Of a stretch of 55,754 nt of DNA, positions 1-55,754 are shown one piece after another. Numbering within the stretch: the stretch's first letter is position 1; each line of letters opens with the position of its first letter. This DNA is from Candidatus Omnitrophota bacterium (GTDB lineage: Bacteria; Omnitrophota; Gorgyraeia; Aquiviventales; Aquiviventaceae). The notes under the pieces were generated by a model. It searched no databases. It saw nothing but the letters and a program-made list of their open reading frames with translations, and was not told where the DNA came from. The DNA is taken from contig JAHFGX010000003.1 in the NCBI GenBank assembly GCA_023247215.1, positions 1 to 55,754 on the forward strand, given 5' to 3'. Both the position numbers and the translations under genes were made by a program.

Positions 1-2
1 CC

Positions 3-293
3 ACACCGGATCTGCTCGTGGCGGATGAGCCCACCACGGCGCTGGATGTGACGGTGCAGTTGCAGCTCCTGCGGCTGTTGCGGGATTTGCAGCGCAGCCT
101 CAAGCTCTCCATCCTCCTCATCTCCCACGATCTCCTGGTGGTCGAGCGGATCGCGCACCGGGTGGGGGTGATGTCTCAAGGGTGCCTGGTGGAAGCTGGG
201 CCGGTGGCCCAGGTGCTGCGCCAGCCCCAGCATGCCGCCACCGCCGAGCTGCTCCGCGCGCGGGACGCGCTGGCATTTCCAGCCTCCTCATGA
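3..293 (+). CDS. Peptide/nickel ABC transporter ATP-binding subunit, C-terminal part (5' truncated by window edge)
   Basis: Walker B/D-loop LLVADEPTTALD and H-loop ISHDL; frame is open from the window start. Confidence 0.9.
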   Translation, partial: TPDLLVADEPTTALDVTVQLQLLRLLRDLQRSLKLSILLISHDLLVVERIAHRVGVMSQGCLVEAGPVAQVLRQPQHAATAELLRARDALAFPASS

Positions 294-1096
294 CCGAACC
301 CGTTCTCGACGCGCGCGAGCTCCGCAAGTCTTACGCTCACCGTCGGGGCGCAGCGCAGCGCTCGGGGCGTCTCGTCGCCGTCGAGTCCGTCACGTGCGCG
401 GTCCAGGTCGGAGAAGCCGTCGGCCTCGTCGGGGAATCCGGCTGCGGCAAGACCACATTGGCCAAGCTGCTCATCGGCCTCATCACGCCGGATGCCGGCG
501 CGGTCCGCCTGCAGGGGCGGGTGCTGCAGCAGTTGCGCGGCAGGGAATTGCGCGCCGCGCGGCGCCAGGCGCAGATGATCTTCCAGGACCCCGGCAACAG
601 CCTGAACCCGCGCATGATAGTGGAGGAGATCGTCAGCGAGCCGTTGATCATCCACCGCGTAGCTCACGGGGCCGCGCTCCGCCGCCGCGCTGAGGAGCTG
701 CTAGGCCTGGTGCAGTTGCCTGCCGCCATGCTGCGCCGCCTGCCGCATGAGCTCAGCGGCGGCGAGCGCCAGCGCGTCGGCATCGCCCGTGCCTTGGCCA
801 CCGATCCGGCGCTGCTCATCTGCGATGAGCCGATCTCGTCCCTCGACGTTGCCGTCGGCGTCCAAATCCTCGAGCTGTTGCGGAGCCTGCGCCGCCGGCG
901 CCATATGGCGCTCTTCTTCATCTCCCACGACCTGCGCGCCGTCGCCTCGCTGTGCGACCGCATCCTCGTCATGCGCGAGGGGAAGATTATTGAGGAAGCG
1001 GCCACTGCCGACGTGCTCCACCGACCCCAGCAGCCCTATACGCGCTGGCTCCTCCACTGCGCCTCCCTCGACCTCGACGCCCTGAACGAACCATGA
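290..1096 (+). CDS. Peptide/nickel ABC transporter ATP-binding subunit (OppF/DppF-like)
   Basis: Walker A GESGCGKT, Q-loop MIFQDP, signature LSGGERQR, Walker B LICDEP; ATG at 290 overlaps the upstream stop (ATGA). Confidence 0.92.
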   Translation: MTEPVLDARELRKSYAHRRGAAQRSGRLVAVESVTCAVQVGEAVGLVGESGCGKTTLAKLLIGLITPDAGAVRLQGRVLQQLRGRELRAARRQAQMIFQDPGNSLNPRMIVEEIVSEPLIIHRVAHGAALRRRAEELLGLVQLPAAMLRRLPHELSGGERQRVGIARALATDPALLICDEPISSLDVAVGVQILELLRSLRRRRHMALFFISHDLRAVASLCDRILVMREGKIIEEAATADVLHRPQQPYTRWLLHCASLDLDALNEP

Positions 1097-1287
1097 ACCC
1101 AGGGGAACCTGTTGAAATCCGCTGCCCCTATTGCGGCGAGCTCCTTGAAATCGTTATTGACCAATCGGCCGGCCGACAGCAATATATAGAAGACTGCCAC
1201 GTCTGTTGCCATCCCATCCATCTGCGCATTTCCATTGATGAAGAGGGTCTGCCAAGCGTCGAAGCGCACCGAGAGGACGAATCATGA
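1093..1287 (+). CDS. CPXCG-motif cysteine-rich small protein (putative Zn ribbon)
   Basis: CPYCGE...QYIEDCHVCCHP pattern; ATGA overlaps with both neighbours. Confidence 0.85.
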   Translation: MNPGEPVEIRCPYCGELLEIVIDQSAGRQQYIEDCHVCCHPIHLRISIDEEGLPSVEAHREDES

Positions 1288-2426
1288 ACAGCACGACACC
1301 AGCCAAGCTTGACCGGTTCCGCGTGTTCCTTTGGTTGTTCGCCGCGCTTCAGATGGGGACGCCGTCGGGATCGGCGGCAGAAATACTCAAGCAGCCGCGA
1401 ACCTACGCGATCGGATTGGGCTATGTTACCGCCCATCGCCCGCTGAGTGTGACCGCCGCCTACGATCACATTGCGCGCGCAGCCGACATCGCGTACATCC
1501 AGAAGACCTGGAGCGAATGGCAACGGCCGGAAACGTTGGACGAGGTGACTATCGCCCGCCACAAGGGTCTGAAAATTTATCTGGCGTTGGATCTGTTAAG
1601 CTACAGTGCCCCGCCACGGCGCGATGTCGTGCTGGCGGATGGAGCAGCAAGCAATTTTTCTTCGCCGGCCGTTCAGGCCGCCTATCTCCAACTGGTGACG
1701 GATCTCGTTCGCGCCTATCAGCCGGATTATGTTGTTCCTTTAGTGGAAGCCAATCTCCACGCGGCGCACAACCCGGGCAGCTATTCCGCGTTCAAGCAAT
1801 GGTATCCGCAGGTGTTCCAAACCATCAGGCGCTTGAGCCCAGGAACGCGAATCGGGGTGAGCATGAGTTATGCGGATTATATGAGTCCGTCCGGGTTTGG
1901 AGCGGAAGACCGGGAGGCGTACCGTCGCGCCATCAAAGATTTCGAGCCGTATTCCGACATGGTGTGCGCTTCCGTGTATCCTTTTCTTCTCTATGTCGGC
2001 CCTCGCCTGACGACGTCCCCGCCGTTGACGTTTCATCCCAGGCCGAGCGGCATTCCAGAAGATTTCTTCAACGAGCTGGCGGGAGGATCGTCCTTGCCCC
2101 TGTTTATTTCCGAAACAAGCTGGGTGAGCCGCACGTTTGACATTGCCGGGATCATCCGCATTCAATCGTCCCCGGAAGACCAGTCCGACTATGTGGCGCG
2201 ATTGACCGAACTGGCCGGCCGGGCGCAAGCCCAAGGACAGAAAATTGAAGCCATCAATTTCGTTTCGCTCGTGGATCCGGATGAGCGCAGTTGCGATGCC
2301 GCGCTCACGGCTTCAGGGCTGTCATGGTTCTGTTCGTTGGCGCTGATGAATTCGACGGCCCAGGACAAACCGGCGTTTGTCACAATGGAAACCTGGAAAC
2401 GCGACGAGCCGTACCGCGGGCCATGA
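1284..2426 (+). CDS. Secreted hypothetical protein, possible clan GH-A TIM-barrel glycoside hydrolase
   Basis: N-terminal signal-like hydrophobic stretch; VEAN (acid/base-like), SVYP and ISETSW (nucleophile-like) motifs; family not resolved. Confidence 0.55.
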   Translation: MNSTTPAKLDRFRVFLWLFAALQMGTPSGSAAEILKQPRTYAIGLGYVTAHRPLSVTAAYDHIARAADIAYIQKTWSEWQRPETLDEVTIARHKGLKIYLALDLLSYSAPPRRDVVLADGAASNFSSPAVQAAYLQLVTDLVRAYQPDYVVPLVEANLHAAHNPGSYSAFKQWYPQVFQTIRRLSPGTRIGVSMSYADYMSPSGFGAEDREAYRRAIKDFEPYSDMVCASVYPFLLYVGPRLTTSPPLTFHPRPSGIPEDFFNELAGGSSLPLFISETSWVSRTFDIAGIIRIQSSPEDQSDYVARLTELAGRAQAQGQKIEAINFVSLVDPDERSCDAALTASGLSWFCSLALMNSTAQDKPAFVTMETWKRDEPYRGP

Positions 2427-2541
2427 CACGGCGTCTCGCGCTCACCGTCCTCTATAGCGGCTCCGTCCTCCCGGAAAACGTCCGCATTCTCCTGGAGCCT
2501 GAGCGCCGCTTGCTGGGATTGTGAGGCTCTACAGAAGGCGG

Positions 2542-2547
2542 TATAAT
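2542..2547 (+). promoter_or_regulatory. -10 box (TATAAT) of marC
   Basis: Perfect TATAAT 11 nt before ATG 2559; no clear -35. Confidence 0.55.
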
Positions 2548-2558
2548 ACCCAACGATC

Positions 2559-3143
2559 ATGGTCTGGGAACGGTTATGGTTATCCTTTCTGCCTCTGTGC
2601 GTGGCAGTTGACGCGCTGGGCGTGGTCCCGCTTTACTGGGCCCTCGTGCAGGAGCAGCCCGTCTCGCAGCGCCGGCAGACCGTGCACCAGGCGGTGATCG
2701 TCGCGTTTGTCGTCGCGCTGGTCTTTCTGTGGATCAGCGAAGCCGTCTTTAAGCTCATGGGCATCCAGATCGCGGACGTGATGATTGCCGGGGGGCTTAT
2801 TTTATTTGCGCTGTCACTAAACGACCTGCTGCACCCGGAAAAGGTGTCCTACGCGTCAGGCGGGGAGGTGGGAGCCGTGCCGCTGGGCGTGCCCATCATC
2901 GTCGGGCCGGCGGTGCTCACCACGGCGTTGCTCGTGCGCCAGCGCTACGGCCTCTGGCCGACCATCAGCGCCTTGAGCCTGAACATCTTATTGGTGTGGG
3001 TGATTTTGCAGGTGGCTGACCGGCTGCTCCAGCGCATCGGCAGCGCCGGCGCCCGCGTCGTTTCGAAGGTCATGAACCTCGTCTTGGCCGCGTTTGCCGT
3101 GATGTTGGTGCGGCAGGGCCTGACGATGGTCTTGCCGCGATAA
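2559..3143 (+). CDS. marC: MarC family integral membrane protein
   Basis: About 6 hydrophobic segments, IAGGLILF and VPLGVPIIVGPAVLTT motifs. Confidence 0.88.
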   Translation: MVWERLWLSFLPLCVAVDALGVVPLYWALVQEQPVSQRRQTVHQAVIVAFVVALVFLWISEAVFKLMGIQIADVMIAGGLILFALSLNDLLHPEKVSYASGGEVGAVPLGVPIIVGPAVLTTALLVRQRYGLWPTISALSLNILLVWVILQVADRLLQRIGSAGARVVSKVMNLVLAAFAVMLVRQGLTMVLPR

Positions 3144-3219
3144 TCGCCGCGGCACGCCGGATCCGGCGGCCGGGCGCTCCCTGGATGCATGATCATCACC
3201 AGCGACAGGTGATTCTCTC

Positions 3220-4476
3220 ATGACGATGCAGCGGGTCTTAACCTTTATCATGGCGGGCGGGAAGGGGGAGCGATTGTACCCCCTCACCAAGGACCGCGCC
3301 AAGCCGGCGGTGCCCTTCGGCGGCATCTACCGCGTGATTGACTTCACGCTGTCGAACTGCATCAACTCCGGCATCCGCAAGATCGACGTGCTGATCCAGT
3401 ACAAATCCATCTCGCTGCAGCGGCACCTGCGGATGGGCTGGAACATCTTTGACAGCGAGCTGGGGGAATACATTGACGTCATCCCGGCGCAGCAGCGCGT
3501 GGAGGAGCACTGGTACCTCGGCACGGCGGACGCGGTCTACCAGAACATCTACTCCATCGAGCAGGAACGGCCGCAGGAAGTGCTGGTCCTGGCGGGCGAC
3601 CACGTCTACCGGATGAACTATTCGCAGGTGGTGGAGTTCCACCGGGCGCACCAGGCGGACGTGACCGTCAGCGTTGTGAAGATGAAGTGCGAAGAGGCGA
3701 CCGGGTTCGGCATCGTGCAGGTGAACGAGGAAGGGCGCATCATCGGCTTCGAGGAGAAGCCGCGCCAGCCCAAGCCCATCCCCGGCGACCCGGCGCACTG
3801 CTACGCCTCGATGGGGATTTACCTGTTCAAGCGCGAGCCGCTGGAGCAGGTGTTGATCGAAAACGCCAAGCGCAGCGACACCACCCATGACTTCGGGCGG
3901 GACGTGCTGCCGCGCATGTTCAGCTCGCACGGCGTCTTCGCGTACAACTTTCAAGACCGGCACACCGGCGAGCCGCGCTATTGGCGGGACATCGGGACGC
4001 TGGACGCCTATTACGCCGCCAATATGGACCTGGTGCACCCAGCACCCCAGTTCAATCTCTACAGCCCCAACTGGCCCATCCGGACGTACCACGAGCAGTG
4101 GCCGCCGGCCAAGACGATGTTCGCGGACGAGGCCACCGGGCGGGTGGGCTCGCTGCTCGATTCGCTGGTGTCCAACGGCTGCATCATCAGCGGCGGGCGG
4201 GTGCAGCGCTGCGTGCTTTCTCCGAACGTGCGGGTGAACAGCTTTTCGGAAGTCTATGATTCGATCCTGATGGAGCGCGTGGAGGTGGGTCGCTACGCCA
4301 AGATCCGCCGCGCCATCATTGACAAGGACGTGGTGATCCCGCGTTACGCGGAGATCGGCTACGACGAGGAAGAGGACCGCAAGCGGTACCACGTGACGGA
4401 GCAGGGCATCGTGGTGGTGGCCAAGGGCACGGTCATCGAGGAGCCGCGCAAGGCGGTTTCGTTGGTGGGGACATGA
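3220..4476 (+). CDS. glgC: Glucose-1-phosphate adenylyltransferase
   Basis: [59 protein letters not shown]. Confidence 0.97.
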
Positions 4477-5270
4477 GCGCGGCATTGACGATTGGATCCG
4501 TGGCGCTGCGCTCGCGGCTGATCGTCGGGACGGGGAAGTACCGCACCGGCGAGCTGATGCGCGAGGCCGTCGAAGCCTCCGGCGCCGAGATGGTGACGGT
4601 GGCGGTGCGCCGCCTCAACCTGGACAAACCCGGCGAGCCCAACTTGCTGGAGTTTTTGGATCGCTCCCGGCTGACCTTGCTGCCGAACACGGCGGGCTGC
4701 TATACGGCGGAGGACGCGATCCGTGTCGCGCGCCTGGGCCGCGAAGCCGGGTTGTCCAACGTGGTGAAGGTGGAGGTGATCGGCGACCAGAAAACGCTGC
4801 TGCCCGACACCGAGGCGCTCTTGAGCGCCACCAAGGCGCTGGTGCGCGAAGGATTCGTCGTGCTGCCGTATACCAACGATGATCCCGTCATGGCGAAAAA
4901 GCTGGAAGACGCCGGCGCGGCCTGCGTGATGCCGCTGGCCGGGCCGATCGGCTCCGGGCAGGGGATTCTGAATCCGTTGACGATCCGCTTCATCCTGGAG
5001 GCGGTCTCCGTGCCGGTGATCGTGGATGCCGGCGTCGGCACGGCCTCCGACGCGGCCGTAGCCATGGAGCTGGGCGCGGATGGCGTCTTGATGAACACGG
5101 CCATCGCCGGGGCGAACGATCCGGTGAAGATGGCGCGCGCCATGCGCCTGGCGGTGGAAGCGGGCCGCCTGGCGTTTGAAGCCGGCCGCATCCCGAAGCT
5201 GCCGTACGCGTCTGCCTCAAGCCCGGCGCAAGGCACCCTGCGTGCCTCTGTCGCGGCCGCGACCAAGTAA
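4473..5270 (+). CDS. thiG: Thiazole synthase
   Basis: [42 protein letters not shown]. Confidence 0.97.
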
Positions 5271-5298
5271 GATGCCGATCACTCAGCGAAAGGAACCG

Positions 5299-6399
5299 AT
5301 GAGCGCGCCATCCCACTCGACAACGCAACAGCGCACCTACCGCGTGGCCGTGATCGCCGGCGATGGCACCGGCCCGGAAGTGGTCCGCGAAGGGCAAAAG
5401 GTATTGGAAGCCGCGGCCAAGGCCGAAGGGTTCACCCTGGCGTGGGAGCCGCACGACTTCAGCGGCGCGCGCTACCTGCGCACCAACGAGCTGGTGTCAG
5501 ACAAGGACATCGAGGCGCTGCGGGCGACGGCCGCCATCTATCTGGGCGCCGTGGGGCATCCGGACGTGCCGCCTGGCATCCTGGAGCATGGGGTGCTGCT
5601 GCGCCTGCGCTTCGCGCTGGACCAGTACATCAACCTGCGGCCGGTGAAGCTGTATCCGGGCGTGTGGACGCCGCTCAAGGACAAAACGCCGGAGCACATT
5701 GATTTTGTCGTCGTGCGGGAGAACACCGAAGGCCTCTACGCCGGGGTCGGCGGGTTCCTGCGCAAGGGCACGCCCGATGAGGTGGCGTTGCAGACCTCCG
5801 TCAACAGCCGCAAGGGCGTGGAGCGGTGCGTCCGCTACGCCTTCGAGCTGACGCGCGCGCGCAACAAGCGCAAGAAGCTCACCTTCTGCGGCAAAACCAA
5901 CGTGCTCACCTATGCGCACGACCTCTGGCAGCGGGTGTTCCAGGAGGTGGCGAAAGAATATCCGGACGTGCAGACCGACTACGCGCACGTGGACGCCACC
6001 TGCATGTGGATGGTCAAGAACCCGGAGTGGTTCGACGTGATCGTGACGGACAACATGTTCGGCGACATCATCACCGACCTGGGTGCAATAATTCAAGGAG
6101 GCATGGGCATTGCCGCGGGCGGCAACGTGAACCCGCAGGGCGTGTCCATGTTCGAGCCCATCGGCGGCTCCGCCCCCAAGTACACGGGCAAGAACGTGAT
6201 CAACCCGCTGGCGGCGATCTGCGCCGGCGGGATGCTGCTGGAGCATCTCGGCGAGCGACACGCGGCCGCGCGGGTCGAGCAGGCGGTGATGCGCCTGACG
6301 CCGCAGCTCAAAAGCCTGGCGGCCGGGCAAATGGGCTACAGCACCACGGAAGTGGGGGATCTGGTGGCGCGGTACGTGGCAGAGTGGAAGGCCACGTGA
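5299..6399 (+). CDS. leuB: 3-isopropylmalate dehydrogenase
   Basis: [40 protein letters not shown]; AAGGA Shine-Dalgarno before ATG 5299. Confidence 0.88.
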
Positions 6400-6413
6400 G
6401 AGAATCTGTTGTC

Positions 6414-7499
6414 ATGAAGTCTCGAGCCGTGTCGAAACGGAACGCGCAGACCGTGGCCGTGGTTGGCGCCACGGGCGCGGTGGGCACCGAGATGCTCCGC
6501 GTACTGGAGGAGCGCCGCTTTCCCATCGGCAAGATCGTGCTGCTGGCCTCGGAGCGGTCCGCCGGCAAGCGGCTGCGCTTCAACGGCACAGCGGCCACGG
6601 TAGAGCGGCTTCGGCCGGAGGCGTTTGAGGGCGTGGACATCGCGCTCTTCAGCGCCGGGGCAAGCCGCAGCCTGCAATTCGCGCCGGAAGCGGTCAAGCG
6701 CGGCGCGGTGGTGGTGGACAACTCCAGCGCCTTCCGCATGGATCCGGCCGTGCCGCTGGTCGTGCCGGAGGTGAACCCGCACGCCTTGCGCCGGCATCGC
6801 GGCATCATCGCCAATCCCAACTGCTCGACGATCATCATGCTCGTAGCGCTCAAACCGCTGCATGACGCGGCGACGCTTCGCCGGATCGTCGTGGCGACTT
6901 ATCAGTCCGTCTCCGGCGCCGGGGCCAAGGCGATGTACCAGCTCTGGGACGAGTCCCGCCAAATCCTGGGCCGGTGGAAGGGCAAAGCCGGAACCTGGTC
7001 GGCCGACGGGCAGCCCTGGAAGCTGGCGCGCAGCGCCGGCCCGCTGCCCAAGCAGATTGCGTTCAACGTGATCCCGCAGGTGGACGCGTTTCTGGACAAC
7101 CGCTCCACCAAGGAAGAAATCAAAATGGTCCAGGAAACGCGCAAGATCCTGGAGGCGCCGGCGCTGGCGGTCTCCGTCACGTGCGCGCGGGTGCCGGTGT
7201 TTGTGGCCCACTCCGAGGCGGTCTGGATCGAAACCGCGCGGCCCTTGTCCGTCGCTGAGGCGCGCCGGTTGCTGCAAGGCGCGCTGGGTGTGAAATTAGT
7301 AGATGAAGGGGCCCGGGGCAGGTACCCGTTGCCGGTGGACGCCGGCGGGCAGGATGCGGTGCTGGTGGGCCGCCTCCGGGCCGATGAATCGGTGAAGAAC
7401 GGCCTGGCGTTGTGGCTCAGCGGCGATAACCTCCGCAAAGGCGCGGCCACCAACGCCGTCCAGATCGCCGAGCTCCTCCTCCACGCCAAGGGCGCGTAG
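6414..7499 (+). CDS. asd: Aspartate-semialdehyde dehydrogenase
   Basis: VGATGAVG, DNSSAFRM, PEVN, NPNCST, YQSVSGAG, DNLRKGAA; alternative GTG start at 6396. Confidence 0.96.
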   Translation: MKSRAVSKRNAQTVAVVGATGAVGTEMLRVLEERRFPIGKIVLLASERSAGKRLRFNGTAATVERLRPEAFEGVDIALFSAGASRSLQFAPEAVKRGAVVVDNSSAFRMDPAVPLVVPEVNPHALRRHRGIIANPNCSTIIMLVALKPLHDAATLRRIVVATYQSVSGAGAKAMYQLWDESRQILGRWKGKAGTWSADGQPWKLARSAGPLPKQIAFNVIPQVDAFLDNRSTKEEIKMVQETRKILEAPALAVSVTCARVPVFVAHSEAVWIETARPLSVAEARRLLQGALGVKLVDEGARGRYPLPVDAGGQDAVLVGRLRADESVKNGLALWLSGDNLRKGAATNAVQIAELLLHAKGA

Positions 7500-7535
7500 C
7501 GCACAACCTGTCCCCGCGGTACCCGGTACCTTTCT

Positions 7536-8288
7536 ATGCGTACGCTGAAGCTCACCGTCGCCTACGACGGCACCGGATTTTCCGGGTGGCAGGCGCAAGG
7601 GTCCAACGCCCGGAAGCCCACGATCCAAGGCACCCTGCAAGCGGCATGTCGCACCGTCCTGCGCGAACCGGTGAATGTGCTGGGCAGTGGGCGGACCGAT
7701 ACCGGCGTGCATGCGCTGGGGCAAGTGGCGCACCTGAAAACCGGCTCCGAGATCTCGCCCGATCGGCTGCGCATGGCGCTCAACGGCGTGCTGCCGCCGG
7801 CCATTTCCGTCATGGAGGTGAAGGAGGCGCCCCCGGACTTCCATGCGCAATTCAGCGCGGTGGCCAAACGCTACCGGTATCAGATCGTGATGGGGCCAGC
7901 GGTCCTGCCGTTTGAGCGGCGGTATGTCACGCAGGTGCGGGTGCCGTTGAACGTCGCGCTGATGCGGCGGGAAGCCCGGGCGCTGCTGGGCCGGCACGAC
8001 ATGGCGGCGTTCCAATCCGCGGGCCGCCTCGTGCGCGACACGCGCCGCACGATCCTGGATCTCAGCGTGCGCCGGCGCGGGAATCATCTCACGATCGAGA
8101 TCGAGGCGGACGGCTTCCTCTATAAGATGGTGCGACGGATCGTCGGCACGCTGCTCGACATCGGGCAGGGGCGCCTGCCGCCCGGCACTGTCAACGAGCT
8201 GCTGCGCAGCCGCGATCCCCTGCACGCGGGCCGGCCGGCGGACGCGCGAGGGCTCGCCCTGGTGTGCGTCCGGTATGCGACAGGCTGA
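7536..8288 (+). CDS. truA: tRNA pseudouridine(38-40) synthase
   Basis: AYDGTGFSGWQ, GSGRTDTGVHA, FLYKMVR. Confidence 0.96.
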   Translation: MRTLKLTVAYDGTGFSGWQAQGSNARKPTIQGTLQAACRTVLREPVNVLGSGRTDTGVHALGQVAHLKTGSEISPDRLRMALNGVLPPAISVMEVKEAPPDFHAQFSAVAKRYRYQIVMGPAVLPFERRYVTQVRVPLNVALMRREARALLGRHDMAAFQSAGRLVRDTRRTILDLSVRRRGNHLTIEIEADGFLYKMVRRIVGTLLDIGQGRLPPGTVNELLRSRDPLHAGRPADARGLALVCVRYATG

Positions 8289-8291
8289 TGG

Positions 8292-8320
8292 TTGACAGTG
8301 CTCGCACAGCGTGCTACACT
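8292..8320 (+). promoter_or_regulatory. Sigma70 promoter of rplM-rpsI
   Basis: TTGACA (8292-8297), 17-nt spacer, extended -10 TG-C-TACACT (8315-8320). Confidence 0.8.
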
Positions 8321-8334
8321 ACGCGCTTCCTGCA

Positions 8335-8784
8335 ATGGCCCGAATCAAATATCAGCAATCAACCACATTTGCCAAACCGGGCGAGGTGCCTCGCGCGTGG
8401 TGGCTTATTGATGCGAATGGGCAGACGCTTGGGCGGCTGGCCACTCGGATCGCCACGATGCTGCGCGGCAAGCATAAGCCGATGTACACCCCGTATGTGG
8501 ACACCGGCGATTTCGTGGTGGTCGTGAACGCGAAGTCGCTCAAGGTGACCGGCAACAAGGCTCAGCAGAAGAACTATCCGCAATATTCCGGCTACCCGGG
8601 CGGATTGAAGCTGGTGCCGTATGCCCGGATGATGGAGACGCATCCGGACCGCATTCTCCAGCACGCCGTCAAGGGGATGCTGCCGCCGGGTCCGTTAGGC
8701 CGGCGGTTGCTGGAAAAATTGAAAATCTATCCCGGGGCGGAGCATCCGCACAAGGCTCAAGTCCCTCAACCGTTAGGAGCGTAG
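8335..8784 (+). CDS. rplM: 50S ribosomal protein L13
   Basis: [51 protein letters not shown]; start placed at ATG 8335 downstream of the promoter. Confidence 0.97.
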
Positions 8785-8788
8785 CGTC

Positions 8789-9322
8789 GTGGTCGCCATG
8801 GATCACATTGACCTTCCAAGCGAATCCGTTGAATCCGCGCAACCGGTCGTCACACCGCCTCCGGCTCCCGCGACGACGGTAGTGCAGCGCGTCCAGAAGC
8901 CGGCGCCGCAGCCGAAGAAGAGCAACGGCGCGCCTTCAACCCTGTTCCAGGCCACGGGGCGACGCAAGGAATCCATCGCGCGGGTTCGCCTGACTCCGGG
9001 ATTGGGGAAAATCGTGGTCAATCGCAAGGAGCATGAAATCTATTTTCCCCGCGAGGCGCTTCGCTTAGCCATTCACCAGCCGTTGCTAGTGACCCATCAA
9101 TTGGGCAAGTTTGACGTGTCGGTGATCGTCACCGGCGGCGGGCTGGTGGGGCAGGCCGGGGCGATCCGCCTCGGCATCGCCCGGGCGCTGCTGCTGAGCG
9201 ATCCGACGTTGCGGGCGGGCCTGCGGGAAGCCGGGTTATTGACCCGCGATCCCCGGGCAAAAGAACGCAAAAAATACGGGCAGAAGGGAGCCCGCAAGCG
9301 GTTCCAGTGGACGAAGCGGTAA
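8789..9322 (+). CDS. rpsI: 30S ribosomal protein S9 with Pro-rich N-terminal extension
   Basis: [38 protein letters not shown]-terminal KR; AGGAG before GTG 8789 (alternative ATG 8798). Confidence 0.97.
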
Positions 9323-9388
9323 CGGCGTCAGCCGCGTCCGTGCATGCCTTCACAACGTGTGGACCATGACAGCGATCACACCTCATAG

Positions 9389-10432
9389 ATGGCCTCGACC
9401 CGCGTCGCAGTGGTCGGAGCGACTGGCTACACCGGCGAAGAGTTGCTCCGCCTGCTGCTGCATCATCCCGCAGTCCAACTCACCTACCTGGCCGCTTCGG
9501 CCAAGTGGGAACGGCCGACGCCTGTCTCGGACGTCTTCCCGCGTTTCGTAACTCATCTCGGTTGTTCGGATCTCCTGATTGAACCGTTGGACCCGGCCCG
9601 CCTCTTGAAGGCGAGCGACGCGGTCTTTCTCGCGCTTCCGCACGGCGAAGCCATGAAACTGGCTCCCGCGTTGGTGGAGGCTGGCAAGCGCGTCGTGGAT
9701 CTCAGCGGAGATTTCCGGCTGCGCGCTCCGAGCCTCTATCCCCAGTGGTATCACCTGGATCATGCCGCCCCAGCCTGGCTGACCGACACCCGGGTGGCGT
9801 ATGGCCTCTCCGAGTGGTGCCGGGAGGCGATTATGAAGGCCAAGCTGATTGCCAACCCTGGCTGCTATGCCACGAGCATCCTGTTGGCGGTGCTGCCCCT
9901 CTTCCACGCCGGGCTGGTCGAGGACAACGCTTTCATCGTGGACGCGAAGTCCGGGCTCTCCGGGGCGGGCCGGAAAGCGGAGACCTCCCTGTTGTTTTCC
10001 GAGATGAGCCAGAATCTCCGCGCCTACAAGGTCAACCAGCACCAGCACATGCCGGAGGTGCTGCAAGGCATTGAGCAATTCACCCGCCGGCAGGGCCGGA
10101 TGACCTTCGTGCCGCAGGTTATCCCGGTGCACCGGGGCATGCTCAGCATGATCTATCTGCGCACCCGCGCGACGCTGGAGGACGTGATGGCGGCGTATCA
10201 GCGCGCCTACCCGGCGGAGCGGACCCCGTTTGTGCGCGTGCAAGCCGGCAGGCTGCCAGAGCTCTGCGATGTGGTGGAAACCAATCGGTGCGACATCGGG
10301 ATCATGCATGACGGATCGGGGCAGCTGATCATCGCCAGCGCCTTGGACAACCTGACCAAAGGCGCCTCGGGCCAGGCCGTGCAAAACTTGAACCTCATGC
10401 TGGGCTATCCGGAAACCGCAGGGCTCGTCTGA
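9389..10432 (+). CDS. argC: N-acetyl-gamma-glutamyl-phosphate reductase
   Basis: VGATGYTG, DLSGDFRL, IANPGCY, SGLSGAGR, DNLTKGASGQA. Confidence 0.97.
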   Translation: MASTRVAVVGATGYTGEELLRLLLHHPAVQLTYLAASAKWERPTPVSDVFPRFVTHLGCSDLLIEPLDPARLLKASDAVFLALPHGEAMKLAPALVEAGKRVVDLSGDFRLRAPSLYPQWYHLDHAAPAWLTDTRVAYGLSEWCREAIMKAKLIANPGCYATSILLAVLPLFHAGLVEDNAFIVDAKSGLSGAGRKAETSLLFSEMSQNLRAYKVNQHQHMPEVLQGIEQFTRRQGRMTFVPQVIPVHRGMLSMIYLRTRATLEDVMAAYQRAYPAERTPFVRVQAGRLPELCDVVETNRCDIGIMHDGSGQLIIASALDNLTKGASGQAVQNLNLMLGYPETAGLV

Positions 10433-11631
10433 TGCCATGGATGAACGGCGGGGTGACGGCGGCGCTGGGATTTGTGGCCGCCGGGATTCATGGCGGCATC
10501 AAGCGGGGGTTGAAGCCCGACCTGGCGCTGGTGCGGTCTGAGTCGCCGTCGGTGGCTGTGGGCACGCTGACGACCAACCGGGTCAAGGCGCCGCCGATCG
10601 TGATCAGTCAAGGCCGGCTGCGCAGCGGCCGGGCGGATGCCGTGCTCTTGAACAGCGGCTGCGCCAACTGCATGACCGGCGCGGCCGGCTACCAGGATGC
10701 CGTGCAGCTCAGCGGCGCGGTGGCGCGGCTATTGGGGCTGCCGTCGGAGCGGATCCTCGTGGCGTCCACCGGCATCATCGGCCGGCGGCTGCCGGCCCCC
10801 AAGCTGTTGCGGGCGATCCCCAACTTGGTTCGGGCAGCGTCGCGATCCGGCCATGCGAACGCCGCCCGCGCGATCCTGACGACGGACCAGCGCATTAAAG
10901 AGGCCGCCGTGGAAGCCCGCCTCGGCGGGAAGCTGTGCCGGCTCGGCGGCATGGCCAAAGGAGCCGGCATGATCGCGCCCTCGATGGCGACGATGTTGTG
11001 CGTCCTAACCACCGATGTGAAGATTGAAGCGGCATTCGCGCGTCGGCTGCTGCGCGAGGCGGTGGAGCAATCCTTCAACCGCATCAGCGTCGACGGCGAC
11101 ATGAGCACCAACGACTGCGTGTTCCTGTTGGCCAACGGACGCTCCGGGGTGTCCGTGCGGCCGGGCGCGCCAACCGCCCGGCAGTTCGCGCGGATGCTGC
11201 AGGCGGTCACCCATCGGCTGGCGTATTTGATCGTGCAGGACGGGGAAGGCGCCACACGGGTGGCCGCCATCCAGGTGGCCGGAGCGCGCACCGATCGCGA
11301 GGCGCTGGCCTGCGCGCGGGCGGTGGCGACCTCCAGCCTGGTGCAGACCATGCTGGCCAGCGGCGACCCGAATGTGGGCCGGATCGCCTCCGCGGCCGGC
11401 GCATCCGGCGCGCGGTTCGACCCAAAGCGCCTGGCCATCCAGATCGGCGGCCACACGGCGGTGGCGCGCGGAGTGGCCCGTCGCATTGGAAAAGAGCTGG
11501 CCAAGCAGATGTTCGGCTCGCGTGATGTCACGATCCGCTTGGATTTGGGCGCAGGCCGAGGGACGGCGCACATGACCACCTGCGATTTGACCGAGGCGTA
11601 CGTGCGGATCAACGCGTTTTATCCGACGTGA
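10432..11631 (+). CDS. argJ: Ornithine acetyltransferase / N-acetylglutamate synthase
   Basis: NSGCAN, STGIIG, KGAGMIAPSMATML, DGDMSTND, DGEGAT. Confidence 0.95.
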   Translation: MPWMNGGVTAALGFVAAGIHGGIKRGLKPDLALVRSESPSVAVGTLTTNRVKAPPIVISQGRLRSGRADAVLLNSGCANCMTGAAGYQDAVQLSGAVARLLGLPSERILVASTGIIGRRLPAPKLLRAIPNLVRAASRSGHANAARAILTTDQRIKEAAVEARLGGKLCRLGGMAKGAGMIAPSMATMLCVLTTDVKIEAAFARRLLREAVEQSFNRISVDGDMSTNDCVFLLANGRSGVSVRPGAPTARQFARMLQAVTHRLAYLIVQDGEGATRVAAIQVAGARTDREALACARAVATSSLVQTMLASGDPNVGRIASAAGASGARFDPKRLAIQIGGHTAVARGVARRIGKELAKQMFGSRDVTIRLDLGAGRGTAHMTTCDLTEAYVRINAFYPT

Positions 11632-11641
11632 CGGGTATCTG

Positions 11642-12490
11642 ATGCAAGACGTGATCCGCAAAGCCGACATCTTGATTGAGGCGCTGCCGTACTTGCAGGC
11701 ATTCCGGGGCAAGGTGATCGTGGCCAAATACGGCGGCAGCGCCATTGACAATCCCACCGCCATGCGGGGCATTCTGCAGGACCTGGTGTTCTTGAGCGTC
11801 GTCGGGCTGCGGCCGATCCTGGTGCATGGCGGCGGGCCGGCGATTACGCGCAAGCTGGCGGCGCGCGGCCATGAGACGACCTTCATTGACGGCATGCGCG
11901 TCACGGACCGCGCCACGGTGCAATTGGTGGATGACGCGCTGACCGAAGTGAACCATCGCCTCGTGCGGCAGGTTCGCTTGCTGGGCGGGCAGGCCCAGGG
12001 TGTGGTGGCGCACGACCGGGTGGTCGTCGCCAGCCCGCACCCGCGCGCGAAGGAGCTGGGGTTCGTCGGCTTGGTCCGCCGTGTCCGCGCGGCGCGCCTC
12101 CGGGCCATCCTGGGGCGGCACGTCGTTCCGGTGGTGTCGCCGATCGGCTCGGCCGGCCGGCAGCGGTACAACATCAACGCCGACACCGTCGCCAGCCATG
12201 TGGCCGCCGAGCTGCGCGCCGAGAAGCTGGTCTTGCTGACCAACGTCCGGGGCATCTTGCGCAAGCCCGGCCACGTGGAGTCGCTGTTGTCCACCGTCTC
12301 GGTGAAGGAGACCGCGCGGCTGGTGAAGTCCGGCGTGGTGCAGAGCGGGATGATTCCGAAAGTGGCGGCATGTGTTGAGGCGCTGCAGCATGGCGTGAAG
12401 AAAGCGCACATTATTGACGCGGCGATCCCGCACGCGATGCTGCTGGAAATTTTCACCAAGCAAGGGATCGGCACGGAGATTATCCGCTGA
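11642..12490 (+). CDS. argB: Acetylglutamate kinase
   Basis: EALPYL, KYGGSA, VHGGGP, GMRVTD, NINAD, GMIPK. Confidence 0.97.
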   Translation: MQDVIRKADILIEALPYLQAFRGKVIVAKYGGSAIDNPTAMRGILQDLVFLSVVGLRPILVHGGGPAITRKLAARGHETTFIDGMRVTDRATVQLVDDALTEVNHRLVRQVRLLGGQAQGVVAHDRVVVASPHPRAKELGFVGLVRRVRAARLRAILGRHVVPVVSPIGSAGRQRYNINADTVASHVAAELRAEKLVLLTNVRGILRKPGHVESLLSTVSVKETARLVKSGVVQSGMIPKVAACVEALQHGVKKAHIIDAAIPHAMLLEIFTKQGIGTEIIR

Positions 12491-13695
12491 TGGCCGGCAC
12501 CACGCGGGACGTGATCGCCCACTATGACCGGTACGTGATGAACACGTACGTCCGGACGCCGCTGGTCCTCACCAAAGGCAAGGGCAGCCGCGTGTGGGAT
12601 CTCGAAGGGCGCGAGTACCTGGACCTGTTCCCGGGCTGGGGTGTGAGCGGGCTGGGGCATTGCCATCCGTGGATCATGAAAGCGCTGCGGGGGCAGTCCG
12701 GCCGCCTGGTCCACGTGCCGAACAATTACTATCACCCGGCGCAGGCCAAGCTGGCGAAGAAACTGGTGAGCCTGGCGTTCGACGGGAAAGCGTTCTTCGC
12801 CAACAGCGGCGCGGAGGTGGTGGAAGCCGCCATCAAGCTGGCGCGGCGATGGGGGCAGGCTCAGACGCCGCCCACGCATGAAATCATCGTCATGGAGCGC
12901 TCCTTCCACGGCCGCACGATGGGCGCGCTCAGCGCGACCGGCCAGCCGAAGTACCAGGAGGGATTCGGCCCGCTGCTGCCGGGATTCGTCTGCGTGCCCT
13001 TCGGCGATCTCGACGCGGTGAAGCGCGCCGTGACGCCGCAGACCTGCGCCATCCTGCTGGAGCCGATCCAGGGCGAGGGCGGCGTGCGCGTGGCCGCGCC
13101 GGAGTTTTTACGCGGCGTCCGGCAGGTGGCGGAGCAGCATCGCCTGCTGGTGATGTACGATGAGATCCAAACCGGCATGGGCCGGACCGGGACGTGGTTT
13201 GCGTTCCAACAGACCGGCATCGAGCCGGACGTGCTGCTGCTGGCCAAAACGCTGGGCGGCGGGGTGCCCATCGGCGCGATGATCGCCAAGCGCGCCATCG
13301 CCGGTGTGCTGACGCCGGGCACGCACGCCTCCACCTTCGGCGGCAACCCGCTGGTGGCGGTGTCGGCGTTGGCGGCGTGCGAGGTGATCGAGCGGCAAAA
13401 ATTGCTGGACCGGGCGACCCAATTCGGACGGGTGGCGCGCGAGCGGTTGGCGGCGCTGCAGGCCCGTTGCCCGATCATCGCCGAGGTGCGAGGGATGGGG
13501 CTGATGATCGGGATTGAGCTGCGCGTGAACGGGGGGCCACTCGTCGAGGCGTGCCGCGCCCAGCGGGTGTTGATCAACTGCACGCAGGAGCGGGTGCTGC
13601 GGATCCTGCCGGCGCTGACTATCACGCGGGCGCAGTTGGATCGGGGATTGGACGTCTTGGAGCGCGTGCTGCTGGAGTCGGCATCTCATGCATGA
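12490..13695 (+). CDS. argD: Acetylornithine aminotransferase
   Basis: NSGAE, SFHGRT, EPIQGEGG, DEIQTGMGRTG, AKTLGGG, HASTFGGNP. Confidence 0.95.
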   Translation: MAGTTRDVIAHYDRYVMNTYVRTPLVLTKGKGSRVWDLEGREYLDLFPGWGVSGLGHCHPWIMKALRGQSGRLVHVPNNYYHPAQAKLAKKLVSLAFDGKAFFANSGAEVVEAAIKLARRWGQAQTPPTHEIIVMERSFHGRTMGALSATGQPKYQEGFGPLLPGFVCVPFGDLDAVKRAVTPQTCAILLEPIQGEGGVRVAAPEFLRGVRQVAEQHRLLVMYDEIQTGMGRTGTWFAFQQTGIEPDVLLLAKTLGGGVPIGAMIAKRAIAGVLTPGTHASTFGGNPLVAVSALAACEVIERQKLLDRATQFGRVARERLAALQARCPIIAEVRGMGLMIGIELRVNGGPLVEACRAQRVLINCTQERVLRILPALTITRAQLDRGLDVLERVLLESASHA

Positions 13696-14608
13696 CATTT
13701 TACGAGTCACGGACCTTTCGGCGGAGGAGCTGACGGCCGCGCTGCGGTTGGCCGCGCGCTGCAAGCGGTCTCCTCGCCTCGGTCAGGGCGTGTTGGCGGG
13801 CCGGGCGCTGGCCCTGGTGTTTCAAAAGCCCTCCGTGCGCACCCGCGTGTCGTTTGAAGTGGCGGCGGTCCAGATGGGCGGGACGGCCATCTACCTCGGC
13901 CCTGAGGACATCCAATTGAACCACCGGGAGCCGGTGCAGGACGTGGCGCGCACCCTCTCGCGGTACGTGGACGGCATCATCGTGCGTACCTTCGGGCATG
14001 AAGACGCGGAAGCCTTCGCGCGCTGGGCCTCGGTGCCGGTGATCAACGGCCTCTCCGCGCTGCACCATCCCTGCCAGGCGGTGGCGGACCTGCTGACGAT
14101 CCACGAGCGCTTCGGCCGGCTGCGCGGGCTCACCGTGGGATACGTGGGCGATGGCAACAACGTGCTCCATTCGTTGATGGAGGCGTGCGGGATGCTGGGG
14201 GTGCACCTGCGCGTGGCGACCCCGGCGCGCTATCGGCCGGACCGCGCGCTCTGGGCGGACGGCCTCGTGCGCGCCAAGCGCCACGGCGCGACCCTCATAT
14301 GGTACGATGATTCGCGCGATGCGGTTCGAGGCGCCCAGGTGCTCTACACCGACGTGTGGGCGAGCATGGGGCAGGAGCACGAGCGGGCCGTGCGGCTCAA
14401 AGCGTTTCGGTCGTTTCAAATCAACGCCGGCCTGCTGAAGCTGGCGGCCCGTACCGCGATTGTCTTACACTGCCTGCCGGCGCATCGCGGCGAAGAGATC
14501 ACCGCGGACGTGGTCGAAGGGCCGCGCTCCGTCGTGTTCGACCAAGCGGAAAACCGCTTGCACGCGCAGAAGGCGTTGCTCATGATGGTGTTGGGAGAGA
14601 AACGATGA
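13688..14608 (+). CDS. argF: Ornithine carbamoyltransferase
   Basis: SVRTR, HPCQ, GDGNN, TDVWASMG, HCLPA, QAENRLH. Confidence 0.95.
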   Translation: MHDILRVTDLSAEELTAALRLAARCKRSPRLGQGVLAGRALALVFQKPSVRTRVSFEVAAVQMGGTAIYLGPEDIQLNHREPVQDVARTLSRYVDGIIVRTFGHEDAEAFARWASVPVINGLSALHHPCQAVADLLTIHERFGRLRGLTVGYVGDGNNVLHSLMEACGMLGVHLRVATPARYRPDRALWADGLVRAKRHGATLIWYDDSRDAVRGAQVLYTDVWASMGQEHERAVRLKAFRSFQINAGLLKLAARTAIVLHCLPAHRGEEITADVVEGPRSVVFDQAENRLHAQKALLMMVLGEKR

Positions 14609-15789
14609 AGACCGTGGTCTTGGCGTATTCCGGGGGGCTGGACACCTCCGTCTGCGTGCGGTGGCTGGCGGATCGCGGCTACCGGGTCGTCGCGTTCATG
14701 GCCGACGTCGGCCAAGGCGAGCCGTCGCAGCGGGTGCTCTCGCGGGCCAAGATCGCCGGCGCGTCGCAGGTGATCGTCAAAGATTTGCGGAAGGAATTCG
14801 CCCAAGATTACGTGCTGCCGGCGCTCCAGGCACACGCCGTCTATGAAGGCAAGTACCTCTTGGCGACGGCGCTCTCCCGTCCGCTGATCGCGAAGCATTT
14901 AGTGGAGGCGGCGCGCGCGGCGAACGCGGACGCAGTGGCGCACGGCTGCACCGGCAAGGGCAATGATCAGGTCCGGTTTGAAGTGTCGGTGCGGGCGCTG
15001 GACCCGCGCTTGCAGGTGCTGGCACCGTTGCGGGTGTGGGAGTTCCGCTCCCGCGAAGAAGAGATCGCGTACTGTGCGCGCCATCGCATTCCCATTGACG
15101 TGACGCGGAAGAGCCCCTACAGCATTGACCGGAACTTGTGGGGGGTGAGCGTCGAAGCCGGGGTCCTCGAGGACCCGTGGCGCGAGCCGCCGCTGGACAG
15201 CTTTCAATTTGTCAGCTCGCCGGAGCGCGCGCCGTCTCGCGCCGAGGTGGTCACTGTGGAGTTTCGGGGGGGCGTGCCGATCCGGTTGAACGGAACGCGG
15301 CTGGCCCTGGTGCCGTTGATTGACGCGCTCAACCGGATCGGGGCACGGCACGGCGTCGGGCGCACGGAGCTGATCGAGAGCCGCGTGGTGGGCATCAAGT
15401 CCCGGGAAGTGTATGAAGCGCCGGCGGCCCAGATCTTGTGGGAAGCGCACGGGGAATTGGAGCGGCTGGTGTTTGACCGCGAGTTGCTGCATTTCAAGCA
15501 ATCGCTGGGGCCGAAATACGCCGAGCTCGTCTATAACGGCCTGTGGTTCACGCCGCTGCGCGCGGCGCTGGATGCGTGCATCGGCTTCACCCAGCAGCGC
15601 GTCACCGGAGCGGTGCGGTTGAAGCTCTTCAAGGGGTCCTGCCAGGTGATCGGGCGGCGCTCGCCGCACAGCTTGTATCGCGAGCGGCTGGCCACCTACT
15701 CGGCAAAGGACCAGTTCGACCATGGGGCGGCGGAAGGATTCATCAAACTGTTTGGGTTGCCGTATGAAAGCGCGAACCTCTCAAAATAA
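14605..15789 (+). CDS. argG: Argininosuccinate synthase
   Basis: LAYSGGLDTS, HGCTGKGNDQVRF, YSIDRNLWG, GIKSREVYEAP; ATG overlaps the argF stop. Confidence 0.97.
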   Translation: MKTVVLAYSGGLDTSVCVRWLADRGYRVVAFMADVGQGEPSQRVLSRAKIAGASQVIVKDLRKEFAQDYVLPALQAHAVYEGKYLLATALSRPLIAKHLVEAARAANADAVAHGCTGKGNDQVRFEVSVRALDPRLQVLAPLRVWEFRSREEEIAYCARHRIPIDVTRKSPYSIDRNLWGVSVEAGVLEDPWREPPLDSFQFVSSPERAPSRAEVVTVEFRGGVPIRLNGTRLALVPLIDALNRIGARHGVGRTELIESRVVGIKSREVYEAPAAQILWEAHGELERLVFDRELLHFKQSLGPKYAELVYNGLWFTPLRAALDACIGFTQQRVTGAVRLKLFKGSCQVIGRRSPHSLYRERLATYSAKDQFDHGAAEGFIKLFGLPYESANLSK

Positions 15790-17164
15790 ATTGTGGGGTG
15801 GACGGTTCCGCAAGCCCACGGATCCCCGCGTCGAGCGCTTCACCTCGAGCATTGGGGTGGACGCGCGCCTGGCGCGCTACGACGTGCGGGGCTCCATCGC
15901 GCACGCCCGGATGCTGGGCGCCTGCGGCCTCTTGTCGCGCGCGGAAGCGGCCCGGCTCGTGGGAGGGTTGACCAAGCTGCTGCGCGCGATTGAGCGGGGC
16001 GCGTTCAAGCCCGACCCGCGTGCCGAAGACATTCACACGCAAATCGAGACGATGTTGAAGGCGATGATCGGCCCGGTGGCCAACAAGCTCCATACCGCCC
16101 GCAGCCGCAACGATCAGGTGGCGCTGGACCTGCGCCTCTATTGCCGGGATGTGGCGGAGCAGCTGGACGGGCAAATCGCCGCCTTGCAGCGCGCGCTGGT
16201 GGACGCGGCCGCAGCGCATCAGGACGTCGTGATCCCCGGCTATACCCATTTGCAGCGCGCGCAGCCCGTGCTGCTGGCGCACCACCTGTTGGCCTACGTC
16301 GAGATGCTGCAGCGCGACCGCGGGCGGCTCGCCGATGCTAAAGGACGGATCAACATTTCGCCGTTGGGCGCCGGGGCGCTGGCGGGGACCTCGCTGCCGA
16401 TCAACCGCCGCGCCGTCGCGCGGGCCTTGGGCATGAGCGGGGTTGCGGGGAACAGCCTGGATGCCGTGTCGGACCGGGATTTCGCCGTGGAGCTGGTGTC
16501 GGCGCTGGCGCTGCTGGGGGTGCATCTGTCCCGATTCGCCGAGGATCTCATTCTCTGGGCGACGGAGGAGTTCGGCATCCTGGAGCTGGACGACGCGTTT
16601 GCCACCGGCTCCAGCCTGATGCCGCAGAAGAAAAACCCGGACGTGCTGGAGCTGATCCGCGGGCAGGCCGGCATCATCCTGGGCGGCTGCACCGCGCTGC
16701 TCACCATGCTCAAAGGGCTGCCGCTGGCGTATAATCGGGATTTGCAGTGGGACAAGGCCGTCGTCTTCCAGGCGGTGGACGCCTCCTCGTCGGCCGTCGG
16801 CGTGCTGATCCCATTTGTGCAGCACCTGCGCATCCGGCGGAGCCGGATCGGCCGGCTGCTGGAATCGGATGAGCTGTGCGCCACGGACATTGCTGAAGAG
16901 CTGGTCCGGCACGGCGTGGCATTCCGGACCGCCCATGAAGCGGTCGGCCGGGTGGTGCGCGAAGCGGCGGTCCGCGGCCGGCGGGTGCGCGACGTGGCGG
17001 CGGCATCGCTGCCGCTGTTCGTGCGGGGCCTGGATGCGCGGGCGCTTCGGCGATTGGACCCGCGCCAGTCCGTGGCGCGTAAGGTCAGCGAGGGCGGGAC
17101 CGGCCCGCGGCAGGTCCGGCAGGCGATCGCGCAATGGCGCCGGCGTTTGCGCCCGGCGAGGTGA
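15764..17164 (+). CDS. argH: Argininosuccinate lyase
   Basis: [38 protein letters not shown]. Confidence 0.97.
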
Positions 17165-17173
17165 GTATCAGCC

Positions 17174-18442
17174 ATGCATGATTTTCATGTGAGACGCGGA
17201 CAACTCTATTGCGAGCAGGTGCCGGTCGACCGTATTGCCTCGGCCGTCGGCACGCCGGTCTACATCTACAGCCACCACACGCTGCTGGACCATTTCCACA
17301 AGCTCCGGCGCGCGTTCCGGGCGCTGCAGCCGCGGATCTGTTTCTCCGTGAAGGCCAACGGCAACCTGGCGATCTTAACACTCCTGGTCCAGGAAGGCGC
17401 CGGGCTGGACATCGTCTCCGGCGGGGAGCTGTTCCGGGCGCTTCGCGCTGGTTGTCCGCCGGGCCGCATCGTCTTCGCCAGCGTGGGCAAGAGTTCGGAG
17501 GAGATCCGCGAAGCGCTGCGGCGGAAGATCTTCTGCTTCAACGTGGAGTCGATCCCTGAGCTCCTGGCGATTAATGCGGAAGCGCGCCGGTTGGGCTGCG
17601 CGGCGCCCGTGGCCCTGCGGATCAATCCAAACGTGGACGCCCACACCCACCGCTACATCACGACGGGCACGGCCGAGAGCAAGTTCGGCGTCAGCCTGGA
17701 GGCCGCGGAGGCGTTTATCCTGCGGCGGTGGCGCGAGGTGCCGGCCATCACGCTGTTGGGGTTCCATCTCCATATCGGATCGCAGATCACCAAGTCCGCT
17801 CCGTTCCTGAAAGCGATCCGGCGCGTGGGGGCGCTGATCCGGCGCGTCCGGCGGGCCGGGGTGGACGTGGACTATTTGAACCTGGGCGGCGGGTTGGGGA
17901 TCGTCTACAAAGACGAGCGGCCGCAGACCGCGGAGGCCTTTGCGAACGCGGTCATCCCGGTGATTCAGCGGCTCAAGGTGCGCCTGATCCTGGAGCCGGG
18001 CCGGTTCATCGTCGGCAACGCCGGCATCCTGGTGACGCAGGTGCTCTACGTGAAGCCGATGCGCACGCGGGACTTCGCCGTCGTGGATGCCGGCATGAAT
18101 GACCTCATCCGGCCGGCGCTGTATGGCGCGTATCATGAAGTCGCGCCGACGAAGCGGAACGGCCAGACCGCGACGCGCCTGTATGACGTGGTGGGTCCGA
18201 TCTGCGAAAGCGCGGATGTGCTGGCGCGCGAGCGCCGGCTGCCGGTGCTCAAACCGGGCCGCCGGCTCGCGATCTTCGGCGCCGGGGCCTATGGGTTCGT
18301 GATGGCCTCGAACTACAACGGCCGCCCGCGTGCGGCCGAGGTGCTGGTGAAGAACCGCCGGTGGTTCATCATCCGCCGGCGCGAGACGCCGGAAGATTTG
18401 CTGCGGCAGGACGTCATTCCGTCGGCGCTGGTGAAGAGTTAA
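17174..18442 (+). CDS. lysA: Diaminopimelate decarboxylase
   Basis: SVKAN, SGGEL, SKFG, HIGSQ, EPGRF, GPICES, YGFVMASNYN. Confidence 0.96.
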   Translation: MHDFHVRRGQLYCEQVPVDRIASAVGTPVYIYSHHTLLDHFHKLRRAFRALQPRICFSVKANGNLAILTLLVQEGAGLDIVSGGELFRALRAGCPPGRIVFASVGKSSEEIREALRRKIFCFNVESIPELLAINAEARRLGCAAPVALRINPNVDAHTHRYITTGTAESKFGVSLEAAEAFILRRWREVPAITLLGFHLHIGSQITKSAPFLKAIRRVGALIRRVRRAGVDVDYLNLGGGLGIVYKDERPQTAEAFANAVIPVIQRLKVRLILEPGRFIVGNAGILVTQVLYVKPMRTRDFAVVDAGMNDLIRPALYGAYHEVAPTKRNGQTATRLYDVVGPICESADVLARERRLPVLKPGRRLAIFGAGAYGFVMASNYNGRPRAAEVLVKNRRWFIIRRRETPEDLLRQDVIPSALVKS

Positions 18443-18446
18443 AGAC

Positions 18447-19328
18447 ATGCCCCAACACCTGATCCCGTTTACGAAGATGGCCGGCACCGGCAATGATTTC
18501 CTGATCGTCAGGCCTGAGGCGCGCCTGCGCCGCCGGCTCGGGGCGCAGTGGGCGGCGGCGGCGCGGCAGTGGTGCGACCGCCGGCTCGGGGTCGGGGCGG
18601 ACGGGCTGCTGGTGATCGAGCCGTCGCGCCGCGCAGACGGCCGGATGCGGATCTTCAACGCCGACGGCTCTGAGGCCGAGATGTGCGGCAACGGCGCCCG
18701 GTGCGTCGCCCGGTACTTGATCAGCGCGTCACCGCGCGGCACGCGCGGGCACGCGGTGGTGGACACATGCGCGGGCGTGTTGCGCGCCGACGTGCGCGGC
18801 GACCACGTGGCGATCACGATGCCGGCGCCGCGCGACCTGCGCCTGGGCGTGCCGGTGCAGCTCCGCGGCCGGCGGCTGCATGTCCACTCCATCAACACCG
18901 GCGTGCCGCATGCCGTCGTGCCGGTGGCCTCCCTGGGCCGCATGGATGTGGATTCGCTCGGGCGGCAGCTGCGCTTCCACCCGGCCTTTCAGCCGGCCGG
19001 CGCCAACGTGAATTTTGTGGAGGCCGATGCCCGGCACCCGGATCGCGTCAAGATCCGGACCTACGAACGCGGTGTTGAAGGCGAGACGCTGGCCTGCGGA
19101 ACGGGCGCCACGGCCTCGGCCATTCTCTATGCGGTTGCGAATGAAACGAACGGCGCATCAGGCCGACGGCGGGTTGAAGTGGAGACGCAAGGCGGGGACA
19201 CGCTGGCAATTTCGTTTGCGGTGCGGCGCTCAGCTGGACGGTGGCAGGTTGGCGACGTGGTGCTGGAGGGCGCGGTGCGGTGGATTTGCCAGGGTGTTGT
19301 GCCTTGGCCAATAAAAGGTGGTCGATGA
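18447..19328 (+). CDS. dapF: Diaminopimelate epimerase
   Basis: KMAGTGNDF, GADG, EMCGNG, GVPH, ERGVEGETLACGTG. Confidence 0.96.
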   Translation: MPQHLIPFTKMAGTGNDFLIVRPEARLRRRLGAQWAAAARQWCDRRLGVGADGLLVIEPSRRADGRMRIFNADGSEAEMCGNGARCVARYLISASPRGTRGHAVVDTCAGVLRADVRGDHVAITMPAPRDLRLGVPVQLRGRRLHVHSINTGVPHAVVPVASLGRMDVDSLGRQLRFHPAFQPAGANVNFVEADARHPDRVKIRTYERGVEGETLACGTGATASAILYAVANETNGASGRRRVEVETQGGDTLAISFAVRRSAGRWQVGDVVLEGAVRWICQGVVPWPIKGGR

Positions 19329-20269
19329 CACAGCGGCTGAGAGGCTCGATGGTGGCGTTGGTTACGCCCTTCCGGGGCGGACGCCTGGATGAGCCTGCCT
19401 TGAAGCGCCTGGTGGAATTCCAAATTGAGAACGGCACGCAGGCCATCGTGCCCTGCGGCACGACCGGGGAATCCGCCACGCTCTCCCATGAAGAGCACGA
19501 CCGGGTCATCGAGCTGGTCATCCAGGCCGTGCGCGGCCGGATTCCGGTCATCGCCGGCACCGGGTCCAACAATACGCAGGAAGCCATCCGGCTGACGCGG
19601 CATGCCAAGCAGGCCGGCGCCGATGCCGCGCTGCTCATCTCCCCGTATTACAACAAGCCGACCCAGCGGGGACTGTATCTCCACTTCAAAGCGGTGGCGG
19701 AGGCGGTGGAGATCCCGCTCGTGCTCTACAACATCGCCTCGCGCACCGGCGTCAATATTGAGCCGGACACGCTCGCGCGGTTGGCGGCGGACGTGCCGTC
19801 AATCGTAGCGGTCAAAGAATCGAGCGGCAATTTGGAGCAGATGAGCCGGATCCTGCAGGTGACGGGACATCGCCTCGCGCTGATCTCCGGCGACGACGGC
19901 TTGACCTTGCCGGTGCTGGCGATCGGCGGTGTCGGGGTGATCTCGGTCGTGGCCAATCTCGTGCCGGCGGATGTGGCTGGCATGGTCCGCGCGTTCGAGC
20001 AAGGGAAGCTGCAGGACGCCCAAGCCCGGCATGAGCGCTTGTTGCCGCTGGTCAAAGCGCTGTTCGTGGAGACCAACCCGATTCCGGTCAAAACGGCGAT
20101 GGGCCTCCTCGGCCTGATCGAACCGTCGCTGCGCTTGCCCCTCTGCGAGATGGAGAGCGGGAACCTGGACAAGCTGACTGCGGCCCTGCGGGCCTATGGG
20201 TTGCTGAACGCAGCAGGGTCACGTCGTGTTCCCGGGCGCCGCTCAAAGGTGAAAGCCCATGCCGGTTAA
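19325..20269 (+). CDS. dapA: 4-hydroxy-tetrahydrodipicolinate synthase
   Basis: CGTTGES, AGTGSN, PYYNKP, LYNI, KESS, ETNPIPVK. Confidence 0.97.
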   Translation: MTQRLRGSMVALVTPFRGGRLDEPALKRLVEFQIENGTQAIVPCGTTGESATLSHEEHDRVIELVIQAVRGRIPVIAGTGSNNTQEAIRLTRHAKQAGADAALLISPYYNKPTQRGLYLHFKAVAEAVEIPLVLYNIASRTGVNIEPDTLARLAADVPSIVAVKESSGNLEQMSRILQVTGHRLALISGDDGLTLPVLAIGGVGVISVVANLVPADVAGMVRAFEQGKLQDAQARHERLLPLVKALFVETNPIPVKTAMGLLGLIEPSLRLPLCEMESGNLDKLTAALRAYGLLNAAGSRRVPGRRSKVKAHAG

Positions 20270-21020
20270 GCTGGTGATCACAGGATGCGGCGGCCGCATG
20301 GGCGCGCGCATCGCCCAATTGGCGCTGGCGGATCACGCCACGGCGGTGGCGGGAGCCGTGGAAGCCCGCGGCCACCGCGCCGTCGGGCAAGATCTTGGCG
20401 CGCTGCTGGGGCAGCCGGCGCTGGGCGTGCGCATCACGGACGATCTGGACGCGGCGCTGAAATCCGCGGACGTGCTGATTGAGTTCACCGAGCCGGCCGC
20501 CACCGTGGCGAACGTGCAGGCCGCCAGCGCGCTCAAGAAAGCCGTGGTCATCGGGACCACGGGGTTGACCGACGCCCAAGCGCAGGCCATCCGCCAGGCC
20601 GCCGCCCGCGTGCCGATCGTCTGGAGCCCGAATATGAGCATCGGCGTGAATGTGCTCTTCGAGCTGGCGAAACTGGCCGCGCAGCGGCTGGGGCCGGCAT
20701 ACGATGTCGAGGTTGTCGAGGCGCATCACCGCGCCAAGAAAGATGCGCCCAGCGGCACGGCCAAGCGATTAGTCGAGGTGATTGCGCAGGCGCGCCAGGT
20801 GCCGGCGGCCTCCATCCCGGCGCACGCGATCCGCGCGGGCGACATCGTGGGCGACCATACGGTGGTGCTGGCCGGCCCGGCGGAGCGGCTGGAGCTGACC
20901 CACCGCGCCCACAGCCGGGACGTGTTCGCAGGCGGCGCGTTGCGGGCGGCTCGCTGGGTCGTGGGACAGCCGCCGGGGTTGTACGACATGAGCCACGTGC
21001 TGCTCAACGGAGTGAAGTAG
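20259..21020 (+). CDS. dapB: 4-hydroxy-tetrahydrodipicolinate reductase
   Basis: GCGGRMG, GTTG, PNMSIG, EAHHRAKKDAPSGTA. Confidence 0.97.
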   Translation: MPVKLVITGCGGRMGARIAQLALADHATAVAGAVEARGHRAVGQDLGALLGQPALGVRITDDLDAALKSADVLIEFTEPAATVANVQAASALKKAVVIGTTGLTDAQAQAIRQAAARVPIVWSPNMSIGVNVLFELAKLAAQRLGPAYDVEVVEAHHRAKKDAPSGTAKRLVEVIAQARQVPAASIPAHAIRAGDIVGDHTVVLAGPAERLELTHRAHSRDVFAGGALRAARWVVGQPPGLYDMSHVLLNGVK

Positions 21021-21024
21021 TCTG

Positions 21025-22203
21025 ATGGTCGAGGTGGGGTTGACCGTGCAAAAAGCCAAGCGCTTGCAGGCACTGCCACCCTATCTCTTCGTCGAGCTGG
21101 ACCGCGCCCGACGGAAGCTCCAGGCCGCCGGCCACGACGTGATTGATTTGGGCGTGGGCGATCCGGATCTCCCGACTCCTCGTCCGGTGATTGAGCGGCT
21201 CGCCCAGGCGGCTCAGGACCCGGCGAACCACCGCTACAGCTTTACGGAAGGGCTGGGCGTGTTGCGCCAGGCCATTGCCGCGTGGTATCTCAAGCGGTTT
21301 CGCGTGTCCTTGGACCCGGCCACGGAAATCCTGCCGCTGCTGGGATCAAAGGAGGGGATTGCGCACCTGCCGTGGGCCGTGGTGAATCCAGGCGAAGCGG
21401 TGCTGGTGCCGGACCCGTGCTATCCGCCCTATCGCAGCGGCGCCATTCTGGCGGAAGCAGAAGTGATTAGTATGCCCCTGCGCGCTGAGATGGACTTCCT
21501 TCCGGACTTGGGCGACATCAATCAGCGCGCCGCGCACCGGTCCAAGCTGATGTTCCTGAATTATCCCAACAACCCGACGGCGGCCGTGGCTTCCGACGCC
21601 TTCTTTCAGGAAGCGGTCGAGCTGGCCCGGTCGTACGAGATCTTGATCGCGCACGATGCCGCGTACTCGGAGCTGGCCTTCGACGGCTACCGTCCCGCGA
21701 GCTTCCTGCAAGTGCCGGGCGCCAAAGAGGTCGGCATTGAGTTTCATAGCATCTCGAAGACGTTTCAAATGACCGGCTGGCGGGTCGGCTGGGCCTGCGG
21801 CAACGCCACGGCGATTGCCGCGCTCAACCAATTGAAGACGAACCTCGATTCCGGCATCTTCCAGCCGGTCCAGTATGCGGCGATCGCGGCGCTGGAGATG
21901 GATGAACAGCCCCTGCGCGAAGTGTGCGCCGTCTATCAGCAGCGCCGGGATGCCGTTGTGGACGGCTTGGCCCAAGCCGGATGGGCGATTCCGAAGCCGA
22001 GCGCGACCTTTTACCTCTGGGCGCCGGTGCCCGGCGGGGTATCGTCCATGGATTTTGCCCGCCGGGTCCTGGAGCAAGCCCATGTGGTCATCACGCCGGG
22101 CAGCGGGTTCGGGCCCAGCGGCGAAGGGTTCGTGCGGTTCTCCCTGACGGTGCCAGTCGAGCGGCTTCGGGAAGCCGTGGCGCGCATCGCCAAGGTCTTG
22201 TAA
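21025..22203 (+). CDS. dapL: LL-diaminopimelate aminotransferase (class I PLP aminotransferase)
   Basis: LPPYLF, DLGVGDPD, GSKEG, NYPNNPT, DAAYSE, SISKTFQMTGWRVG; lies within the dap cluster. Confidence 0.85.
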   Translation: MVEVGLTVQKAKRLQALPPYLFVELDRARRKLQAAGHDVIDLGVGDPDLPTPRPVIERLAQAAQDPANHRYSFTEGLGVLRQAIAAWYLKRFRVSLDPATEILPLLGSKEGIAHLPWAVVNPGEAVLVPDPCYPPYRSGAILAEAEVISMPLRAEMDFLPDLGDINQRAAHRSKLMFLNYPNNPTAAVASDAFFQEAVELARSYEILIAHDAAYSELAFDGYRPASFLQVPGAKEVGIEFHSISKTFQMTGWRVGWACGNATAIAALNQLKTNLDSGIFQPVQYAAIAALEMDEQPLREVCAVYQQRRDAVVDGLAQAGWAIPKPSATFYLWAPVPGGVSSMDFARRVLEQAHVVITPGSGFGPSGEGFVRFSLTVPVERLREAVARIAKVL

Positions 22204-22240
22204 TTCCTCGTTCGGCGGCATCCCCGCCAGCACCCAGCGC

Positions 22241-22723
22241 ATGGCACGCGTATTTCTCGGCCTCGGATCCAACGAAGGCGACCGTGCTTCATATATTTCC
22301 CAGGCCGTGCAGCGCTTGAGCGCCACCCCGGGCATCCGTGTTGTCCAGGCGGCGCCCCTCTATGAAACAGCCCCAGTGGGCGGCCCGCCCCAGCCGGATT
22401 ATCTGAATACCGCGGTGGAAATAGAAACCAGCCTGGAGCCGGAGCCCTTGTTGGCGGCGCTGAGGGCGTTGGAGCAGGCGCTTGGACGCTCGTCTTCGGA
22501 GGTTCGGTGGGGGCCGCGGCCCATTGACCTGGATATCTTGGTGTATGAGGATCGCGTGATGACCACGCCCGCCCTGACCATTCCGCACCCGCGCATGCAC
22601 GAGCGGCGATTCGTCTTGGAGCCGCTGGCGCAGTTGGCGCCGGGGCTTCGGCATCCGCTCCTGGGTCAATCCATTGACGAGTTGTTGAAGGCCAGCCATA
22701 TTCAGGAGCAGGAATGCAGATAA
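22241..22723 (+). CDS. folK: 6-hydroxymethyl-7,8-dihydropterin pyrophosphokinase
   Basis: LGLGSN, QPDYLN, RWGPRPIDLDIL, IPHPRMHERRFVL. Confidence 0.96.
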   Translation: MARVFLGLGSNEGDRASYISQAVQRLSATPGIRVVQAAPLYETAPVGGPPQPDYLNTAVEIETSLEPEPLLAALRALEQALGRSSSEVRWGPRPIDLDILVYEDRVMTTPALTIPHPRMHERRFVLEPLAQLAPGLRHPLLGQSIDELLKASHIQEQECR

Positions 22724-23562
22724 TTCGCTCGCTCGGGCGGATGGTGAAGGCCGCGCAGTCTGCGCGGCGGGCAGGGAAGACCATCGGGTTTGTCCCGACG
22801 ATGGGCGCGCTGCATGAGGGGCACCTGAGCCTGATCCGCGCCGCGCGCCGCGCGCACGACGTGGTGATCGTCAGCATCTTCGTCAACCCGCTGCAGTTCG
22901 GGCCGCGCGAGGATTATCGCCGGTATCCGAGGCCGTTTCGGCGCGACTCGGCGCTGGCGAAGCGGGCCGGCTGCGATGTGATCTTTGCGCCGACGGCCGC
23001 GGCGATGTATCCTGCGGGCCGCCGCACGATCGTGGACGTGACAGGGTTGAGCGAGCAGCTTGAGGGCGCTGCGCGTCCCGGCCATTTTCGCGGGGTCGCC
23101 ACCGTCGTGACGAAGCTGTTCCATCTCGTCCAGCCCACCACGGCGTATGTCGGCCAGAAAGATTATCAGCAGGCGCGCCTCATCCAACGCCTGGTGGAGG
23201 ACCTCAATCTTCCGCTGCGCGTCAAGGTGCTGCCGACGGTCCGGGAGCGCGACGGGCTGGCCATGAGCTCGCGCAATGTGTACCTCACGGCGGAACAGCG
23301 ATGGGAAGCTCCGGTCCTGGCGCGTGCGCTTCGGGCCGCGGCGGCGGAGATCCATCGGGGCACGCGGCGCGCCTCAACCGTGCGCGCCCGCTTCGCCCGC
23401 GCGATCGCCGAGGCTCCCCATGCGCGCCTGGACCGCCTCGATGTGGTGGACGCGTCCACCCTCCAGCCGCTCACCCGCCTGCGGGGGCGCGTGGCGATTC
23501 TCGCCGCCGTCCGCCTGGGACGCACGCGACTCATTGACAACATTCTCGTCGCTGTGCCATAA
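22714..23562 (+). CDS. panC: Pantoate--beta-alanine ligase
   Basis: PTMGALHEGH, SIFVNPLQF, RPGHFRGV, GQKDYQQ, GLAMSSRN, RLIDN. Confidence 0.97.
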   Translation: MQIIRSLGRMVKAAQSARRAGKTIGFVPTMGALHEGHLSLIRAARRAHDVVIVSIFVNPLQFGPREDYRRYPRPFRRDSALAKRAGCDVIFAPTAAAMYPAGRRTIVDVTGLSEQLEGAARPGHFRGVATVVTKLFHLVQPTTAYVGQKDYQQARLIQRLVEDLNLPLRVKVLPTVRERDGLAMSSRNVYLTAEQRWEAPVLARALRAAAAEIHRGTRRASTVRARFARAIAEAPHARLDRLDVVDASTLQPLTRLRGRVAILAAVRLGRTRLIDNILVAVP

Positions 23563-23584
23563 TGCCCTCGACGAGACACCGACG

Positions 23585-23968
23585 ATGCTTCGCACAGTCT
23601 GTAAATCCAAACTGCATGGCGCGCACGTGACGGAGGCCAACCTCCAGTACACGGGCAGCCTGACGCTGGATCCGCTGCTGATGCAGGCGGCCGACCTGGT
23701 CCCTTACGAACAGGTGCACGTGGTCAATGTGAACAACGGCGCCCGGTTCGAGACCTACTGCATTGAGGGCGCGCCGGGGTCCGGCACCGTCTGCCTCAAC
23801 GGGGCGGCCGCCCGCCTGGCCGTCGTGGAAGACAAGCTCATCGTGCTGTCATACGCCCACGTGACCGAAGAGGAGCTGGCTCAATTGGCCCCGAAGTTCG
23901 TGTTCCTCGATCAGGACAACCGCGTCGTCCGGATCGCGACCACCGAACTGGCGCATCAGATTGAATAA
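23585..23968 (+). CDS. panD: Aspartate 1-decarboxylase
   Basis: KSKLH, YTG-SL self-cleavage site, NGARFETY, LNGAAAR. Confidence 0.96.
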   Translation: MLRTVCKSKLHGAHVTEANLQYTGSLTLDPLLMQAADLVPYEQVHVVNVNNGARFETYCIEGAPGSGTVCLNGAAARLAVVEDKLIVLSYAHVTEEELAQLAPKFVFLDQDNRVVRIATTELAHQIE

Positions 23969-23977
23969 TTGTTGGGC

Positions 23978-24805
23978 ATGACCCGCGTGGGGCTTGTCGG
24001 GTGCGGGACGATTGGAACAGTCCTGGCGCAAACGATCGAGCGTGACTATTCTCGCCGTGCCACCATCGTGGCCTTGCATGATCACCTCCCAGCCCAAGCC
24101 AGCGCGCTTCAGCACCGGTTGGCGTCTCATCCTTCCATCCTCTCCTTGCCTCAATTGGTCCGGCGCAGCGACCTGGTCATCGAAGCGGCTGCCGCCTCAG
24201 CGGCTTCGCGCGTGGCCCAGTTGGCCCTTCAGGCGCATCGCCACGTCCTGATCATGAGCAGCGGCGGCTTACTGGCGGACCTGGGATGGCAGCGGATTGC
24301 GCGCCGCTCCCGCGGCCGCCTCTACGTGCCCAGCGGCGGGGTGAGCGGGCTGGACGGCGTCAAGGCTGTGGCGACCGGCGCGCTTCGGCGCGTGAGCTTG
24401 ACCACGCGCAAACCGCCTGCCGGATTGATGTCCGCCCCGTTCGTGCAGCGCCGCCGGATGGATCTGCGCCGCCTGCGCCGTCCCCGGCTCCTCTTTGAAG
24501 GGTCGCCTCGCGAAGCCGTCAGGGCATTTCCCCAGAACACCAACGTCGCAGCCACCCTCGCCTTGGCCTGCCTGTTGCAGGCGCCGGCCCGGTCGCGCCG
24601 GCCGGCCATCCGGGTGCGGGTGGTGGCGGATCCCTCGCTGCGCTGCAACGTGCACGAGGTCGAAGTGGACGGCGAGGTCGGCCGGGTGTCCTGCCGGATT
24701 GAGAGCCGCCCATCCTCGACGAATCCGAAAACCAGCGAGGTCGCCATCCGGTCGGCCCAGGTCGTCCTCCGGCAGATGTTTGGATCGGTTCAGGTCGGCA
24801 CGTAA
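23978..24805 (+). CDS. nadX: L-aspartate dehydrogenase
   Basis: GLVGCGTIG, VIEAA, PSGGVSGLD, TTRKPP, FPQNTNVAA, NPKTS. Confidence 0.9.
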   Translation: MTRVGLVGCGTIGTVLAQTIERDYSRRATIVALHDHLPAQASALQHRLASHPSILSLPQLVRRSDLVIEAAAASAASRVAQLALQAHRHVLIMSSGGLLADLGWQRIARRSRGRLYVPSGGVSGLDGVKAVATGALRRVSLTTRKPPAGLMSAPFVQRRRMDLRRLRRPRLLFEGSPREAVRAFPQNTNVAATLALACLLQAPARSRRPAIRVRVVADPSLRCNVHEVEVDGEVGRVSCRIESRPSSTNPKTSEVAIRSAQVVLRQMFGSVQVGT

Positions 24806-24849
24806 GCGTGGAGCGGAGAACACCAGCGATAGGAAGGGGGTGACTACAC

Positions 24850-24984
24850 GTGGCTGAGAAAGTGGCAAAGGTTGGGGTGAAGAAGGCTCGAGGGTACCTC
24901 TACTTTGTCGACAAGCAGGGCGACATCTCCCGGGCCAAGATGGCTCGCGGCGGACAGAAGCGTCGCGGCAGTCGACGACGATAA
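24850..24984 (+). CDS. Small basic hypothetical protein, 44 aa (absent from the ORF track)
   Basis: GTG start after purine-rich AGGAAGGGGG; reads MAEKVAKVGVKKARGYLYFVDKQGDISRAKMARGGQKRRGSRRR then TAA; followed by a terminator. Confidence 0.8.
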   Translation: MAEKVAKVGVKKARGYLYFVDKQGDISRAKMARGGQKRRGSRRR

Positions 24985-24997
24985 CGTAAGTCACCTC

Positions 24998-25049
24998 CAC
25001 AGCCCTCGTTGGTCGCCCACCGGCGGCCGGCGGGGGCTGTGTGTTTCTT
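24998..25049 (+). terminator. Intrinsic terminator after the small basic ORF
   Basis: 20-bp stem CACAGCCCTCGTTGGTCGCC / GGCGGCCGGCGGGGGCTGTG with four G-U pairs, then TGTTTCTT. Confidence 0.75.
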
Positions 25050-25055
25050 ATGCTC

Positions 25056-25188
25056 GGAGGTTCAGCTCGCCTCGCCGCTGGGCGCCCCCACCGTGGGCGC
25101 CTGCGCTCCACTGATTTTCTCGCTCGTCCCGCCTACGGCGGGACACCATGGCCGCTCGAAAATCAGAGGCGCGGCTCCGCTGACCTCC
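25056..25188. repeat. Nested palindromic element (REP/MITE-like or structured RNA)
   Basis: Outer GGAGG(T)TCAGC / GCTGACCTCC; inner GGCGCCC/GGGCGCC, CTGATTTTC/GAAAATCAG and GTCCCGCC-TAC-GGCGGGAC. Confidence 0.55.
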
Positions 25189-25278
25189 TCGCGGAACGCA
25201 GCACCTTTGAAGTGATCCGGCGAGGTCGAGGCGCGGCTCTATCGGCCTCCTCGCCGACGAGTGAGGCGTAAGCGTTTT

Positions 25279-25287
25279 TGGTATAAT
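25279..25287 (+). promoter_or_regulatory. Extended -10 promoter of uvrA (probably leaderless)
   Basis: TG-G-TATAAT ending 6 nt before ATG 25294; no Shine-Dalgarno. Confidence 0.7.
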
Positions 25288-25293
25288 TTGACG

Positions 25294-28107
25294 ATGTCCC
25301 ACGATGCGATTGTGATTCGAGGCGCGCGAGCGCACAATCTCAAGAACGTCAACCTGACCCTGCCCCGCAACCGGTTGATCGTCATGACCGGCCTCTCCGG
25401 CTCCGGCAAATCGTCGCTGGCATTCGATACCCTCTATGCCGAAGGGCAACGCCGGTACGTCGAGAGCCTCTCCGCCTATGCCCGGCAGTTCTTGGAGCGG
25501 CTTGACAAGCCGGAGGTGGATGCGATTGACGGCCTCTCGCCGGCCATCGCCATCGAGCAGCGCACCACCGGCGGCAATCCCCGCTCCACGGTCGCCACCC
25601 AGACGGAGATCTACGACTACCTGCGGGTGTTGTTCGCCCGGGCCGGCGAGCCGCATTGCCCCCGCTGCCGGGTGCCGATCAGCCAGCAAAGCGCCCAGGA
25701 GATCGTGGCCAACCTGTTGCGCCGGCCGGAGGGGACCGATATCGTCCTGCTCGCGCCGCTGGTGCGGGGCCGTAAAGGGGAAGCCCTGGAGGTGTTCCGC
25801 GACATCAAGCGCCAGGGATTCGTGCGGGCGCGGGTGGACGGGATGATTGTGGACCTGGATGAGGCGATTCGGTTGGACAAAAAGCGCGCCCACACCATCG
25901 AGGTCGTGGTGGACCGCCTGCCGATTGAGCCCTCAGCCAAATCGCGGCTGACGGAGTCGGTGGAAACCGCCCTGAAAGTCGGCAAGGGGCTGCTGATTGC
26001 CAGCTCGGCCAACGGCAAAGGCCGCGCCGCCGAAGATGCGGTGTTCAGCGAGCGGTATGCCTGCGCCCGGTGCGGGTTCAGCTTCCAAGAGATTTCTCCG
26101 CGCATCTTCTCCTTCAACTCGCCCTACGGCGCGTGCCCCACGTGCGACGGCCTTGGCACCAAATTGGAAATAGACGCGGAGCTGGTCGTGCCGGATCCCT
26201 CCAGGTCGCTGCGGGAGGGCGCGGTGGAACCCTGGCGTCGCGGCGGCCGGCACATGACGATGTACTACGCCCGGCTGCTGCGCGAGGTGGCGGACTATTA
26301 TAGGGTCAATCTCGATGAGCCGTTCCGCCGCTTGGGCCGCAAGTTCCAGAACACCCTCCTGTGGGGCTCGCCGGATGAGATTTGGGGCGGGCCGTTTGAG
26401 GGGGTCCTGCCGAACCTGGAGCGCCGCTTCCGGCAGACCGAGTCGGATTACGTGAAAGAAGAGATTGCGAAGTACATGAGCGTGCTGCCGTGTCCGGATT
26501 GCCGTGGTGCTCGCCTCAAACCGGAAAGCCTGGCCGTGCTGGTCCAATCCCGCTCCATCTATGACGTGACCACCTGGTCGGTGATTGAGGCCCACGCCTG
26601 GGTGCGGTCGCTGACCCTCACCGCGCGGCAGCAGGTGGTGGCCGAGCCGATCGTCAAGGAGATCGGCCTGCGCCTGCAGTTCCTCCTCGACGTGGGATTG
26701 GGATACCTCACGCTGGACCGGGCCTCCGCCACGCTCTCGGGAGGCGAGGCGCAGCGCATCCGCCTGGCCACGCAGGTGGGCTCCGGGCTGGTGGGCGTGC
26801 TCTATATTTTGGACGAACCTTCAATCGGGTTGCATCCAAGGGACAATGGGAAGCTGCTCGACACGCTGGAGCGGCTGCGGGACCTCGGCAATACGCTCGT
26901 CGTGGTGGAGCATGACGAAGCCACCATGCGGCGGGCGGATTACGTCGTGGATCTCGGCCCCGGGGCGGGGAAGCACGGCGGAGAGATCGTGGCGGCGGGC
27001 CCCTTGGAGGAGGTGCTGAAAGAACCGCGCAGCCTCACGGCCCAGTATCTCACCGGCGCGCGCGCCATTGCGGTGCCGCTGCGTCGGCGCCAGCTCGACA
27101 GCCGCCGCGCGCTCCTCATCAAAGGGGCGGCCGAGCATAACCTCAAGGGCGTGGACGTCGCCATTCCGCTGGGCGGGTTTGTCTGCGTGACGGGCGTGTC
27201 CGGCTCCGGGAAATCCACGCTGGTGGACGACATCCTGTATCGCGCGCTGGCGCGCCGTCTCTACAACAGCAAGGAGAAGCCCGGCAAGCACGAGGCCCTG
27301 CTTGGCGCGGAGCTTGTGGACAAGGTGATCGTCATTGACCAGTCGCCCATCGGCCGCACGCCGCGCTCGAATCCCGCCACCTATACCGGGGCGTTCGGCC
27401 CGATCCGCGAGCTGTTCAGCCGCACGCCGGAGGCCAAGCTGCGGGGATTCGAGCCCGGCCGGTTCAGCTTCAACGTCAAAGGGGGGCGCTGCGAAGCGTG
27501 CGAGGGCGACGGCATCAAGCGGATCGAGATGCATTTCCTGCCGGACGTGTACGTGCGCTGCGAGGTCTGCAAAGGGCGCCGGTTCAACGAGCAGACGCTG
27601 CAGGTGCTCTATAAAGGACGCTCCATCGCGGATGTCCTGGCCATGACGGTCGAGGACGCGCTCGAGCTGTTTGCCAACGTGCCGGCGATCGCCTCCGTCC
27701 TCCGGACGGTCCAGGACGTGGGGCTCGGGTACCTGGAGCTGGGCCAGCCTGCCACCACGCTGTCCGGCGGAGAGGCGCAGCGCATCAAGCTGGCCAAAGA
27801 GCTGTCCCGCCGGGCGACCGGTAAGACCCTCTACCTGTTGGATGAGCCGACGACCGGGCTGCATTTCGCCGATGTCGAAAAGCTGTTGGGGGTGCTGCAC
27901 CGGCTGGTGGACTACGGCAACACCGTCCTGGTCATCGAGCATAATCTCGAGGTGGTGAAAACCGCCGACCATGTGATTGACTTGGGTCCGGACGGCGGAG
28001 ATGCGGGCGGGCGCATTGTGGCGCAGGGGACTCCGGAAGCGGTGGCGCGGACGCCGGCCTCCTCCACTGGACGATTTTTGAAAGCGATCCTCGCTCACGT
28101 GACATGA
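25294..28107 (+). CDS. uvrA: Excinuclease ABC subunit A
   Basis: [18 protein letters not shown], two LSGGEAQRI signatures, CxxC Zn fingers, second Walker [10 protein letters not shown]. Confidence 0.98.
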
Positions 28108-30170
28108 CGACGATCCGACGGATGGAGTGGCTTCTGGCATGGTGCCTCGCCTGGGCGCCTGTCGGTTTTCCGGCGTTTGCCCAAGCGCCGGCCTTCTCCG
28201 AAGAGGCGTACCAGGCGGTGCAGGGCGCATTTTTGCGGGAGGATTTTGCCGGCGTGGTCCGCCAGGCGCAGGGATGGCTCGCGCAGGAAGAGCCGCTGAC
28301 GCCTCAGCGGGCGCGGGTCTGGATGTGGAAAATTCTGAGCCTGGATCGCCTCGAACGGACCAGTGAAGCGCTGCGGGAGCTGGATCGGGTGAAAGCGCAA
28401 TTGGCGCGGCTGCCGGTTGCGCAAGCCAATGCGCTCTGGCCGGAGGTGTTGTTTTGGGAAGGCGAGCTGAGCCGCCATGCCGCCCGCTGGGGGCGGGCCC
28501 AGGCGGCCTATGATCGGTTGGTCGCCTTCTATCCAGCGTCATCCTGGCGCGCGGCCGCCCATTTCGGGTGGGGGATTGCGCTGTTCCAGCAGCGCGCTTA
28601 TGACGAAGCCGCCGGGCAATTCCGCGAGGCGGCCCGTCGAGCCTCCGGCTCCGCGCTCGCGCGGGATGCGCGCCTGTCGGAGGTGGCCTGCGCGCTTCAG
28701 CGGCAGCAATTTGACGACGCGCTTCGCTTGATCCAGGAAGCCGCGGCGTCCGAGCTTTCGCCGGAGCAGCAGGCGCAGGCGCGAGTCTATCAAGGGCAGG
28801 CGCTGACCGGTCTCAACCGGTTCGAAGAAGCCTCCGGGGTTTTCCAGCAGGCGCTCGCCATCGACCCCGCATCCCAGTGGACGGCCTTGGCGTATTTCGG
28901 ACGCGGGTGGAGCGAATTTCAGCAGCAACGCTGCGCGGAGAGCCTCGAGGCTCTTCATGGGTATCTCGCGAGAGGCGGGTCTGCGTCAAGGCCGGAGGTG
29001 CTGCTCATGCAAGGCCGGTGCGCGCTGGAACGCGGCGACGTGGAGCGCGGGATGCGCGCCCTGGACGCGGTCATCACGGCCCAGCCTCCATCGGATCCGT
29101 TCGCGGTCGAAGCCCGGTTGGGACTCGCCCAAGCGCTGCAGCGGCAACGGGAGTTTAGCCGGGCCTCGGCGCTGCTCCGGGCTGCGGTTGGCGCAGTGGC
29201 TGATCCGCTGCTCCGAGATCGCCTGCGGCTGCAGCTTGGCTCCGCCTATCTCGCTCAGGGGGCGCTCGAGCAGGCCCGGGCCCAATTTGCTGCCGTGGAA
29301 GGCCGCGCGGCCCCGCAGGTGCGCCAAGCGGCGCAATTGGGACTCGGAGATGCGTGGATGGTGGCGGGAGATGCGGAGCAGGCCATGCGGTACTATGAAG
29401 AAGCCAGACAGGCCGCTCCGGAAAGCGATCCGGGATTGCTGGCCGCCTACCGGTTGGGCCGCACGAAGTTGCGGGCGGGGGCCGCAGACGAGGCCGCGGT
29501 CTTGTTTGAGTTTGTGATCCAGCATGCCTCCTGGCCGCCGGAGGCTCGCGGGCCGAATGCTCCGCTGGCGCCGGCCGAACAGCTCACCATTGACGCACGG
29601 CTGGCGTTGGCGTTGGCTGAGTTGGCCGCGGGCCGGGCGGAGGAAGCTCGCGCCCAGCTCATCTGGGTGCAAGAGCAGGAAGCGTGGACGCCGCAAGCTA
29701 TCCGGTCGGACTATTATCTCGCGCTGCTGTCCGCCCAAACCGGGGCGGCGCAGGATGCGCGTGCCAGATGCGAACGCCTTCTGGCGTCCGCCCCGGAGGC
29801 CGAAGAGGCCGTGGAGGCGCGTCTGCTCTTGGCGGACCTGGCGCATCGTGATTCCCGGCTGAGCGAAGCGATTCGATGGTATGAGGAGGCCGCAGGCCTC
29901 GCACCGGAGCGGCGCAGCCAGCTTGACTATCAAGTCGCCTCATGTTACGAAGAAGGCGGGGACATGACGGTCGCGGTGCACCGGTATCGCGCCATTGACG
30001 AGGCTCCTTGGAGCGTTCGAGGGGAGTTGGCAGCGGCCAGGTTGTTTGAACGCGAAGAGCAGTGGGCTGAGGCTGAGAAAATTTACCAAGCGCTGGCGCG
30101 CGAGCCGGTCCCGGAAGCCAAGCTGGCCCAGGAACGGTTAGCCGCGCTGCGTCAGCAACCGACTGACTAG
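28104..30170 (+). CDS. Exported tetratricopeptide-repeat protein
   Basis: Signal peptide ending AFA-Q; many helical TPR-like repeats; ATG overlaps the uvrA stop. Confidence 0.8.
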
Positions 30171-30187
30171 GTTACCAGGGAGGAGAG

Positions 30188-30394
30188 ATGATTACAGAGA
30201 TCGGCATTGTCGCTGGAGAAATTTGGCACTACCTGGATGAGCATGGGGAGGTGGTGTTTTCGAAGTTGCAGAAGGGGATTGACCGCCCCAAGGAACTGGC
30301 GCTCATGAGCTTGGGGTGGCTGGCGCGCGAGGGACATGTGGTGGTCAACCAGCACGGGCAGGATTTCCGCGTGGCGCTTCGCCGGCCCTCGTAG
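30188..30394 (+). CDS. Small winged-helix protein (DUF2582-like)
   Basis: EIGIVAGEIWHYL...MSLGWLAREG pattern; GGAGGAG Shine-Dalgarno. Confidence 0.8.
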   Translation: MITEIGIVAGEIWHYLDEHGEVVFSKLQKGIDRPKELALMSLGWLAREGHVVVNQHGQDFRVALRRPS

Positions 30395-30406
30395 AGCTCG
30401 CACCGC

Positions 30407-30739
30407 ATGACGTCGGACGAAGTCGTGGTCTTCGTGACCTGCCCGCGCGGCCGGGTCGCGCAGCGATTAGCGACGGTCGTCGTGACCAAGCGCCTGGCCG
30501 CCTGTGTGAACATCGTGCCCGCGGTGCGCTCCGTGTTCCGGTGGCAAGGGAACGTGGATCAGGCGGAGGAGGCGCTGCTGCTGATCAAGACCACCGCCCG
30601 CCGGTTTCCAGCGCTGTCTCGAGCCATCAAAGCGGCCCATCCCTATGACGTGCCGGAGATTATCGCCCTGCCGATCACGCAGGGGTTGGCTCCGTATCTG
30701 GCGTGGGTGTCATCGAGCGTCGCCCTCACCACACGATAA
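30407..30739 (+). CDS. cutA: Divalent-cation tolerance protein CutA
   Basis: RLAACVN, SVFRWQG, LIKT, HPYDVPEI. Confidence 0.95.
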   Translation: MTSDEVVVFVTCPRGRVAQRLATVVVTKRLAACVNIVPAVRSVFRWQGNVDQAEEALLLIKTTARRFPALSRAIKAAHPYDVPEIIALPITQGLAPYLAWVSSSVALTTR

Positions 30740-31811
30740 ACATTCGGATCGCCGTCCAATATAGCCAGAGGAGGGGATTACCCAAGTACCGTAAGACCGG
30801 GTTGTCAATTTCCGAAAACAAAATCCTTCCCTCGAATTTCCCCACGATTTCTTTGTCTTTCCTGGCGCGCAGATGGCCGATCTCTTTTCGGCGCGCCCTG
30901 ATCAGCCGCCAGGTGTCGGGCGCCAGGAAGTGCCGCCACAGCCGCACGCGAACTTGCCCCCAGCCTTTCGCGAGGAAAAAGATGCTCATGACCGCTTCTG
31001 AGAAGACCAGGCAGGGCAAGATCAAGACGAGCGTGCGCAGCTTTTCAAGCGTGAAGATCGTCATGAGGCGGTTGCGGTCCAGGTAGAAGAGCATGTCGAG
31101 CGGTTTGGGGAAGGTGTATTTGTGGTGGCAGATGGAGGCGTCCACCACCCCGACGTTGTATCCGGCAAGCCGGGCCCGCCAGCAAAACTCCAAATCGTCG
31201 TGGTACATGAAGTACTCGTCCCGAAAGAGCCCGATGTGCTCGAAGACCTGCCGTTTCACCAGCATGGCCGCCCCGCTGACGTAATCCCCCGGCAGGGCGG
31301 TGGGCACGGGACTGTTTTCTTGCCCGTAGTTGTCGCAATAGCCATACCCAAGGAATTGGATCCGGTTGCCGAGGGAGTTGATGCGGGTGGTGCCGTGCAG
31401 CAGGATCTTGGATTGCAGGATGTGGAGATCCGGGCAGTCATCCGCGGCCTTCACCAGGGTTTCCAGCCAGTACGGATCCACCACGGTGTCCATGTTCAGC
31501 AGCACCAGATATTCGAATCCCTCGGCCAGCGCCACCTTGAGGGCCCGGTTGTTTCCGCCGCTCCATCCGAGGTTGCGGGCGTCGTCAAAAAAGCGAGCGG
31601 TCGGCGCAATGTGCGCGGCGAGCTGGGTTCCGGCTTCCGTGGCCTCGTTGTTGATGATGAAGACGGCGAAGTATTCTTGCGGGTAGGTTTGGGCGCAGAG
31701 GCTCGCGTAGCACTCGGCGAGGTACCGTTGCGCGTAGTCCCCGTGGTTCACGAGGATCACGGCGGCCCGGGGCCGCATCACTACGCCATTCCCATTGGTT
31801 TCGGCGCCCAT
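30726..31811 (-). CDS. Glycosyltransferase family 2
   Basis: NLGWSGGNN, LLNMD, SGAAML, YFMYHDDLEFCWR. Confidence 0.88.
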   Translation of the reverse strand: MGAETNGNGVVMRPRAAVILVNHGDYAQRYLAECYASLCAQTYPQEYFAVFIINNEATEAGTQLAAHIAPTARFFDDARNLGWSGGNNRALKVALAEGFEYLVLLNMDTVVDPYWLETLVKAADDCPDLHILQSKILLHGTTRINSLGNRIQFLGYGYCDNYGQENSPVPTALPGDYVSGAAMLVKRQVFEHIGLFRDEYFMYHDDLEFCWRARLAGYNVGVVDASICHHKYTFPKPLDMLFYLDRNRLMTIFTLEKLRTLVLILPCLVFSEAVMSIFFLAKGWGQVRVRLWRHFLAPDTWRLIRARRKEIGHLRARKDKEIVGKFEGRILFSEIDNPVLRYLGNPLLWLYWTAIRMFIVW

Positions 31812-31812
31812 C

Positions 31813-33015
31813 TTATTGCGTCATCGCGTGGCGCAGATGGGCGCGGAGCCGATGGCCTGCATGCTCTGCCGTCCAGAATTCCCTGACGGCTTCCACACCA
31901 CGTTCGCCCAGCCAGGCGCGTCGCGCCCCGTCTCTCAGCAAGGTGGAGATGGCATTCGCGAACACGCCTTCATTCCGGTCGGTCAGCACGCCGGTCTCGC
32001 CGTCCACGATCGCCTCTTGGAACCCGCCTTCTTTCACCGCGACGACCGGTGTTCCGCACGCCATGGCCTCGAGCGGCGCGAGGCCGAACGGCTCAAGATG
32101 CGGGGCGTACACAAACAATCGGGCCCGATTGTGCAGTTGGACTAATTCGTCGTCAGAAGGCAAGACCCGAAGATCCAAGCGCACGTCCTGCTCCTTCGCC
32201 AGCCGCTGGAGGTAACGTTGCCAGGGCCAATACACAGCGTTTGAAGCGATCACGAGCCGTGGTCGTCTGCTGGGTTCAAGCAGGCCGAGCGCTTTCACGA
32301 GGAACTCATAGCCTTTTGACAGTCCCAGGTGCCCGACGGAGAGGACATAGTTCTCACGTGGCAAGTTTAGCGGACGAAAGGTTTCGGTATCGATTCCTAA
32401 GTAGCAGACAGTCGCGTTGACGCCATAGGCGCGGGAAATAACCTCTTTGGAGAAATGAGAGTTGGCGAGGATGTGTTTCGCATGAAGCGCATTCTGCCGG
32501 TCGATTGGAGGAACCTTTCGTCCAGCATACCAGAACCCAAGGCGGCGTGCCAGGCCCGTCACCCCTCGATACGACTGGCTCAATGTTCTGAGAATCGCTT
32601 CATTGAAGCGGCACGGTTGTTGACAGTAATAGATGTGCGGGGTGTCGAGGAATTTGAGGAGGAATGGCGACATCGTATAACGGTCTTGCTCGATCAACGC
32701 GATGTCGTACTCGCCGCCATCGATCGCCGCGGCCATCCGCTTCTGCGTTCGCTCGAGGTCGGCCAGTGGATACCGGTACGATCCGAGCGGCGGGAGATGC
32801 CTGATCGTGGAGGTGAAGGCTCCTCCGAGCGTTGGCTGCACGGGAAACACCCGCACCGTGCGCGCCCAGGTTTTCAAGCTGAGGAACCCCTCATCGGCCG
32901 TGGAGGGGATGAAGACATCGACGACCCAGCCTGCCTGCGCGAAGTGCTTGACGAATCCATGAAGGGCTCGCTTGGCTCCCCCGGACGGCAGGTTATGGAA
33001 AACCGCCACCTTCAT
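31813..33015 (-). CDS. Glycosyltransferase family 4
   Basis: SGGAKR, ANSHFS, EPFGLAPLEAMACGTPVV. Confidence 0.9.
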   Translation of the reverse strand: MKVAVFHNLPSGGAKRALHGFVKHFAQAGWVVDVFIPSTADEGFLSLKTWARTVRVFPVQPTLGGAFTSTIRHLPPLGSYRYPLADLERTQKRMAAAIDGGEYDIALIEQDRYTMSPFLLKFLDTPHIYYCQQPCRFNEAILRTLSQSYRGVTGLARRLGFWYAGRKVPPIDRQNALHAKHILANSHFSKEVISRAYGVNATVCYLGIDTETFRPLNLPRENYVLSVGHLGLSKGYEFLVKALGLLEPSRRPRLVIASNAVYWPWQRYLQRLAKEQDVRLDLRVLPSDDELVQLHNRARLFVYAPHLEPFGLAPLEAMACGTPVVAVKEGGFQEAIVDGETGVLTDRNEGVFANAISTLLRDGARRAWLGERGVEAVREFWTAEHAGHRLRAHLRHAMTQ

Positions 33016-34226
33016 GCGCGCGCGGTTTCCTCGTAGGTCCGAAGCGTCTCCCGGGCGGTCCGGTCCCAGGAAAACTGCTGGGCGCGCTGCTGACCCTTCT
33101 GCCCGAGCGCATCTCGAAGAGACTCGTTAGTAAGCAGTTGGTGCAGGGCGCCGGCTAGCGCTTCCGGGTCTTCAGGATTGACCGCCAGGCCCGCGTCGCC
33201 GATCACCTCTGGAAGCGAGGAGACGTTCGAAGTAACCACTGGGATCCCGCAGGCCATTGCCTCGAGCACGGGCAAGCCGAACCCTTCATACAGCGAGGGG
33301 TACACGAACACCGAGGCCCCGTTGTAGAGCTGGGGCAAATCCTGCTCGTCAACTGCTCCGGTGAGGACGATCGCGGATCGGAGCGGCGAGCGCTCAATTC
33401 GGCGATAGATCTCCTGGGTTTTCCATCCCGGAGCTCCCACAAGCACCAGGGGGGCCGGGGGGCGGCCGAGCCGGTGCGCCAAGCGCTCACACGCCTCAAT
33501 GAGCCGTGCAAGGTTCTTTCGCGGCTCAATGGTTCCCACGTAGAGGAGATAGCCCGGGGAGAGGTGATATCGGGAGAGCGTCGGCAAGATCTCTGCGTGA
33601 GTCAGAGGCCGGTAGCGGGTCGGATCGCACCCTGGGTAAATCACGCGGATGCGTTCGGGCGGGATGCCGTACTGCGTGATCAGATCGCGCTTCGTGTGCT
33701 GGGAGATGGCAATCACTGTGTGCGCTCGTGTCTTTGCAAACGTGAGTTTCCGAGCGTGTAATTGGATGTTGCCGTGGGTGTGGAATTTGGGGAAGAGCAG
33801 GGTGGTGAGGTCACACACGGTGACAACATGTTTCCCATCCCTGGGGCCCCATAAGAGGAGTTCTGATGAGTGAAAAATATCCAGGTCAGCCAGGCGAGGT
33901 TTGATATGGTAATGGAACCAGAAACGCACCCAGGCGTGAGTGATTGGTCTGAACCATTGCTTGACGGATGCTGGAGTTCTCCGGGTCAGTACGGAGGACC
34001 TCGGCGGAAGGGCCTGGCGACAGGAGATGCGGCGCAACCTCGATGCCAGGGAAGGGTCTGAGGAGGGAGGGATCGGCACCTCTTCTGGCAGAAGGGAAAT
34101 CAGGATATAGCGGTTACTCACATCGATCCGCAGAAGCGCCTCAACCAAGCAACGGGTGTACCGCGGCACGCCTCCCATTCCTGCGGATGCCGGGGTCACG
34201 TCGATTCCGATCTTCAAGGGGCGCAT
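33012..34226 (-). CDS. Glycosyltransferase family 4 (mannosyltransferase-like)
   Basis: [41 protein letters not shown]. Confidence 0.92.
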
Positions 34227-34271
34227 CGGCCTTGGAGTGTCCTGGGTGGTGTTGCCTAACCTGACCGGCCA

Positions 34272-34305
34272 TGTTAGAATTCCAGCAGGTAAATTTCTTA
34301 TTATA
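34272..34305. promoter_or_regulatory. Closely spaced opposite-strand -10 boxes for the flippase and GT4 operons
   Basis: + strand TG-T-TAGAAT (34272-34280); - strand TATAAT (34300-34305) in an AT-rich gap. Confidence 0.45.
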
Positions 34306-34347
34306 GCTCGTTGTCATCTGCGATAGCGCGAAATTACATCATCAGCG

Positions 34348-35874
34348 ATGGTCCCGTTCACGCATCAAGGTACCGGATTAGCCAGCCACTCCCCGCTGCC
34401 GGCCCGAATCGATCGTCAGGTGTGTGGGATGCTCTGCGCCCAGGCGGTTGAGAAACTCATCCTTGCCGTCTGTGGTATCGTGCTCATGCGCCTGCTCTCG
34501 CCGGTTGATATGGGTATGATGGGGCTCGGGTTGCTGTTAGTGGGACTTCTCAACTCCGTCGGGATCGGCATCGAAACAGCGGCCGTTCAGCTCCGCACGC
34601 CACGTGATCGCCGGATGCTCTTCAGCGCGTCTCTGGTACGCCTTATGGTCGGGATCGTTCTGTTTCTCCTCATCGTGACAGCCAGCGATCCCGTGGTGAG
34701 GTTCTTCGCTCACACCGTGGTCCCACACGCCGTCCTGAAGCGAGTGACCCGGATCGTCGCGGTATTGCTCGTGACCGAGGCCCTGTGCTGTTACCCGAGA
34801 GTTCTGCTGCAGCGCCAACTCCGATTCGGCCCGTTAGCAGTCGCGCAAGACCTGTCAGCGGCGTGTTATTCCATCTGCGCCGTGGTGCTCGCCTGGCAGG
34901 GTTATGCGTATTGGAGCTTGGTGTACGCGCTCCTGGCTTCCCAGGCATGTTTGGTCTTCTGTCTCTGGACCGTTGCCTGCCGAGAGCGACTGGCTCCGCG
35001 GTGGGATTACCATGCTGTGAGGAGGCTCTTCGCGTATGGCCGGCACGTCAGCAGTGCGGCGATTCTGGCGGCACTGACGACAAAACTCGGTGAGCTCATG
35101 GTGAGTCGCTGGTTTGGGACGGCAGCGTTGGGTGTATACCTGACGGGGTCGGCGTGGGCGAAATGGACTGATCTCAACGTGACCAATGTAGTCAGCCGCG
35201 TACTGTTTCCCAGGTACGTGCAACTGAGCGAGGAGGGAGAACGACTACGTGAGAGTGTGGAGCGGGCGCTCTTTTACGTGTACGCGTTGGTCTTGCCGAT
35301 CATCGGTGTGCTGGCTCTGTTTGTGTTAGACATCACGCACACGCTGCTTGGCTCACAGTGGCGGGTGATCTCCGAGCCGGTGAAGATTCTTTCCATTGCT
35401 GGGATGATGGGGCCGTTCATTAATCTCTACGGACACGCCTTGCTCGCCAGTGGTCGGCCGGAGTTGGTTCAAAAGTACTCCAAACTACATCTCATGCTCT
35501 TTGCGGGAGCTGTGTATCCGGCTGCGCAGATCGGCGGGCTCTTCGGAGTTTGTTGGGCGGCAGTACTCGCCGACCTTGGCGTGGTGGTGGCCGTGTCCCA
35601 GATGGGCAGGGAGGTGTTGGGCATTCAGCCGCATCGGGCGATTCGTGCGATTGCCGCACCTCTTGGATCGCTGATCGGGGCTGGAGGGCTCGCAGGGCTT
35701 CTGAGGGCGTTGTGCCCCGTGTCAAATGTGTCCACGTTGAGCTTGGAGGTTGGGTGTTTTCTTGGAATGTTCATCGGGATCTTGAACGTGTTGACCAGAG
35801 GCCGCGTGTTTCGGGAAGCACATGCTCTGCTGCGGCCAGTAGCCGCTCCATCGGTTTCCGGAACTGTCGCATGA
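34348..35874 (+). CDS. Wzx/WzxC-type oligosaccharide flippase
   Basis: About 12-14 hydrophobic segments; RLLSPVDMG, LQRQLRF, YWSLV, GTAALGVY, VLFP motifs. Confidence 0.8.
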   Translation: MVPFTHQGTGLASHSPLPARIDRQVCGMLCAQAVEKLILAVCGIVLMRLLSPVDMGMMGLGLLLVGLLNSVGIGIETAAVQLRTPRDRRMLFSASLVRLMVGIVLFLLIVTASDPVVRFFAHTVVPHAVLKRVTRIVAVLLVTEALCCYPRVLLQRQLRFGPLAVAQDLSAACYSICAVVLAWQGYAYWSLVYALLASQACLVFCLWTVACRERLAPRWDYHAVRRLFAYGRHVSSAAILAALTTKLGELMVSRWFGTAALGVYLTGSAWAKWTDLNVTNVVSRVLFPRYVQLSEEGERLRESVERALFYVYALVLPIIGVLALFVLDITHTLLGSQWRVISEPVKILSIAGMMGPFINLYGHALLASGRPELVQKYSKLHLMLFAGAVYPAAQIGGLFGVCWAAVLADLGVVVAVSQMGREVLGIQPHRAIRAIAAPLGSLIGAGGLAGLLRALCPVSNVSTLSLEVGCFLGMFIGILNVLTRGRVFREAHALLRPVAAPSVSGTVA

Positions 35875-35907
35875 GACGTTCCGCGGTCGTTGAGTGGGAC
35901 TAACTCC

Positions 35908-36915
35908 ATGTCGTTGGTCAGCGTCATTGCGCTCAATTGGAATCGGAAGGAGTTGCTTCGCGAGTGTCTTGAGTCGCTCGAGCGTCAAACGTTTCGGGAT
36001 CTCGAGGTCATCGTTGTGGATAATGGGTCAACCGATGGCTCCGTCGAGTTGGTACGGCAGCGCTTTGCCTGGACGCGGCTCGTGTCGCTTCCGCACAACT
36101 GCGGGTTTTCTGGCGGGAACAATATCGGGATCCGTCATGCCACGGGCACCTATATCGCCCTGTTGAGCAACGATGTGGTGGCATCTCCTGGGTGGCTCAC
36201 GGCCCTCGTCTCCACGATTGAGAAGTATCCGGAGGTTGGGTTCTGTGCGTCAAGGATCCTCTTCTATGATCAGCCGGAGCTTCTGAACAGTACTGGGATT
36301 CTCTATTTTCCAACGGGGGAGGCAATTGATCGCGGGTGGATGCAAATGGATGGGCCTCAGTTTAGTCAACCTGATTACCCAATCGGGGCCTGTGCCGCCG
36401 CCGCCCTCTATCGGCGCGCGATGCTGGAGGAGATTGGTCTGTTTGATGAGGAGTTTTCACCTGCCTACTACGAAGACGTGGACTTAAGCCTTCGCGCCCA
36501 GCTCCGGGGCTATCGTTGTGCGTATGTACCCGCGGCGGTCGTCCACCATCGCTTTGCCTCCACCATGGGGTACCGATCGCCTGAGCATGTCTACTTATGC
36601 GAACGCAATCGCTGGTATGCCCTCATCAAGAACGTCCCATTGCGGACCCTCATCAAATACGGACGGGTGATCGTAACCATCGCCAGACGGCGGCGCGTTG
36701 ATCACGTTCGTGCAGGGGAAGGGAGACCATTTGTGTCGGGACAACTGGCCGCGTTGCGCAAGCTTCCTCTCATGATGAGGAAGCGACGAGAAATCCAGCG
36801 GCGTCGCACCATCTCCGCCCGAGAGTTTGAAGCGTTACTCACCGTTCAACCTCAACCACTGCCTTCTCAAGCGCGCGTTCCAGGTTCTGGCGGGCCTCAG
36901 CCGAATCAGGCTTGA
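35908..36915 (+). CDS. Glycosyltransferase family 2
   Basis: VIALNWN, VDNGSTDGS, NCGFSGGNN, YYEDVDLSLR; alternative TTG start at 35890. Confidence 0.9.
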   Translation: MSLVSVIALNWNRKELLRECLESLERQTFRDLEVIVVDNGSTDGSVELVRQRFAWTRLVSLPHNCGFSGGNNIGIRHATGTYIALLSNDVVASPGWLTALVSTIEKYPEVGFCASRILFYDQPELLNSTGILYFPTGEAIDRGWMQMDGPQFSQPDYPIGACAAAALYRRAMLEEIGLFDEEFSPAYYEDVDLSLRAQLRGYRCAYVPAAVVHHRFASTMGYRSPEHVYLCERNRWYALIKNVPLRTLIKYGRVIVTIARRRRVDHVRAGEGRPFVSGQLAALRKLPLMMRKRREIQRRRTISAREFEALLTVQPQPLPSQARVPGSGGPQPNQA

Positions 36916-38479
36916 GCCGGACGGCTTCGGAGAACTGCGTGGCGGCTTCTACGAAGCGGTGCTGCTCTGCCAGGAGGACGCCGAGGTTGTTGTGGGCGTT
37001 CGCCAAGTCAGGCTGAAGCCTGAGCGTCTCGGTGTAGTGTCTCATGGCTTCTTGGGTATTTCCTTGCAGCCCAAAGACCATCGCCAGGTTGTAGTACGGT
37101 TCGGGGGCCTCAGGGGAGAGCTGAATGGCGTAGGTCAGGTGGGCCACGGCCTCATCGAGTCTGCGCTCTCGAGCCAGCGCCTTCGCCAGGTTGATATGAG
37201 CGCGCGGGTTGTTAGGGCGCTTGGCCACCGTATCGCTCCAAATGGAAAGATTGCTGTGATAATCAGCGTTTCGAAGAGCCGTGGCCAATCCTAGCGCGGC
37301 CACGCTGCCGACGACTAGAGCCGCTGACAGCGCGTGCCGTCGGCGAGGGTGGCGAGGCAAGAAACGCATAGAGAGCTCATACATGCCCAGGACGATTCCC
37401 GTGAGAACCGCAGCGAGGGGTAGGTACATTCGATATTCAGAGATCAGATCCGCGAGGGGGATAACGCTGGACGTGGGGGCCAAGATCAGGAAGAACCAAA
37501 CCCCCAAGAAACTGAGCGGCCGGTGACGCCGCCATCCCCACGCCGTTAACAGCAACGCGCTGCCAACCAACGAAGCGGGAAGCGCAATCTCTCTCAAGCT
37601 TCTCGCCGCCGGCCAGACGTAATCGAAGCAGAGGGGGTGCGGCCAGAGGGCCAGGCGAACATAGTGCACGAGAATGCCAGGCTGGGTCATGGCGTACGAC
37701 AGCGGCGTAAGACCAGGGATGCCAAATCCTGCCGAAGGATTCGCCATGGGGTGGATCTGCCGCAGGAGCAGAGGCGGGAGACTGCAGGTCACGACCAAGC
37801 CAAGGTAGAGCGTTCCACGATGGCGGAGTGCCTCCATGGTTGATCGGGCCAGGAAGCAACGGTCATACAGCAGCACCATCAGCGGGGCGGTGATCATGAC
37901 GGGTTTGCTCCCCATGCCGAGTGCGCATGAGACGACGGCCGCCGCATACCATCCCCAGCGGTAGGTGGCACCGCTGCCTCGCAAGACGCAATACAGGGTC
38001 AGGAGGTAGAAGAGCCCCATAAGCGACTCCGCCCGTTGCGTGAGGTAGGTCACGCTCTGGGTCTGGAGGGGGTGGGCCACCCAGAGCAACGCCACCGCCA
38101 ACGCGAGCCACGGAGCCGCGTGTCCGTAGCGGGCCCGCAGGCGCTCGCTCAGGAATGTCCGTCGGACGAGGCCAAAGAGCGCCAGGGCCGTCAGGACATG
38201 GATCACCAGGTTGACGACGTGGTATCCCCACACGTTGAGGCCGCCGAGGGCGTCATTGAAGGCGAACGACAGCTCCACCGTCGGCCGATGCGTGCCAGTC
38301 AGGAGCCACCCCATCGGCCAGGGGTGGCGGACATTGGGATTGTCGCGGATGACATGGTAGTCATCGAAGATGAACGGACCGGAGAAGCTGTTGTGGTACG
38401 CGGCGAGGCCGGCGATGATGATGGCCCATCCCATCTCGCGAAGCGCGGCGCGTTTCCGCTGATGACCAGCCGCTTGCAT
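36839..38479 (-). CDS. TMTC-like multi-pass membrane glycosyltransferase with C-terminal TPRs
   Basis: FIFDD loop after TM1, HRP, YHVVNLVIH, HPLQTQSVTY, SEYRMYLP, RNADY, then about 3 TPRs. Confidence 0.75.
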   Translation of the reverse strand: MQAAGHQRKRAALREMGWAIIIAGLAAYHNSFSGPFIFDDYHVIRDNPNVRHPWPMGWLLTGTHRPTVELSFAFNDALGGLNVWGYHVVNLVIHVLTALALFGLVRRTFLSERLRARYGHAAPWLALAVALLWVAHPLQTQSVTYLTQRAESLMGLFYLLTLYCVLRGSGATYRWGWYAAAVVSCALGMGSKPVMITAPLMVLLYDRCFLARSTMEALRHRGTLYLGLVVTCSLPPLLLRQIHPMANPSAGFGIPGLTPLSYAMTQPGILVHYVRLALWPHPLCFDYVWPAARSLREIALPASLVGSALLLTAWGWRRHRPLSFLGVWFFLILAPTSSVIPLADLISEYRMYLPLAAVLTGIVLGMYELSMRFLPRHPRRRHALSAALVVGSVAALGLATALRNADYHSNLSIWSDTVAKRPNNPRAHINLAKALARERRLDEAVAHLTYAIQLSPEAPEPYYNLAMVFGLQGNTQEAMRHYTETLRLQPDLANAHNNLGVLLAEQHRFVEAATQFSEAVRLKPDSAEARQNLERALEKAVVEVER

Positions 38480-38486
38480 GGGGGCT

Positions 38487-38492
38487 AGTATA
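38487..38492 (-). promoter_or_regulatory. -10 box of the TMTC-like gene (probably leaderless)
   Basis: Minus-strand TATACT 7 nt before the ATG; no Shine-Dalgarno. Confidence 0.55.
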
Positions 38493-38522
38493 CATGAACC
38501 GAACTCAAACGGGCATCAATGG

Positions 38523-38552
38523 TTGACAATCCCGCGCCGGCTCAGTTATACT
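38523..38552 (+). promoter_or_regulatory. Sigma70 promoter of the type IV filament operon
   Basis: TTGACA (38523-38528), 18-nt spacer, TATACT (38547-38552). Confidence 0.75.
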
Positions 38553-38594
38553 TTTTATTGTCAAAACTTAAACGTTGTTAGTGTTGGCCATTCA

Positions 38595-38727
38595 ACTGGC
38601 GAAAAGGCTAACCTCAGCACGACAGGATGCTGGTCCCGCCCGCGGTGTGGCGTGGGGGTGGGATGCCGGAAGGCGGGGGCGCAAAGCTGCGGGTCTCTTG
38701 GGTAGACAGCCCAGCTACCGAACCAGT
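38595..38727 (+). ncRNA. c-di-GMP-I (GEMM) riboswitch aptamer with an insertion in P2
   Basis: P1 ACTGG/CCAGT; AAGGCTAACC; GCC-GGAA-GGC GNRA loop; GGCGCAAAGC junction; P3 GCTGCGGGTCT...AGACAGCCCAGC; TACCGAA. Confidence 0.85.
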
Positions 38728-38736
38728 GCACGAGAG

Positions 38737-38771
38737 ACAGCCGAGCTGCGCACCAGGAGCCGGCTGTTTTT
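38737..38771 (+). terminator. Riboswitch-linked intrinsic terminator
   Basis: ACAGCCG...CGGCTGT stem followed by a T run, between the aptamer and the first pilin gene. Confidence 0.65.
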
Positions 38772-38808
38772 GCCGTCAAGGCAGGCAGAGGGAGGATGAC
38801 GACGTGAG

Positions 38809-39138
38809 ATGAGGCGCACAGGAGAACGGGGCATCGCGTTGGGGGTGGTCATTATTACCGCGGTCGTATTCTCGGTCGCGGCATTTGCGATTTTGACCTT
38901 GTCCATGGGTGGGGCGCAGCAAGCCGGATCATACGCCCGGCGGCTGAAGGCCCGCTACGCAGCCGAGGCGGGGCTGGTGTGGGCGACACAGCGCTTATGG
39001 GGGAACCCAACCTGGACGTCCTCAGCGGGCACGGATCTGGCCGTGGGCGGCATGAACGTGGACGTCACTCTGTCCGCGTGTCCGGCCCCGCCGGCCTCGT
39101 GCGACAACCGGCAACTGCAGGCGAAGGTGACGTATTGA
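38809..39138 (+). CDS. PilX/GspK-like minor pilin
   Basis: ERG-IALGVV class III signal without Glu+5; ARYAAEAG motif; GGAGG Shine-Dalgarno. Confidence 0.75.
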   Translation: MRRTGERGIALGVVIITAVVFSVAAFAILTLSMGGAQQAGSYARRLKARYAAEAGLVWATQRLWGNPTWTSSAGTDLAVGGMNVDVTLSACPAPPASCDNRQLQAKVTY

Positions 39139-39139
39139 G

Positions 39140-39565
39140 ATGGGGAGCTGCGTTCGCGGGTTTACCCTGATGGAGCTGCTGATCGTCGTGGTGCTGGTCG
39201 GCATTTTGGCTGCCGTCGGATATCCTGCGATGACCAAGGCGATGGAGCGAGCCTACTGGCGCGCGGCGCAGGATGTGCTCAAGACGATTTATGCGGGGGA
39301 GCGGACCTACTTTTTTGCGAATAACGCCTACTATAATGTGGATGAATCGGTTGCCGGCATGACGGAGTGGCGGAAAATCTACACGGATGATCCAAATCTT
39401 GGCTCTATTCCGGTCAAGTATTGCGTGACGGCTGCCGCGGCCACCACCTTTACCGCGTGGGCCTGCCGGAGTTCGACGGCTTGCAGTGCGGGATGCGGAG
39501 CAGAGAAGGGGATCTCCATCAACGAGGTCCGCACGATTGATACCAGCGATTGGCCAATGCCATGA
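39140..39565 (+). CDS. Type IV minor pilin (PilE-like)
   Basis: RG-FTLMELLIVVVLVGILAA prepilin motif; Cys-rich C-terminus. Confidence 0.88.
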   Translation: MGSCVRGFTLMELLIVVVLVGILAAVGYPAMTKAMERAYWRAAQDVLKTIYAGERTYFFANNAYYNVDESVAGMTEWRKIYTDDPNLGSIPVKYCVTAAAATTFTAWACRSSTACSAGCGAEKGISINEVRTIDTSDWPMP

Positions 39566-39576
39566 GGGGGGACGGG

Positions 39577-39996
39577 ATGAGACAGGTGCAGCGAGGAATT
39601 ACCTTGATTGAAATCCTGGTGGCGGCGGTGATCGCCGCCGTGGTCGTCGGGGGCACGATGACGGCGTTCCTCAGTGCCACCAAAGTGTCCAAGGTCTCTT
39701 CCGAAGAGGTGGGGAGTGCGGCGTACGCCCAGCAAACGATCGAGCGGTTTCGAAATAAAATCGCTTGCCGCCAGAGCACGGAACTCGCCACCGACACGTG
39801 GTTTGACAGCGCCTGCGCTCCGGCGGCGCCTTCGGGGTTGCAAACCGACGGCGATATCAGCGGCTCCGGAATCCCAGGGGCCACGCGTCAGTATCAGGTG
39901 GTCGCGATGGATTGCAACGGGGATAGCGATGCACTCGATGGCATTGACGATTGCTTGCAGATGACTTCCACGGTCCACTGGACGCCGGCCCAATGA
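39577..39996 (+). CDS. PilV/GspI-like minor pilin
   Basis: RG-ITLIEILVA; alternative ATG at 39562 overlapping the upstream stop. Confidence 0.82.
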   Translation: MRQVQRGITLIEILVAAVIAAVVVGGTMTAFLSATKVSKVSSEEVGSAAYAQQTIERFRNKIACRQSTELATDTWFDSACAPAAPSGLQTDGDISGSGIPGATRQYQVVAMDCNGDSDALDGIDDCLQMTSTVHWTPAQ

Positions 39997-40658
39997 CCCC
40001 CCGACACCTGATGCCAACCCACCCCCGCTTCTCAGACCGCGCGGGGTTGTCGCTCCTGGAGTTGTTGATTGCCGGGACCTTAGGGCTGGTGGTCATTCTC
40101 GCACTCAGCCAAACCGACGTGAGCCGGGTGCGGCTGGGCGACCGGATCAGTGAAGCCGTCTTCCGCCATGCCGATGCGCGCAGCGCCATCGGGCACGTGG
40201 TAAAGCGGCTGGAAGCCGCGGATCGCGTCATCTTGCTGGATGCCAGCAATGCCGCCTGCCAGTCGAGCTGCGTCTCCGTGCAACTTCGGATCCCTCCGAC
40301 TGATCCAACGCAGCTGGACACTGCGGCCAGTTATCAGTGGGTGCAGTATAAGCGGGATGCGACCAGCAACGAGCTTCGATATTACAGCCCCGCCTCCTCC
40401 TGTGCCATCGCGCTGAGCTTCAAGGATGTGACCGGTTTCACGCTCAGCTACGAGAACCAGAGCCCCGCACCGCCTGGTGGGGAACCGATGGGAGTCAGCG
40501 ACAGCAATCTGGTGCAAGTGAGCCTGGTTGCGACTGATCCGAAGACAGGCGACACGACGACCTTTCCAGCTTCGGTGACGATTCGGGGGGCTGGGTATAC
40601 CAATGTATCCAGCGGGTTGTCGGAAGCGGGTCCGCAGCCTCCGGCGCCGTGTTCGTAA
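39993..40658 (+). CDS. PilW/GspJ-like minor pilin
   Basis: AG-LSLLELLIA; ATGA overlap with the upstream stop. Confidence 0.8.
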   Translation: MTPRHLMPTHPRFSDRAGLSLLELLIAGTLGLVVILALSQTDVSRVRLGDRISEAVFRHADARSAIGHVVKRLEAADRVILLDASNAACQSSCVSVQLRIPPTDPTQLDTAASYQWVQYKRDATSNELRYYSPASSCAIALSFKDVTGFTLSYENQSPAPPGGEPMGVSDSNLVQVSLVATDPKTGDTTTFPASVTIRGAGYTNVSSGLSEAGPQPPAPCS

Positions 40659-40692
40659 CGCGACGATGAGATCAGCCTAAGGATATCTAGCC

Positions 40693-42369
40693 ATGGCGCG
40701 GCAGGGTGTCAGCTTGGTGATCAGGCCTGGAACGGTGGAAGTCATCCAGGCCGTCCAAGGCCTCCAGGGGATTCGCGTGACCCACGCGACCCGCGTGTCG
40801 GTGAAGGGATCTGACGATGCGCACATGGTGGAGGCCATCAGCACCGCCTTGGATCTGGCCCATGTCAAGACGCGAAGCGGGATTGGCGTCTGCCTGGCTG
40901 CGCAGGATGTCCTCCTCCGGTTCTTTACCATCCCGCTCCTGCCGAAACCGGAGTGGACCAATGCCATCCAGTTTGAAGCGCGCAAATATGTACCGTTCAA
41001 AACATCTGACTTGATTTGGTGTTATCAAGCGGTCGAGCAGCGGGCGGCCAGTCAATTGGCGGTGGTGTTCACGGCCATCCGCAAGGATGCGTTTGAGCGG
41101 CTGCAGGGGTGGCTCAGCCAAGCGGACGTTCAGGCGACCTTCATCGAAGGGCAGAGCTCCAGCTTGGCGCGGGCGGTTGCGAATGTCCAATCAGCGCGTT
41201 CCGCCGAAGTTGTTGCAGCCATTGATGTGGATGAGGCGGCTAGCGTCGCGCATGTGATCATCCTCAAGGGCGATTTGCTCTATCTGGCGCGCGACATTAA
41301 TTTGACAGCCCGGGCCGGGGGCGAGCCAGCGTTGATGGAGCCCTCGCCGGAGGCGGCTGCCCCCACGGTGGGAGAAGGAGCGGCAAGTTTTGACCAGGGA
41401 TCGGAGACAGAACGTGCGCCGGAGACGGCCTCCTCCAACGAAGACCATCGAGTGGAGCGGCTGCTGGGAGAGATCCGACTGTCCCTTGATTTCTTTGCGC
41501 GGGAGCATCCCGGCTTGGCATTATCTCGCGTGGTCCTGTTCGGGGATGCGCATACCGTGCAGCCCTGGAGTGTCTGGCTAAGCGAGCAGTTGCATTGCCC
41601 GGTTGAGGTCGGCGCGCTCCCCCTGGCAACGCCGCGCGGCCAATCCATGTCATTGGAGTATGCCTCTGCCTTAGGGACCATGCTGCGGCAGTTTAAGCCC
41701 GCGCCCACCCAATGCAACTTCTTGGTGTCAGCAAAATCAGTGGCTCCTCGCGTGACCGTGACGTTAAGCCGCGGCCTCAACCCGCAAGAGGCTCGGGTGA
41801 TCCTCAAAGCCATGACGAAGCCGCTGGCGATTCAGAGTGTTGTAGCCGCCATTGGGCTGGGTGTCCTCTGGTACGTCGTCCGGCAGAATGTGGCGACGGC
41901 GCACGCGCAGTTGGCGGCGGCCAAACAGCAACAACATGAGATGAAGTGGAAATTGGATGCTCGGAGCCAAGAGGAATTGGCGGCGCTCCAGCAACAAGCC
42001 CAGCAGCGGATCGGCGTCTTGAGGGGTCTGGTTGATGACCGGGTGATTGTCACCGAAAAACTGGACGCCCTCGCGCGCGCCTTGCCGGATGGCATTTGGT
42101 TGGAGGGATTCCGCTACGACAATCGTTTTCTGGATCAGACCAGAACCGAGACCTCGTTGACCATCCGGGGCGCATGTTTTCTGCCGGAAGAAAAGAGCAC
42201 GGAGTTGTCAGTTATTGGAGAGTTCACGAGCCGCGTCCGGCGCGATCCGAGGTTCTTCAACGGATTCACCAGCGCTCAGTTGGGAGAAATTTCCGTCAAG
42301 GAAGACAATCCGCGCTATACGTATCGAACGTTTAAGCTGAACTGCAGCAGCTCAGGGAAGCGACTCTAA
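40693..42369 (+). CDS. PilM-PilN fusion (GspL-like architecture)
   Basis: PilM-like AIQFEARKYVPF and EIRLSLDFF...VVLFG, one TM segment, then PilN-like KLDALARALPDGIWL...LTIRG. Confidence 0.75.
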   Translation: MARQGVSLVIRPGTVEVIQAVQGLQGIRVTHATRVSVKGSDDAHMVEAISTALDLAHVKTRSGIGVCLAAQDVLLRFFTIPLLPKPEWTNAIQFEARKYVPFKTSDLIWCYQAVEQRAASQLAVVFTAIRKDAFERLQGWLSQADVQATFIEGQSSSLARAVANVQSARSAEVVAAIDVDEAASVAHVIILKGDLLYLARDINLTARAGGEPALMEPSPEAAAPTVGEGAASFDQGSETERAPETASSNEDHRVERLLGEIRLSLDFFAREHPGLALSRVVLFGDAHTVQPWSVWLSEQLHCPVEVGALPLATPRGQSMSLEYASALGTMLRQFKPAPTQCNFLVSAKSVAPRVTVTLSRGLNPQEARVILKAMTKPLAIQSVVAAIGLGVLWYVVRQNVATAHAQLAAAKQQQHEMKWKLDARSQEELAALQQQAQQRIGVLRGLVDDRVIVTEKLDALARALPDGIWLEGFRYDNRFLDQTRTETSLTIRGACFLPEEKSTELSVIGEFTSRVRRDPRFFNGFTSAQLGEISVKEDNPRYTYRTFKLNCSSSGKRL

Positions 42370-42385
42370 GGATGCTCACACCTAC

Positions 42386-42898
42386 ATGAACCCGGCGTTG
42401 ATTTCCGGCATCATTGTGCTTGCATTGGCCGCACGGGTAGGATACGTTAATATCTATCTCTCAGGGCAAGAGGAGGTTCGGCACGTTCGTGAAGAGCAGC
42501 ATCGGCTGGAGGAGTTTCAAAACTTGCGGCTGCAAGTGGCCTCGGCTCTCGACCGAGCAGAGCATCTTCGCACAAAATTTGGCCAGAAAGCCGAACCAGA
42601 TGGGCTAATGCAAGAAGTGGACCGATTAGCCCAGAAGGTAGGCGTTCAGTTGGGCAGAATCGGGCCAGAACAAACGCGGGAAGCCAGCGGGTTCCTGTAT
42701 CTGGCCATTTCCTTGGAGGTGACCTGCACGTATCACGAATTGGGCCGCTTTCTGAGCGAGATCGAAAGCTCTGACACCTTCTTTATCCGGGTGGATGAGC
42801 TGGATGTGTCCCGGATCGTCGATCCCCAGGGCTTGGCGGCGACCAAGCTGGTGCTTAGTACGCTGTATGTGCCGCCGTTACTCGAGCCGCAGGGTTGA
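42386..42898 (+). CDS. PilO/GspM-like alignment protein
   Basis: N-terminal TM, coiled coil, TYHELGRFLSEIES. Confidence 0.78.
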   Translation: MNPALISGIIVLALAARVGYVNIYLSGQEEVRHVREEQHRLEEFQNLRLQVASALDRAEHLRTKFGQKAEPDGLMQEVDRLAQKVGVQLGRIGPEQTREASGFLYLAISLEVTCTYHELGRFLSEIESSDTFFIRVDELDVSRIVDPQGLAATKLVLSTLYVPPLLEPQG

Positions 42899-42900
42899 GC

Positions 42901-43545
42901 ATGGACCCGCAGCAAAAGGCGAAGTTGCAGAAGGTTGCCATGGTGCCGTTGGTTGGCGTGTTCGCCGTCGCGCTGTTGAATTCGCTTCGGAGCGCCGGCC
43001 TGCTGAGCAGGCCGCCCGCCGCTTCCCTCACCGCTGCGCCCGTCGTATCTGCGCCCACCGCGCCTGCCCCCACCGCGTCACGAACGCCTGCGCTGGAGAA
43101 AACGTCCGGGAAAGCCTCCGGGCCGCCCGCCGCGGCTGCCGCGAAGGTCGACGGCGATGCGGCGCGCATTCCCTATACGGCGGAAGCTGATGGGATCCGC
43201 GATCCTTTTGTGGATCTCCTGCCTTCCGACGCGCCGGTCGTCGCCGAAGTCCAGGCCCCTGCGCCCACTCCCGTGGTCTGGCCCACCGTGGTTCTTCAAG
43301 GCATTATCTGGGAAGCGAAGGCCCCTCACGTCATTATTGATGGCCAAATCTACCGTACAGGAGACACGGTGCAGGGCATGCGGGTTGTTTCTATTACTCG
43401 AACCGGAGTGACCGTGGAAATGCAAGGATCCAGGACCCAACTCATGATGTCCAACTCACAACCCCAGATGGCGTCTCCACAAGGGCAGGCGACCGGGCTG
43501 GCGTCGCCTTATCCGCCGTCTCGATTTCCCGGAGGTGAACGATGA
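42901..43545 (+). CDS. PilP/GspB-like protein
   Basis: N-terminal TM, Pro/Ala linker, RDPF, LQGIIW...IIDGQIYRTGD; alternative TTG start at 42895. Confidence 0.65.
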   Translation: MDPQQKAKLQKVAMVPLVGVFAVALLNSLRSAGLLSRPPAASLTAAPVVSAPTAPAPTASRTPALEKTSGKASGPPAAAAAKVDGDAARIPYTAEADGIRDPFVDLLPSDAPVVAEVQAPAPTPVVWPTVVLQGIIWEAKAPHVIIDGQIYRTGDTVQGMRVVSITRTGVTVEMQGSRTQLMMSNSQPQMASPQGQATGLASPYPPSRFPGGER

Positions 43546-45248
43546 GGTTGCGCGTCTGGTCAATGGCAGTCGCGACTGCCCTGGTGATCGTTGGAGGAGA
43601 AGCGGCCTACTCGGATTCTGATTCGGCGGCGCCGGCGCAAGGTGAAGAGCAGCCGCACGCGAGCATCACGGTTTCGACCCCGGCTTCGACCTCATCGGAT
43701 GCGTCTTCGAAATCGGAGTCTGCTTCGGAAGAAACCGTGCGTCTGTCCATGAACTTCCAGGACGTTGCGCTGAAAGACGTGTTGAAGGCGTTTTCCCAAC
43801 AAACCGGCATCAATTTAATTGCTAGCGAAGAGGTCGAGGACCGAAAAATTACGCTCTACTTGGAGGATGTCACCGCACTAGATGCACTGGATCAAATCCT
43901 CCGGGTTTCGAATCTCACCTATGAGCGCCCCGCCGGGAGCCAAATTTATGTCGTCAAGCCGAAGCCGGAAGGCGCGGAGGCTGGGGTTGTCGCCACGATT
44001 ACCCGTGTCTACCGGATGAAATATGCCCGGGTCTCCAACTCCCGCTTGGCGCAGCAAGCCAATTCAACACTGAGCGCCTTGGGGAGCGGGGGTGGGGGCA
44101 GCGGAGGGAGTTCCGGAGAATCGTCCTCTTCATCTTCATCCGGTTCATCCGGCGGCTCCAGTTCAAGCTCAAGCTCAGGGGGCGGCGGTGAGGGAGGCGG
44201 CGGGGAAGGGATTGATACGGTGATTGGAAAGCTGCTGACGGAAGATGGGAAGGTGATGGTGGACGGCCGAACGAACAGCTTGATCGTCACCGATGTTCCC
44301 ACCAATTTTCCGCGCGTCGAGGCCGCTATTGCCAGCTTGGACGTGAAAACCTCCCAGCTTCTCATCGAGGTGGAGCTCATCGAAACGTCGCTCTCCAAGC
44401 TCAAGGATTTAGGGATCGAATGGGGAACCGGTTCGGAAGGCAATATGCTCAAATTCATTCCCGGCCAGAAGTCCACGCAGTTTCCGTTTGTGTTTGTGCG
44501 GGAACAGTCGCAAACATTTCTTTCGGCCCAGAGCGGATTGACGAGCGCCACCAAGCCAGGGCAAATCGCGCTGGGGACGGTGGATGCCTCGCAGATGACG
44601 GCGATCCTCCAGGCCATTCAGAGCGACTCGGACACCAGGATTCTGGCGCGGCCGAAGGTGCTGACCTTGGACAACGAAAGCGCCGTGATTCGCATGACGA
44701 CGAACCAGGCTATCGGCTTTCTGACTACCAATCAGGCCACCACCGGGACCACCTCCGCTGCCCCGGAGCGGGCGCCGACCGGCGTGCTCCTCGTGGTGAC
44801 GCCGCAGATCAACCAGGACGGCTATGTGACAATGCTGGTCGAGCCATCGGTGACCAAGGCCACGACGTCTCAAGTCACCCCGCCGTCCGCCGTCGGCGGC
44901 ACCATTCGTGATACCAAGACTCGCAGCGCCCGGGCGCTTGTTCGGGTGCGCAATGCGGAAACCCTGGTCCTGGGGGGGCTGATTGACCGCACCCAAGAGC
45001 ATGTGGTGCAGCGAGTGCCCTTCCTCTCCGATATCCCGCTGATCGGCGGGGCATTTAAGGATACTGAAATCACGGATACCGAAAGCGAGCTGATTGTGTT
45101 TATCACGCCCAGAATTTTGTCGGAGCGCTATGGCGAGTGGATGGCCTCCACCGCCATACCGATGGCGGCGCGGGAGCAGGCCCCGACAGCTTCACGCCAA
45201 GAACTCATCGAACAAACGCTGAATCGCTTGGAGCAATCTCAGTTTTAG
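43542..45248 (+). CDS. Outer-membrane secretin (PilQ/GspD family)
   Basis: Signal peptide, LSMNFQDVALKDVL, DGRTNSLIV, ARPKVLTLDN, VTPQIN, VLGGLI, VPFLSDIPLIG, ELIVFITPRI. Confidence 0.92.
   Translation: MRLRVWSMAVATALVIVGGEAAYSDSDSAAPAQGEEQPHASITVSTPASTSSDASSKSESASEETVRLSMNFQDVALKDVLKAFSQQTGINLIASEEVEDRKITLYLEDVTALDALDQILRVSNLTYERPAGSQIYVVKPKPEGAEAGVVATITRVYRMKYARVSNSRLAQQANSTLSALGSGGGGSGGSSGESSSSSSSGSSGGSSSSSSSGGGGEGGGGEGIDTVIGKLLTEDGKVMVDGRTNSLIVTDVPTNFPRVEAAIASLDVKTSQLLIEVELIETSLSKLKDLGIEWGTGSEGNMLKFIPGQKSTQFPFVFVREQSQTFLSAQSGLTSATKPGQIALGTVDASQMTAILQAIQSDSDTRILARPKVLTLDNESAVIRMTTNQAIGFLTTNQATTGTTSAAPERAPTGVLLVVTPQINQDGYVTMLVEPSVTKATTSQVTPPSAVGGTIRDTKTRSARALVRVRNAETLVLGGLIDRTQEHVVQRVPFLSDIPLIGGAFKDTEITDTESELIVFITPRILSERYGEWMASTAIPMAAREQAPTASRQELIEQTLNRLEQSQF
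44080..44210 (+). repeat. Gly/Ser low-complexity coding tract inside the secretin
   Basis: Encodes GSGGGGSGGSSGESSSSSSSGSSGGSSSSSSSGGGGEGGGGEG; boundaries approximate. Confidence 0.8.
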
Positions 45249-45333
45249 CTCAGTGATGGACACAGGATCACGATTACCTCTCCTTGAGCAGACGGCTCAG
45301 GGAATCTGGAGGCCGCGTCGAGGCGTGATGCCG

Positions 45334-47039
<1,706 letters not shown>

Positions 47040-47040
<1 letters not shown>

Positions 47041-48272
47041 TGCCCACCTTCCTGTATGCCGCGCGCGATCGAAGCGGCCTGGTCCAGACGGGCCATGTGG
47101 ATGCGGCCACGGAAGACGAAGTGCTGTCGGTGTTGCAAAGCCGAGGGCTGTTCGTCACGTCGGTGTCCCGGAAAGACCTTACCGCGGCCGGAGGGACGGC
47201 TTCAGGCGCGCAGCTAAAGCGCAAGCTGCATGGCCGCGTGACGACGGAAGATAAAACGATGTTCTGCGAGCAGCTTGCCACGCTGTTGGAAGCCGGGGTG
47301 CCATTATTGAGGAGCCTGCAAATCCTTTGTGACCAAGTGGAGAGCCGCCCTTTGTTGATCGCCTTGCAGGGCATTCGGCGCGACATTGAAGGCGGCAAAA
47401 CCTTCCACGAAGCTGTTGCCAAGTACCCCAAGATTTTTTCGCCGTTTTGGGTCAACGTGATCGAGACGGGGGAAGCCAGCGGGCGGCTGTTCCAGGCCAT
47501 GACCCAGCTCGTCCAATATTTGAAAACCGCTGGGGAATTGCAACGCAAAGCCGTGACGGCATTTACGTACCCTGCCGTGTTGATTGTGGCAGCGATCGGG
47601 GCCTTGTTTATTTTTGCGCTCAAGATCATCCCCATTTTCAGCGGCATGTTCAAGAGCATGAACGTCCAGTTGCCGTGGTTGACGCAGGTAATCATTTCCT
47701 TCAGCGAAGTGCTCCAGCACTATTTCCTCGTGATTGTGGTGGGCACGGCAGGGCTTGTCTACGCCGGTAAACGGGTCCTGCAGTCGGAGCCGGGACGGTG
47801 GGCGATGGATCGGCTCCTGTTGAAGCTTCCGGTGTTTAGCCCCTTGTTCACTCAAATGGAGCTGGCGCAATTTTCGCGCGGGTTGAGTTCATTATTGGAC
47901 AGCGGCGTGCCGATTCTGTTGGGGTTGGACATCATGCAGAAGAGCGCGACGAATAAGGTCTACGGCAAAGCCTTTGGAGAAATCCGAGACCACGTGCGCG
48001 AGGGGCGCCCGATGGCCCAACCGATGCAACAGGCGGGACTGTTTCCCGCGCTCATGGTCCAGATGATCCAGGTGGGCGAAGAGATCGGTGAGTTAGGAAA
48101 AATGCTGAATAAAATTGCCGTCTATTACGAGGCGCGGGTCAACGTGTTCATTGAGCGCTTGACGATCTTGTTTGAGCCAATTGCGATTATTTTCATGGCG
48201 GTGGTGGTGGGCACGCTGGTCGTGGCGATGTTCCTGCCCATCTTTAGCATGACGCAAATGACTGGGCACTAA
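47040..48272 (+). CDS. pilC: Inner-membrane platform protein (PilC/GspF)
   Basis: QLATLLEAGVP, GEASGRL, FTYP, LLDSGVP, VGEEIGEL, FEP, MFLPIF. Confidence 0.92.
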
Positions 48273-48285
48273 CAGACACATCAGG

Positions 48286-48306
48286 TATAATTTAAGGTAG
48301 TATAAT
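48286..48306 (+). promoter_or_regulatory. Tandem -10 boxes upstream of the major pilin
   Basis: TATAAT at 48286-48291 and at 48301-48306 in an AT-rich gap. Confidence 0.6.
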
Positions 48307-48428
48307 TCTCTCCAAGCATATCGAAAGGGGGTGAGGCAAGGCAAACGGGTCAGCATCGGGATGCGGAAAGTCGTGTGTTGGCTGTCTTCGTTCTTATCTA
48401 TCATGGTTATCTGACAAAGGAGTGCCTG

Positions 48429-48824
48429 ATGCGTCACCAACGTGGTTTTACGCTCCTTGAGCTTCTCATGGTCGTCATCGTCATCGGCATCTTGGCCTCG
48501 ATCGGCCTGCCGCAGTACCTGCGGGTCACCGAACGGGTGCGCGGGGTGGAAGCCATTCAAGTCTTGGGGTCGATTCGAGCCGCCCAAGGCCGCTACCGGG
48601 CCCAATCGTCCGGCGGCGCCTTTGCGACCGCGATCACCGACCTGGACACCGACGCGCCGACGATGAAGTACTGGGACACCCCCGCGGTGGGCAACTTCAA
48701 TGGGACCAGCATGCAGTTGAAGCGGACCGGCGGGACCTACGCCACGAACGTGCTGGGGATCAACTGGAGCACCGGGGATTTGTGCGGGAACTTTGTGCCG
48801 CAGGGCGGCCTCAGCGGGTGTTGA
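48429..48824 (+). CDS. Type IV major pilin, copy 1
   Basis: AAGGAG Shine-Dalgarno; MRHQRG-FTLLELLMVVIVIGILASIGLPQY; C-terminal Cys pair. Confidence 0.9.
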   Translation: MRHQRGFTLLELLMVVIVIGILASIGLPQYLRVTERVRGVEAIQVLGSIRAAQGRYRAQSSGGAFATAITDLDTDAPTMKYWDTPAVGNFNGTSMQLKRTGGTYATNVLGINWSTGDLCGNFVPQGGLSGC

Positions 48825-49291
48825 GGGACGGGGGTGTGAAGGCGGGGGTCTCCACCCTGCGCTCGAAGGTGCCAGGCGGTGTCGGGAAGGGCCTGCGCAG
48901 CTCGAGCGCAGGGTTTACGTTGCTTGAGCTCCTCATGGTCGTCATCGTCATCGGCATCTTGGCTTCCATCGGCCTGCCGCAGTACCTGCGGGTCACCGAA
49001 CGGGTGCGCGGGGTGGAAGCCATTCAAGTCTTGGGGTCGCTTCGAGTCGCCCAAGGCCGCTACCGGGCCCAATCGGCCAGCGGCGCCTTTGCGCTCGCGA
49101 TCACCGACCTGGACACCGACGCGCCGACGATGAAGTACTGGGACACCCCCGCGGCGGCCAACTTCAATGGGACCAGCATGCGGTTGAAGCGGACCAGCGG
49201 GACCTACAGCTCGAACGTGCTGGGGATCAGCTGGAGCACCGGGGATTTGTGCGGGAACTTTGTGCCGCAGGGCGGCCTCAGCGCGTGTCCG
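48447..49291 (+). repeat. Tandem duplication of the mature pilin coding sequence
   Basis: 48447-48821 aligns ungapped to 48914-49288 (offset 467 nt). Confidence 0.95.
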
Positions 49292-49294
49292 TAA
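48836..49294 (+). CDS. Type IV major pilin, copy 2 (start uncertain)
   Basis: AG-FTLLELLMVV; near-identical to copy 1; in-frame GTG starts at 48836 or 48869, no ATG leader. Confidence 0.8.
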   Translation: MKAGVSTLRSKVPGGVGKGLRSSSAGFTLLELLMVVIVIGILASIGLPQYLRVTERVRGVEAIQVLGSLRVAQGRYRAQSASGAFALAITDLDTDAPTMKYWDTPAAANFNGTSMRLKRTSGTYSSNVLGISWSTGDLCGNFVPQGGLSACP

Positions 49295-49340
49295 GCGGTT
49301 TTTCTGCCATTTGCGCATGGGTTCTGTGACACGGTTTTTA

Positions 49341-49413
49341 GGGGCAGTAGCTCAGCTGGGAGAGCGCGACAATCGCACTGTCGAGGCCCGGGGTTCGATC
49401 CCCCGCTGCTCCA
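49341..49413 (+). tRNA. tRNA-Ala (anticodon CGC), CCA not encoded
   Basis: Acceptor stem GGGGCAG/CTGCTCC with G3-U70, D-stem GCTC/GAGC, anticodon stem CGACA/TGTCG with loop ATCGCAC, T-loop TTCGATC. Confidence 0.95.
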
Positions 49414-49444
49414 GTTCTCCGCACCATCTACTGTTTCGCTTCGC

Positions 49445-50182
49445 GTGCGCCGCTTCGTAATTACTCCTGCCTGCATCAAGGGCGAAACGATTACCCTTGA
49501 TGACCCGAAAGAAATTCACCACCTCTCCCGTGTGCTGCGATTGGCTGTCGGGGATCGGGTTCTCTGCCTCGATGGGCAGGGGCGAGAGTATGCAGGAGTG
49601 ATTGTCCAACAAACGTTCCAACAGGTTCTCATTCACGTGGACCAGCCCCCTCGCGAGGTTTCTGCCACGCGGCTACTCTGGCTGGGGCAGGCGCTGTTGA
49701 AACACGATCGGTTTGAGTGGGTGGTCCAAAAAGCCACGGAGTTAGGCGTATCAACCATTACCCCGCTGGTGACAGCCCGCGTGATCCCTGTTCTCCTCCC
49801 TCGGCAAGCGTCACTGAAACTGGCGCGATGGCGCCGGATTGCCCAGGAAGCTGCAAAGCAGTGTGGGCGAGCCACCATCCCCTTCATCGAGCCTCCGTGT
49901 CCGTTTGAAGACGTAGTGCCGAGAATGATTGGTGAAGGGGTGGTGTTGATTCCCACGCTGGTCACCACCGCCGTGCCGATTCGAACTGTGCTGGAGGCCA
50001 ATCGTGACCCAGGGGCGGTGGCTGTCGTCATCGGCCCGGAGGGAGATTTCACGTCGGCAGAAGTCGCCCAGGCCCAAGTCCATGGTGCCCGGCCGGTCTC
50101 GTTAGGATCGCGAACGCTCCGGGCGGAAACTGCGGCCATTGCCAGCCTGGCGATGGTGAGCTACGCATTAGGGGAAGCGTGA
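49445..50182 (+). CDS. rsmE: 16S rRNA m3U1498 methyltransferase
   Basis: HHLSRVLRL, QKATELGV, EAAKQCGR, IGPEGDF, LGSRTLRAETA. Confidence 0.95.
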   Translation: MRRFVITPACIKGETITLDDPKEIHHLSRVLRLAVGDRVLCLDGQGREYAGVIVQQTFQQVLIHVDQPPREVSATRLLWLGQALLKHDRFEWVVQKATELGVSTITPLVTARVIPVLLPRQASLKLARWRRIAQEAAKQCGRATIPFIEPPCPFEDVVPRMIGEGVVLIPTLVTTAVPIRTVLEANRDPGAVAVVIGPEGDFTSAEVAQAQVHGARPVSLGSRTLRAETAAIASLAMVSYALGEA

Positions 50183-51759
50183 TGGAGGGTGGGCGAAGTG
50201 CTCGACCGGCCCAAATCTCGTGGGCGCAATGGGGAGCGTGGGGAGCATTTGCCGCATTCGCGGTCTTGTGGGCGGCTCGCTGGGCGACATTCCCCTTGGT
50301 CTTGGATCCCTACTATCATTTGTTGATCGCGCGGCAAGTCGCGGCTGCTGGGGGGCCAATCGCCTATGAATGGTGGCAAGATGCCCCGTCCGGCCGCCTC
50401 CATCTTTACCCGCCGCTCCTGCACGTGCTGCTGGCGAGCGGGTTGAAACTGGGATGTTCTGGGCTAACCGTCTTGCGGCTCGCCAGTATCACATTGGTGC
50501 TTGGGCTGATATGGAGATTGGCTCGATTCATGCAACGAATGCTGGATGATCGCGCGGCGGTGCTCGCCCTGTGCCTGGTCTGGGTGCCGTTTTCATTTCT
50601 TCTGCATGCGGCGGTGACATTGGCAGCCACTTTGGGGCTCATTGAACTGCTCTGGTACCTGGAAGCTCTTCAGAAGGGAAGGGTGCTCGCCGCGGGTGGG
50701 TTGTTTGGGTTGTTGTGGTATACCCATCTGGGTTTGCCATGGGTGGCGCTCGCCGCGACCTGCGCGTATGGATGGGTTCGACTCGATCTTCGCTGGCGGT
50801 TTGCGCAGGCCATCGGGTTGGGGATTGTGTTGGCTGCGCCGTGGTGGTGGCACCTTGCCACCCATGCGTTATGGCTGCATCCGATCCCGCGATTGGAGAA
50901 TGAACAGTTAGACTTCTCTTTACCGTTGCTCGTCCTCGCAGCTGCTGGGGTGGTCATGGGCTGGAAGGACGGGCGGGCGAGTCGCCTGCTGGTTTGCTGT
51001 TGGGCGGCGTTTGCCCTGTACGGGACGACCTATTGGTATCGATGGTGGAACGGCGAGGGCATGATGCCGTTGCTCTTGCTGGCAACCAGGGGTCTATGGG
51101 GGATTGGGCAATGGTGGCAGGCGCATGTCCGGCGTCCATCAGCGCCGGTTATCCAGATGATCTGCGTGCTGGGGTGCCTGGTATGGCCGACGCTGGTTCT
51201 CGAGCCCCATCAGGCCGCGGCCGGCGTGCCGGTGCGGGAATGGAACTGGCGATGGGCCGATACGGGCATGTTCCATCTTGTGGGATGGCCTGGCACGACG
51301 CCCAAGCCGTTAGACGTGAGCTTGGCGACGCCCGAAATGGAAAGGTTGGCGTCGCTGGTGGCGCGCGCGAGCCGGCCGGGAGAGATTCTGTGGTCCAATG
51401 CGGACTACGCCGGCGGCTTGGTGGCCGCCCTTGCCGACCGGCCGATGGCCTCCGCGATGTTTTCCGAAGTGGCCGCGTCGGTCATCGCGGATCCCGTTGC
51501 CGCCGCGCATTGGATTGTGTGGTTTAAATTGCCTGAGGCGGGGAGCGAGCACCGCCTGCGCGCGCTGGTCCAGCGGTATGGCTTGGCGCTGGCGGCCGAT
51601 ACGGACCTCGCGCTGGTCTTTCGGCATCCTGGAGGGGGACGGCTGGCGGAGCGCCCGCGCGCCGTCATTCCGTTGTGGGTTTCGGGTATGTTATTATGTG
51701 TCGTGCTTAGTGGGATCATCTGGGATTTTCATCGGCCAAACCTTTGCGGGGTGGAGTGA
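50179..51759 (+). CDS. Multi-pass membrane protein, STT3/AglB-like GT-C glycosyltransferase
   Basis: DPYYH loop followed by W...PSGR...YPPLLH; many TMs; C-terminal soluble domain with ILWSNADYAG...ADRP. Confidence 0.6.
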   Translation: MMEGGRSARPAQISWAQWGAWGAFAAFAVLWAARWATFPLVLDPYYHLLIARQVAAAGGPIAYEWWQDAPSGRLHLYPPLLHVLLASGLKLGCSGLTVLRLASITLVLGLIWRLARFMQRMLDDRAAVLALCLVWVPFSFLLHAAVTLAATLGLIELLWYLEALQKGRVLAAGGLFGLLWYTHLGLPWVALAATCAYGWVRLDLRWRFAQAIGLGIVLAAPWWWHLATHALWLHPIPRLENEQLDFSLPLLVLAAAGVVMGWKDGRASRLLVCCWAAFALYGTTYWYRWWNGEGMMPLLLLATRGLWGIGQWWQAHVRRPSAPVIQMICVLGCLVWPTLVLEPHQAAAGVPVREWNWRWADTGMFHLVGWPGTTPKPLDVSLATPEMERLASLVARASRPGEILWSNADYAGGLVAALADRPMASAMFSEVAASVIADPVAAAHWIVWFKLPEAGSEHRLRALVQRYGLALAADTDLALVFRHPGGGRLAERPRAVIPLWVSGMLLCVVLSGIIWDFHRPNLCGVE

Positions 51760-51761
51760 GG

Positions 51762-53279
51762 ATGGGAACGAAGGAAATTTTTATCAGCGCGGATCAACAG
51801 GAAACGCGGGTGGCGTTAATCGAGAATAAGCGGTTGGAAGAGTTTTACGTCGAGCGGCGGGACGACCCGCGGTTGGTCGGCAGCGTGTACAAAGGCCGCG
51901 TCGCCTCCATTGTTCCAGGCATCGGCGCGGCTTTTGTGGATATCGGGTTAGAAAAGAACGGGTTTCTCTACGTGTCGGACATTGTGGATCCGCCCGAAGA
52001 GGATGCGGTATTGGAGGCGGAAGGCGAGCCGCCTCAGGCCCGGCGCGGAGGGGGGCATGGAAACCGGCGCCGCTCCCGCATTGAGGAACTGGTGAAGCCG
52101 AACCAGGAAATCTTGGTGCAGGTGGTCAAGGAGCCGTTTGGAACCAAAGGGGCGCGCTTGACGACTCATGTCAGTCTCGCAGGCCGTTATCTGGTCTTGA
52201 TGTGCAATGATTCCCGGGTGGGGATTTCCAAGCGGATCGAAGACGGGCAGGAGCGGGCGCGGCTGCGCGAGCTCTTGGGGCGGCTGCGCGTCTCCACGGA
52301 TTCCGGATTGATCATGCGGACGGCCGGGGTGGGAAAAGGCGAAAAAGAGTTTACCCGTGACGCCCGGTATCTTTCCAGCGTGTGGCAGCAGATCAAGCGG
52401 CAAGAACAGCGCACCAAGGCCCCGGTGTGCCTGCACCAGGAGTACGAGCTGGCCTCCCGCGTGATCCGCGACAGCTTCACCGAAGACGTCCACCGGATCA
52501 TGGTGGATTCCAAGGAGGAAATCAAGAAGCTGGCACGATTCTTGCGGACGCTGATGCCCGGGGTGCGGGTCCGGCTGGACTTCTACCAGGGGGAAACCCC
52601 GTTGTTTGAGCGCGAAGGATTGGATGATCAAATCGCCGCGTTGTTTGAAAAGCGGGTGTCGCTTCCTTCCGGCGGGGGTCTGGTGATCGAGCCGACTGAA
52701 GGGTTGGTGGCGATTGATGTGAACAGCGCCCGCTTTACCGGCCGCCGCAATCTGGAAGAGACGGTGTTTCAGGTCAACAAGGAAGCCGCCGTCGAGATCG
52801 CCAGGCAGCTTCGCTTGCGGGACATCGGGGGGATCGTGGTGATTGATTTCATTGACATGGAAGACCACGATCACCGGCGACAGGTGGTCCGGCTGATGGA
52901 AGATGCCCTGAGCCGTGACCGGGCGAAGACCAATTTCGTGTCTTTCTCAGAAATCTGCGTGGCGGAGCTGACCCGCCAGCGCATGCGCCGCTCCGTGGAG
53001 ACGGTCTCCCACCAGACCTGCCCCTACTGCAACGGCCGCGGTACCGTGAAATCCGTGGTGACCATGGCCATTGACGCGATCCGGCAAGCCCAGCGCGCCC
53101 TCAAGGGCACGACCGGCAAGACGTTGGAGCTCTATGTCCATCCCCACGTGGCGGTTCGCTTACTGCAGGAGGACCGGCAGAGCTTGACCGCGCTCGAGCA
53201 GCGCTTGCGCGCTCGCATCTTGGTGATGTCCGACCCCAGTCTCCACCTGGAACAGGTCAAGGCGCAACTCGGCGGGTAG
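51762..53279 (+). CDS. rng: Ribonuclease E/G family (RNase G size)
   Basis: YKGRV, AAFVDIG, VQVVKEP...KGARLT, AIDVNS, LRDIGGIVVIDFIDM, ELTRQR, CPYCNGRG. Confidence 0.93.
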   Translation: MGTKEIFISADQQETRVALIENKRLEEFYVERRDDPRLVGSVYKGRVASIVPGIGAAFVDIGLEKNGFLYVSDIVDPPEEDAVLEAEGEPPQARRGGGHGNRRRSRIEELVKPNQEILVQVVKEPFGTKGARLTTHVSLAGRYLVLMCNDSRVGISKRIEDGQERARLRELLGRLRVSTDSGLIMRTAGVGKGEKEFTRDARYLSSVWQQIKRQEQRTKAPVCLHQEYELASRVIRDSFTEDVHRIMVDSKEEIKKLARFLRTLMPGVRVRLDFYQGETPLFEREGLDDQIAALFEKRVSLPSGGGLVIEPTEGLVAIDVNSARFTGRRNLEETVFQVNKEAAVEIARQLRLRDIGGIVVIDFIDMEDHDHRRQVVRLMEDALSRDRAKTNFVSFSEICVAELTRQRMRRSVETVSHQTCPYCNGRGTVKSVVTMAIDAIRQAQRALKGTTGKTLELYVHPHVAVRLLQEDRQSLTALEQRLRARILVMSDPSLHLEQVKAQLGG

Positions 53280-53307
53280 TCCGCCGGCGCCTTATTTTCT
53301 TTTCTCC

Positions 53308-55488
53308 ATGCCAGCCTCTCCAGCTCCAACGGCGCCTTCGCCGGCACGGTGGTGGGACACGGCACTCCTCGGCTCCCTCGTTCTGTGCGTCGGGCTGGTG
53401 GCCTATCACCTGATCCGATGGCCCATTCAGGCATGGGATACCGACCTGTGGTATCACCTCAGCGGCGGCCGGTATCTGTTTGAACATTGGGCGCTCCCCC
53501 GCGACACCTACTATTCCTTCTATTCGCCGGCCCACCCCTGGGTGGATTATTACTGGCTCTTTCAAGCTCTCGTCTATCAGATCTACTCCCACTGGAATTA
53601 CGGCGGCCTGGTGGTCTTTCGAGCCAGCATGTATCTGGTGACGTGGCTGATCATCATCCGCTATCTGCTGCAAGGCTGTCGGGTGCCATCGGCAGGCGGG
53701 TGGCTCAGCTATGTGGCGGTGTTATACGGGATCATGTTGCTGCCGCGTTCTATCCTTGTTCGTCCTCACCTGCTGAGCTACTGCTTCATCGCGACCTTCA
53801 TCTACATGTTGGAATGCCGGCCACGCCAGGCGTGGGTGCTGCCTCTCTTAGCCGTTTTGTGGTGCAATTTTCACGGGATTTACTATCCAGTGCTCCTCCT
53901 CATCAGCCTCGCCTATCTTCTGGAGCATGTCTGGGAACGCGCCATCGGCCGGCCGTACGACCGCGCTCATGCGCAACGCTTCGTAGCTCCCCTGGTATTT
54001 TCCTGTCTGGCGATCTATGTGACGCCGCACGGTGCAGCGTTATTTCCGCTTCCATTTACCCCACTCATCTATACCAAGCAGACCATCGGAGAATTTTCTT
54101 CTTTCTCTTTAACCGAGGCGTTTTCCGTCTATTTTTCTCCGCGGGCACCTAATTATCACCTTGTCGTTACGTCGCTGCTGGCCTGCGGGGTGACGGCGCT
54201 GATCGTCGCGGCGATGAGCCGTCGGCTCAGGCTGGCACATATCGTGTTGTATGCGGGGGGGCTCATATTATGGACCCAGGGAGCGCGTTTTTTGAATGAG
54301 TGCCTGCTATTGACGTTGCCCTTACTTGTGTCCGCGTATGGCCGACGGCCATCGGCAGCAGTAGCTTCCGTCTCATCGGATGCCGCGTTGAAGCCGGGCC
54401 TGGCGCCAGTTCATCTAGCTCCTTGGGCTCGAAGACCGGCAGTGCTGGTCGCCATGTTGCTGCCCCTGATGTTCTTAACACGATTTTTCTCACACCGGCC
54501 CCGCTATCCGGTGTCGCCTCAAAACCTTCCAGAAGGCGTGGCGGCATTCATGCGGCAACTTCCAACTGGAGGGACCGTCTTGAACTTTCCTAACTGCGGG
54601 GGATATCTTCGGTGGATGCTGTTCCCGCAGTATCGAATCTTCATGAATTTGGAGCTGCCGCCGTTTACGGACACCGACCTCTATGGCGCGGAGGAGGCGT
54701 TTGTCAACCAAATCAGCCTGGAGCGGCTCGTGAGCCAATATGATCCGGATTTTATCGTCGCGCCGAACGTATTGCCAAATTTTCCGCGCCTGATCACCGC
54801 GTTTCCCGAATACCAATTGGTCTTCTTTGACGACGAAGAGGTGTTGTATGCCAACCGGCGACGAGTTCAGCAGATTGCGGAACGTTATGCCATCAACGGG
54901 CTCGATCCGTTTATGTTGGCAGGCCATTTGACGGTTGGAACCTCGGAGAGCGCCGATTTGGATGTCCAGGCGCTTCGGAACAATCTGCCACGCCTGTTGG
55001 AACACTATCCGGACGGTAGAATGACCAATCATCTGGCGGCCCTGATGGCGGCCCGTCGTGGCGACTATGAGACGATGCGGCGCCACGCCGAACGGATTAT
55101 TCGCGCCTTTCCTGAAATCTCAGTCGGTTATCAGTTGGAAGGGGATGCGTGGAGGGGGGGAGGAGCCTCCTCCCAGGCGCTGGCGGCCTATCATCAGGCC
55201 TTGCGTGTCGCCAGGTCGGATGAGCACGGTCCAGTGTATGAAGCCATCGCCTGGACCTATGCTCAGCAACACCGGTATCGCGAGGCCTATAAGGCATTGA
55301 GCAAGGCCGTGGACCCGCTTTCAATCGATACTCCTCCTGAAAAATTGTACGTGCTCAGCCTCTACGCGTCATGGGGAGGGAAGAGCCGTGAGGCCAAAGC
55401 GTTCTGGCAGTTCTTGTATGACTTCAGGCTGGAGCCAACGGATCCGTTACGAGAACGAATTCGTTTATTGTTGAAGGAGCCTGCCTGA
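53308..55488 (+). CDS. Multi-pass membrane protein, GT-C-like, with C-terminal TPR-like helices
   Basis: DTDLWYHLSGGRY after TM1, WLFQ, RPHLLS, LWCNFHG, NFPNCGGYLRW periplasmic domain, helical repeats. Confidence 0.6.
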   Translation: MPASPAPTAPSPARWWDTALLGSLVLCVGLVAYHLIRWPIQAWDTDLWYHLSGGRYLFEHWALPRDTYYSFYSPAHPWVDYYWLFQALVYQIYSHWNYGGLVVFRASMYLVTWLIIIRYLLQGCRVPSAGGWLSYVAVLYGIMLLPRSILVRPHLLSYCFIATFIYMLECRPRQAWVLPLLAVLWCNFHGIYYPVLLLISLAYLLEHVWERAIGRPYDRAHAQRFVAPLVFSCLAIYVTPHGAALFPLPFTPLIYTKQTIGEFSSFSLTEAFSVYFSPRAPNYHLVVTSLLACGVTALIVAAMSRRLRLAHIVLYAGGLILWTQGARFLNECLLLTLPLLVSAYGRRPSAAVASVSSDAALKPGLAPVHLAPWARRPAVLVAMLLPLMFLTRFFSHRPRYPVSPQNLPEGVAAFMRQLPTGGTVLNFPNCGGYLRWMLFPQYRIFMNLELPPFTDTDLYGAEEAFVNQISLERLVSQYDPDFIVAPNVLPNFPRLITAFPEYQLVFFDDEEVLYANRRRVQQIAERYAINGLDPFMLAGHLTVGTSESADLDVQALRNNLPRLLEHYPDGRMTNHLAALMAARRGDYETMRRHAERIIRAFPEISVGYQLEGDAWRGGGASSQALAAYHQALRVARSDEHGPVYEAIAWTYAQQHRYREAYKALSKAVDPLSIDTPPEKLYVLSLYASWGGKSREAKAFWQFLYDFRLEPTDPLRERIRLLLKEPA

Positions 55489-55523
55489 GCGGATTCCGGG
55501 CAAGCCAGCGACGGAGTTTATGG

Positions 55524-55552
55524 TTGACCGGTCGCCACTTCTTGGCTATACT
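55524..55552 (+). promoter_or_regulatory. Sigma70 promoter of rplU
   Basis: TTGACC, 17-nt spacer, TATACT. Confidence 0.7.
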
Positions 55553-55635
55553 AATAAACTCCATCGGGCCTCTTTCTGGCAATCACAACTTAACCTCCTG
55601 TACTGAAATTGGTTGGACTACATCGAGGAGTGACA

Positions 55636-55754
55636 ATGTACGCGATTGTTGAGTTGGGTGGGCGGCAATGGCGGGTCGAGCCCGGCATGCGCCTGAAGGT
55701 CAATCGGTTGCCGACGGCCATGGGCGGCCACCACGTGGTGGACCGCGTTCTCTT
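55636..55754 (+). CDS. rplU: 50S ribosomal protein L21, 5' part (truncated by window edge; not in the ORF track)
   Basis: GAGGAG Shine-Dalgarno; MYAIVELGGRQWRVEPGMRLKVNRL. Confidence 0.92.
   Translation, partial: MYAIVELGGRQWRVEPGMRLKVNRLPTAMGGHHVVDRVL

Follow-up and report, generated by a model that had tools for sequence, protein, structure and literature searches.

The 25 kb of DNA at positions 30726-55488, from an uncultured Candidatus Omnitrophota bacterium, probably comprise three separable things, and not one system: a riboswitch-led pilus operon, a downstream block that includes the membrane/TPR protein P0002, and a separate upstream glycan module. The window analysed here is the whole 55,754-nucleotide stretch of one contig. 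We give this three-part reading, taken as a whole, somewhat better than even chances. Among the three GT-C-like neighbours of the pilus operon, only P0002 belongs, by sequence comparison, to a family regularly found beside prepilin genes. An earlier note had read the region as a single c-di-GMP-gated, glycan-decorated filament island; Pfam, NCBIfam, Rfam and ARAGORN confirmed that most of the parts it listed are present in the window.

The pilus operon is type IVa-like and carries a complete type IV set. Its genes span 38809-49294, or 38523-49294 when the promoter is included:

38523..38552, + strand, sigma-70-like promoter (TTGACA, 18-nt spacer, TATACT)
38598..38723, + strand, c-di-GMP-I-class aptamer (RF03167 32.5 bits, E 3.8e-4)
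38734-38747, + strand, second copy of the aptamer 3' half (read from sequence)
38737-38767, within the feature 38734..38771, + strand, intrinsic terminator, hairpin plus T run (sequence reading, RNA folds)
38809-39138, + strand, PilX/GspK-like gene (N_methyl/PilX_N, NCBIfam)
39140-39565, + strand, prepilin (N_methyl/PilX_N, NCBIfam, prepilin motif)
39550-39996, + strand, prepilin, motif from 39595 (N_methyl/PilX_N, NCBIfam, prepilin motif)
39951-40658, + strand, minor-pilin-like gene, motif from 40044 (N_methyl/PilX_N, NCBIfam, prepilin motif)
40693-42369, + strand, PilM-PilN fusion (Pfam, NCBIfam)
42386-42898, + strand, PilO/GspM (Pfam, NCBIfam)
42895-43545, + strand, GspC-like protein (Pfam, NCBIfam)
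43542-45248, + strand, secretin (Pfam, NCBIfam)
45253..47040, + strand, PilB/GspE-type assembly ATPase with N-terminal MshEN (T2SSE 461.7 bits)
47040..48272, + strand, PilC/GspF platform protein (T2SSF 192.7 bits)
48375-48824, + strand, pilin2, tandem major pilin (N_methyl)
48782-49294 (ORF), + strand, pilin3, tandem major pilin, prepilin motif from 48911 (N_methyl)

The four pilin-like genes at the start together occupy 38809..40658 (+). The block from PilM-PilN to the secretin (40693..45248) is syntenic in relatives, and of the loci fetched from relatives in the same family and order, 18 carry a PilB orthologue with 62-72% identity. The genome itself has PilB-type loci in at least five other places.

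The promoter matches the consensus at 11 of 12 positions and is the best in the region. The aptamer behind it scored highest with the GGC variant model and stayed below both Rfam gathering scores (59 for RF03167, 35 for RF01051); nothing in this part of the window reached gathering level. The low score (32.5 bits) is due to an insert of about 60 nt in the first hairpin. The orthologous leaders of two relatives scored 73.1 and 60.4 bits with RF03167 and, with RF01051, 65.6 and 62.7 bits, so that the riboswitch claimed earlier holds for the orthologous leaders, whereas the window copy itself is below threshold. Moreover, the leader is kept in all five orthologous operons with an identical aptamer/duplicate/terminator layout, in which the aptamer's 3' half is repeated and the repeat serves as the 5' arm of the intrinsic terminator.

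PilB provides a second point of control. Its MshEN domain exceeded the cut-offs of both PF05157 (58.3 bits vs 23.1) and NF053729, the "c-di-GMP-binding motif" model (66.9 bits vs 38), bearing out the MshEN-like ATPase of the earlier note. The domain contains two tandem 24-residue RLG/KLG...Q motifs with a 5-residue spacer and, on this sequence, should bind c-di-GMP. The genome has seven GGDEF-domain matches. We infer two points of action for c-di-GMP, which would affect transcription read-through at the leader and also the assembly ATPase PilB; the operon thus looks doubly c-di-GMP-controlled, and the gating of the filament proposed earlier looks real at both levels.

The tandem major pilins share 114 of 132 residues (86%). 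Within residues 51-126, the globular part, all 13 substitutions between them are nonsynonymous and none is synonymous, a pattern with P ~0.03 by hand arithmetic on these 13 changes only, if changes fell at random over 54 synonymous and 174 nonsynonymous sites. The pair would be recent duplicates that differ in the exposed part only by amino-acid-changing substitutions, and they do look diversifying, as had been proposed.

Upstream of the promoter lies the glycan module (30726-38479):

30726..31811, - strand, GT2a, family-2 glycosyltransferase (Glycos_transf_2 47.8 bits)
31813-33015, - strand, GT4 glycosyltransferase (Glycos_transf_1 106.2 bits)
33012-34226, - strand, GT4 glycosyltransferase (Glycos_transf_1 131.5 bits)
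34348..35874, + strand, Wzx-type MOP flippase (Polysacc_synt_3 164.3 bits)
35890..36915, + strand, GT2b, family-2 glycosyltransferase (Glycos_transf_2 100.4 bits)
36839..38479, - strand, P0003, TMTC-like polytopic protein with C-terminal TPRs (PMT_2 borderline; TPR_2)

Pfam recovered the flippase and all four glycosyltransferases (GT2 and GT4, two each) of the earlier note; its term "soluble" does not fit GT2a, whose C-terminal segments are hydrophobic by hydropathy. P0003 reached 25.3 and 28.9 bits for PMT_2 around a cut-off of 26.1, matched TPR_2 with E 2.3e-19, and has an FxxDD motif after its first hydrophobic segment, with F36 and D39 invariant in 16 sequences. NCBIfam gave TPR-level matches of P0003 to PilW and Tgl.

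If the region were one integrated island, the cassette would build a glycan, Wzx would flip it, and P0003, P0001 and P0002 would decorate the pilins. Every part does lie inside 25 kb. The TMTC-like gene and the riboswitch promoter point away from each other, and no more than 118 bp separate the gene end from the aptamer. Three Nitrospirota loci (L105, L109, L111) have a distant TMTC-like gene that is surrounded by pilin-like genes and neighbours a P0002 homologue. However, TMTC-like, GT or Wzx matches were absent upstream of the pilus operon in all four relatives with upstream sequence, and close TMTC-like homologues had a prepilin ORF nearby at 0 of 11 loci and at 2 of 75 metagenome loci. The Wzx cassette likewise has no orthologue among 40 relatives (best Wzx match 28% identical), and P0001 and P0002 are set apart from the pilins by housekeeping genes. 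We therefore consider a single island quite improbable. For the TMTC-like gene and its cassette, this lack of linkage to pilus loci in relatives is the outcome that the earlier note had named as speaking against its proposal.

The place of P0003 beside the pilus operon is thus not conserved, and that of the whole upstream module is peculiar to this genome; TMTC-like orthologues occur in unrelated gene contexts. Orthologues of GT2a (53-54% identity) adjoin TMTC-like genes at L033 (genome G019) and L035 (G006). The two GT4 genes had no matches in the relatives' loci, and a tblastn search of the own genome with Wzx returned one match, the sole one found. A GT2a/TMTC-like pair is split here by a genome-specific GT4-GT4-Wzx-GT2 cassette. 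Most likely, the upstream module acts on some other target, an envelope glycan or a protein. A different contig of the same genome has a glycan cluster that encodes Wzy_C and PMT_2 proteins.

The downstream block follows the pilins:

49341..49413, + strand, tRNA-Ala (CGC) (ARAGORN; Rfam tRNA 59.2 bits)
49445..50182, + strand, rsmE, 16S rRNA methyltransferase (Methyltrans_RNA 146 bits; NCBIfam)
50179..51759, + strand, P0001, polytopic membrane protein (without Pfam match)
51744..53279, + strand, rng, RNase G (RNase_E_G 321.9 bits; TIGR00757 485.4 bits)
53308..55488, + strand, P0002, polytopic N-terminal domain with C-terminal TPRs (TPR_2; conserved DxD..H)

The tRNA-Ala, rsmE and rng are the housekeeping genes that the earlier note had placed within the region. 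The block has a conserved order (tRNA-Ala, rsmE, P0001 where present, rng, P0002), and the order pilus operon, rsmE, rng recurs at 10 relatives' loci (L001, L002, L006, L008, L009, L011, L014 and L015, with rsmE only in L012 and L016). P0001 is present between rsmE and rng in G001, G009, G019, G020 and G022 and absent from G003, G011, G014, G016 and G018; P0002 follows rng in G001, G009, G015, G020 and G022. Of 48 P0001 homologues, only three name their source, in each case Candidatus Omnitrophica, and, on this sequence distribution, P0001 is an Omnitrophota-only insert between rsmE and rng. It is possibly a GT-C enzyme: 3 of 26 family members gave weak PMT_2 matches, and its look-alikes in the Atlas language-model search are PMT_2 clusters (0.97-0.98).

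The membrane domains of P0001 and P0002 had no sequence match in Pfam, NCBIfam or PDB, and no STT3 Pfam match was obtained for P0001, P0002 or P0003; P0002 is the "STT3-like" protein of the earlier note. The three families are mutually unrelated in hhalign (E 0.035-0.061). Three unrelated proteins had indeed been proposed; their GT-C nature is less clear, with a borderline PMT_2 score for P0003 and membrane domains outside Pfam for the other two.

P0002 (726 aa) belongs to a very large family without a name (22,175 cluster representatives at E<=1e-3), with TPR_2 matches in 40 of 40 members. A prepilin-motif ORF was found within 3 kb of the P0002-family gene at 47 of 80 loci from several phyla, at a median distance of 238 bp and, for 39 of them, with both genes on one strand; the remaining 33 loci had no prepilin ORF nearby. 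PilB and PilC were detected by tblastn at 23 and 25 of the 80 loci, respectively. Prepilin ORF density was 0.201/kb near P0002-family genes vs 0.013/kb in the own genome, and a control of 551 kb of TMTC-family loci held 3 such ORFs. The pilus link that the earlier note gave to its GT-C-like enzymes is therefore retained for the P0002 family and lost for P0003. Because only 1 of 10 P0002 homologues at Omnitrophota-type loci has a prepilin ORF within 3 kb, and pilin3 and P0002 are 4.0 kb apart in the window with four genes between them (tRNA-Ala, rsmE, P0001, rng), the pilus linkage of P0002 here rests on housekeeping synteny and on family behaviour in other phyla.

These numbers bear on the view that the three GT-C-like genes all work on envelope glycans in general (LPS, EPS, non-pilin glycoproteins) and lie near the pilus by chance or mere synteny. 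The genome is small (1.46 Mb) and gene-dense, its further PilB-type loci make pilus genes common, a large Wzy_C/PMT_2 glycan cluster is present on another contig, and the feature conserved within Omnitrophota is the rng-P0002 adjacency. For P0002, however, the close prepilin adjacency, seen across several labelled phyla, greatly exceeds both controls, and we judge this explanation very unlikely.

Alternatively, P0002 may not be a glycosyltransferase and may instead be a membrane/TPR accessory of pilus biogenesis (assembly, stability or secretin handling), hence its pilin-gene neighbourhood. PilW and Tgl, the families matched by the TPRs of P0003, are TPR pilus assembly factors, and a membrane domain without family or PDB match would suit such a role. 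Yet all 26 sequences compared keep D44, D46 and H50 (the DxD..H motif just behind the first hydrophobic segment), and the membrane domain has further invariant charged residues (R147, R152, H154, E262, R327), a pattern expected of an enzyme. Among the Atlas look-alikes of P0002 are, at 0.98, a cluster that bears the name RgtA/B/C/D-like glycosyltransferase and, at 0.92, PMT_2, STT3 and Dpy19 clusters with 139-147 common features; the latter score is below the usual same-family level. Finally, the architecture of P0002 equals that of the pilin glycosyltransferase TfpW in the portion of its description cited here (10.1101/2020.04.19.049825). An accessory role is thus rather unlikely.

Taken together, the prepilin adjacency (47/80) and the TfpW-matching architecture make P0002 a probable pilin glycosyltransferase. 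It would be a periplasm-facing enzyme that uses a lipid-linked sugar and whose TPR domain takes pilins as substrate, as in TfpW.

The leader resembles c-di-GMP-I (GEMM-I) riboswitches (RF01051, variant RF03167): the orthologous leaders pass both models, and it lies 5' of the pilin genes, from promoter to terminator. It differs from these models by the insert in the window copy, and from paralogous aptamers of the same genome by the duplicated 3' half serving as terminator arm. MshE and other MshEN proteins are c-di-GMP-binding pilus ATPases, as in the MSHA pilus of Vibrio. PilB shares with MshE the N-terminal MshEN domain and its tandem motifs; unlike the Vibrio system, the operon is of the PilMNO/secretin type and has its own riboswitch leader. 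Animal TMTC1-4 are protein O-mannosyltransferases of the GT-C/PMT clan, according to the part of the source drawn on here (PMC7801869). P0003 resembles them in its PMT_2-like polytopic domain, DD motif and C-terminal TPRs; it differs in a PMT_2 score only at the cut-off, and the bacterial protein is not pilin-linked in relatives.

Glycosylated pilin would also be the end product of TfpO/PglL-type enzymes, the pilin O-oligosaccharyltransferases of the Wzy_C family. TfpW is the pilin D-arabinofuranosyl transferase of Pseudomonas aeruginosa/paraeruginosa group IV pilin strains. A Pfam scan of 21 window proteins gave no Wzy_C match; the genome has a single one, which belongs to a glycan cluster on contig C27. 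No D-Araf donor genes (DprE1/DprE2-type) were seen in the window. In the portion of the TfpW account used here (10.1101/2020.04.19.049825), the 646-aa TfpW is described as a polytopic GT-C protein for which 11 TM segments are predicted. Its first periplasmic loop bears the acidic GT-C motif, DDX, and its C-terminal part is a large periplasmic TPR domain; tfpW lies immediately downstream of the major pilin gene pilA, which the TfpO gene also adjoins. P0002 and P0003 share this described architecture, and neither the label "undescribed" nor the lack of a clearly recognisable TfpW-type enzyme, both put forward in the earlier note, is supported. P0002 differs from TfpW in its DxD motif (DTDLWYH) and in its place, with tRNA-Ala, rsmE, P0001 and rng filling the 4 kb to the pilins. 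It is like TfpW, as judged by described architecture, in having an acidic motif behind its first hydrophobic segment, C-terminal TPRs and a family located beside pilin genes.

The window corresponds to the complete contig C43 (55,754 bp) of a 1.46-Mb assembly of 57 contigs that is rated 92% complete; where homologues of its proteins carry a name, they belong to Candidatus Omnitrophica/Omnitrophota MAGs. Its initial 30 kb are taken up by housekeeping genes (arginine and lysine biosynthesis, ribosomal proteins L13 and S9, UvrA and a TPR protein). The G+C content is approximately 0.66-0.68 over positions 1-30000 and 0.59-0.62 from 30 kb to the end; since the low G+C runs on through the conserved pilus operon and rsmE-rng, this shift is no marker of a recent island. 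Pfam and NCBIfam scans showed that the gene inventory of the earlier note, which had proposed a single 25-kb c-di-GMP-gated, glycan-decorated pilus island at 30726..55488, is essentially right for 30.7-55.5 kb, with one prepilin-type ORF (39550-39996) absent from its list.

Genes of 30.7-55.5 kb (Pfam/NCBIfam inventory)
30726-31811, minus strand: family-2 glycosyltransferase (GT2a)
31813-33015, minus strand: GT4 glycosyltransferase
33012-34226, minus strand: GT4 glycosyltransferase
34348-35874: Wzx-type MOP flippase
35890-36915: second GT2 glycosyltransferase (GT2b)
36839-38479, minus strand: P0003, TMTC-like polytopic protein with TPRs
Pilus operon, after its leader: PilX/GspK-like gene, then three prepilin-type genes
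Pilus operon, continued: PilM-PilN fusion, PilO/GspM, GspC-like protein, secretin, PilB, PilC, two pilins
Downstream of the pilus operon: tRNA-Ala, then rsmE
50179-51759, between rsmE and rng: P0001, polytopic GT-C-like candidate
Between P0001 and P0002: rng
53308-55488: P0002, polytopic GT-C-like candidate

The main points of this analysis are the P0002 family, for its size and its linkage to pilins, and a putative dual control of the pilus by c-di-GMP. P0002 itself matches TPR models weakly (TPR_1, E 0.0033), and TPR_2 is present in 40/40 aligned relatives. No family or PDB match was obtained for its N-terminal 520 residues, and Atlas look-alikes are the sole leads towards a putative GT-C fold. 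Directly past the first hydrophobic segment, D44, D46 and H50 are invariant in 26/26 sequences, and R147, R152, H154, N187, E262 and R327 are further invariant residues. The N-terminal domain of P0002 is predicted to be polytopic, and by the topology deduced from its sequence the conserved acidic motif would lie in the first periplasmic loop. At E<=1e-3, a profile of this membrane domain matched 22,175 cluster representatives, and at 1e-10 it matched 13,004, demonstrating that the family is very large; the matches listed were close relatives alone, with no bridge to a named GT-C family. Sequence and profile searches of the PDB with P0001, P0002 and their membrane domains returned TPR hits only and no relevant match, and hhalign comparisons between the P0001, P0002 and P0003 families were not significant. 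An STT3-like transferase had been suggested for this region, which is not borne out: the STT3 Pfam domain matched neither P0001 nor P0002 at E<=0.01, and at E<=1 it was absent from their family members among the matches listed (the first 25 of 53 families for one of the two alignments). A literature search found no description of the P0002 family.

The neighbourhood of P0002 homologues was surveyed at 80 loci from a scan of species-representative genomes; the figures are counts with no test, since related genomes are non-independent and MAG labels are possibly wrong. In 47/80 loci the P0002 homologue has a prepilin-motif ORF no more than 3 kb away, at a median distance of 238 bp; 39 of these 47 ORFs share its strand. 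Over these 3-kb flanks the motif has a density of 0.201 per kb. Of the two controls, the own genome, although rich in pilus genes, gave 0.013 per kb, and loci of the TMTC family yielded 3 motifs in 551 kb. tblastn with the window proteins detected PilB at 23 of the 80 loci, PilC at 25, the secretin at 14 and a pilin2-like protein at 19, the usual order being secretin, PilB, PilC, pilin(s) and P0002 on one strand.

Loci with a prepilin-motif ORF within 3 kb of the P0002 homologue
Syntrophaceae group: 10/13
Other Deltaproteobacteria labels: 14/18
Syntrophorhabdaceae: 5/7
Solidesulfovibrio type (including a cultured strain, L102): 4/4
Nitrospirota: 9/17
Elusimicrobia: 1/2
Others: 3/9
Omnitrophota type: 1/10

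In the window, P0002 is separated from the pilins by 4.0 kb and four genes. Within Omnitrophota, the conserved arrangement is rng followed by P0002 (G001, G009, G015, G020 and G022), and in two relatives (G019 and G014) a P0002 homologue is located elsewhere, without pilins.

P0001 has no Pfam, NCBIfam or PDB match. The PMT_2 model matched 3/26 members of its family weakly (best E 1.6e-4), and its Atlas look-alikes include PMT_2-bearing clusters (0.97-0.98, with 179-190 features in common); P0001 is probably a GT-C-type enzyme, as judged from its sequence. We found 48 homologues, all from Omnitrophica where named. In G001, G009, G019, G020 and G022, P0001 is found between rsmE and rng, with stop and start codons that overlap; in G003, G011, G014, G016 and G018 it is absent, and rsmE and rng are direct neighbours. 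Beyond position, no tie between P0001 and the pilins was seen. In the window (49445-55488), rsmE and P0001 overlap by 4 bases, P0001 and rng overlap by 16, and P0002 begins 28 bases past rng on the same strand, suggesting that the two membrane GT-like genes are co-transcribed with those for an rRNA methyltransferase and RNase G. A look-up of sequencing runs listed four DNA-type runs, all from a single study, and none of RNA.

The upstream part of the proposed island gave a different picture. PilB orthologues were sought in 40 relatives (best match 53-71% identity in 26 genomes), and all 21 window proteins were mapped by tblastn to 27 loci around these orthologues and their extensions. Throughout the family, the pilus operon keeps its synteny, with rsmE and rng after it. 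In four relatives, 2 kb or more of sequence precedes the PilX-like gene (G009, L001 and L028; G015, L007; G016, L011 and L030; G019, L006 and L029), and none of the four has a TMTC-like, GT or Wzx match there by tblastn. The closest TMTC-like genes of the relatives (41-53% identity) are on other contigs, next to proteases, regulators, permeases, a histidine kinase, DNA ligase or PilT-like ATPases, and no prepilin-motif ORF was found near them (0/11 loci). Among 75 metagenome loci of the TMTC-like family (45-57% identity, 551 kb), 2 have a prepilin-motif ORF and 1 has PilB and PilC. These loci do not support a linkage of the TMTC-like gene and the glycan cassette to the pilus, as proposed in the earlier note.

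P0003 scored 25.3 and 28.9 bits against PMT_2 (cut-off 26.1) and matched TPR families strongly; its orthologue in L034 scored 28.6 bits against PMT_2. In G019 and G006, the TMTC-like gene has a GT2a orthologue (53-54% identity) next to it; GT2a might make the lipid-linked donor for the TMTC-like enzyme. No Wzx orthologue was found in the 40 relatives, where the best match has 28% identity. The GT4-GT4-Wzx-GT2 cassette (31813-36915) has no counterpart in the 40 relatives and splits the GT2a/TMTC-like pair that is contiguous in G019 and G006. It looks like a recently acquired glycan cassette; this genome-specific element would have split a GT2a/TMTC-like pair, and its place beside the pilus operon would be incidental. 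Additionally, three loci recorded as Nitrospirota (L105, L109 and L111) carry a distant TMTC-like gene (21-22% identity to P0003) between pilin-like genes beside a P0002 homologue, indicating that pilin genes of other phyla can be flanked by two different GT-C/TPR-type genes.

Prepilins, PilM/N/O, a secretin, PilB and PilC, as expected of a type IVa pilus system, are encoded in one locus of the window. Neither the retraction ATPase PilT nor the prepilin peptidase PilD was found by Pfam among the window proteins; a 358-aa ORF on contig C26, behind another aptamer, is PilT-like as read from its length and N-terminal sequence alone. In the own 1.46-Mb genome, ATPase-family matches number 15 in all. 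Contigs other than that of the window (C25, C26, C36, C53, C56 and C31) contribute six or more PilB/GspE-type ATPase genes of full length, along with several secretins and a Tad/Flp-type locus.

Control of this pilus by c-di-GMP, as the earlier note had it, appears right in spirit at two levels, an aptamer of this class in the 5' leader of the operon and a MshEN domain in PilB, both predicted from sequence. At gathering thresholds, Rfam detected tRNA alone in the window and no riboswitch. With a relaxed threshold, 38598-38723 matched c-di-GMP-I-GGC (RF03167) at 32.5 bits (E 3.8e-4; gathering score 59); this copy has 60 nt inserted in its first hairpin and no match to RF01051 at E<=0.01. The leader is kept in 4/4 orthologous operons with upstream sequence, or 5/5 counting the window. 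The G015 leader scored 73.1 bits against RF03167 and 65.6 bits against RF01051 (gathering score 35), and that of G019 scored 60.4 and 62.7 bits, respectively; in these two the first hairpin is short, and the curated scores are passed. The riboswitch noticed earlier is below the RF03167 gathering score in the window copy and above the RF03167 and RF01051 scores in the G015 and G019 leaders, and the aptamer of the window leader is probably real. The GGC model consensus reads CGC-G-AAG versus CGC-A-AAG in the window and orthologous leaders, and "c-di-GMP-I" and "GGC variant" cannot be told apart for these leaders.

An expression platform is present in the 5' leader, with promoter, aptamer and terminator preceding the first gene of the operon.

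38523-38552: sigma-70-like promoter, 11/12 matches, the best of the region
38737-38771: terminator hairpin and T run, with the first gene from 38809

All 5/5 leaders (window, 38598-38771; L001, L007, L011 and L029) carry a tandem duplication of the 3' half of the aptamer, with copy 2 forming the 5' arm of the terminator. A single 3' half that overlaps the terminator is the usual layout of ON switches, and the paralogous aptamers of the own genome have this single copy, with no duplication. When the leader is folded to end before the 3' arm of the terminator, the central strand prefers copy 2 (-69.5 versus -60.5 kcal/mol). MFE and constrained folds of the leader did not discriminate ON from OFF. 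It is possible that the duplicated leaders form two alternative aptamers with a common 5' half.

Aptamers of the c-di-GMP-I class are unusually dense in this Omnitrophota class: 41 genomes of 0.7-2.2 Mb together gave 433 matches at E<=0.01. No genome is without a match, and there are up to 28 in one of 1.7 Mb and 12-15 in the own genome (for example, G000:C24:627-713, C48:8789-8874, C56:4229-4314, C26:17756-17841, C31:3862-3947 and C36:38907-39031). Those of the own genome precede Flp-type pilins, a PilT-like operon and a response-regulator/PilB/PilC operon, among others, as read from ORF length and N-terminal sequence alone. A literature search returned nothing on riboswitch expansion in Omnitrophota. 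GGDEF domains were matched 7 times in the own genome. At G016:C36, a riboswitch that diverges from TMTC-like genes was considered as a mirror of the window and dropped, the controlled genes not being pilus genes by eye.

PilB was described as a MshEN-like ATPase, which both models corroborate: it passes the cut-offs of the MshEN domain PF05157 (58.3 bits, cut-off 23.1) and of the NCBIfam "c-di-GMP-binding motif" model NF053729 (66.9 bits, cut-off 38). Residues 30-86 contain two tandem motifs, five residues apart, which were compared with what we take to be the MshEN motif consensus.

The operon closes with two tandem major pilins, pilin2 and pilin3, which are identical at 114/132 residues. Counted from the processing-site glycine, residues 1-50 show 5 synonymous and 3 nonsynonymous changes, and residues 51-126 show 0 synonymous and 13 nonsynonymous changes, several of the differences between the two pilins being a gain or loss of Ser or Thr. 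This pattern, from a small sample and by rough arithmetic, fits diversifying selection on the exposed part.

Taken together, the observation behind the earlier note was largely right, and its interpretation is right in spirit for P0002 and c-di-GMP control; for the TMTC-like gene and the cassette it is wrong. No linkage to the pilus is seen for two thirds of the proposed island, which would spare effort in any attempt at reconstitution. Since a single second messenger may reach one pilus via both an RNA switch and an ATPase domain, the locus makes a compact test case. Pilus glycosylation is known mainly from Neisseria and Pseudomonas. We tentatively propose, as a reading that we regard as less likely than not, that beside TfpO/PglL and TfpW there is a third class of membrane GTs dedicated to pilins, the very large and unnamed P0002 family. 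On this reading, anaerobic members of the Thermodesulfobacteriota, Nitrospirota, Elusimicrobiota and Omnitrophota would routinely glycosylate their pilins, and in this lineage glycosylation would serve a twice-c-di-GMP-gated pilus with diversifying tandem pilins, possibly for phage cover or host contact. If P0002-type proteins do glycosylate pilins, a very large unannotated family would gain a function, and pilus glycosylation would extend to many uncultured anaerobes, including the genome-reduced Omnitrophota with their many pilus loci.

The absence of a clear PglL/TfpO-type enzyme, as stated earlier, was confirmed, with no Wzy_C domain among the 21 window proteins (Pfam); one Wzy_C match elsewhere in the own genome (C27:81775-82182) is inside a large glycan cluster. 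As to TfpW, the preprint 10.1101/2020.04.19.049825 describes a protein of 646 aa with 11 predicted TM segments, a GT-C DDX motif in the first periplasmic loop and a large C-terminal periplasmic TPR domain; TfpW is required for pilin arabinosylation, and its gene directly follows pilA. P0002 and, formally, P0003 have this architecture in common with TfpW, and the statement that no TfpW-type enzyme is recognisable fails at this level; given such a TfpW-like architecture, calling the system "undescribed" was overstated. In the same account the TfpW gene adjoins pilA, whereas P0002 of the window is 4.0 kb from the pilins. P0002 would on present evidence work like TfpW, and we do not place it in the TfpW family.

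Follow-up and report, generated by a model that had tools for sequence, protein, structure and literature searches.

A candidate c-di-GMP-I riboswitch upstream of a pilus-type operon in Candidatus Omnitrophota, with a first hairpin split by a two-hairpin insert that resembles a dispersed repeat

The window analyzed in this study is a stretch of 55,754 nucleotides from a Candidatus Omnitrophota bacterium (GCA_023247215.1, JAHFGX010000003.1:1-55754), and all positions given without a contig name refer to it. The leader under study lies on the plus strand, between a divergently oriented gene coding for a PMT_2/TPR protein (36839-38479, minus strand) and a set of pilus or secretion-type genes (38809-45248, plus strand). 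These genes code, in this order, for a PilX_N-like protein, two N_methyl pseudopilins, an unassigned ORF, PilM/PilN-like, PilO and T2SSB-like proteins and a secretin; judged by its predicted products, the operon behind the riboswitch is type IV pilus or type II secretion-like. A putative sigma-70-type promoter, TTGACA-18 nt-TATACT, is located at 38523-38552 of the plus strand (11 of 12 matches; one site found against 0.2 expected). The initial annotation had placed the switch upstream of pilus genes, and this arrangement stands, with a promoter 5' and a pilus or secretion-type operon 3' of the leader. A scan of the whole window at the Rfam gathering cut-offs returned a tRNA at 49341-49413 as its sole match.

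The stretch is represented in two DNA runs and one metatranscriptome run, all from a single groundwater study. A contig of 173 nt from the RNA library covers 38562-38734 (plus strand) at a depth of 22.8 and with zero differences. This contig starts 10 nt past the -10 hexamer and ends short of the U-tract described below, with the qualification that contigs can establish neither the ends nor the absence of a transcript. Transcription is predicted to start at about 38560-38562. The remainder of 38300-39600 is uncovered in the RNA run, which is not evidence of silence, save for pieces of about 30 nt at 39161-39191 that carry one mismatch each and probably come from pilins of other organisms. Altogether, the RNA cover is consistent with a leader RNA present in larger amounts than the mRNA of the operon, and it does not fix the 3' end of that RNA.

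Within this leader, a predicted c-di-GMP-I (GEMM-I) aptamer spans 38595-38727 (on the plus strand, like all features described below), and an insert of 50 nt, folding as two hairpins, divides its first hairpin. The enclosing helix P1 begins with ACUGG and CG (38595-38601), a heptamer also found in orthologous leaders, and this strand pairs with 38719-38727 with zero bad pairs. According to the alignment to the RF03167 consensus, 38602-38611 comprises the A-run of J1/2, G38606, the GC of a 2-bp stem and the UAA of an internal loop. The lower stem of P2 is formed by 38607-38608 with 38681-38682, and above it lies the 3-nt internal loop, UAA (38609-38611) opposite GGC (38678-38680). The base of upper P2 is CCU (38612-38614) paired with GGG (38675-38677). 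Here the 5' strand is interrupted by the insert (38615-38664), which consists of P2a (38615-38632; CAGCA, an 8-nt loop and UGCUG), assigned from the fold and from row L140 of the alignment of junction members (A3), and of a linker G followed by P2b (38633-38664; GUCCCGCCC/GGGUGGGAU), assigned from the fold. The old tip of P2 follows as P2c (38665-38674; GCC-GGAA-GGC), with the GNRA tetraloop GGAA at 38668-38671. Descending the 3' side, 38675-38685 contains the GGG of the P2 base, the loop GGC, the GC of the 2-bp stem and the AAA linker (38683-38685). The second hairpin, P3 (38686-38715), was assigned from the RF03167 alignment and from specified pairs (38686-38689 with 38712-38715, 38691-38692 with 38710-38711, and 38693-38696 with 38704-38707), and is built with the first of two copies of the aptamer 3' half. 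J3/1, with the unpaired AC at 38717-38718, and the 3' strand of P1 complete the aptamer (38716-38727).

None of the specified pairs is non-canonical, in a structure that was itself specified by hand, and the three hairpins of P2 are predicted unaided by ViennaRNA. The 6 bp of upper P2 are present as 3+3 on the two sides of the insert (38612-38614 with 38675-38677 and 38665-38667 with 38672-38674); modelled as one coaxial helix, they would place P2 in a four-way junction with the GNRA tip retained. Every GEMM-I hallmark named in the initial annotation is present, and so is the interruption of the P2 5' strand by two hairpins with the GNRA loop kept, on which pairing and ViennaRNA agree. All the features by which GEMM is defined in the passages of PMC1950547 on the motif, namely 2-bp and 6-bp stems, a 3-nt internal loop, a GNRA cap and an AAA linker, are found here, together with a second hairpin and an enclosing P1. 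Two departures from the consensus concern the internal loop, where 38609 is U instead of A and 38678-38680 reads GGC instead of GAC. The folding energy of 38590-38775 is unexceptional (z = -0.87; 44 of 200 shuffles fold equally well), and the case is therefore built on homology and covariation.

The positions expected to contact the ligand were also considered. Vc2 of V. cholerae is the type example of the c-di-GMP-I class, and A instead of G at position 20 marks the 3',3'-cGAMP riboswitches (GEMM-Ib). G38606, A38683 (after CGC) and C38718 (within UACCGA) fall in the corresponding consensus columns of the RF03167 alignment, and we take them to be the equivalents, in numbering and role, of Vc2 G20, A47 and C92. 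The initial annotation had anticipated G and C as the equivalents of G20 and C92, and with this assumed column mapping G38606 and C38718 are indeed found. Membership of the 3',3'-cGAMP class was rejected, as 38606 is G and not A; the contact letters suggest no cGAMP selectivity.

Covariance models recognize this variant poorly, as had been predicted. At the Rfam gathering cut-offs (35 bits for RF01051, 59 bits for RF03167), the scan of the whole window gave no match over the riboswitch. When 38450-38900 was scanned with an E-value threshold, 38598-38723 matched RF03167, which shares its clan with RF01051, over 80 of 80 positions with 32.5 bits (E 6.7e-6), and the alignment contains a single 60-nt local insertion located at the tip of the first hairpin. 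In whole-genome searches, RF01051 reached 22.7 bits for 38662-38722, below its cut-off, and RF03167 24.4 bits. We attribute the shortfall of RF01051 to the insert, since orthologous leaders without it reach 65-76 bits. Membership of the c-di-GMP-I-GGC variant (RF03167) was rejected, given that the score of 32.5 bits stands against a cut-off of 59 and that the window has CGCAAA where the family consensus has CGCGAA; CGCAAA is also what the canonical RF01051 matches of relatives carry. With our own covariance model of the junction subclass, R1, the aptamer studied here obtains 49.8 bits (E about 5e-11) and the canonical aptamers of the same genome 31.7 bits at most. This genome of 1.46 Mb contains 10 RF01051 matches above the cut-off, and relatives contain up to 29. 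In a phylum so rich in c-di-GMP riboswitches, standard annotation is likely to miss many of them.

The split first hairpin recurs. A second insert-bearing riboswitch of the same genome (C36:38906-39030) is an RF01051 match above the cut-off, and a third (C40:10117-10234) is detected by R1 alone. Long RF01051 matches of relatives were considered as further examples and discarded, because in 20 of 20 fetched the extra length lies in P3 and not in P2. Long P2 hairpins were therefore searched for by pattern, which gave 25 places in 13 of the 35 genomes of the family. By inspection, 18 of these are junction-type riboswitches; the other seven (L049, L053, L054, L057, L060, L061 and L067) are chance matches and were dropped. 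The same pattern occurs in 73 of 401 genomes of the class, a figure that includes chance matches and other types. R1, which was built from 15 members, has about 60 full-length matches of at least 40 bits in 26 of the 35 family genomes by our own count, and at E <= 1e-7 it finds matches in 18 of 151 evenly sampled genomes of the phylum, including families outside the class of the window. A search beyond the phylum was evaluated for the 80 of 100 stretches that were listed. Nested or tandem aptamers account for 33 of these 80, most of them from records under the titles Bipolaricaulota, Acetothermia or Thermotogae; a further 32 stretches have a three-hairpin fold, 12 a two-hairpin fold and the remaining 3 some other fold. 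Records with the three-hairpin fold are titled Omnitrophota, 'Planctomycetia/Planctomycetales', Elusimicrobia (4), Ignavibacteria (1), Actinomycetota (2) and others, bearing in mind that the names given by submitters may differ from GTDB.

Covariation among homologs of the insert had been proposed as a check. In the alignment of 57 junction members (A3), both sides change in 21 of 24 pairs, including 15 of the 15 pairs of the two inserted stems. Moreover, 94.1% of cells are paired, against 71.9% in shuffles and 37-51% with slid partners; as A3 was fitted to the model structure and its members are related, these pairing counts are inflated and the significance against shuffles is overstated. 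An earlier alignment, A2, mixed canonical and antisense matches and was kept out of the counts. All 57 members have a GNRA tip loop, and the strand leading from it to the internal loop measures 6 nt in 52 of 57 (the other 5 were not parsed), as it does in 38 of 41 canonical aptamers. With this register kept, the old helix halves can stack to the canonical length. Together, the GNRA tip and the 6-nt strand argue for retained aptamer function in this candidate subclass. Depending on the member, the helix is broken after 2, 3 or 5 bp (2+4, 3+3 or 5+1), and this varying position seems to fit repeated insertions better than a single designed domain. On the other hand, the junction is conserved across several families and, from a reading of the loops, always has one orientation, observations that could equally be explained by co-option of the insert.

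Comparison with orthologous pilus leaders indicates how the window relates to its closest relatives. Orthologous loci were collected via the second gene of the operon, for which 33 of the 35 genomes of the family gave a match; 30 loci were retrieved. A regular expression recognized the GEMM core in 19 of them, 16 with a plain 15-nt P2 tip and 3 with a long one (65 nt in the window, 63 nt in G029 and 90 nt in G009); the 11 loci that gave no match to the expression include some from contig ends. In 17 leaders, the flanks of the aptamer are identical to those of the window at 15-19 of 20 and 28-46 of 53 positions, and in 14 of the 17 the flanks are spaced by 10-14 nt, that is, there is no insert (the G024 row was not sensibly aligned). 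Seven plain orthologues (G003:C15, G005:C74, G008:C70, G015:C7, G021:C15, G022:C9 and G027:C18) reach the 65-76 bits mentioned above, and the plain orthologues serve as a natural insert-deleted comparison for RF01051. They also offer, side by side with insert-bearing leaders, natural controls for the effect of a peripheral helix on the ligand response. The closest relatives by pseudopilin (G003, G012 and G033) all have the plain tip, so the insert of the window is read as a gain, a reading that needs a proper tree.

The origin of the insert is suggested by the behavior of R1 elsewhere in these genomes. This model also matches sites without a GEMM core, there with model positions about 20-81 only and often on both strands. 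The underlying repeat has the form CCGCCA-N7-UGGCGG, two letters, CCGCCA-N7-UGGCGG. We found this hairpin-pair pattern in 12 of the 35 family genomes, with 31 sites in G024, 19 in G022, 5 in G002, 4 in G027 and 2 in G000, the genome of the window; it is absent from the other 23, and a reversed control gave 0. Both copies of G000 lie within genes. One is in frame in purA (adenylosuccinate synthetase) and adds 13 residues relative to PDB 4m0g; the other is in frame in the gene of a ResB-like protein and encodes the same SATMLGGSA peptide as the PurA insertion. In G024, one copy lies in frame inside an ORF that matches the whole catalytic domain of glutamine synthetase (glnA) and another, likewise in frame, inside an RHS-repeat ORF. 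These genes were named on the Pfam match only and their ORF spans are ambiguous, with several frames open; when six frames from five G024 copies were searched with Pfam, two of these frames were inside a recognized coding domain. A third Pfam match (L286) was set aside, as its domain starts downstream of the element. Further copies lie between genes, within tandem repeats of heptamers.

In the window, 38632-38653, the core of P2b, shares 19 of 22 positions with a dispersed G024 copy, a score equalled by none of 300 shuffles. P2a is too worn to be judged by itself, and it resembles the CAGCC/GGCUG sub-type of other riboswitches. By this similarity, the insert of the window appears to be a worn copy of the dispersed repeat, and the repeat in turn appears to behave as an element of the REP-like or Rickettsia-palindromic type. 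With regard to mobilization by a RAYT-type Y1 transposase whose gene has the repeats on its flanks, Y1_Tnp proteins are encoded in 25 of the 35 family genomes, with no clear relation to the numbers of the repeat, and no copy of the repeat hairpins was seen on either side of the G000 Y1_Tnp gene. The initial annotation had raised the possibility that the insert is a second input. This part of it fared badly, because the same hairpin pair is found in frame in purA, ResB-like, glnA and RHS genes and is missing from 14 of 17 orthologous leaders.

The expression platform adds a feature that the initial annotation had overlooked, in that the 3' half of the aptamer is present twice. Copy 1 (38704-38727) completes the canonical aptamer in a fold that we term A1 (38686-38727). 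Copy 2 (38731-38757), in which one C of CCG is missing, pairs with the same 5' half in an alternative fold, A2, characterized by a longer P3 and a 6-bp P1. A terminator-like hairpin follows, formed by 38738-38747 with 38758-38766, with one bulge, a 10-nt loop and a U-tract of five at 38767-38771; its 5' arm is provided by the P3 strand of copy 2 itself, CAGCCGAGCU. The initial annotation's statement that a terminator follows is upheld as a prediction, with an assignment by hand pairing and a calculated energy of -14.4 kcal/mol. A simple terminator scan did not report the hairpin at 38738-38766, a miss that we ascribe to the 10-nt loop and the bulge in the stem.

This organization is common to the 17 leaders, in each of which two aptamer 3' halves, both with the 3' strands of P3 and P1, precede a hairpin and a U-tract. 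Copy 1 is canonical throughout. In the window it is the only canonical one, whereas the 16 other orthologues also have a copy 2 that looks canonical, with its P1 strand forming the 5' arm of the terminator. Nearest-neighbour calculations give -43.5 kcal/mol for A1, -48.3 for A2, -14.4 for the terminator alone and -57.9 for A1 plus terminator. From these values, A2 would be favoured until the 3' arm of the terminator appears, and A1 plus terminator afterwards. For the full-length leader, the best structure has -75.0 kcal/mol with A1 enforced and -67.3 with A2 enforced; as A1 plus terminator is the more stable, read-through in the absence of ligand would need a kinetic window of only about 10 nt. 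Across the 17 leaders, the loop nucleotides of A1 covary with those directly upstream of copy 2. The A2-specific extension of the helix amounts to 1.88 bp when both parts are taken from the same genome and to 0.94 bp across genomes; the same-genome value was reached in 4 of 10,000 permutations, which did not control for relatedness. This covariation supports A2 as a selected structure. According to the model, it is through copy 2 that binding of the ligand would act on the terminator.

The account we prefer, to which we give roughly even chances, is that the GEMM-I aptamer of a pilus operon has been invaded by a REP-like repeat, that the insert is a passenger, and that A1, when locked by c-di-GMP, turns the operon off. 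A copy of a lineage-specific, REP-like hairpin-pair repeat would have entered the 5' strand of the 6-bp upper P2 helix. As each inserted hairpin folds on itself, the old helix halves (3 bp and 3 bp) could still stack and present the GNRA loop. The aptamer would tolerate the resulting four-way junction, and the insert would be a passenger or at most a structural stabilizer, rather than a second sensor. Control would be exerted by transcription attenuation through two mutually exclusive folds that share a single 5' half. In the presence of c-di-GMP, A1 would be locked, copy 2 would remain free, the terminator would form and the operon would be off; in its absence, A2 would displace copy 1 and transcription would read through. 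Ligand binding, the passenger status of the insert and this direction of the switch are what we infer from the structures and comparisons set out above.

The status of the insert admits another interpretation, namely that the two-hairpin module has been co-opted as a docking site for a protein (e.g., of the Y1 HUH type, recognizing hairpins of this kind) or as a folding or kinetic element that tunes the riboswitch, in the sense of the 'second input' mentioned before. Its strongest arguments are that the subclass is kept across several families and classes with all 15 inserted-stem pairs doubly changed, that the conservation of the stem sequence (CCGCCA/UGGCGG) exceeds what the structure needs, and that Y1_Tnp proteins are the first ORF behind 3 of 10 junction-type riboswitches. 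However, the same module occurs inside protein-coding genes and between genes, is absent from 14 of 17 orthologous leaders, has drifted from the consensus in both hairpins of the window and breaks the helix at varying positions, and we regard co-option as possible but unlikely. A more specific and more speculative form of this idea, in which we place little confidence, is that the hairpin pair is a portable RNA or DNA module recognized by the Y1 (HUH) transposase-like proteins encoded behind riboswitches of the same subtype, coupling c-di-GMP signalling to the spread or function of the repeat. If this were true, module-bearing riboswitches would receive a second, protein-borne input. Alternatively, the aptamer may have been disabled by the insert and by the changes in its internal loop, leaving a constitutive attenuator or a decaying riboswitch. 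The sub-threshold Rfam scores, the worn hairpins, and U38609 and GGC 38678-38680 in a highly conserved loop would be expected in such a case. Nevertheless, the aptamer retains its GNRA tip, its 6-bp register and all other conserved positions; GNRA is found throughout the subclass, the sequence GGCUAAC is shared with another junction member (L075), and the leader is represented in the RNA library. We therefore consider a disabled aptamer very improbable.

The direction of the switch could likewise be the opposite, with c-di-GMP stabilizing A2 or acting mainly there, hiding the 5' arm of the terminator and turning the operon on. In the orthologues, where both 3' halves are canonical, the ligand could equally stabilize A2 and turn the operon on, and a canonical copy 2 whose P1 strand is the 5' arm of the terminator is a classical ON design. 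In addition, terminators that compete with the second hairpin are counted in 78 of 322 GEMM instances in the relevant passages of PMC1950547, and A2 is calculated to be more stable than A1 before the 3' arm of the terminator is made. Against this, copy 1 is made before copy 2 and has the canonical form in each of the 17 leaders, and copy 2 of the window, minus one C of CCG, cannot provide the unpaired C together with the two inner pairs of P1, from which it follows that the ligand would act on A1 in this leader. Hence, we judge an ON switch to be rather improbable for this leader, though with a substantial share of the probability, and retain termination upon binding to A1 as the preferred direction.

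The relevance of these findings lies mainly in riboswitch annotation, RNA architecture and the biology of selfish repeats, and it can be appreciated by comparison with known systems. The initial annotation had called the switch architecturally new; our literature search, which agrees with this, gave no description of a branched first hairpin in the class, with the reservation that the supplementary alignments of PMC1950547 might contain some, and no description of a REP-like element inside any riboswitch aptamer. With the c-di-GMP-I family RF01051, as presented in the pertinent sections of Weinberg et al. 2007 (PMC1950547), the leader shares P1, the stems of the first hairpin, the internal loop, the GNRA cap, the AAA linker and the second hairpin, as well as a 5' regulatory position with a terminator and a regulon that includes pilus genes (pilM, pilO and pilQ). 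It differs in that the 6-bp stem is interrupted by 50 nt to give a predicted four-way junction, in its score below the cut-off and in a platform that uses a duplicate of the aptamer 3' half. The c-di-GMP-I-GGC family RF03167 provides the best Rfam alignment, yet is set apart by CGCGAA where the leader has CGCAAA.

Regarding the insert, the passages on intragenic copies in Di Nocera et al. 2013 (PMC3733652) describe REPs that are often dimers and encode 20-30 residues, and those on Rickettsia palindromic elements in PMC1458961 report 53 of them within protein genes of R. bellii and one within its tmRNA gene, which indicates that a structured RNA can host such an element. Like REP/BIME sequences and these palindromic elements, as portrayed in the same passages, the repeat described here consists of short GC-rich palindromes, often as dimers, has a very uneven copy number among relatives and occurs both between genes and in frame inside them, where it adds about 13-20 residues. 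The difference lies in the host, which is the helix of a riboswitch aptamer; the term 'riboswitch' is absent from PMC3733652. Moreover, unlike in REP elements, no GTAG or CGTC tag was seen. If our preferred account is correct, a selfish palindromic repeat can be taken up by a helix of a riboswitch aptamer while this helix stays under selection for its tertiary contact.

Finally, complete c-di-GMP-I aptamers arranged in series, with 347 doublets and 12 triplets, are reported in the portion of Sherlock et al. 2022 (PMC9481103) devoted to them. As in these tandem or nested arrangements, the leader contains more than one aptamer-like unit, a trait associated in that portion with sharper or more complex control. 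Unlike in them, one 5' half is common to two alternative 3' halves. A 5' half that chooses between two 3' halves would represent a compact design and could provide a handle on co-transcriptional strand exchange.

In all 17 orthologous leaders of the pilus operon, one 5' half is common to two alternative aptamer 3' halves, a 3' half being the 3' strands of P3 and P1 (window 38731-38757; loci L142-L169). Our literature search did not find a description of this layout of two 3' halves per 5' half. The same arrangement was also observed in other riboswitches of the clade (L040-L042, L047, L055 and L071).

The alignment of 57 junction-subclass members, whose P2 carries the two-hairpin insert, contains a sub-group with GGCACAC or GCCACAC in place of GGCAAAC (L106, L107, L109-L113, L117, L118, L120, L121 and L126-L128). 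The opposite side bears a matching GUCGC or CGGAAAGC, and among the changes in this sub-group the 2-bp stem shows a G-C to C-G exchange. This sub-group may represent a pocket-adjacent variant.

With 10 c-di-GMP-I riboswitch matches above the cut-off in 1.46 Mb, the genome of the window (G000) has a very high density of these elements. Its relatives (G001-G060) have at most 29 matches per genome, and a match was detected in 60 of the 61 genomes. The first ORF behind junction-type aptamers codes for a Y1_Tnp (IS200-like HUH) domain protein in 3 of 10 cases. Proteins of this type next to c-di-GMP-I riboswitches are approximately 370-490 aa long, and at least three long Y1_Tnp ORFs in the family have an RF01051 match 340-500 nt upstream. 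Such ORFs lie directly behind c-di-GMP-I riboswitches in L079 (458-1588), L083 (453-1559) and L085 (188-1339, minus strand), with further sites on G009:C4, G034:C108 and G008:C37. Another recurrent gene type behind junction-type riboswitches is the single-domain response regulator, in 3 of 10 cases (L048, 1700-2065; L051, 1900-2253; L055, 1800-2168), including the G000 paralogue of the window riboswitch (L055, on G000:C36).

In nested or interleaved tandem GEMM-I aptamers, the second 5' half begins within P3 of the first. Our scan of genome contigs located them in records whose titles name Bipolaricaulota, Acetothermia or Thermotogae (L171, L173, L175, L177, L179, L199, L202, L220 and L243-L249); by a crude rule, this class accounts for 33 of the 80 loci listed. 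Two GEMM-like leaders (L135, G024:C32:8031-8092; L138, G020:C19:4139-4212) have a degenerate GGCAAAC motif, and additional hairpin repeats separate their P2 from the AAA linker; these leaders may be riboswitches that have decayed or become heavily decorated. In a further variant (L099, G143:C1; L100, G085:C26), a normal P2 is followed by two small extra hairpins and then by a UCGCAAAGC junction.

Short tandem repeats of 7-8 nt surround intergenic copies of the dispersed hairpin-pair repeat in G024 (L280, L282, L286, L289, L290 and L292), and many riboswitches in these genomes have long P3 extensions filled with heptamer-periodic repeats of a similar kind (P3 loops of L051, L056 and L065). In G000, in-frame copies of the hairpin-pair repeat occur in the genes for adenylosuccinate synthetase (G000:C20:16353-16409, L296) and a ResB-like protein (G000:C25:2939-2997, L297). 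Both copies yield the peptide SATMLGGSA..GGG, and in adenylosuccinate synthetase the repeat adds 13 residues compared with PDB 4m0g.

Follow-up and report, generated by a model that had tools for sequence, protein, structure and literature searches.

The window analysed here, one entire contig of 55.7 kb from the metagenome-assembled genome (MAG) of an uncultured groundwater Omnitrophota bacterium, carries two co-oriented, adjacent type IVa major-pilin-like genes, hereafter gene 1 and gene 2, whose differences are exclusively silent at the 5' end of the shared coding region and exclusively amino-acid-changing in the region encoding the pilin head. Our analysis firmly supports gene conversion between the two copies and nominally supports diversifying selection on the head. 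The best explanation, which we rate as somewhat better than evenly probable, is that the genes are old tandem paralogs homogenised by conversion, whose head replacements have been fixed or kept by selection. What has been demonstrated is which genes these are, that they lie in tandem, how many codons and bases differ, that silent divergence between them is mosaic, that the differing sites are variable and that mosaic alleles exist.

The pilin pair is embedded in a conventional setting for pilus assembly. In this genome (1.46 Mb, 57 contigs, 92% complete, 65.7% G+C), a full type IVa pilus cluster lies on the + strand directly 5' of the pair, and the two pilin genes are its last members. The remainder of the cluster (39140–48272) comprises two N_methyl minor-pilin-like genes (39140–39565 and 39550–39996), a PilM-like gene (40693–42369), PilO (42386–42898), a small gene with weak T2SSB-type matches (42895–43545), a secretin (43542–45248), a PilB-type ATPase with an MshEN domain (45253–47040) and a PilC-type platform protein (47040–48272), all on the + strand. 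A prepilin peptidase is encoded on another contig, C18 (Peptidase_A24, 63.7 bits), and the presence of both the assembly machine and the peptidase in the genome is consistent with membership of the two products in the type IV pilins. The gap between pilC and gene 1 is AT-rich and 156 nt long; a promoter-like site (TGGGCA, 17 nt, TATAAT; 48263–48291, + strand) was recognised by consensus match only, with one found against a mean of 0.3 in shuffles. On the other side, the pair is bounded by a tRNA-Ala (CGC) gene (49341–49413, + strand) with an rsmE-like gene 3' of it, and in a sister species the tRNA gene likewise lies downstream of a pilin array. Pilins of the gene 1/gene 2 type occur in two copies only in this genome, the nine other matches being distant pilin-like genes.

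Gene 1 (48429–48824, + strand) encodes a 131-aa prepilin. Its ATG is preceded by AAGGAG at a spacing of 7 nt, and its leader of six residues ends in Gly and is followed by the Phe(+1)...Glu(+5) N-terminus typical of type IV pilins, giving a mature protein of 125 aa with two C-terminal Cys. Gene 2 (48836–49294, + strand) encodes a 152-aa prepilin with a mature part of 126 aa; its probable GTG start lies 11 nt past the gene 1 stop codon behind a GAGGG Shine-Dalgarno-like motif, and its basic leader would span 26 residues (the probable case) or 15, depending on the GTG used. The public gene call P0002 has the identical 152 aa. Both products match the N_methyl profile PF07963 (gene 1, 33.5 bits, E 2.7e-8; gene 2, 26.0 bits, E 6.4e-6; curated cut-off 21.2). 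Residues G6, F7 and E11 are invariant among 113 relatives, and C119 and C131 (precursor numbering) are conserved across the family with almost no exception, delimiting a putative disulfide-bounded C-terminal region.

An AF2 model of gene 1 built on the 113 relatives (pLDDT 89.7) contains a helix at residues 9–59 and three strands, and the alpha-beta roll with a long N-terminal helix that is the hallmark of type IVa pilins is seen both in this model and in its Foldseek matches. The best of these are the full-length PAK, gonococcal and D. nodosus pilins (1oqw, 1ay2, 3sok, 2hi2; prob 0.98–1.0, TM 0.5–0.6); the Foldseek E-values are weak (0.01–0.05), so the fold assignment rests on the probability, the TM-score and the matches of the family profile to solved type IV major pilins in the PDB. 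Like the type IVa major pilins P. aeruginosa PAK PilA, N. gonorrhoeae PilE and D. nodosus FimA, the two products combine the Gly(–1), Phe(+1) and Glu(+5) methylation motif with a long N-terminal helix, a small sheet, two C-terminal Cys and a conserved helix joined to a variable head. They differ from these pilins in being small (125–126 mature residues) and only 19–23% identical to solved pilins; leaders in this class usually have fewer than about 10 residues, gene 1 having six, and the probable 26-residue leader of gene 2 would be longer than usual. By model and profile, both genes are type IVa major-pilin-like; either product is predicted, from its cluster position and fold, to form the bulk of a filament, and both would be expressed and assembled into pili.

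The similarity between the two genes begins exactly at the Gly(–1) codon (48444 in gene 1, 48911 in gene 2) and stops at the gene 1 stop codon; no relatedness between the copies extends into the leaders, the 86-nt spacer or the downstream flanks. From Gly(–1) onwards, the codon alignment is ungapped over 126 codons. In the 5' segment from Gly(–1) to Ser18 (48444–48500 in gene 1 and the counterpart 48911–48967 in gene 2, + strand), five codons and six bases differ, all silently, at Gly(–1), Leu3, Leu6, Ala17 and Ser18, with one, zero and five changes at codon positions 1, 2 and 3, respectively. That the differences are all silent here indicates that the helix encoded by gene 2 is under constraint. 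Codons 19–42 are identical. In the head region (codons 43–124; 48573–48818 in gene 1 and 49040–49285 in gene 2, + strand), 13 codons differ; all 13 are non-synonymous (I>L, A>V, S>A, G>S, T>L, V>A, G>A, Q>R, G>S, A>S, T>S, N>S and G>A), none is silent, and the 15 underlying base changes are distributed as 7, 8 and 0 over the three codon positions. The TGA of gene 1 lies opposite a CCG (Pro) codon in gene 2, whose stop follows one codon later. The initial annotation had counted four synonymous codons among the first 18 mature codons and 13 purely non-synonymous ones in the head; both counts and the same 13 replacements are reproduced, the Gly(–1) codon being a fifth silent one.

Since the genome is a short-read MAG in 57 contigs, the pair could in principle be an assembly artefact, with two strain haplotypes of one pilin gene laid in tandem or chimeras made of more copies; the public Logan contigs are fragmented here with several variants present, and identical stretches of up to 73 nt might mislead assemblies at small k. 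In two runs of a single groundwater study, however, Logan contigs bridge the 3' end of gene 1, the spacer and the 5' end of gene 2 (X1 record 6, 333 nt, depth 15; X2 record 13, 253 nt, depth 11), and X2 record 14 reproduces the gene 2 head with one difference in 142 nt. These runs may include the source sample and so provide an independent assembly, not an independent sample, and the Logan contigs at the locus are short, of depth 2–15 and from that one study, those listed leaving 49205–49340 uncovered. Each copy also has its own leader and downstream flank, and the 86-nt spacer is likewise unique. In the separately assembled genome of the sister species, the only same-genus relative in our collection, the same place before tRNA-Ala and rsmE is taken by three pilin genes, the first partial, the second full and the third diverged, and positions 48631–49260 of the window are collinear with the first two of them. 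Moreover, the sorting of differences by codon position is beyond any assembler. The artefact of two haplotypes, which the initial annotation had named as an outcome that would undo its reading, is thus contradicted by the bridging contigs, the differing flanks and leaders and the collinear sister array, and we regard such an origin as very improbable.

The silent differences between the copies form a mosaic. Synonymous divergence between gene 1 and gene 2 (pS) is about 0.33 in codons 0–18, 0 in codons 19–42 and 0 from codon 43 to the end; expressed as counts, the 5' end has five to six changes on roughly 15 silent sites and the rest has none on about 82 (Fisher P, 5e-6 to 5e-5). Between the two species, the heads differ with pS of about 0.5 and pN of about 0.25, whereas within this genome pS is 0 and pN 0.08, and within the sister species pS is 0.16 and pN 0.04. 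In each species, therefore, the paralogs are closer to each other than to the copies of the other species. As the copies within a genome are far closer than their positional counterparts across species, the pair behaves as expected for concerted evolution, with the head pS of 0 set against about 0.5, the uneven silent divergence and the collinear sister pair all pointing the same way. A plain recent tandem duplication does not account for the similarity, because it would have copied the flanks, which are unrelated. The 5' ends were also considered as evidence of orthology with the sister species and dropped for want of a clear tree conflict: the first 18 bases of gene 2 match sister copy 2, and over codons 0–18 gene 1 and gene 2 differ at 6 of 57 bases, by comparison with 9 of 57 and 11 of 57 against the sister copy.

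Concerted evolution of bacterial paralogs by gene conversion is exemplified by tufA/tufB and by omp2a/omp2b of Brucella. Like these, the pilin genes are paralogs within one genome that are closer than orthologs, with sharp tract bounds and unrelated flanks; unlike them, silent-site homogenisation here coexists with 13 replacements. The conversion between copies proposed in the initial annotation is accordingly well supported, by the silent mosaic, the collinear sister pair and the confinement of similarity to the mature coding region, and would be what keeps the copies alike, with the recombination mechanism itself deduced from these patterns. The accompanying proposal of strong diversifying selection is sustained only at a nominal level, by a P of about 0.01, by the location of the differences in variable columns and by alleles that vary at the same sites, and is weakened by other pilin pairs, in which head pN/pS never exceeds 1, and by an ordinary sister pair.

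Those other pairs come from a survey of 39 loci (19 + 20) in other genomes of the class, chosen for adjacent matches in search listings, which yielded 49 same-strand pilin pairs (21 + 28). The mature coding regions are identical in 6 of the 49. Four identical pairs were inspected base by base, and in three of the four the flanks are unrelated and identity ends within about 30 nt of the coding region; because short-read assemblers can flatten near-identical repeats, exact identity in those MAGs may be overstated. In one of these three pairs, the leaders differ and the sole differences are three silent ones, in N-terminal codons only. Among the 28 pairs, 12 are non-identical and share 60% identity or more; their head pN/pS ranges over 0.19–0.76, in no case above 1. 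Six of these 12 are from a single four-copy array (L088) and hence not independent, and in nine of the 12 the first 28 codons are free of replacements. The survey pairs thus give a class-wide picture of a frozen helix and a fast head, of which the gene 1/gene 2 pair is an extreme and no separate phenomenon. By this survey, tandem arrays of pilin genes whose coding regions are homogenised within sharp bounds are common in the class.

How far the head pattern exceeds chance depends on the null. With Nei–Gojobori sites for codons 19–125 (S = 81.7, N = 239.3), the probability of no silent change among 15 is 0.012. Under mutation models with kappa of 1–4, the probability that 13 of 13 codons are non-synonymous is 0.008–0.019 under strict neutrality and below 1e-3 (2.5e-4 to 8.9e-4) at omega 0.5. 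Region and type of change are associated with a Fisher P of 1.2e-4 for a partition made post hoc. All of these P values are nominal, the pair being one chosen post hoc from a very large scan, and a P of about 0.01 against neutrality would fail correction for the size of that scan. The replacement-only head pattern is real and nominally beyond chance, and selection for amino-acid change in the head may be read from the sequences at that nominal level.

Relaxed constraint combined with chance offers a different account, in which the copies drifted at weakly constrained positions after conversion or duplication and the absence of silent changes is the tail of a distribution. None of the 13 sites falls in any of the family's 37 invariant or nearly invariant columns; they sit in its most variable ones, with a mean entropy of 2.45 versus 1.76 at other head sites (permutation P = 0.007), a location that relaxed constraint fits as well as positive selection does. 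In addition, the heads of other young tandem pairs are already at pN/pS 0.5–0.76, and at 0.76 the all-replacement outcome would, by our arithmetic, have P of about 0.003–0.007, which is not negligible across many windows. The neutral and omega 0.5 probabilities above speak against this account, as do independent alleles that vary at the same sites, five of them with three states, and a further allele in one run (X2 record 12) whose listed differences are mostly replacements. We consider drift of this kind unlikely.

In the AF2 model, the differing residues are found at the end of the long helix (49 and 51), in the alpha-beta loop (61, 62, 67, 87 and 88), in or between the strands (96, 101, 105, 106 and 112) and beside the last Cys (130); by analogy with established pilus structures, they would face outward in the filament. 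Two database proteins carry the gene 1 leader, namely P0001, from a four-member cluster (8 differences), and the fragment P0004 (7 of 85). When gene 1, gene 2, P0001 and P0004 were compared as proteins, all 17 variable positions fell at mature residues 43–124, and the three-state sites are among them. The two gene 1-leader alleles carry the gene 2 residue at 4 of the 13 sites. The same kind of mixture is visible at the nucleotide level, where X1 contigs have gene 2 bases at codons 81 and 82 of gene 1, and X4 contigs have gene 1 bases at codons 17 and 45 of gene 2. X2 record 12 is a more diverged allele, with nine differences in 142 nt; by manual codon assignment, the six that are listed comprise five replacement bases, spread over four codons, and one silent base. 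The variants in these runs are taken as alleles but could be extra paralogs. Close relatives were absent from public metagenome contigs, where the best match has 44% identity. The pair of the sister species is ordinary in its ratio (7 silent and 3 replacement codons in 70), and in two of its three replacement codons every base differs (clustering P = 8e-5), a hint that certain codons may be maintained as different in that species as well.

The region between the genes contains two elements of potential relevance to expression or exchange. A G-rich run with four G tracts of at least three and loops of up to 9 nt (48816–48848, + strand) extends across the gene 1 stop and the probable gene 2 start. 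Such motifs number 182 genome-wide (0.125 per kb), and none was found in the spacers of five other tandem pilin pairs, so that a G-quadruplex is rejected as a trait shared by the spacers of tandem pilin genes; the run at the gene 1 stop is possibly there by chance. The second element is a strong hairpin in the spacer and gene 2 leader region (48854–48914, + strand), formed by a 13-bp perfect stem (48854–48866 with 48902–48914) and an inner stem, whose 3' arm ends on the gene 2 Gly(–1) codon, where similarity to gene 1 begins. It folds at –49.9 kcal/mol (z –2.73), a stability reached by 4 of 200 shuffles. In the sister species, a hairpin of this kind is formed in the same place by unrelated sequence (z –3.63; 0 of 200 shuffles). 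The fold of the whole spacer (48800–48930) is not significant (z –1.56), and a terminator-like call at 48892–48912 is within shuffle expectation (one found versus 1.4 expected). The hairpin is likely a 3'-end or attenuator structure for the gene 1 transcript, in which case gene 2 would be the lesser-expressed copy.

This arrangement bears on a further alternative, directional divergence, according to which gene 2 is a weakly expressed accessory pilin and its replacements are adaptations to a role of its own, with no arms race. The leader of gene 2 is long and unlike that of gene 1, its product is longer by one residue at the C-terminus, and the strong hairpin just before its mature part in both species may leave it to be reached by read-through only. 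Tandem second pilin genes are also found as pilAI/pilAII in P. stutzeri and pilA1/pilA2 in Kingella, and these pairs, like that of Legionella, are much more diverged than gene 1 and gene 2. The Legionella genes pilA1/pilA2 resemble the present ones in being two adjacent, related major-pilin-like genes, and only one of them behaves as the major pilin (PMC13170364), a precedent in favour of separate roles. A silent-free, replacement-only pattern is described nowhere in those parts of the literature on tandem second pilins that were available to us. Polarised on the sister species, however, the derived states are split between the copies, with at least five in gene 1 and three in gene 2, so that neither copy is simply decaying, and the gene 2 residues in alleles with the gene 1 leader fit exchange and polymorphism better than two fixed roles. 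We judge directional divergence to be distinctly unlikely.

A programmed source of variation was also considered. The changes occur only at the first and second positions of codons for a surface protein, a pattern that a diversity-generating retroelement or other targeted mutator writing the head differences might produce. Changes from A number only 5 of 15 when read from gene 1 and 3 when read from gene 2, however, the genome (92% complete) yielded no match to the reverse transcriptase profile PF00078, and neither copy resembles a non-coding template; we give this origin almost no credence. For Neisseria, the conserved helix and variable head, positive selection on pilins and conversion between pilin copies are textbook matters, and pilin antigenic variation requires a G4 (PMC4534519). 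The present locus resembles Neisseria pilE/pilS in that recombination between the copies would carry variants of the head from one to the other, in its mosaic alleles and in having a G-rich tract next to the genes. By comparison, pilS is a promoterless, 5'-truncated cassette, whereas gene 2 is complete and has a constrained N-terminal helix; there are two copies only in this genome, and no one-way relation of donor and recipient is seen. The G-rich tract also differs from the Neisseria G4 in needing a 9-nt loop and in being missing from the five other spacers. A pilE/pilS-type system of programmed variation is rejected because its defining feature, silent donor copies that lack a promoter and the 5' coding part, is contradicted by gene 2, which has its entire mature coding region.

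A looser relative of such a system can be imagined, in which the locus is a minimal two-cassette device for pilin variation. Gene 1 would be highly expressed, with its transcript mostly ending at the hairpin, gene 2 would be a weakly expressed but intact reserve, and frequent two-way conversion of short patches, perhaps stimulated by the G-rich tract or the hairpin, would generate the mosaic alleles of the aquifer. This is a long shot.

The history that we favour, of conversion-homogenised paralogs with selected heads, would run as follows. Gene 1 and gene 2 would be old co-oriented tandem paralogs encoding type IVa major subunits, with different leaders and the same assembly helix, and recombination between the copies (gene conversion) would keep them alike. 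The latest conversion tract may have extended from about codon 19 to the stop codon, wiping every silent difference there, and the first 19 codons would have escaped it and retained older, purely silent differences. At the roughly 13 head positions, differences would since have been fixed, or kept against conversion, by selection for two pilus surfaces. The selective agent may be phages that bind the pilus, or else whatever cells or surfaces are the attachment targets of these nanobacteria, which are presumed to depend on hosts. The evolution of Acinetobacter and Pseudomonas pilins is discussed under phage and immune pressure (PMC12603735), and type IVa pili are described as widespread in Omnitrophota, with a proposed role in attaching nanobacteria to hosts or larger cells (PMC10066038).

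Pilin diversification and gene conversion are well known from pathogens, and what is new here is their extension to an uncultured phylum, with no new mechanism. Going by titles and the openings of abstracts, which is not proof of absence, we found no account of pilin paralog evolution in Omnitrophota. The locus provides a clean and testable case, in which two expressed-looking pilin genes combine identity at silent sites with 13 head differences and the alleles of the aquifer are reshuffled at the same sites. If the two-cassette arrangement were true, these host-dependent nanobacteria would possess a renewable pilus surface. If population data confirm the pattern, the head positions listed here would mark the surface through which the pilus interacts with hosts or phages.

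Upstream of the tandem pilin pair, the pilus cluster (39140–48272, plus strand) is adjoined by a gene on the minus strand (36839–38479). Its product, 545 aa long, carries TPR repeats in the C-terminal part, and its N-terminus gives a weak match to PMT_2, a glycosyltransferase-like family, slightly below the cut-off (E = 2e-5). Ser or Thr is gained or lost in 6 of the 13 amino-acid differences between the heads of the two pilins; any tie between the PMT_2-like/TPR protein and pilin O-glycosylation is pure speculation. The cluster also encodes a PilM-like protein of 558 aa (40693–42369), in which the PilM_2 match is confined to residues 64–197, and this protein may be a fusion with additional pilus assembly parts.

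At its 3′ end, the tRNA-Ala gene downstream of the pair shows 94% complementarity (49401–49416) to 16 nt within gene 1 (48762–48777), which is probably due to chance. The stop codon of gene 1 lies in a 46-nt segment (48803–48848) with five G tracts of at least three nucleotides, which match a quadruplex pattern solely when loops of 9–12 nt are allowed. Comparable G-rich motifs number 182–353 across the whole genome, and none is found in the spacers of five other tandem pilin pairs. Between the two genes, a strong hairpin (48854–48914; z = –2.73 for folding against shuffled sequences) is also observed, with its 3′ arm terminating on the Gly(–1) codon of gene 2. The sister species carries an equivalent hairpin of different sequence at the equivalent position of its collinear array (L052, 216–268; z = –3.63), and the structure may serve as an attenuator or mark the transcript end.

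Among the loci of other Omnitrophota, six tandem pilin pairs (L069, L070, L071, L072, L086 and L095) show no difference between the copies across the mature coding region. Four of these pairs were examined (L069–L072); in three of them, the identity extends no more than about 30 nt beyond the coding sequence, and the two copies of L072 have different leaders. Such identical pairs reflect either concerted evolution or, in part, smoothing by the assembler.

In the near-identical pair of the sister species (L052, 2–214 versus 439–651), two of the three replacement codons are changed at all three bases against a background of 93% identity (P = 8e-5 for this clustering). It looks as if these two fully changed codons are kept different between the copies. 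A further locus, L088 (G374:C9:55300–57700), holds four pilin copies at a spacing of 447 nt, the N-terminal 28 codons of which fall into two classes distinguished by silent changes only (copies 1 and 4 versus copies 2 and 3). Between the heads, pN/pS is 0.6–0.76. L088 is a mosaic array.
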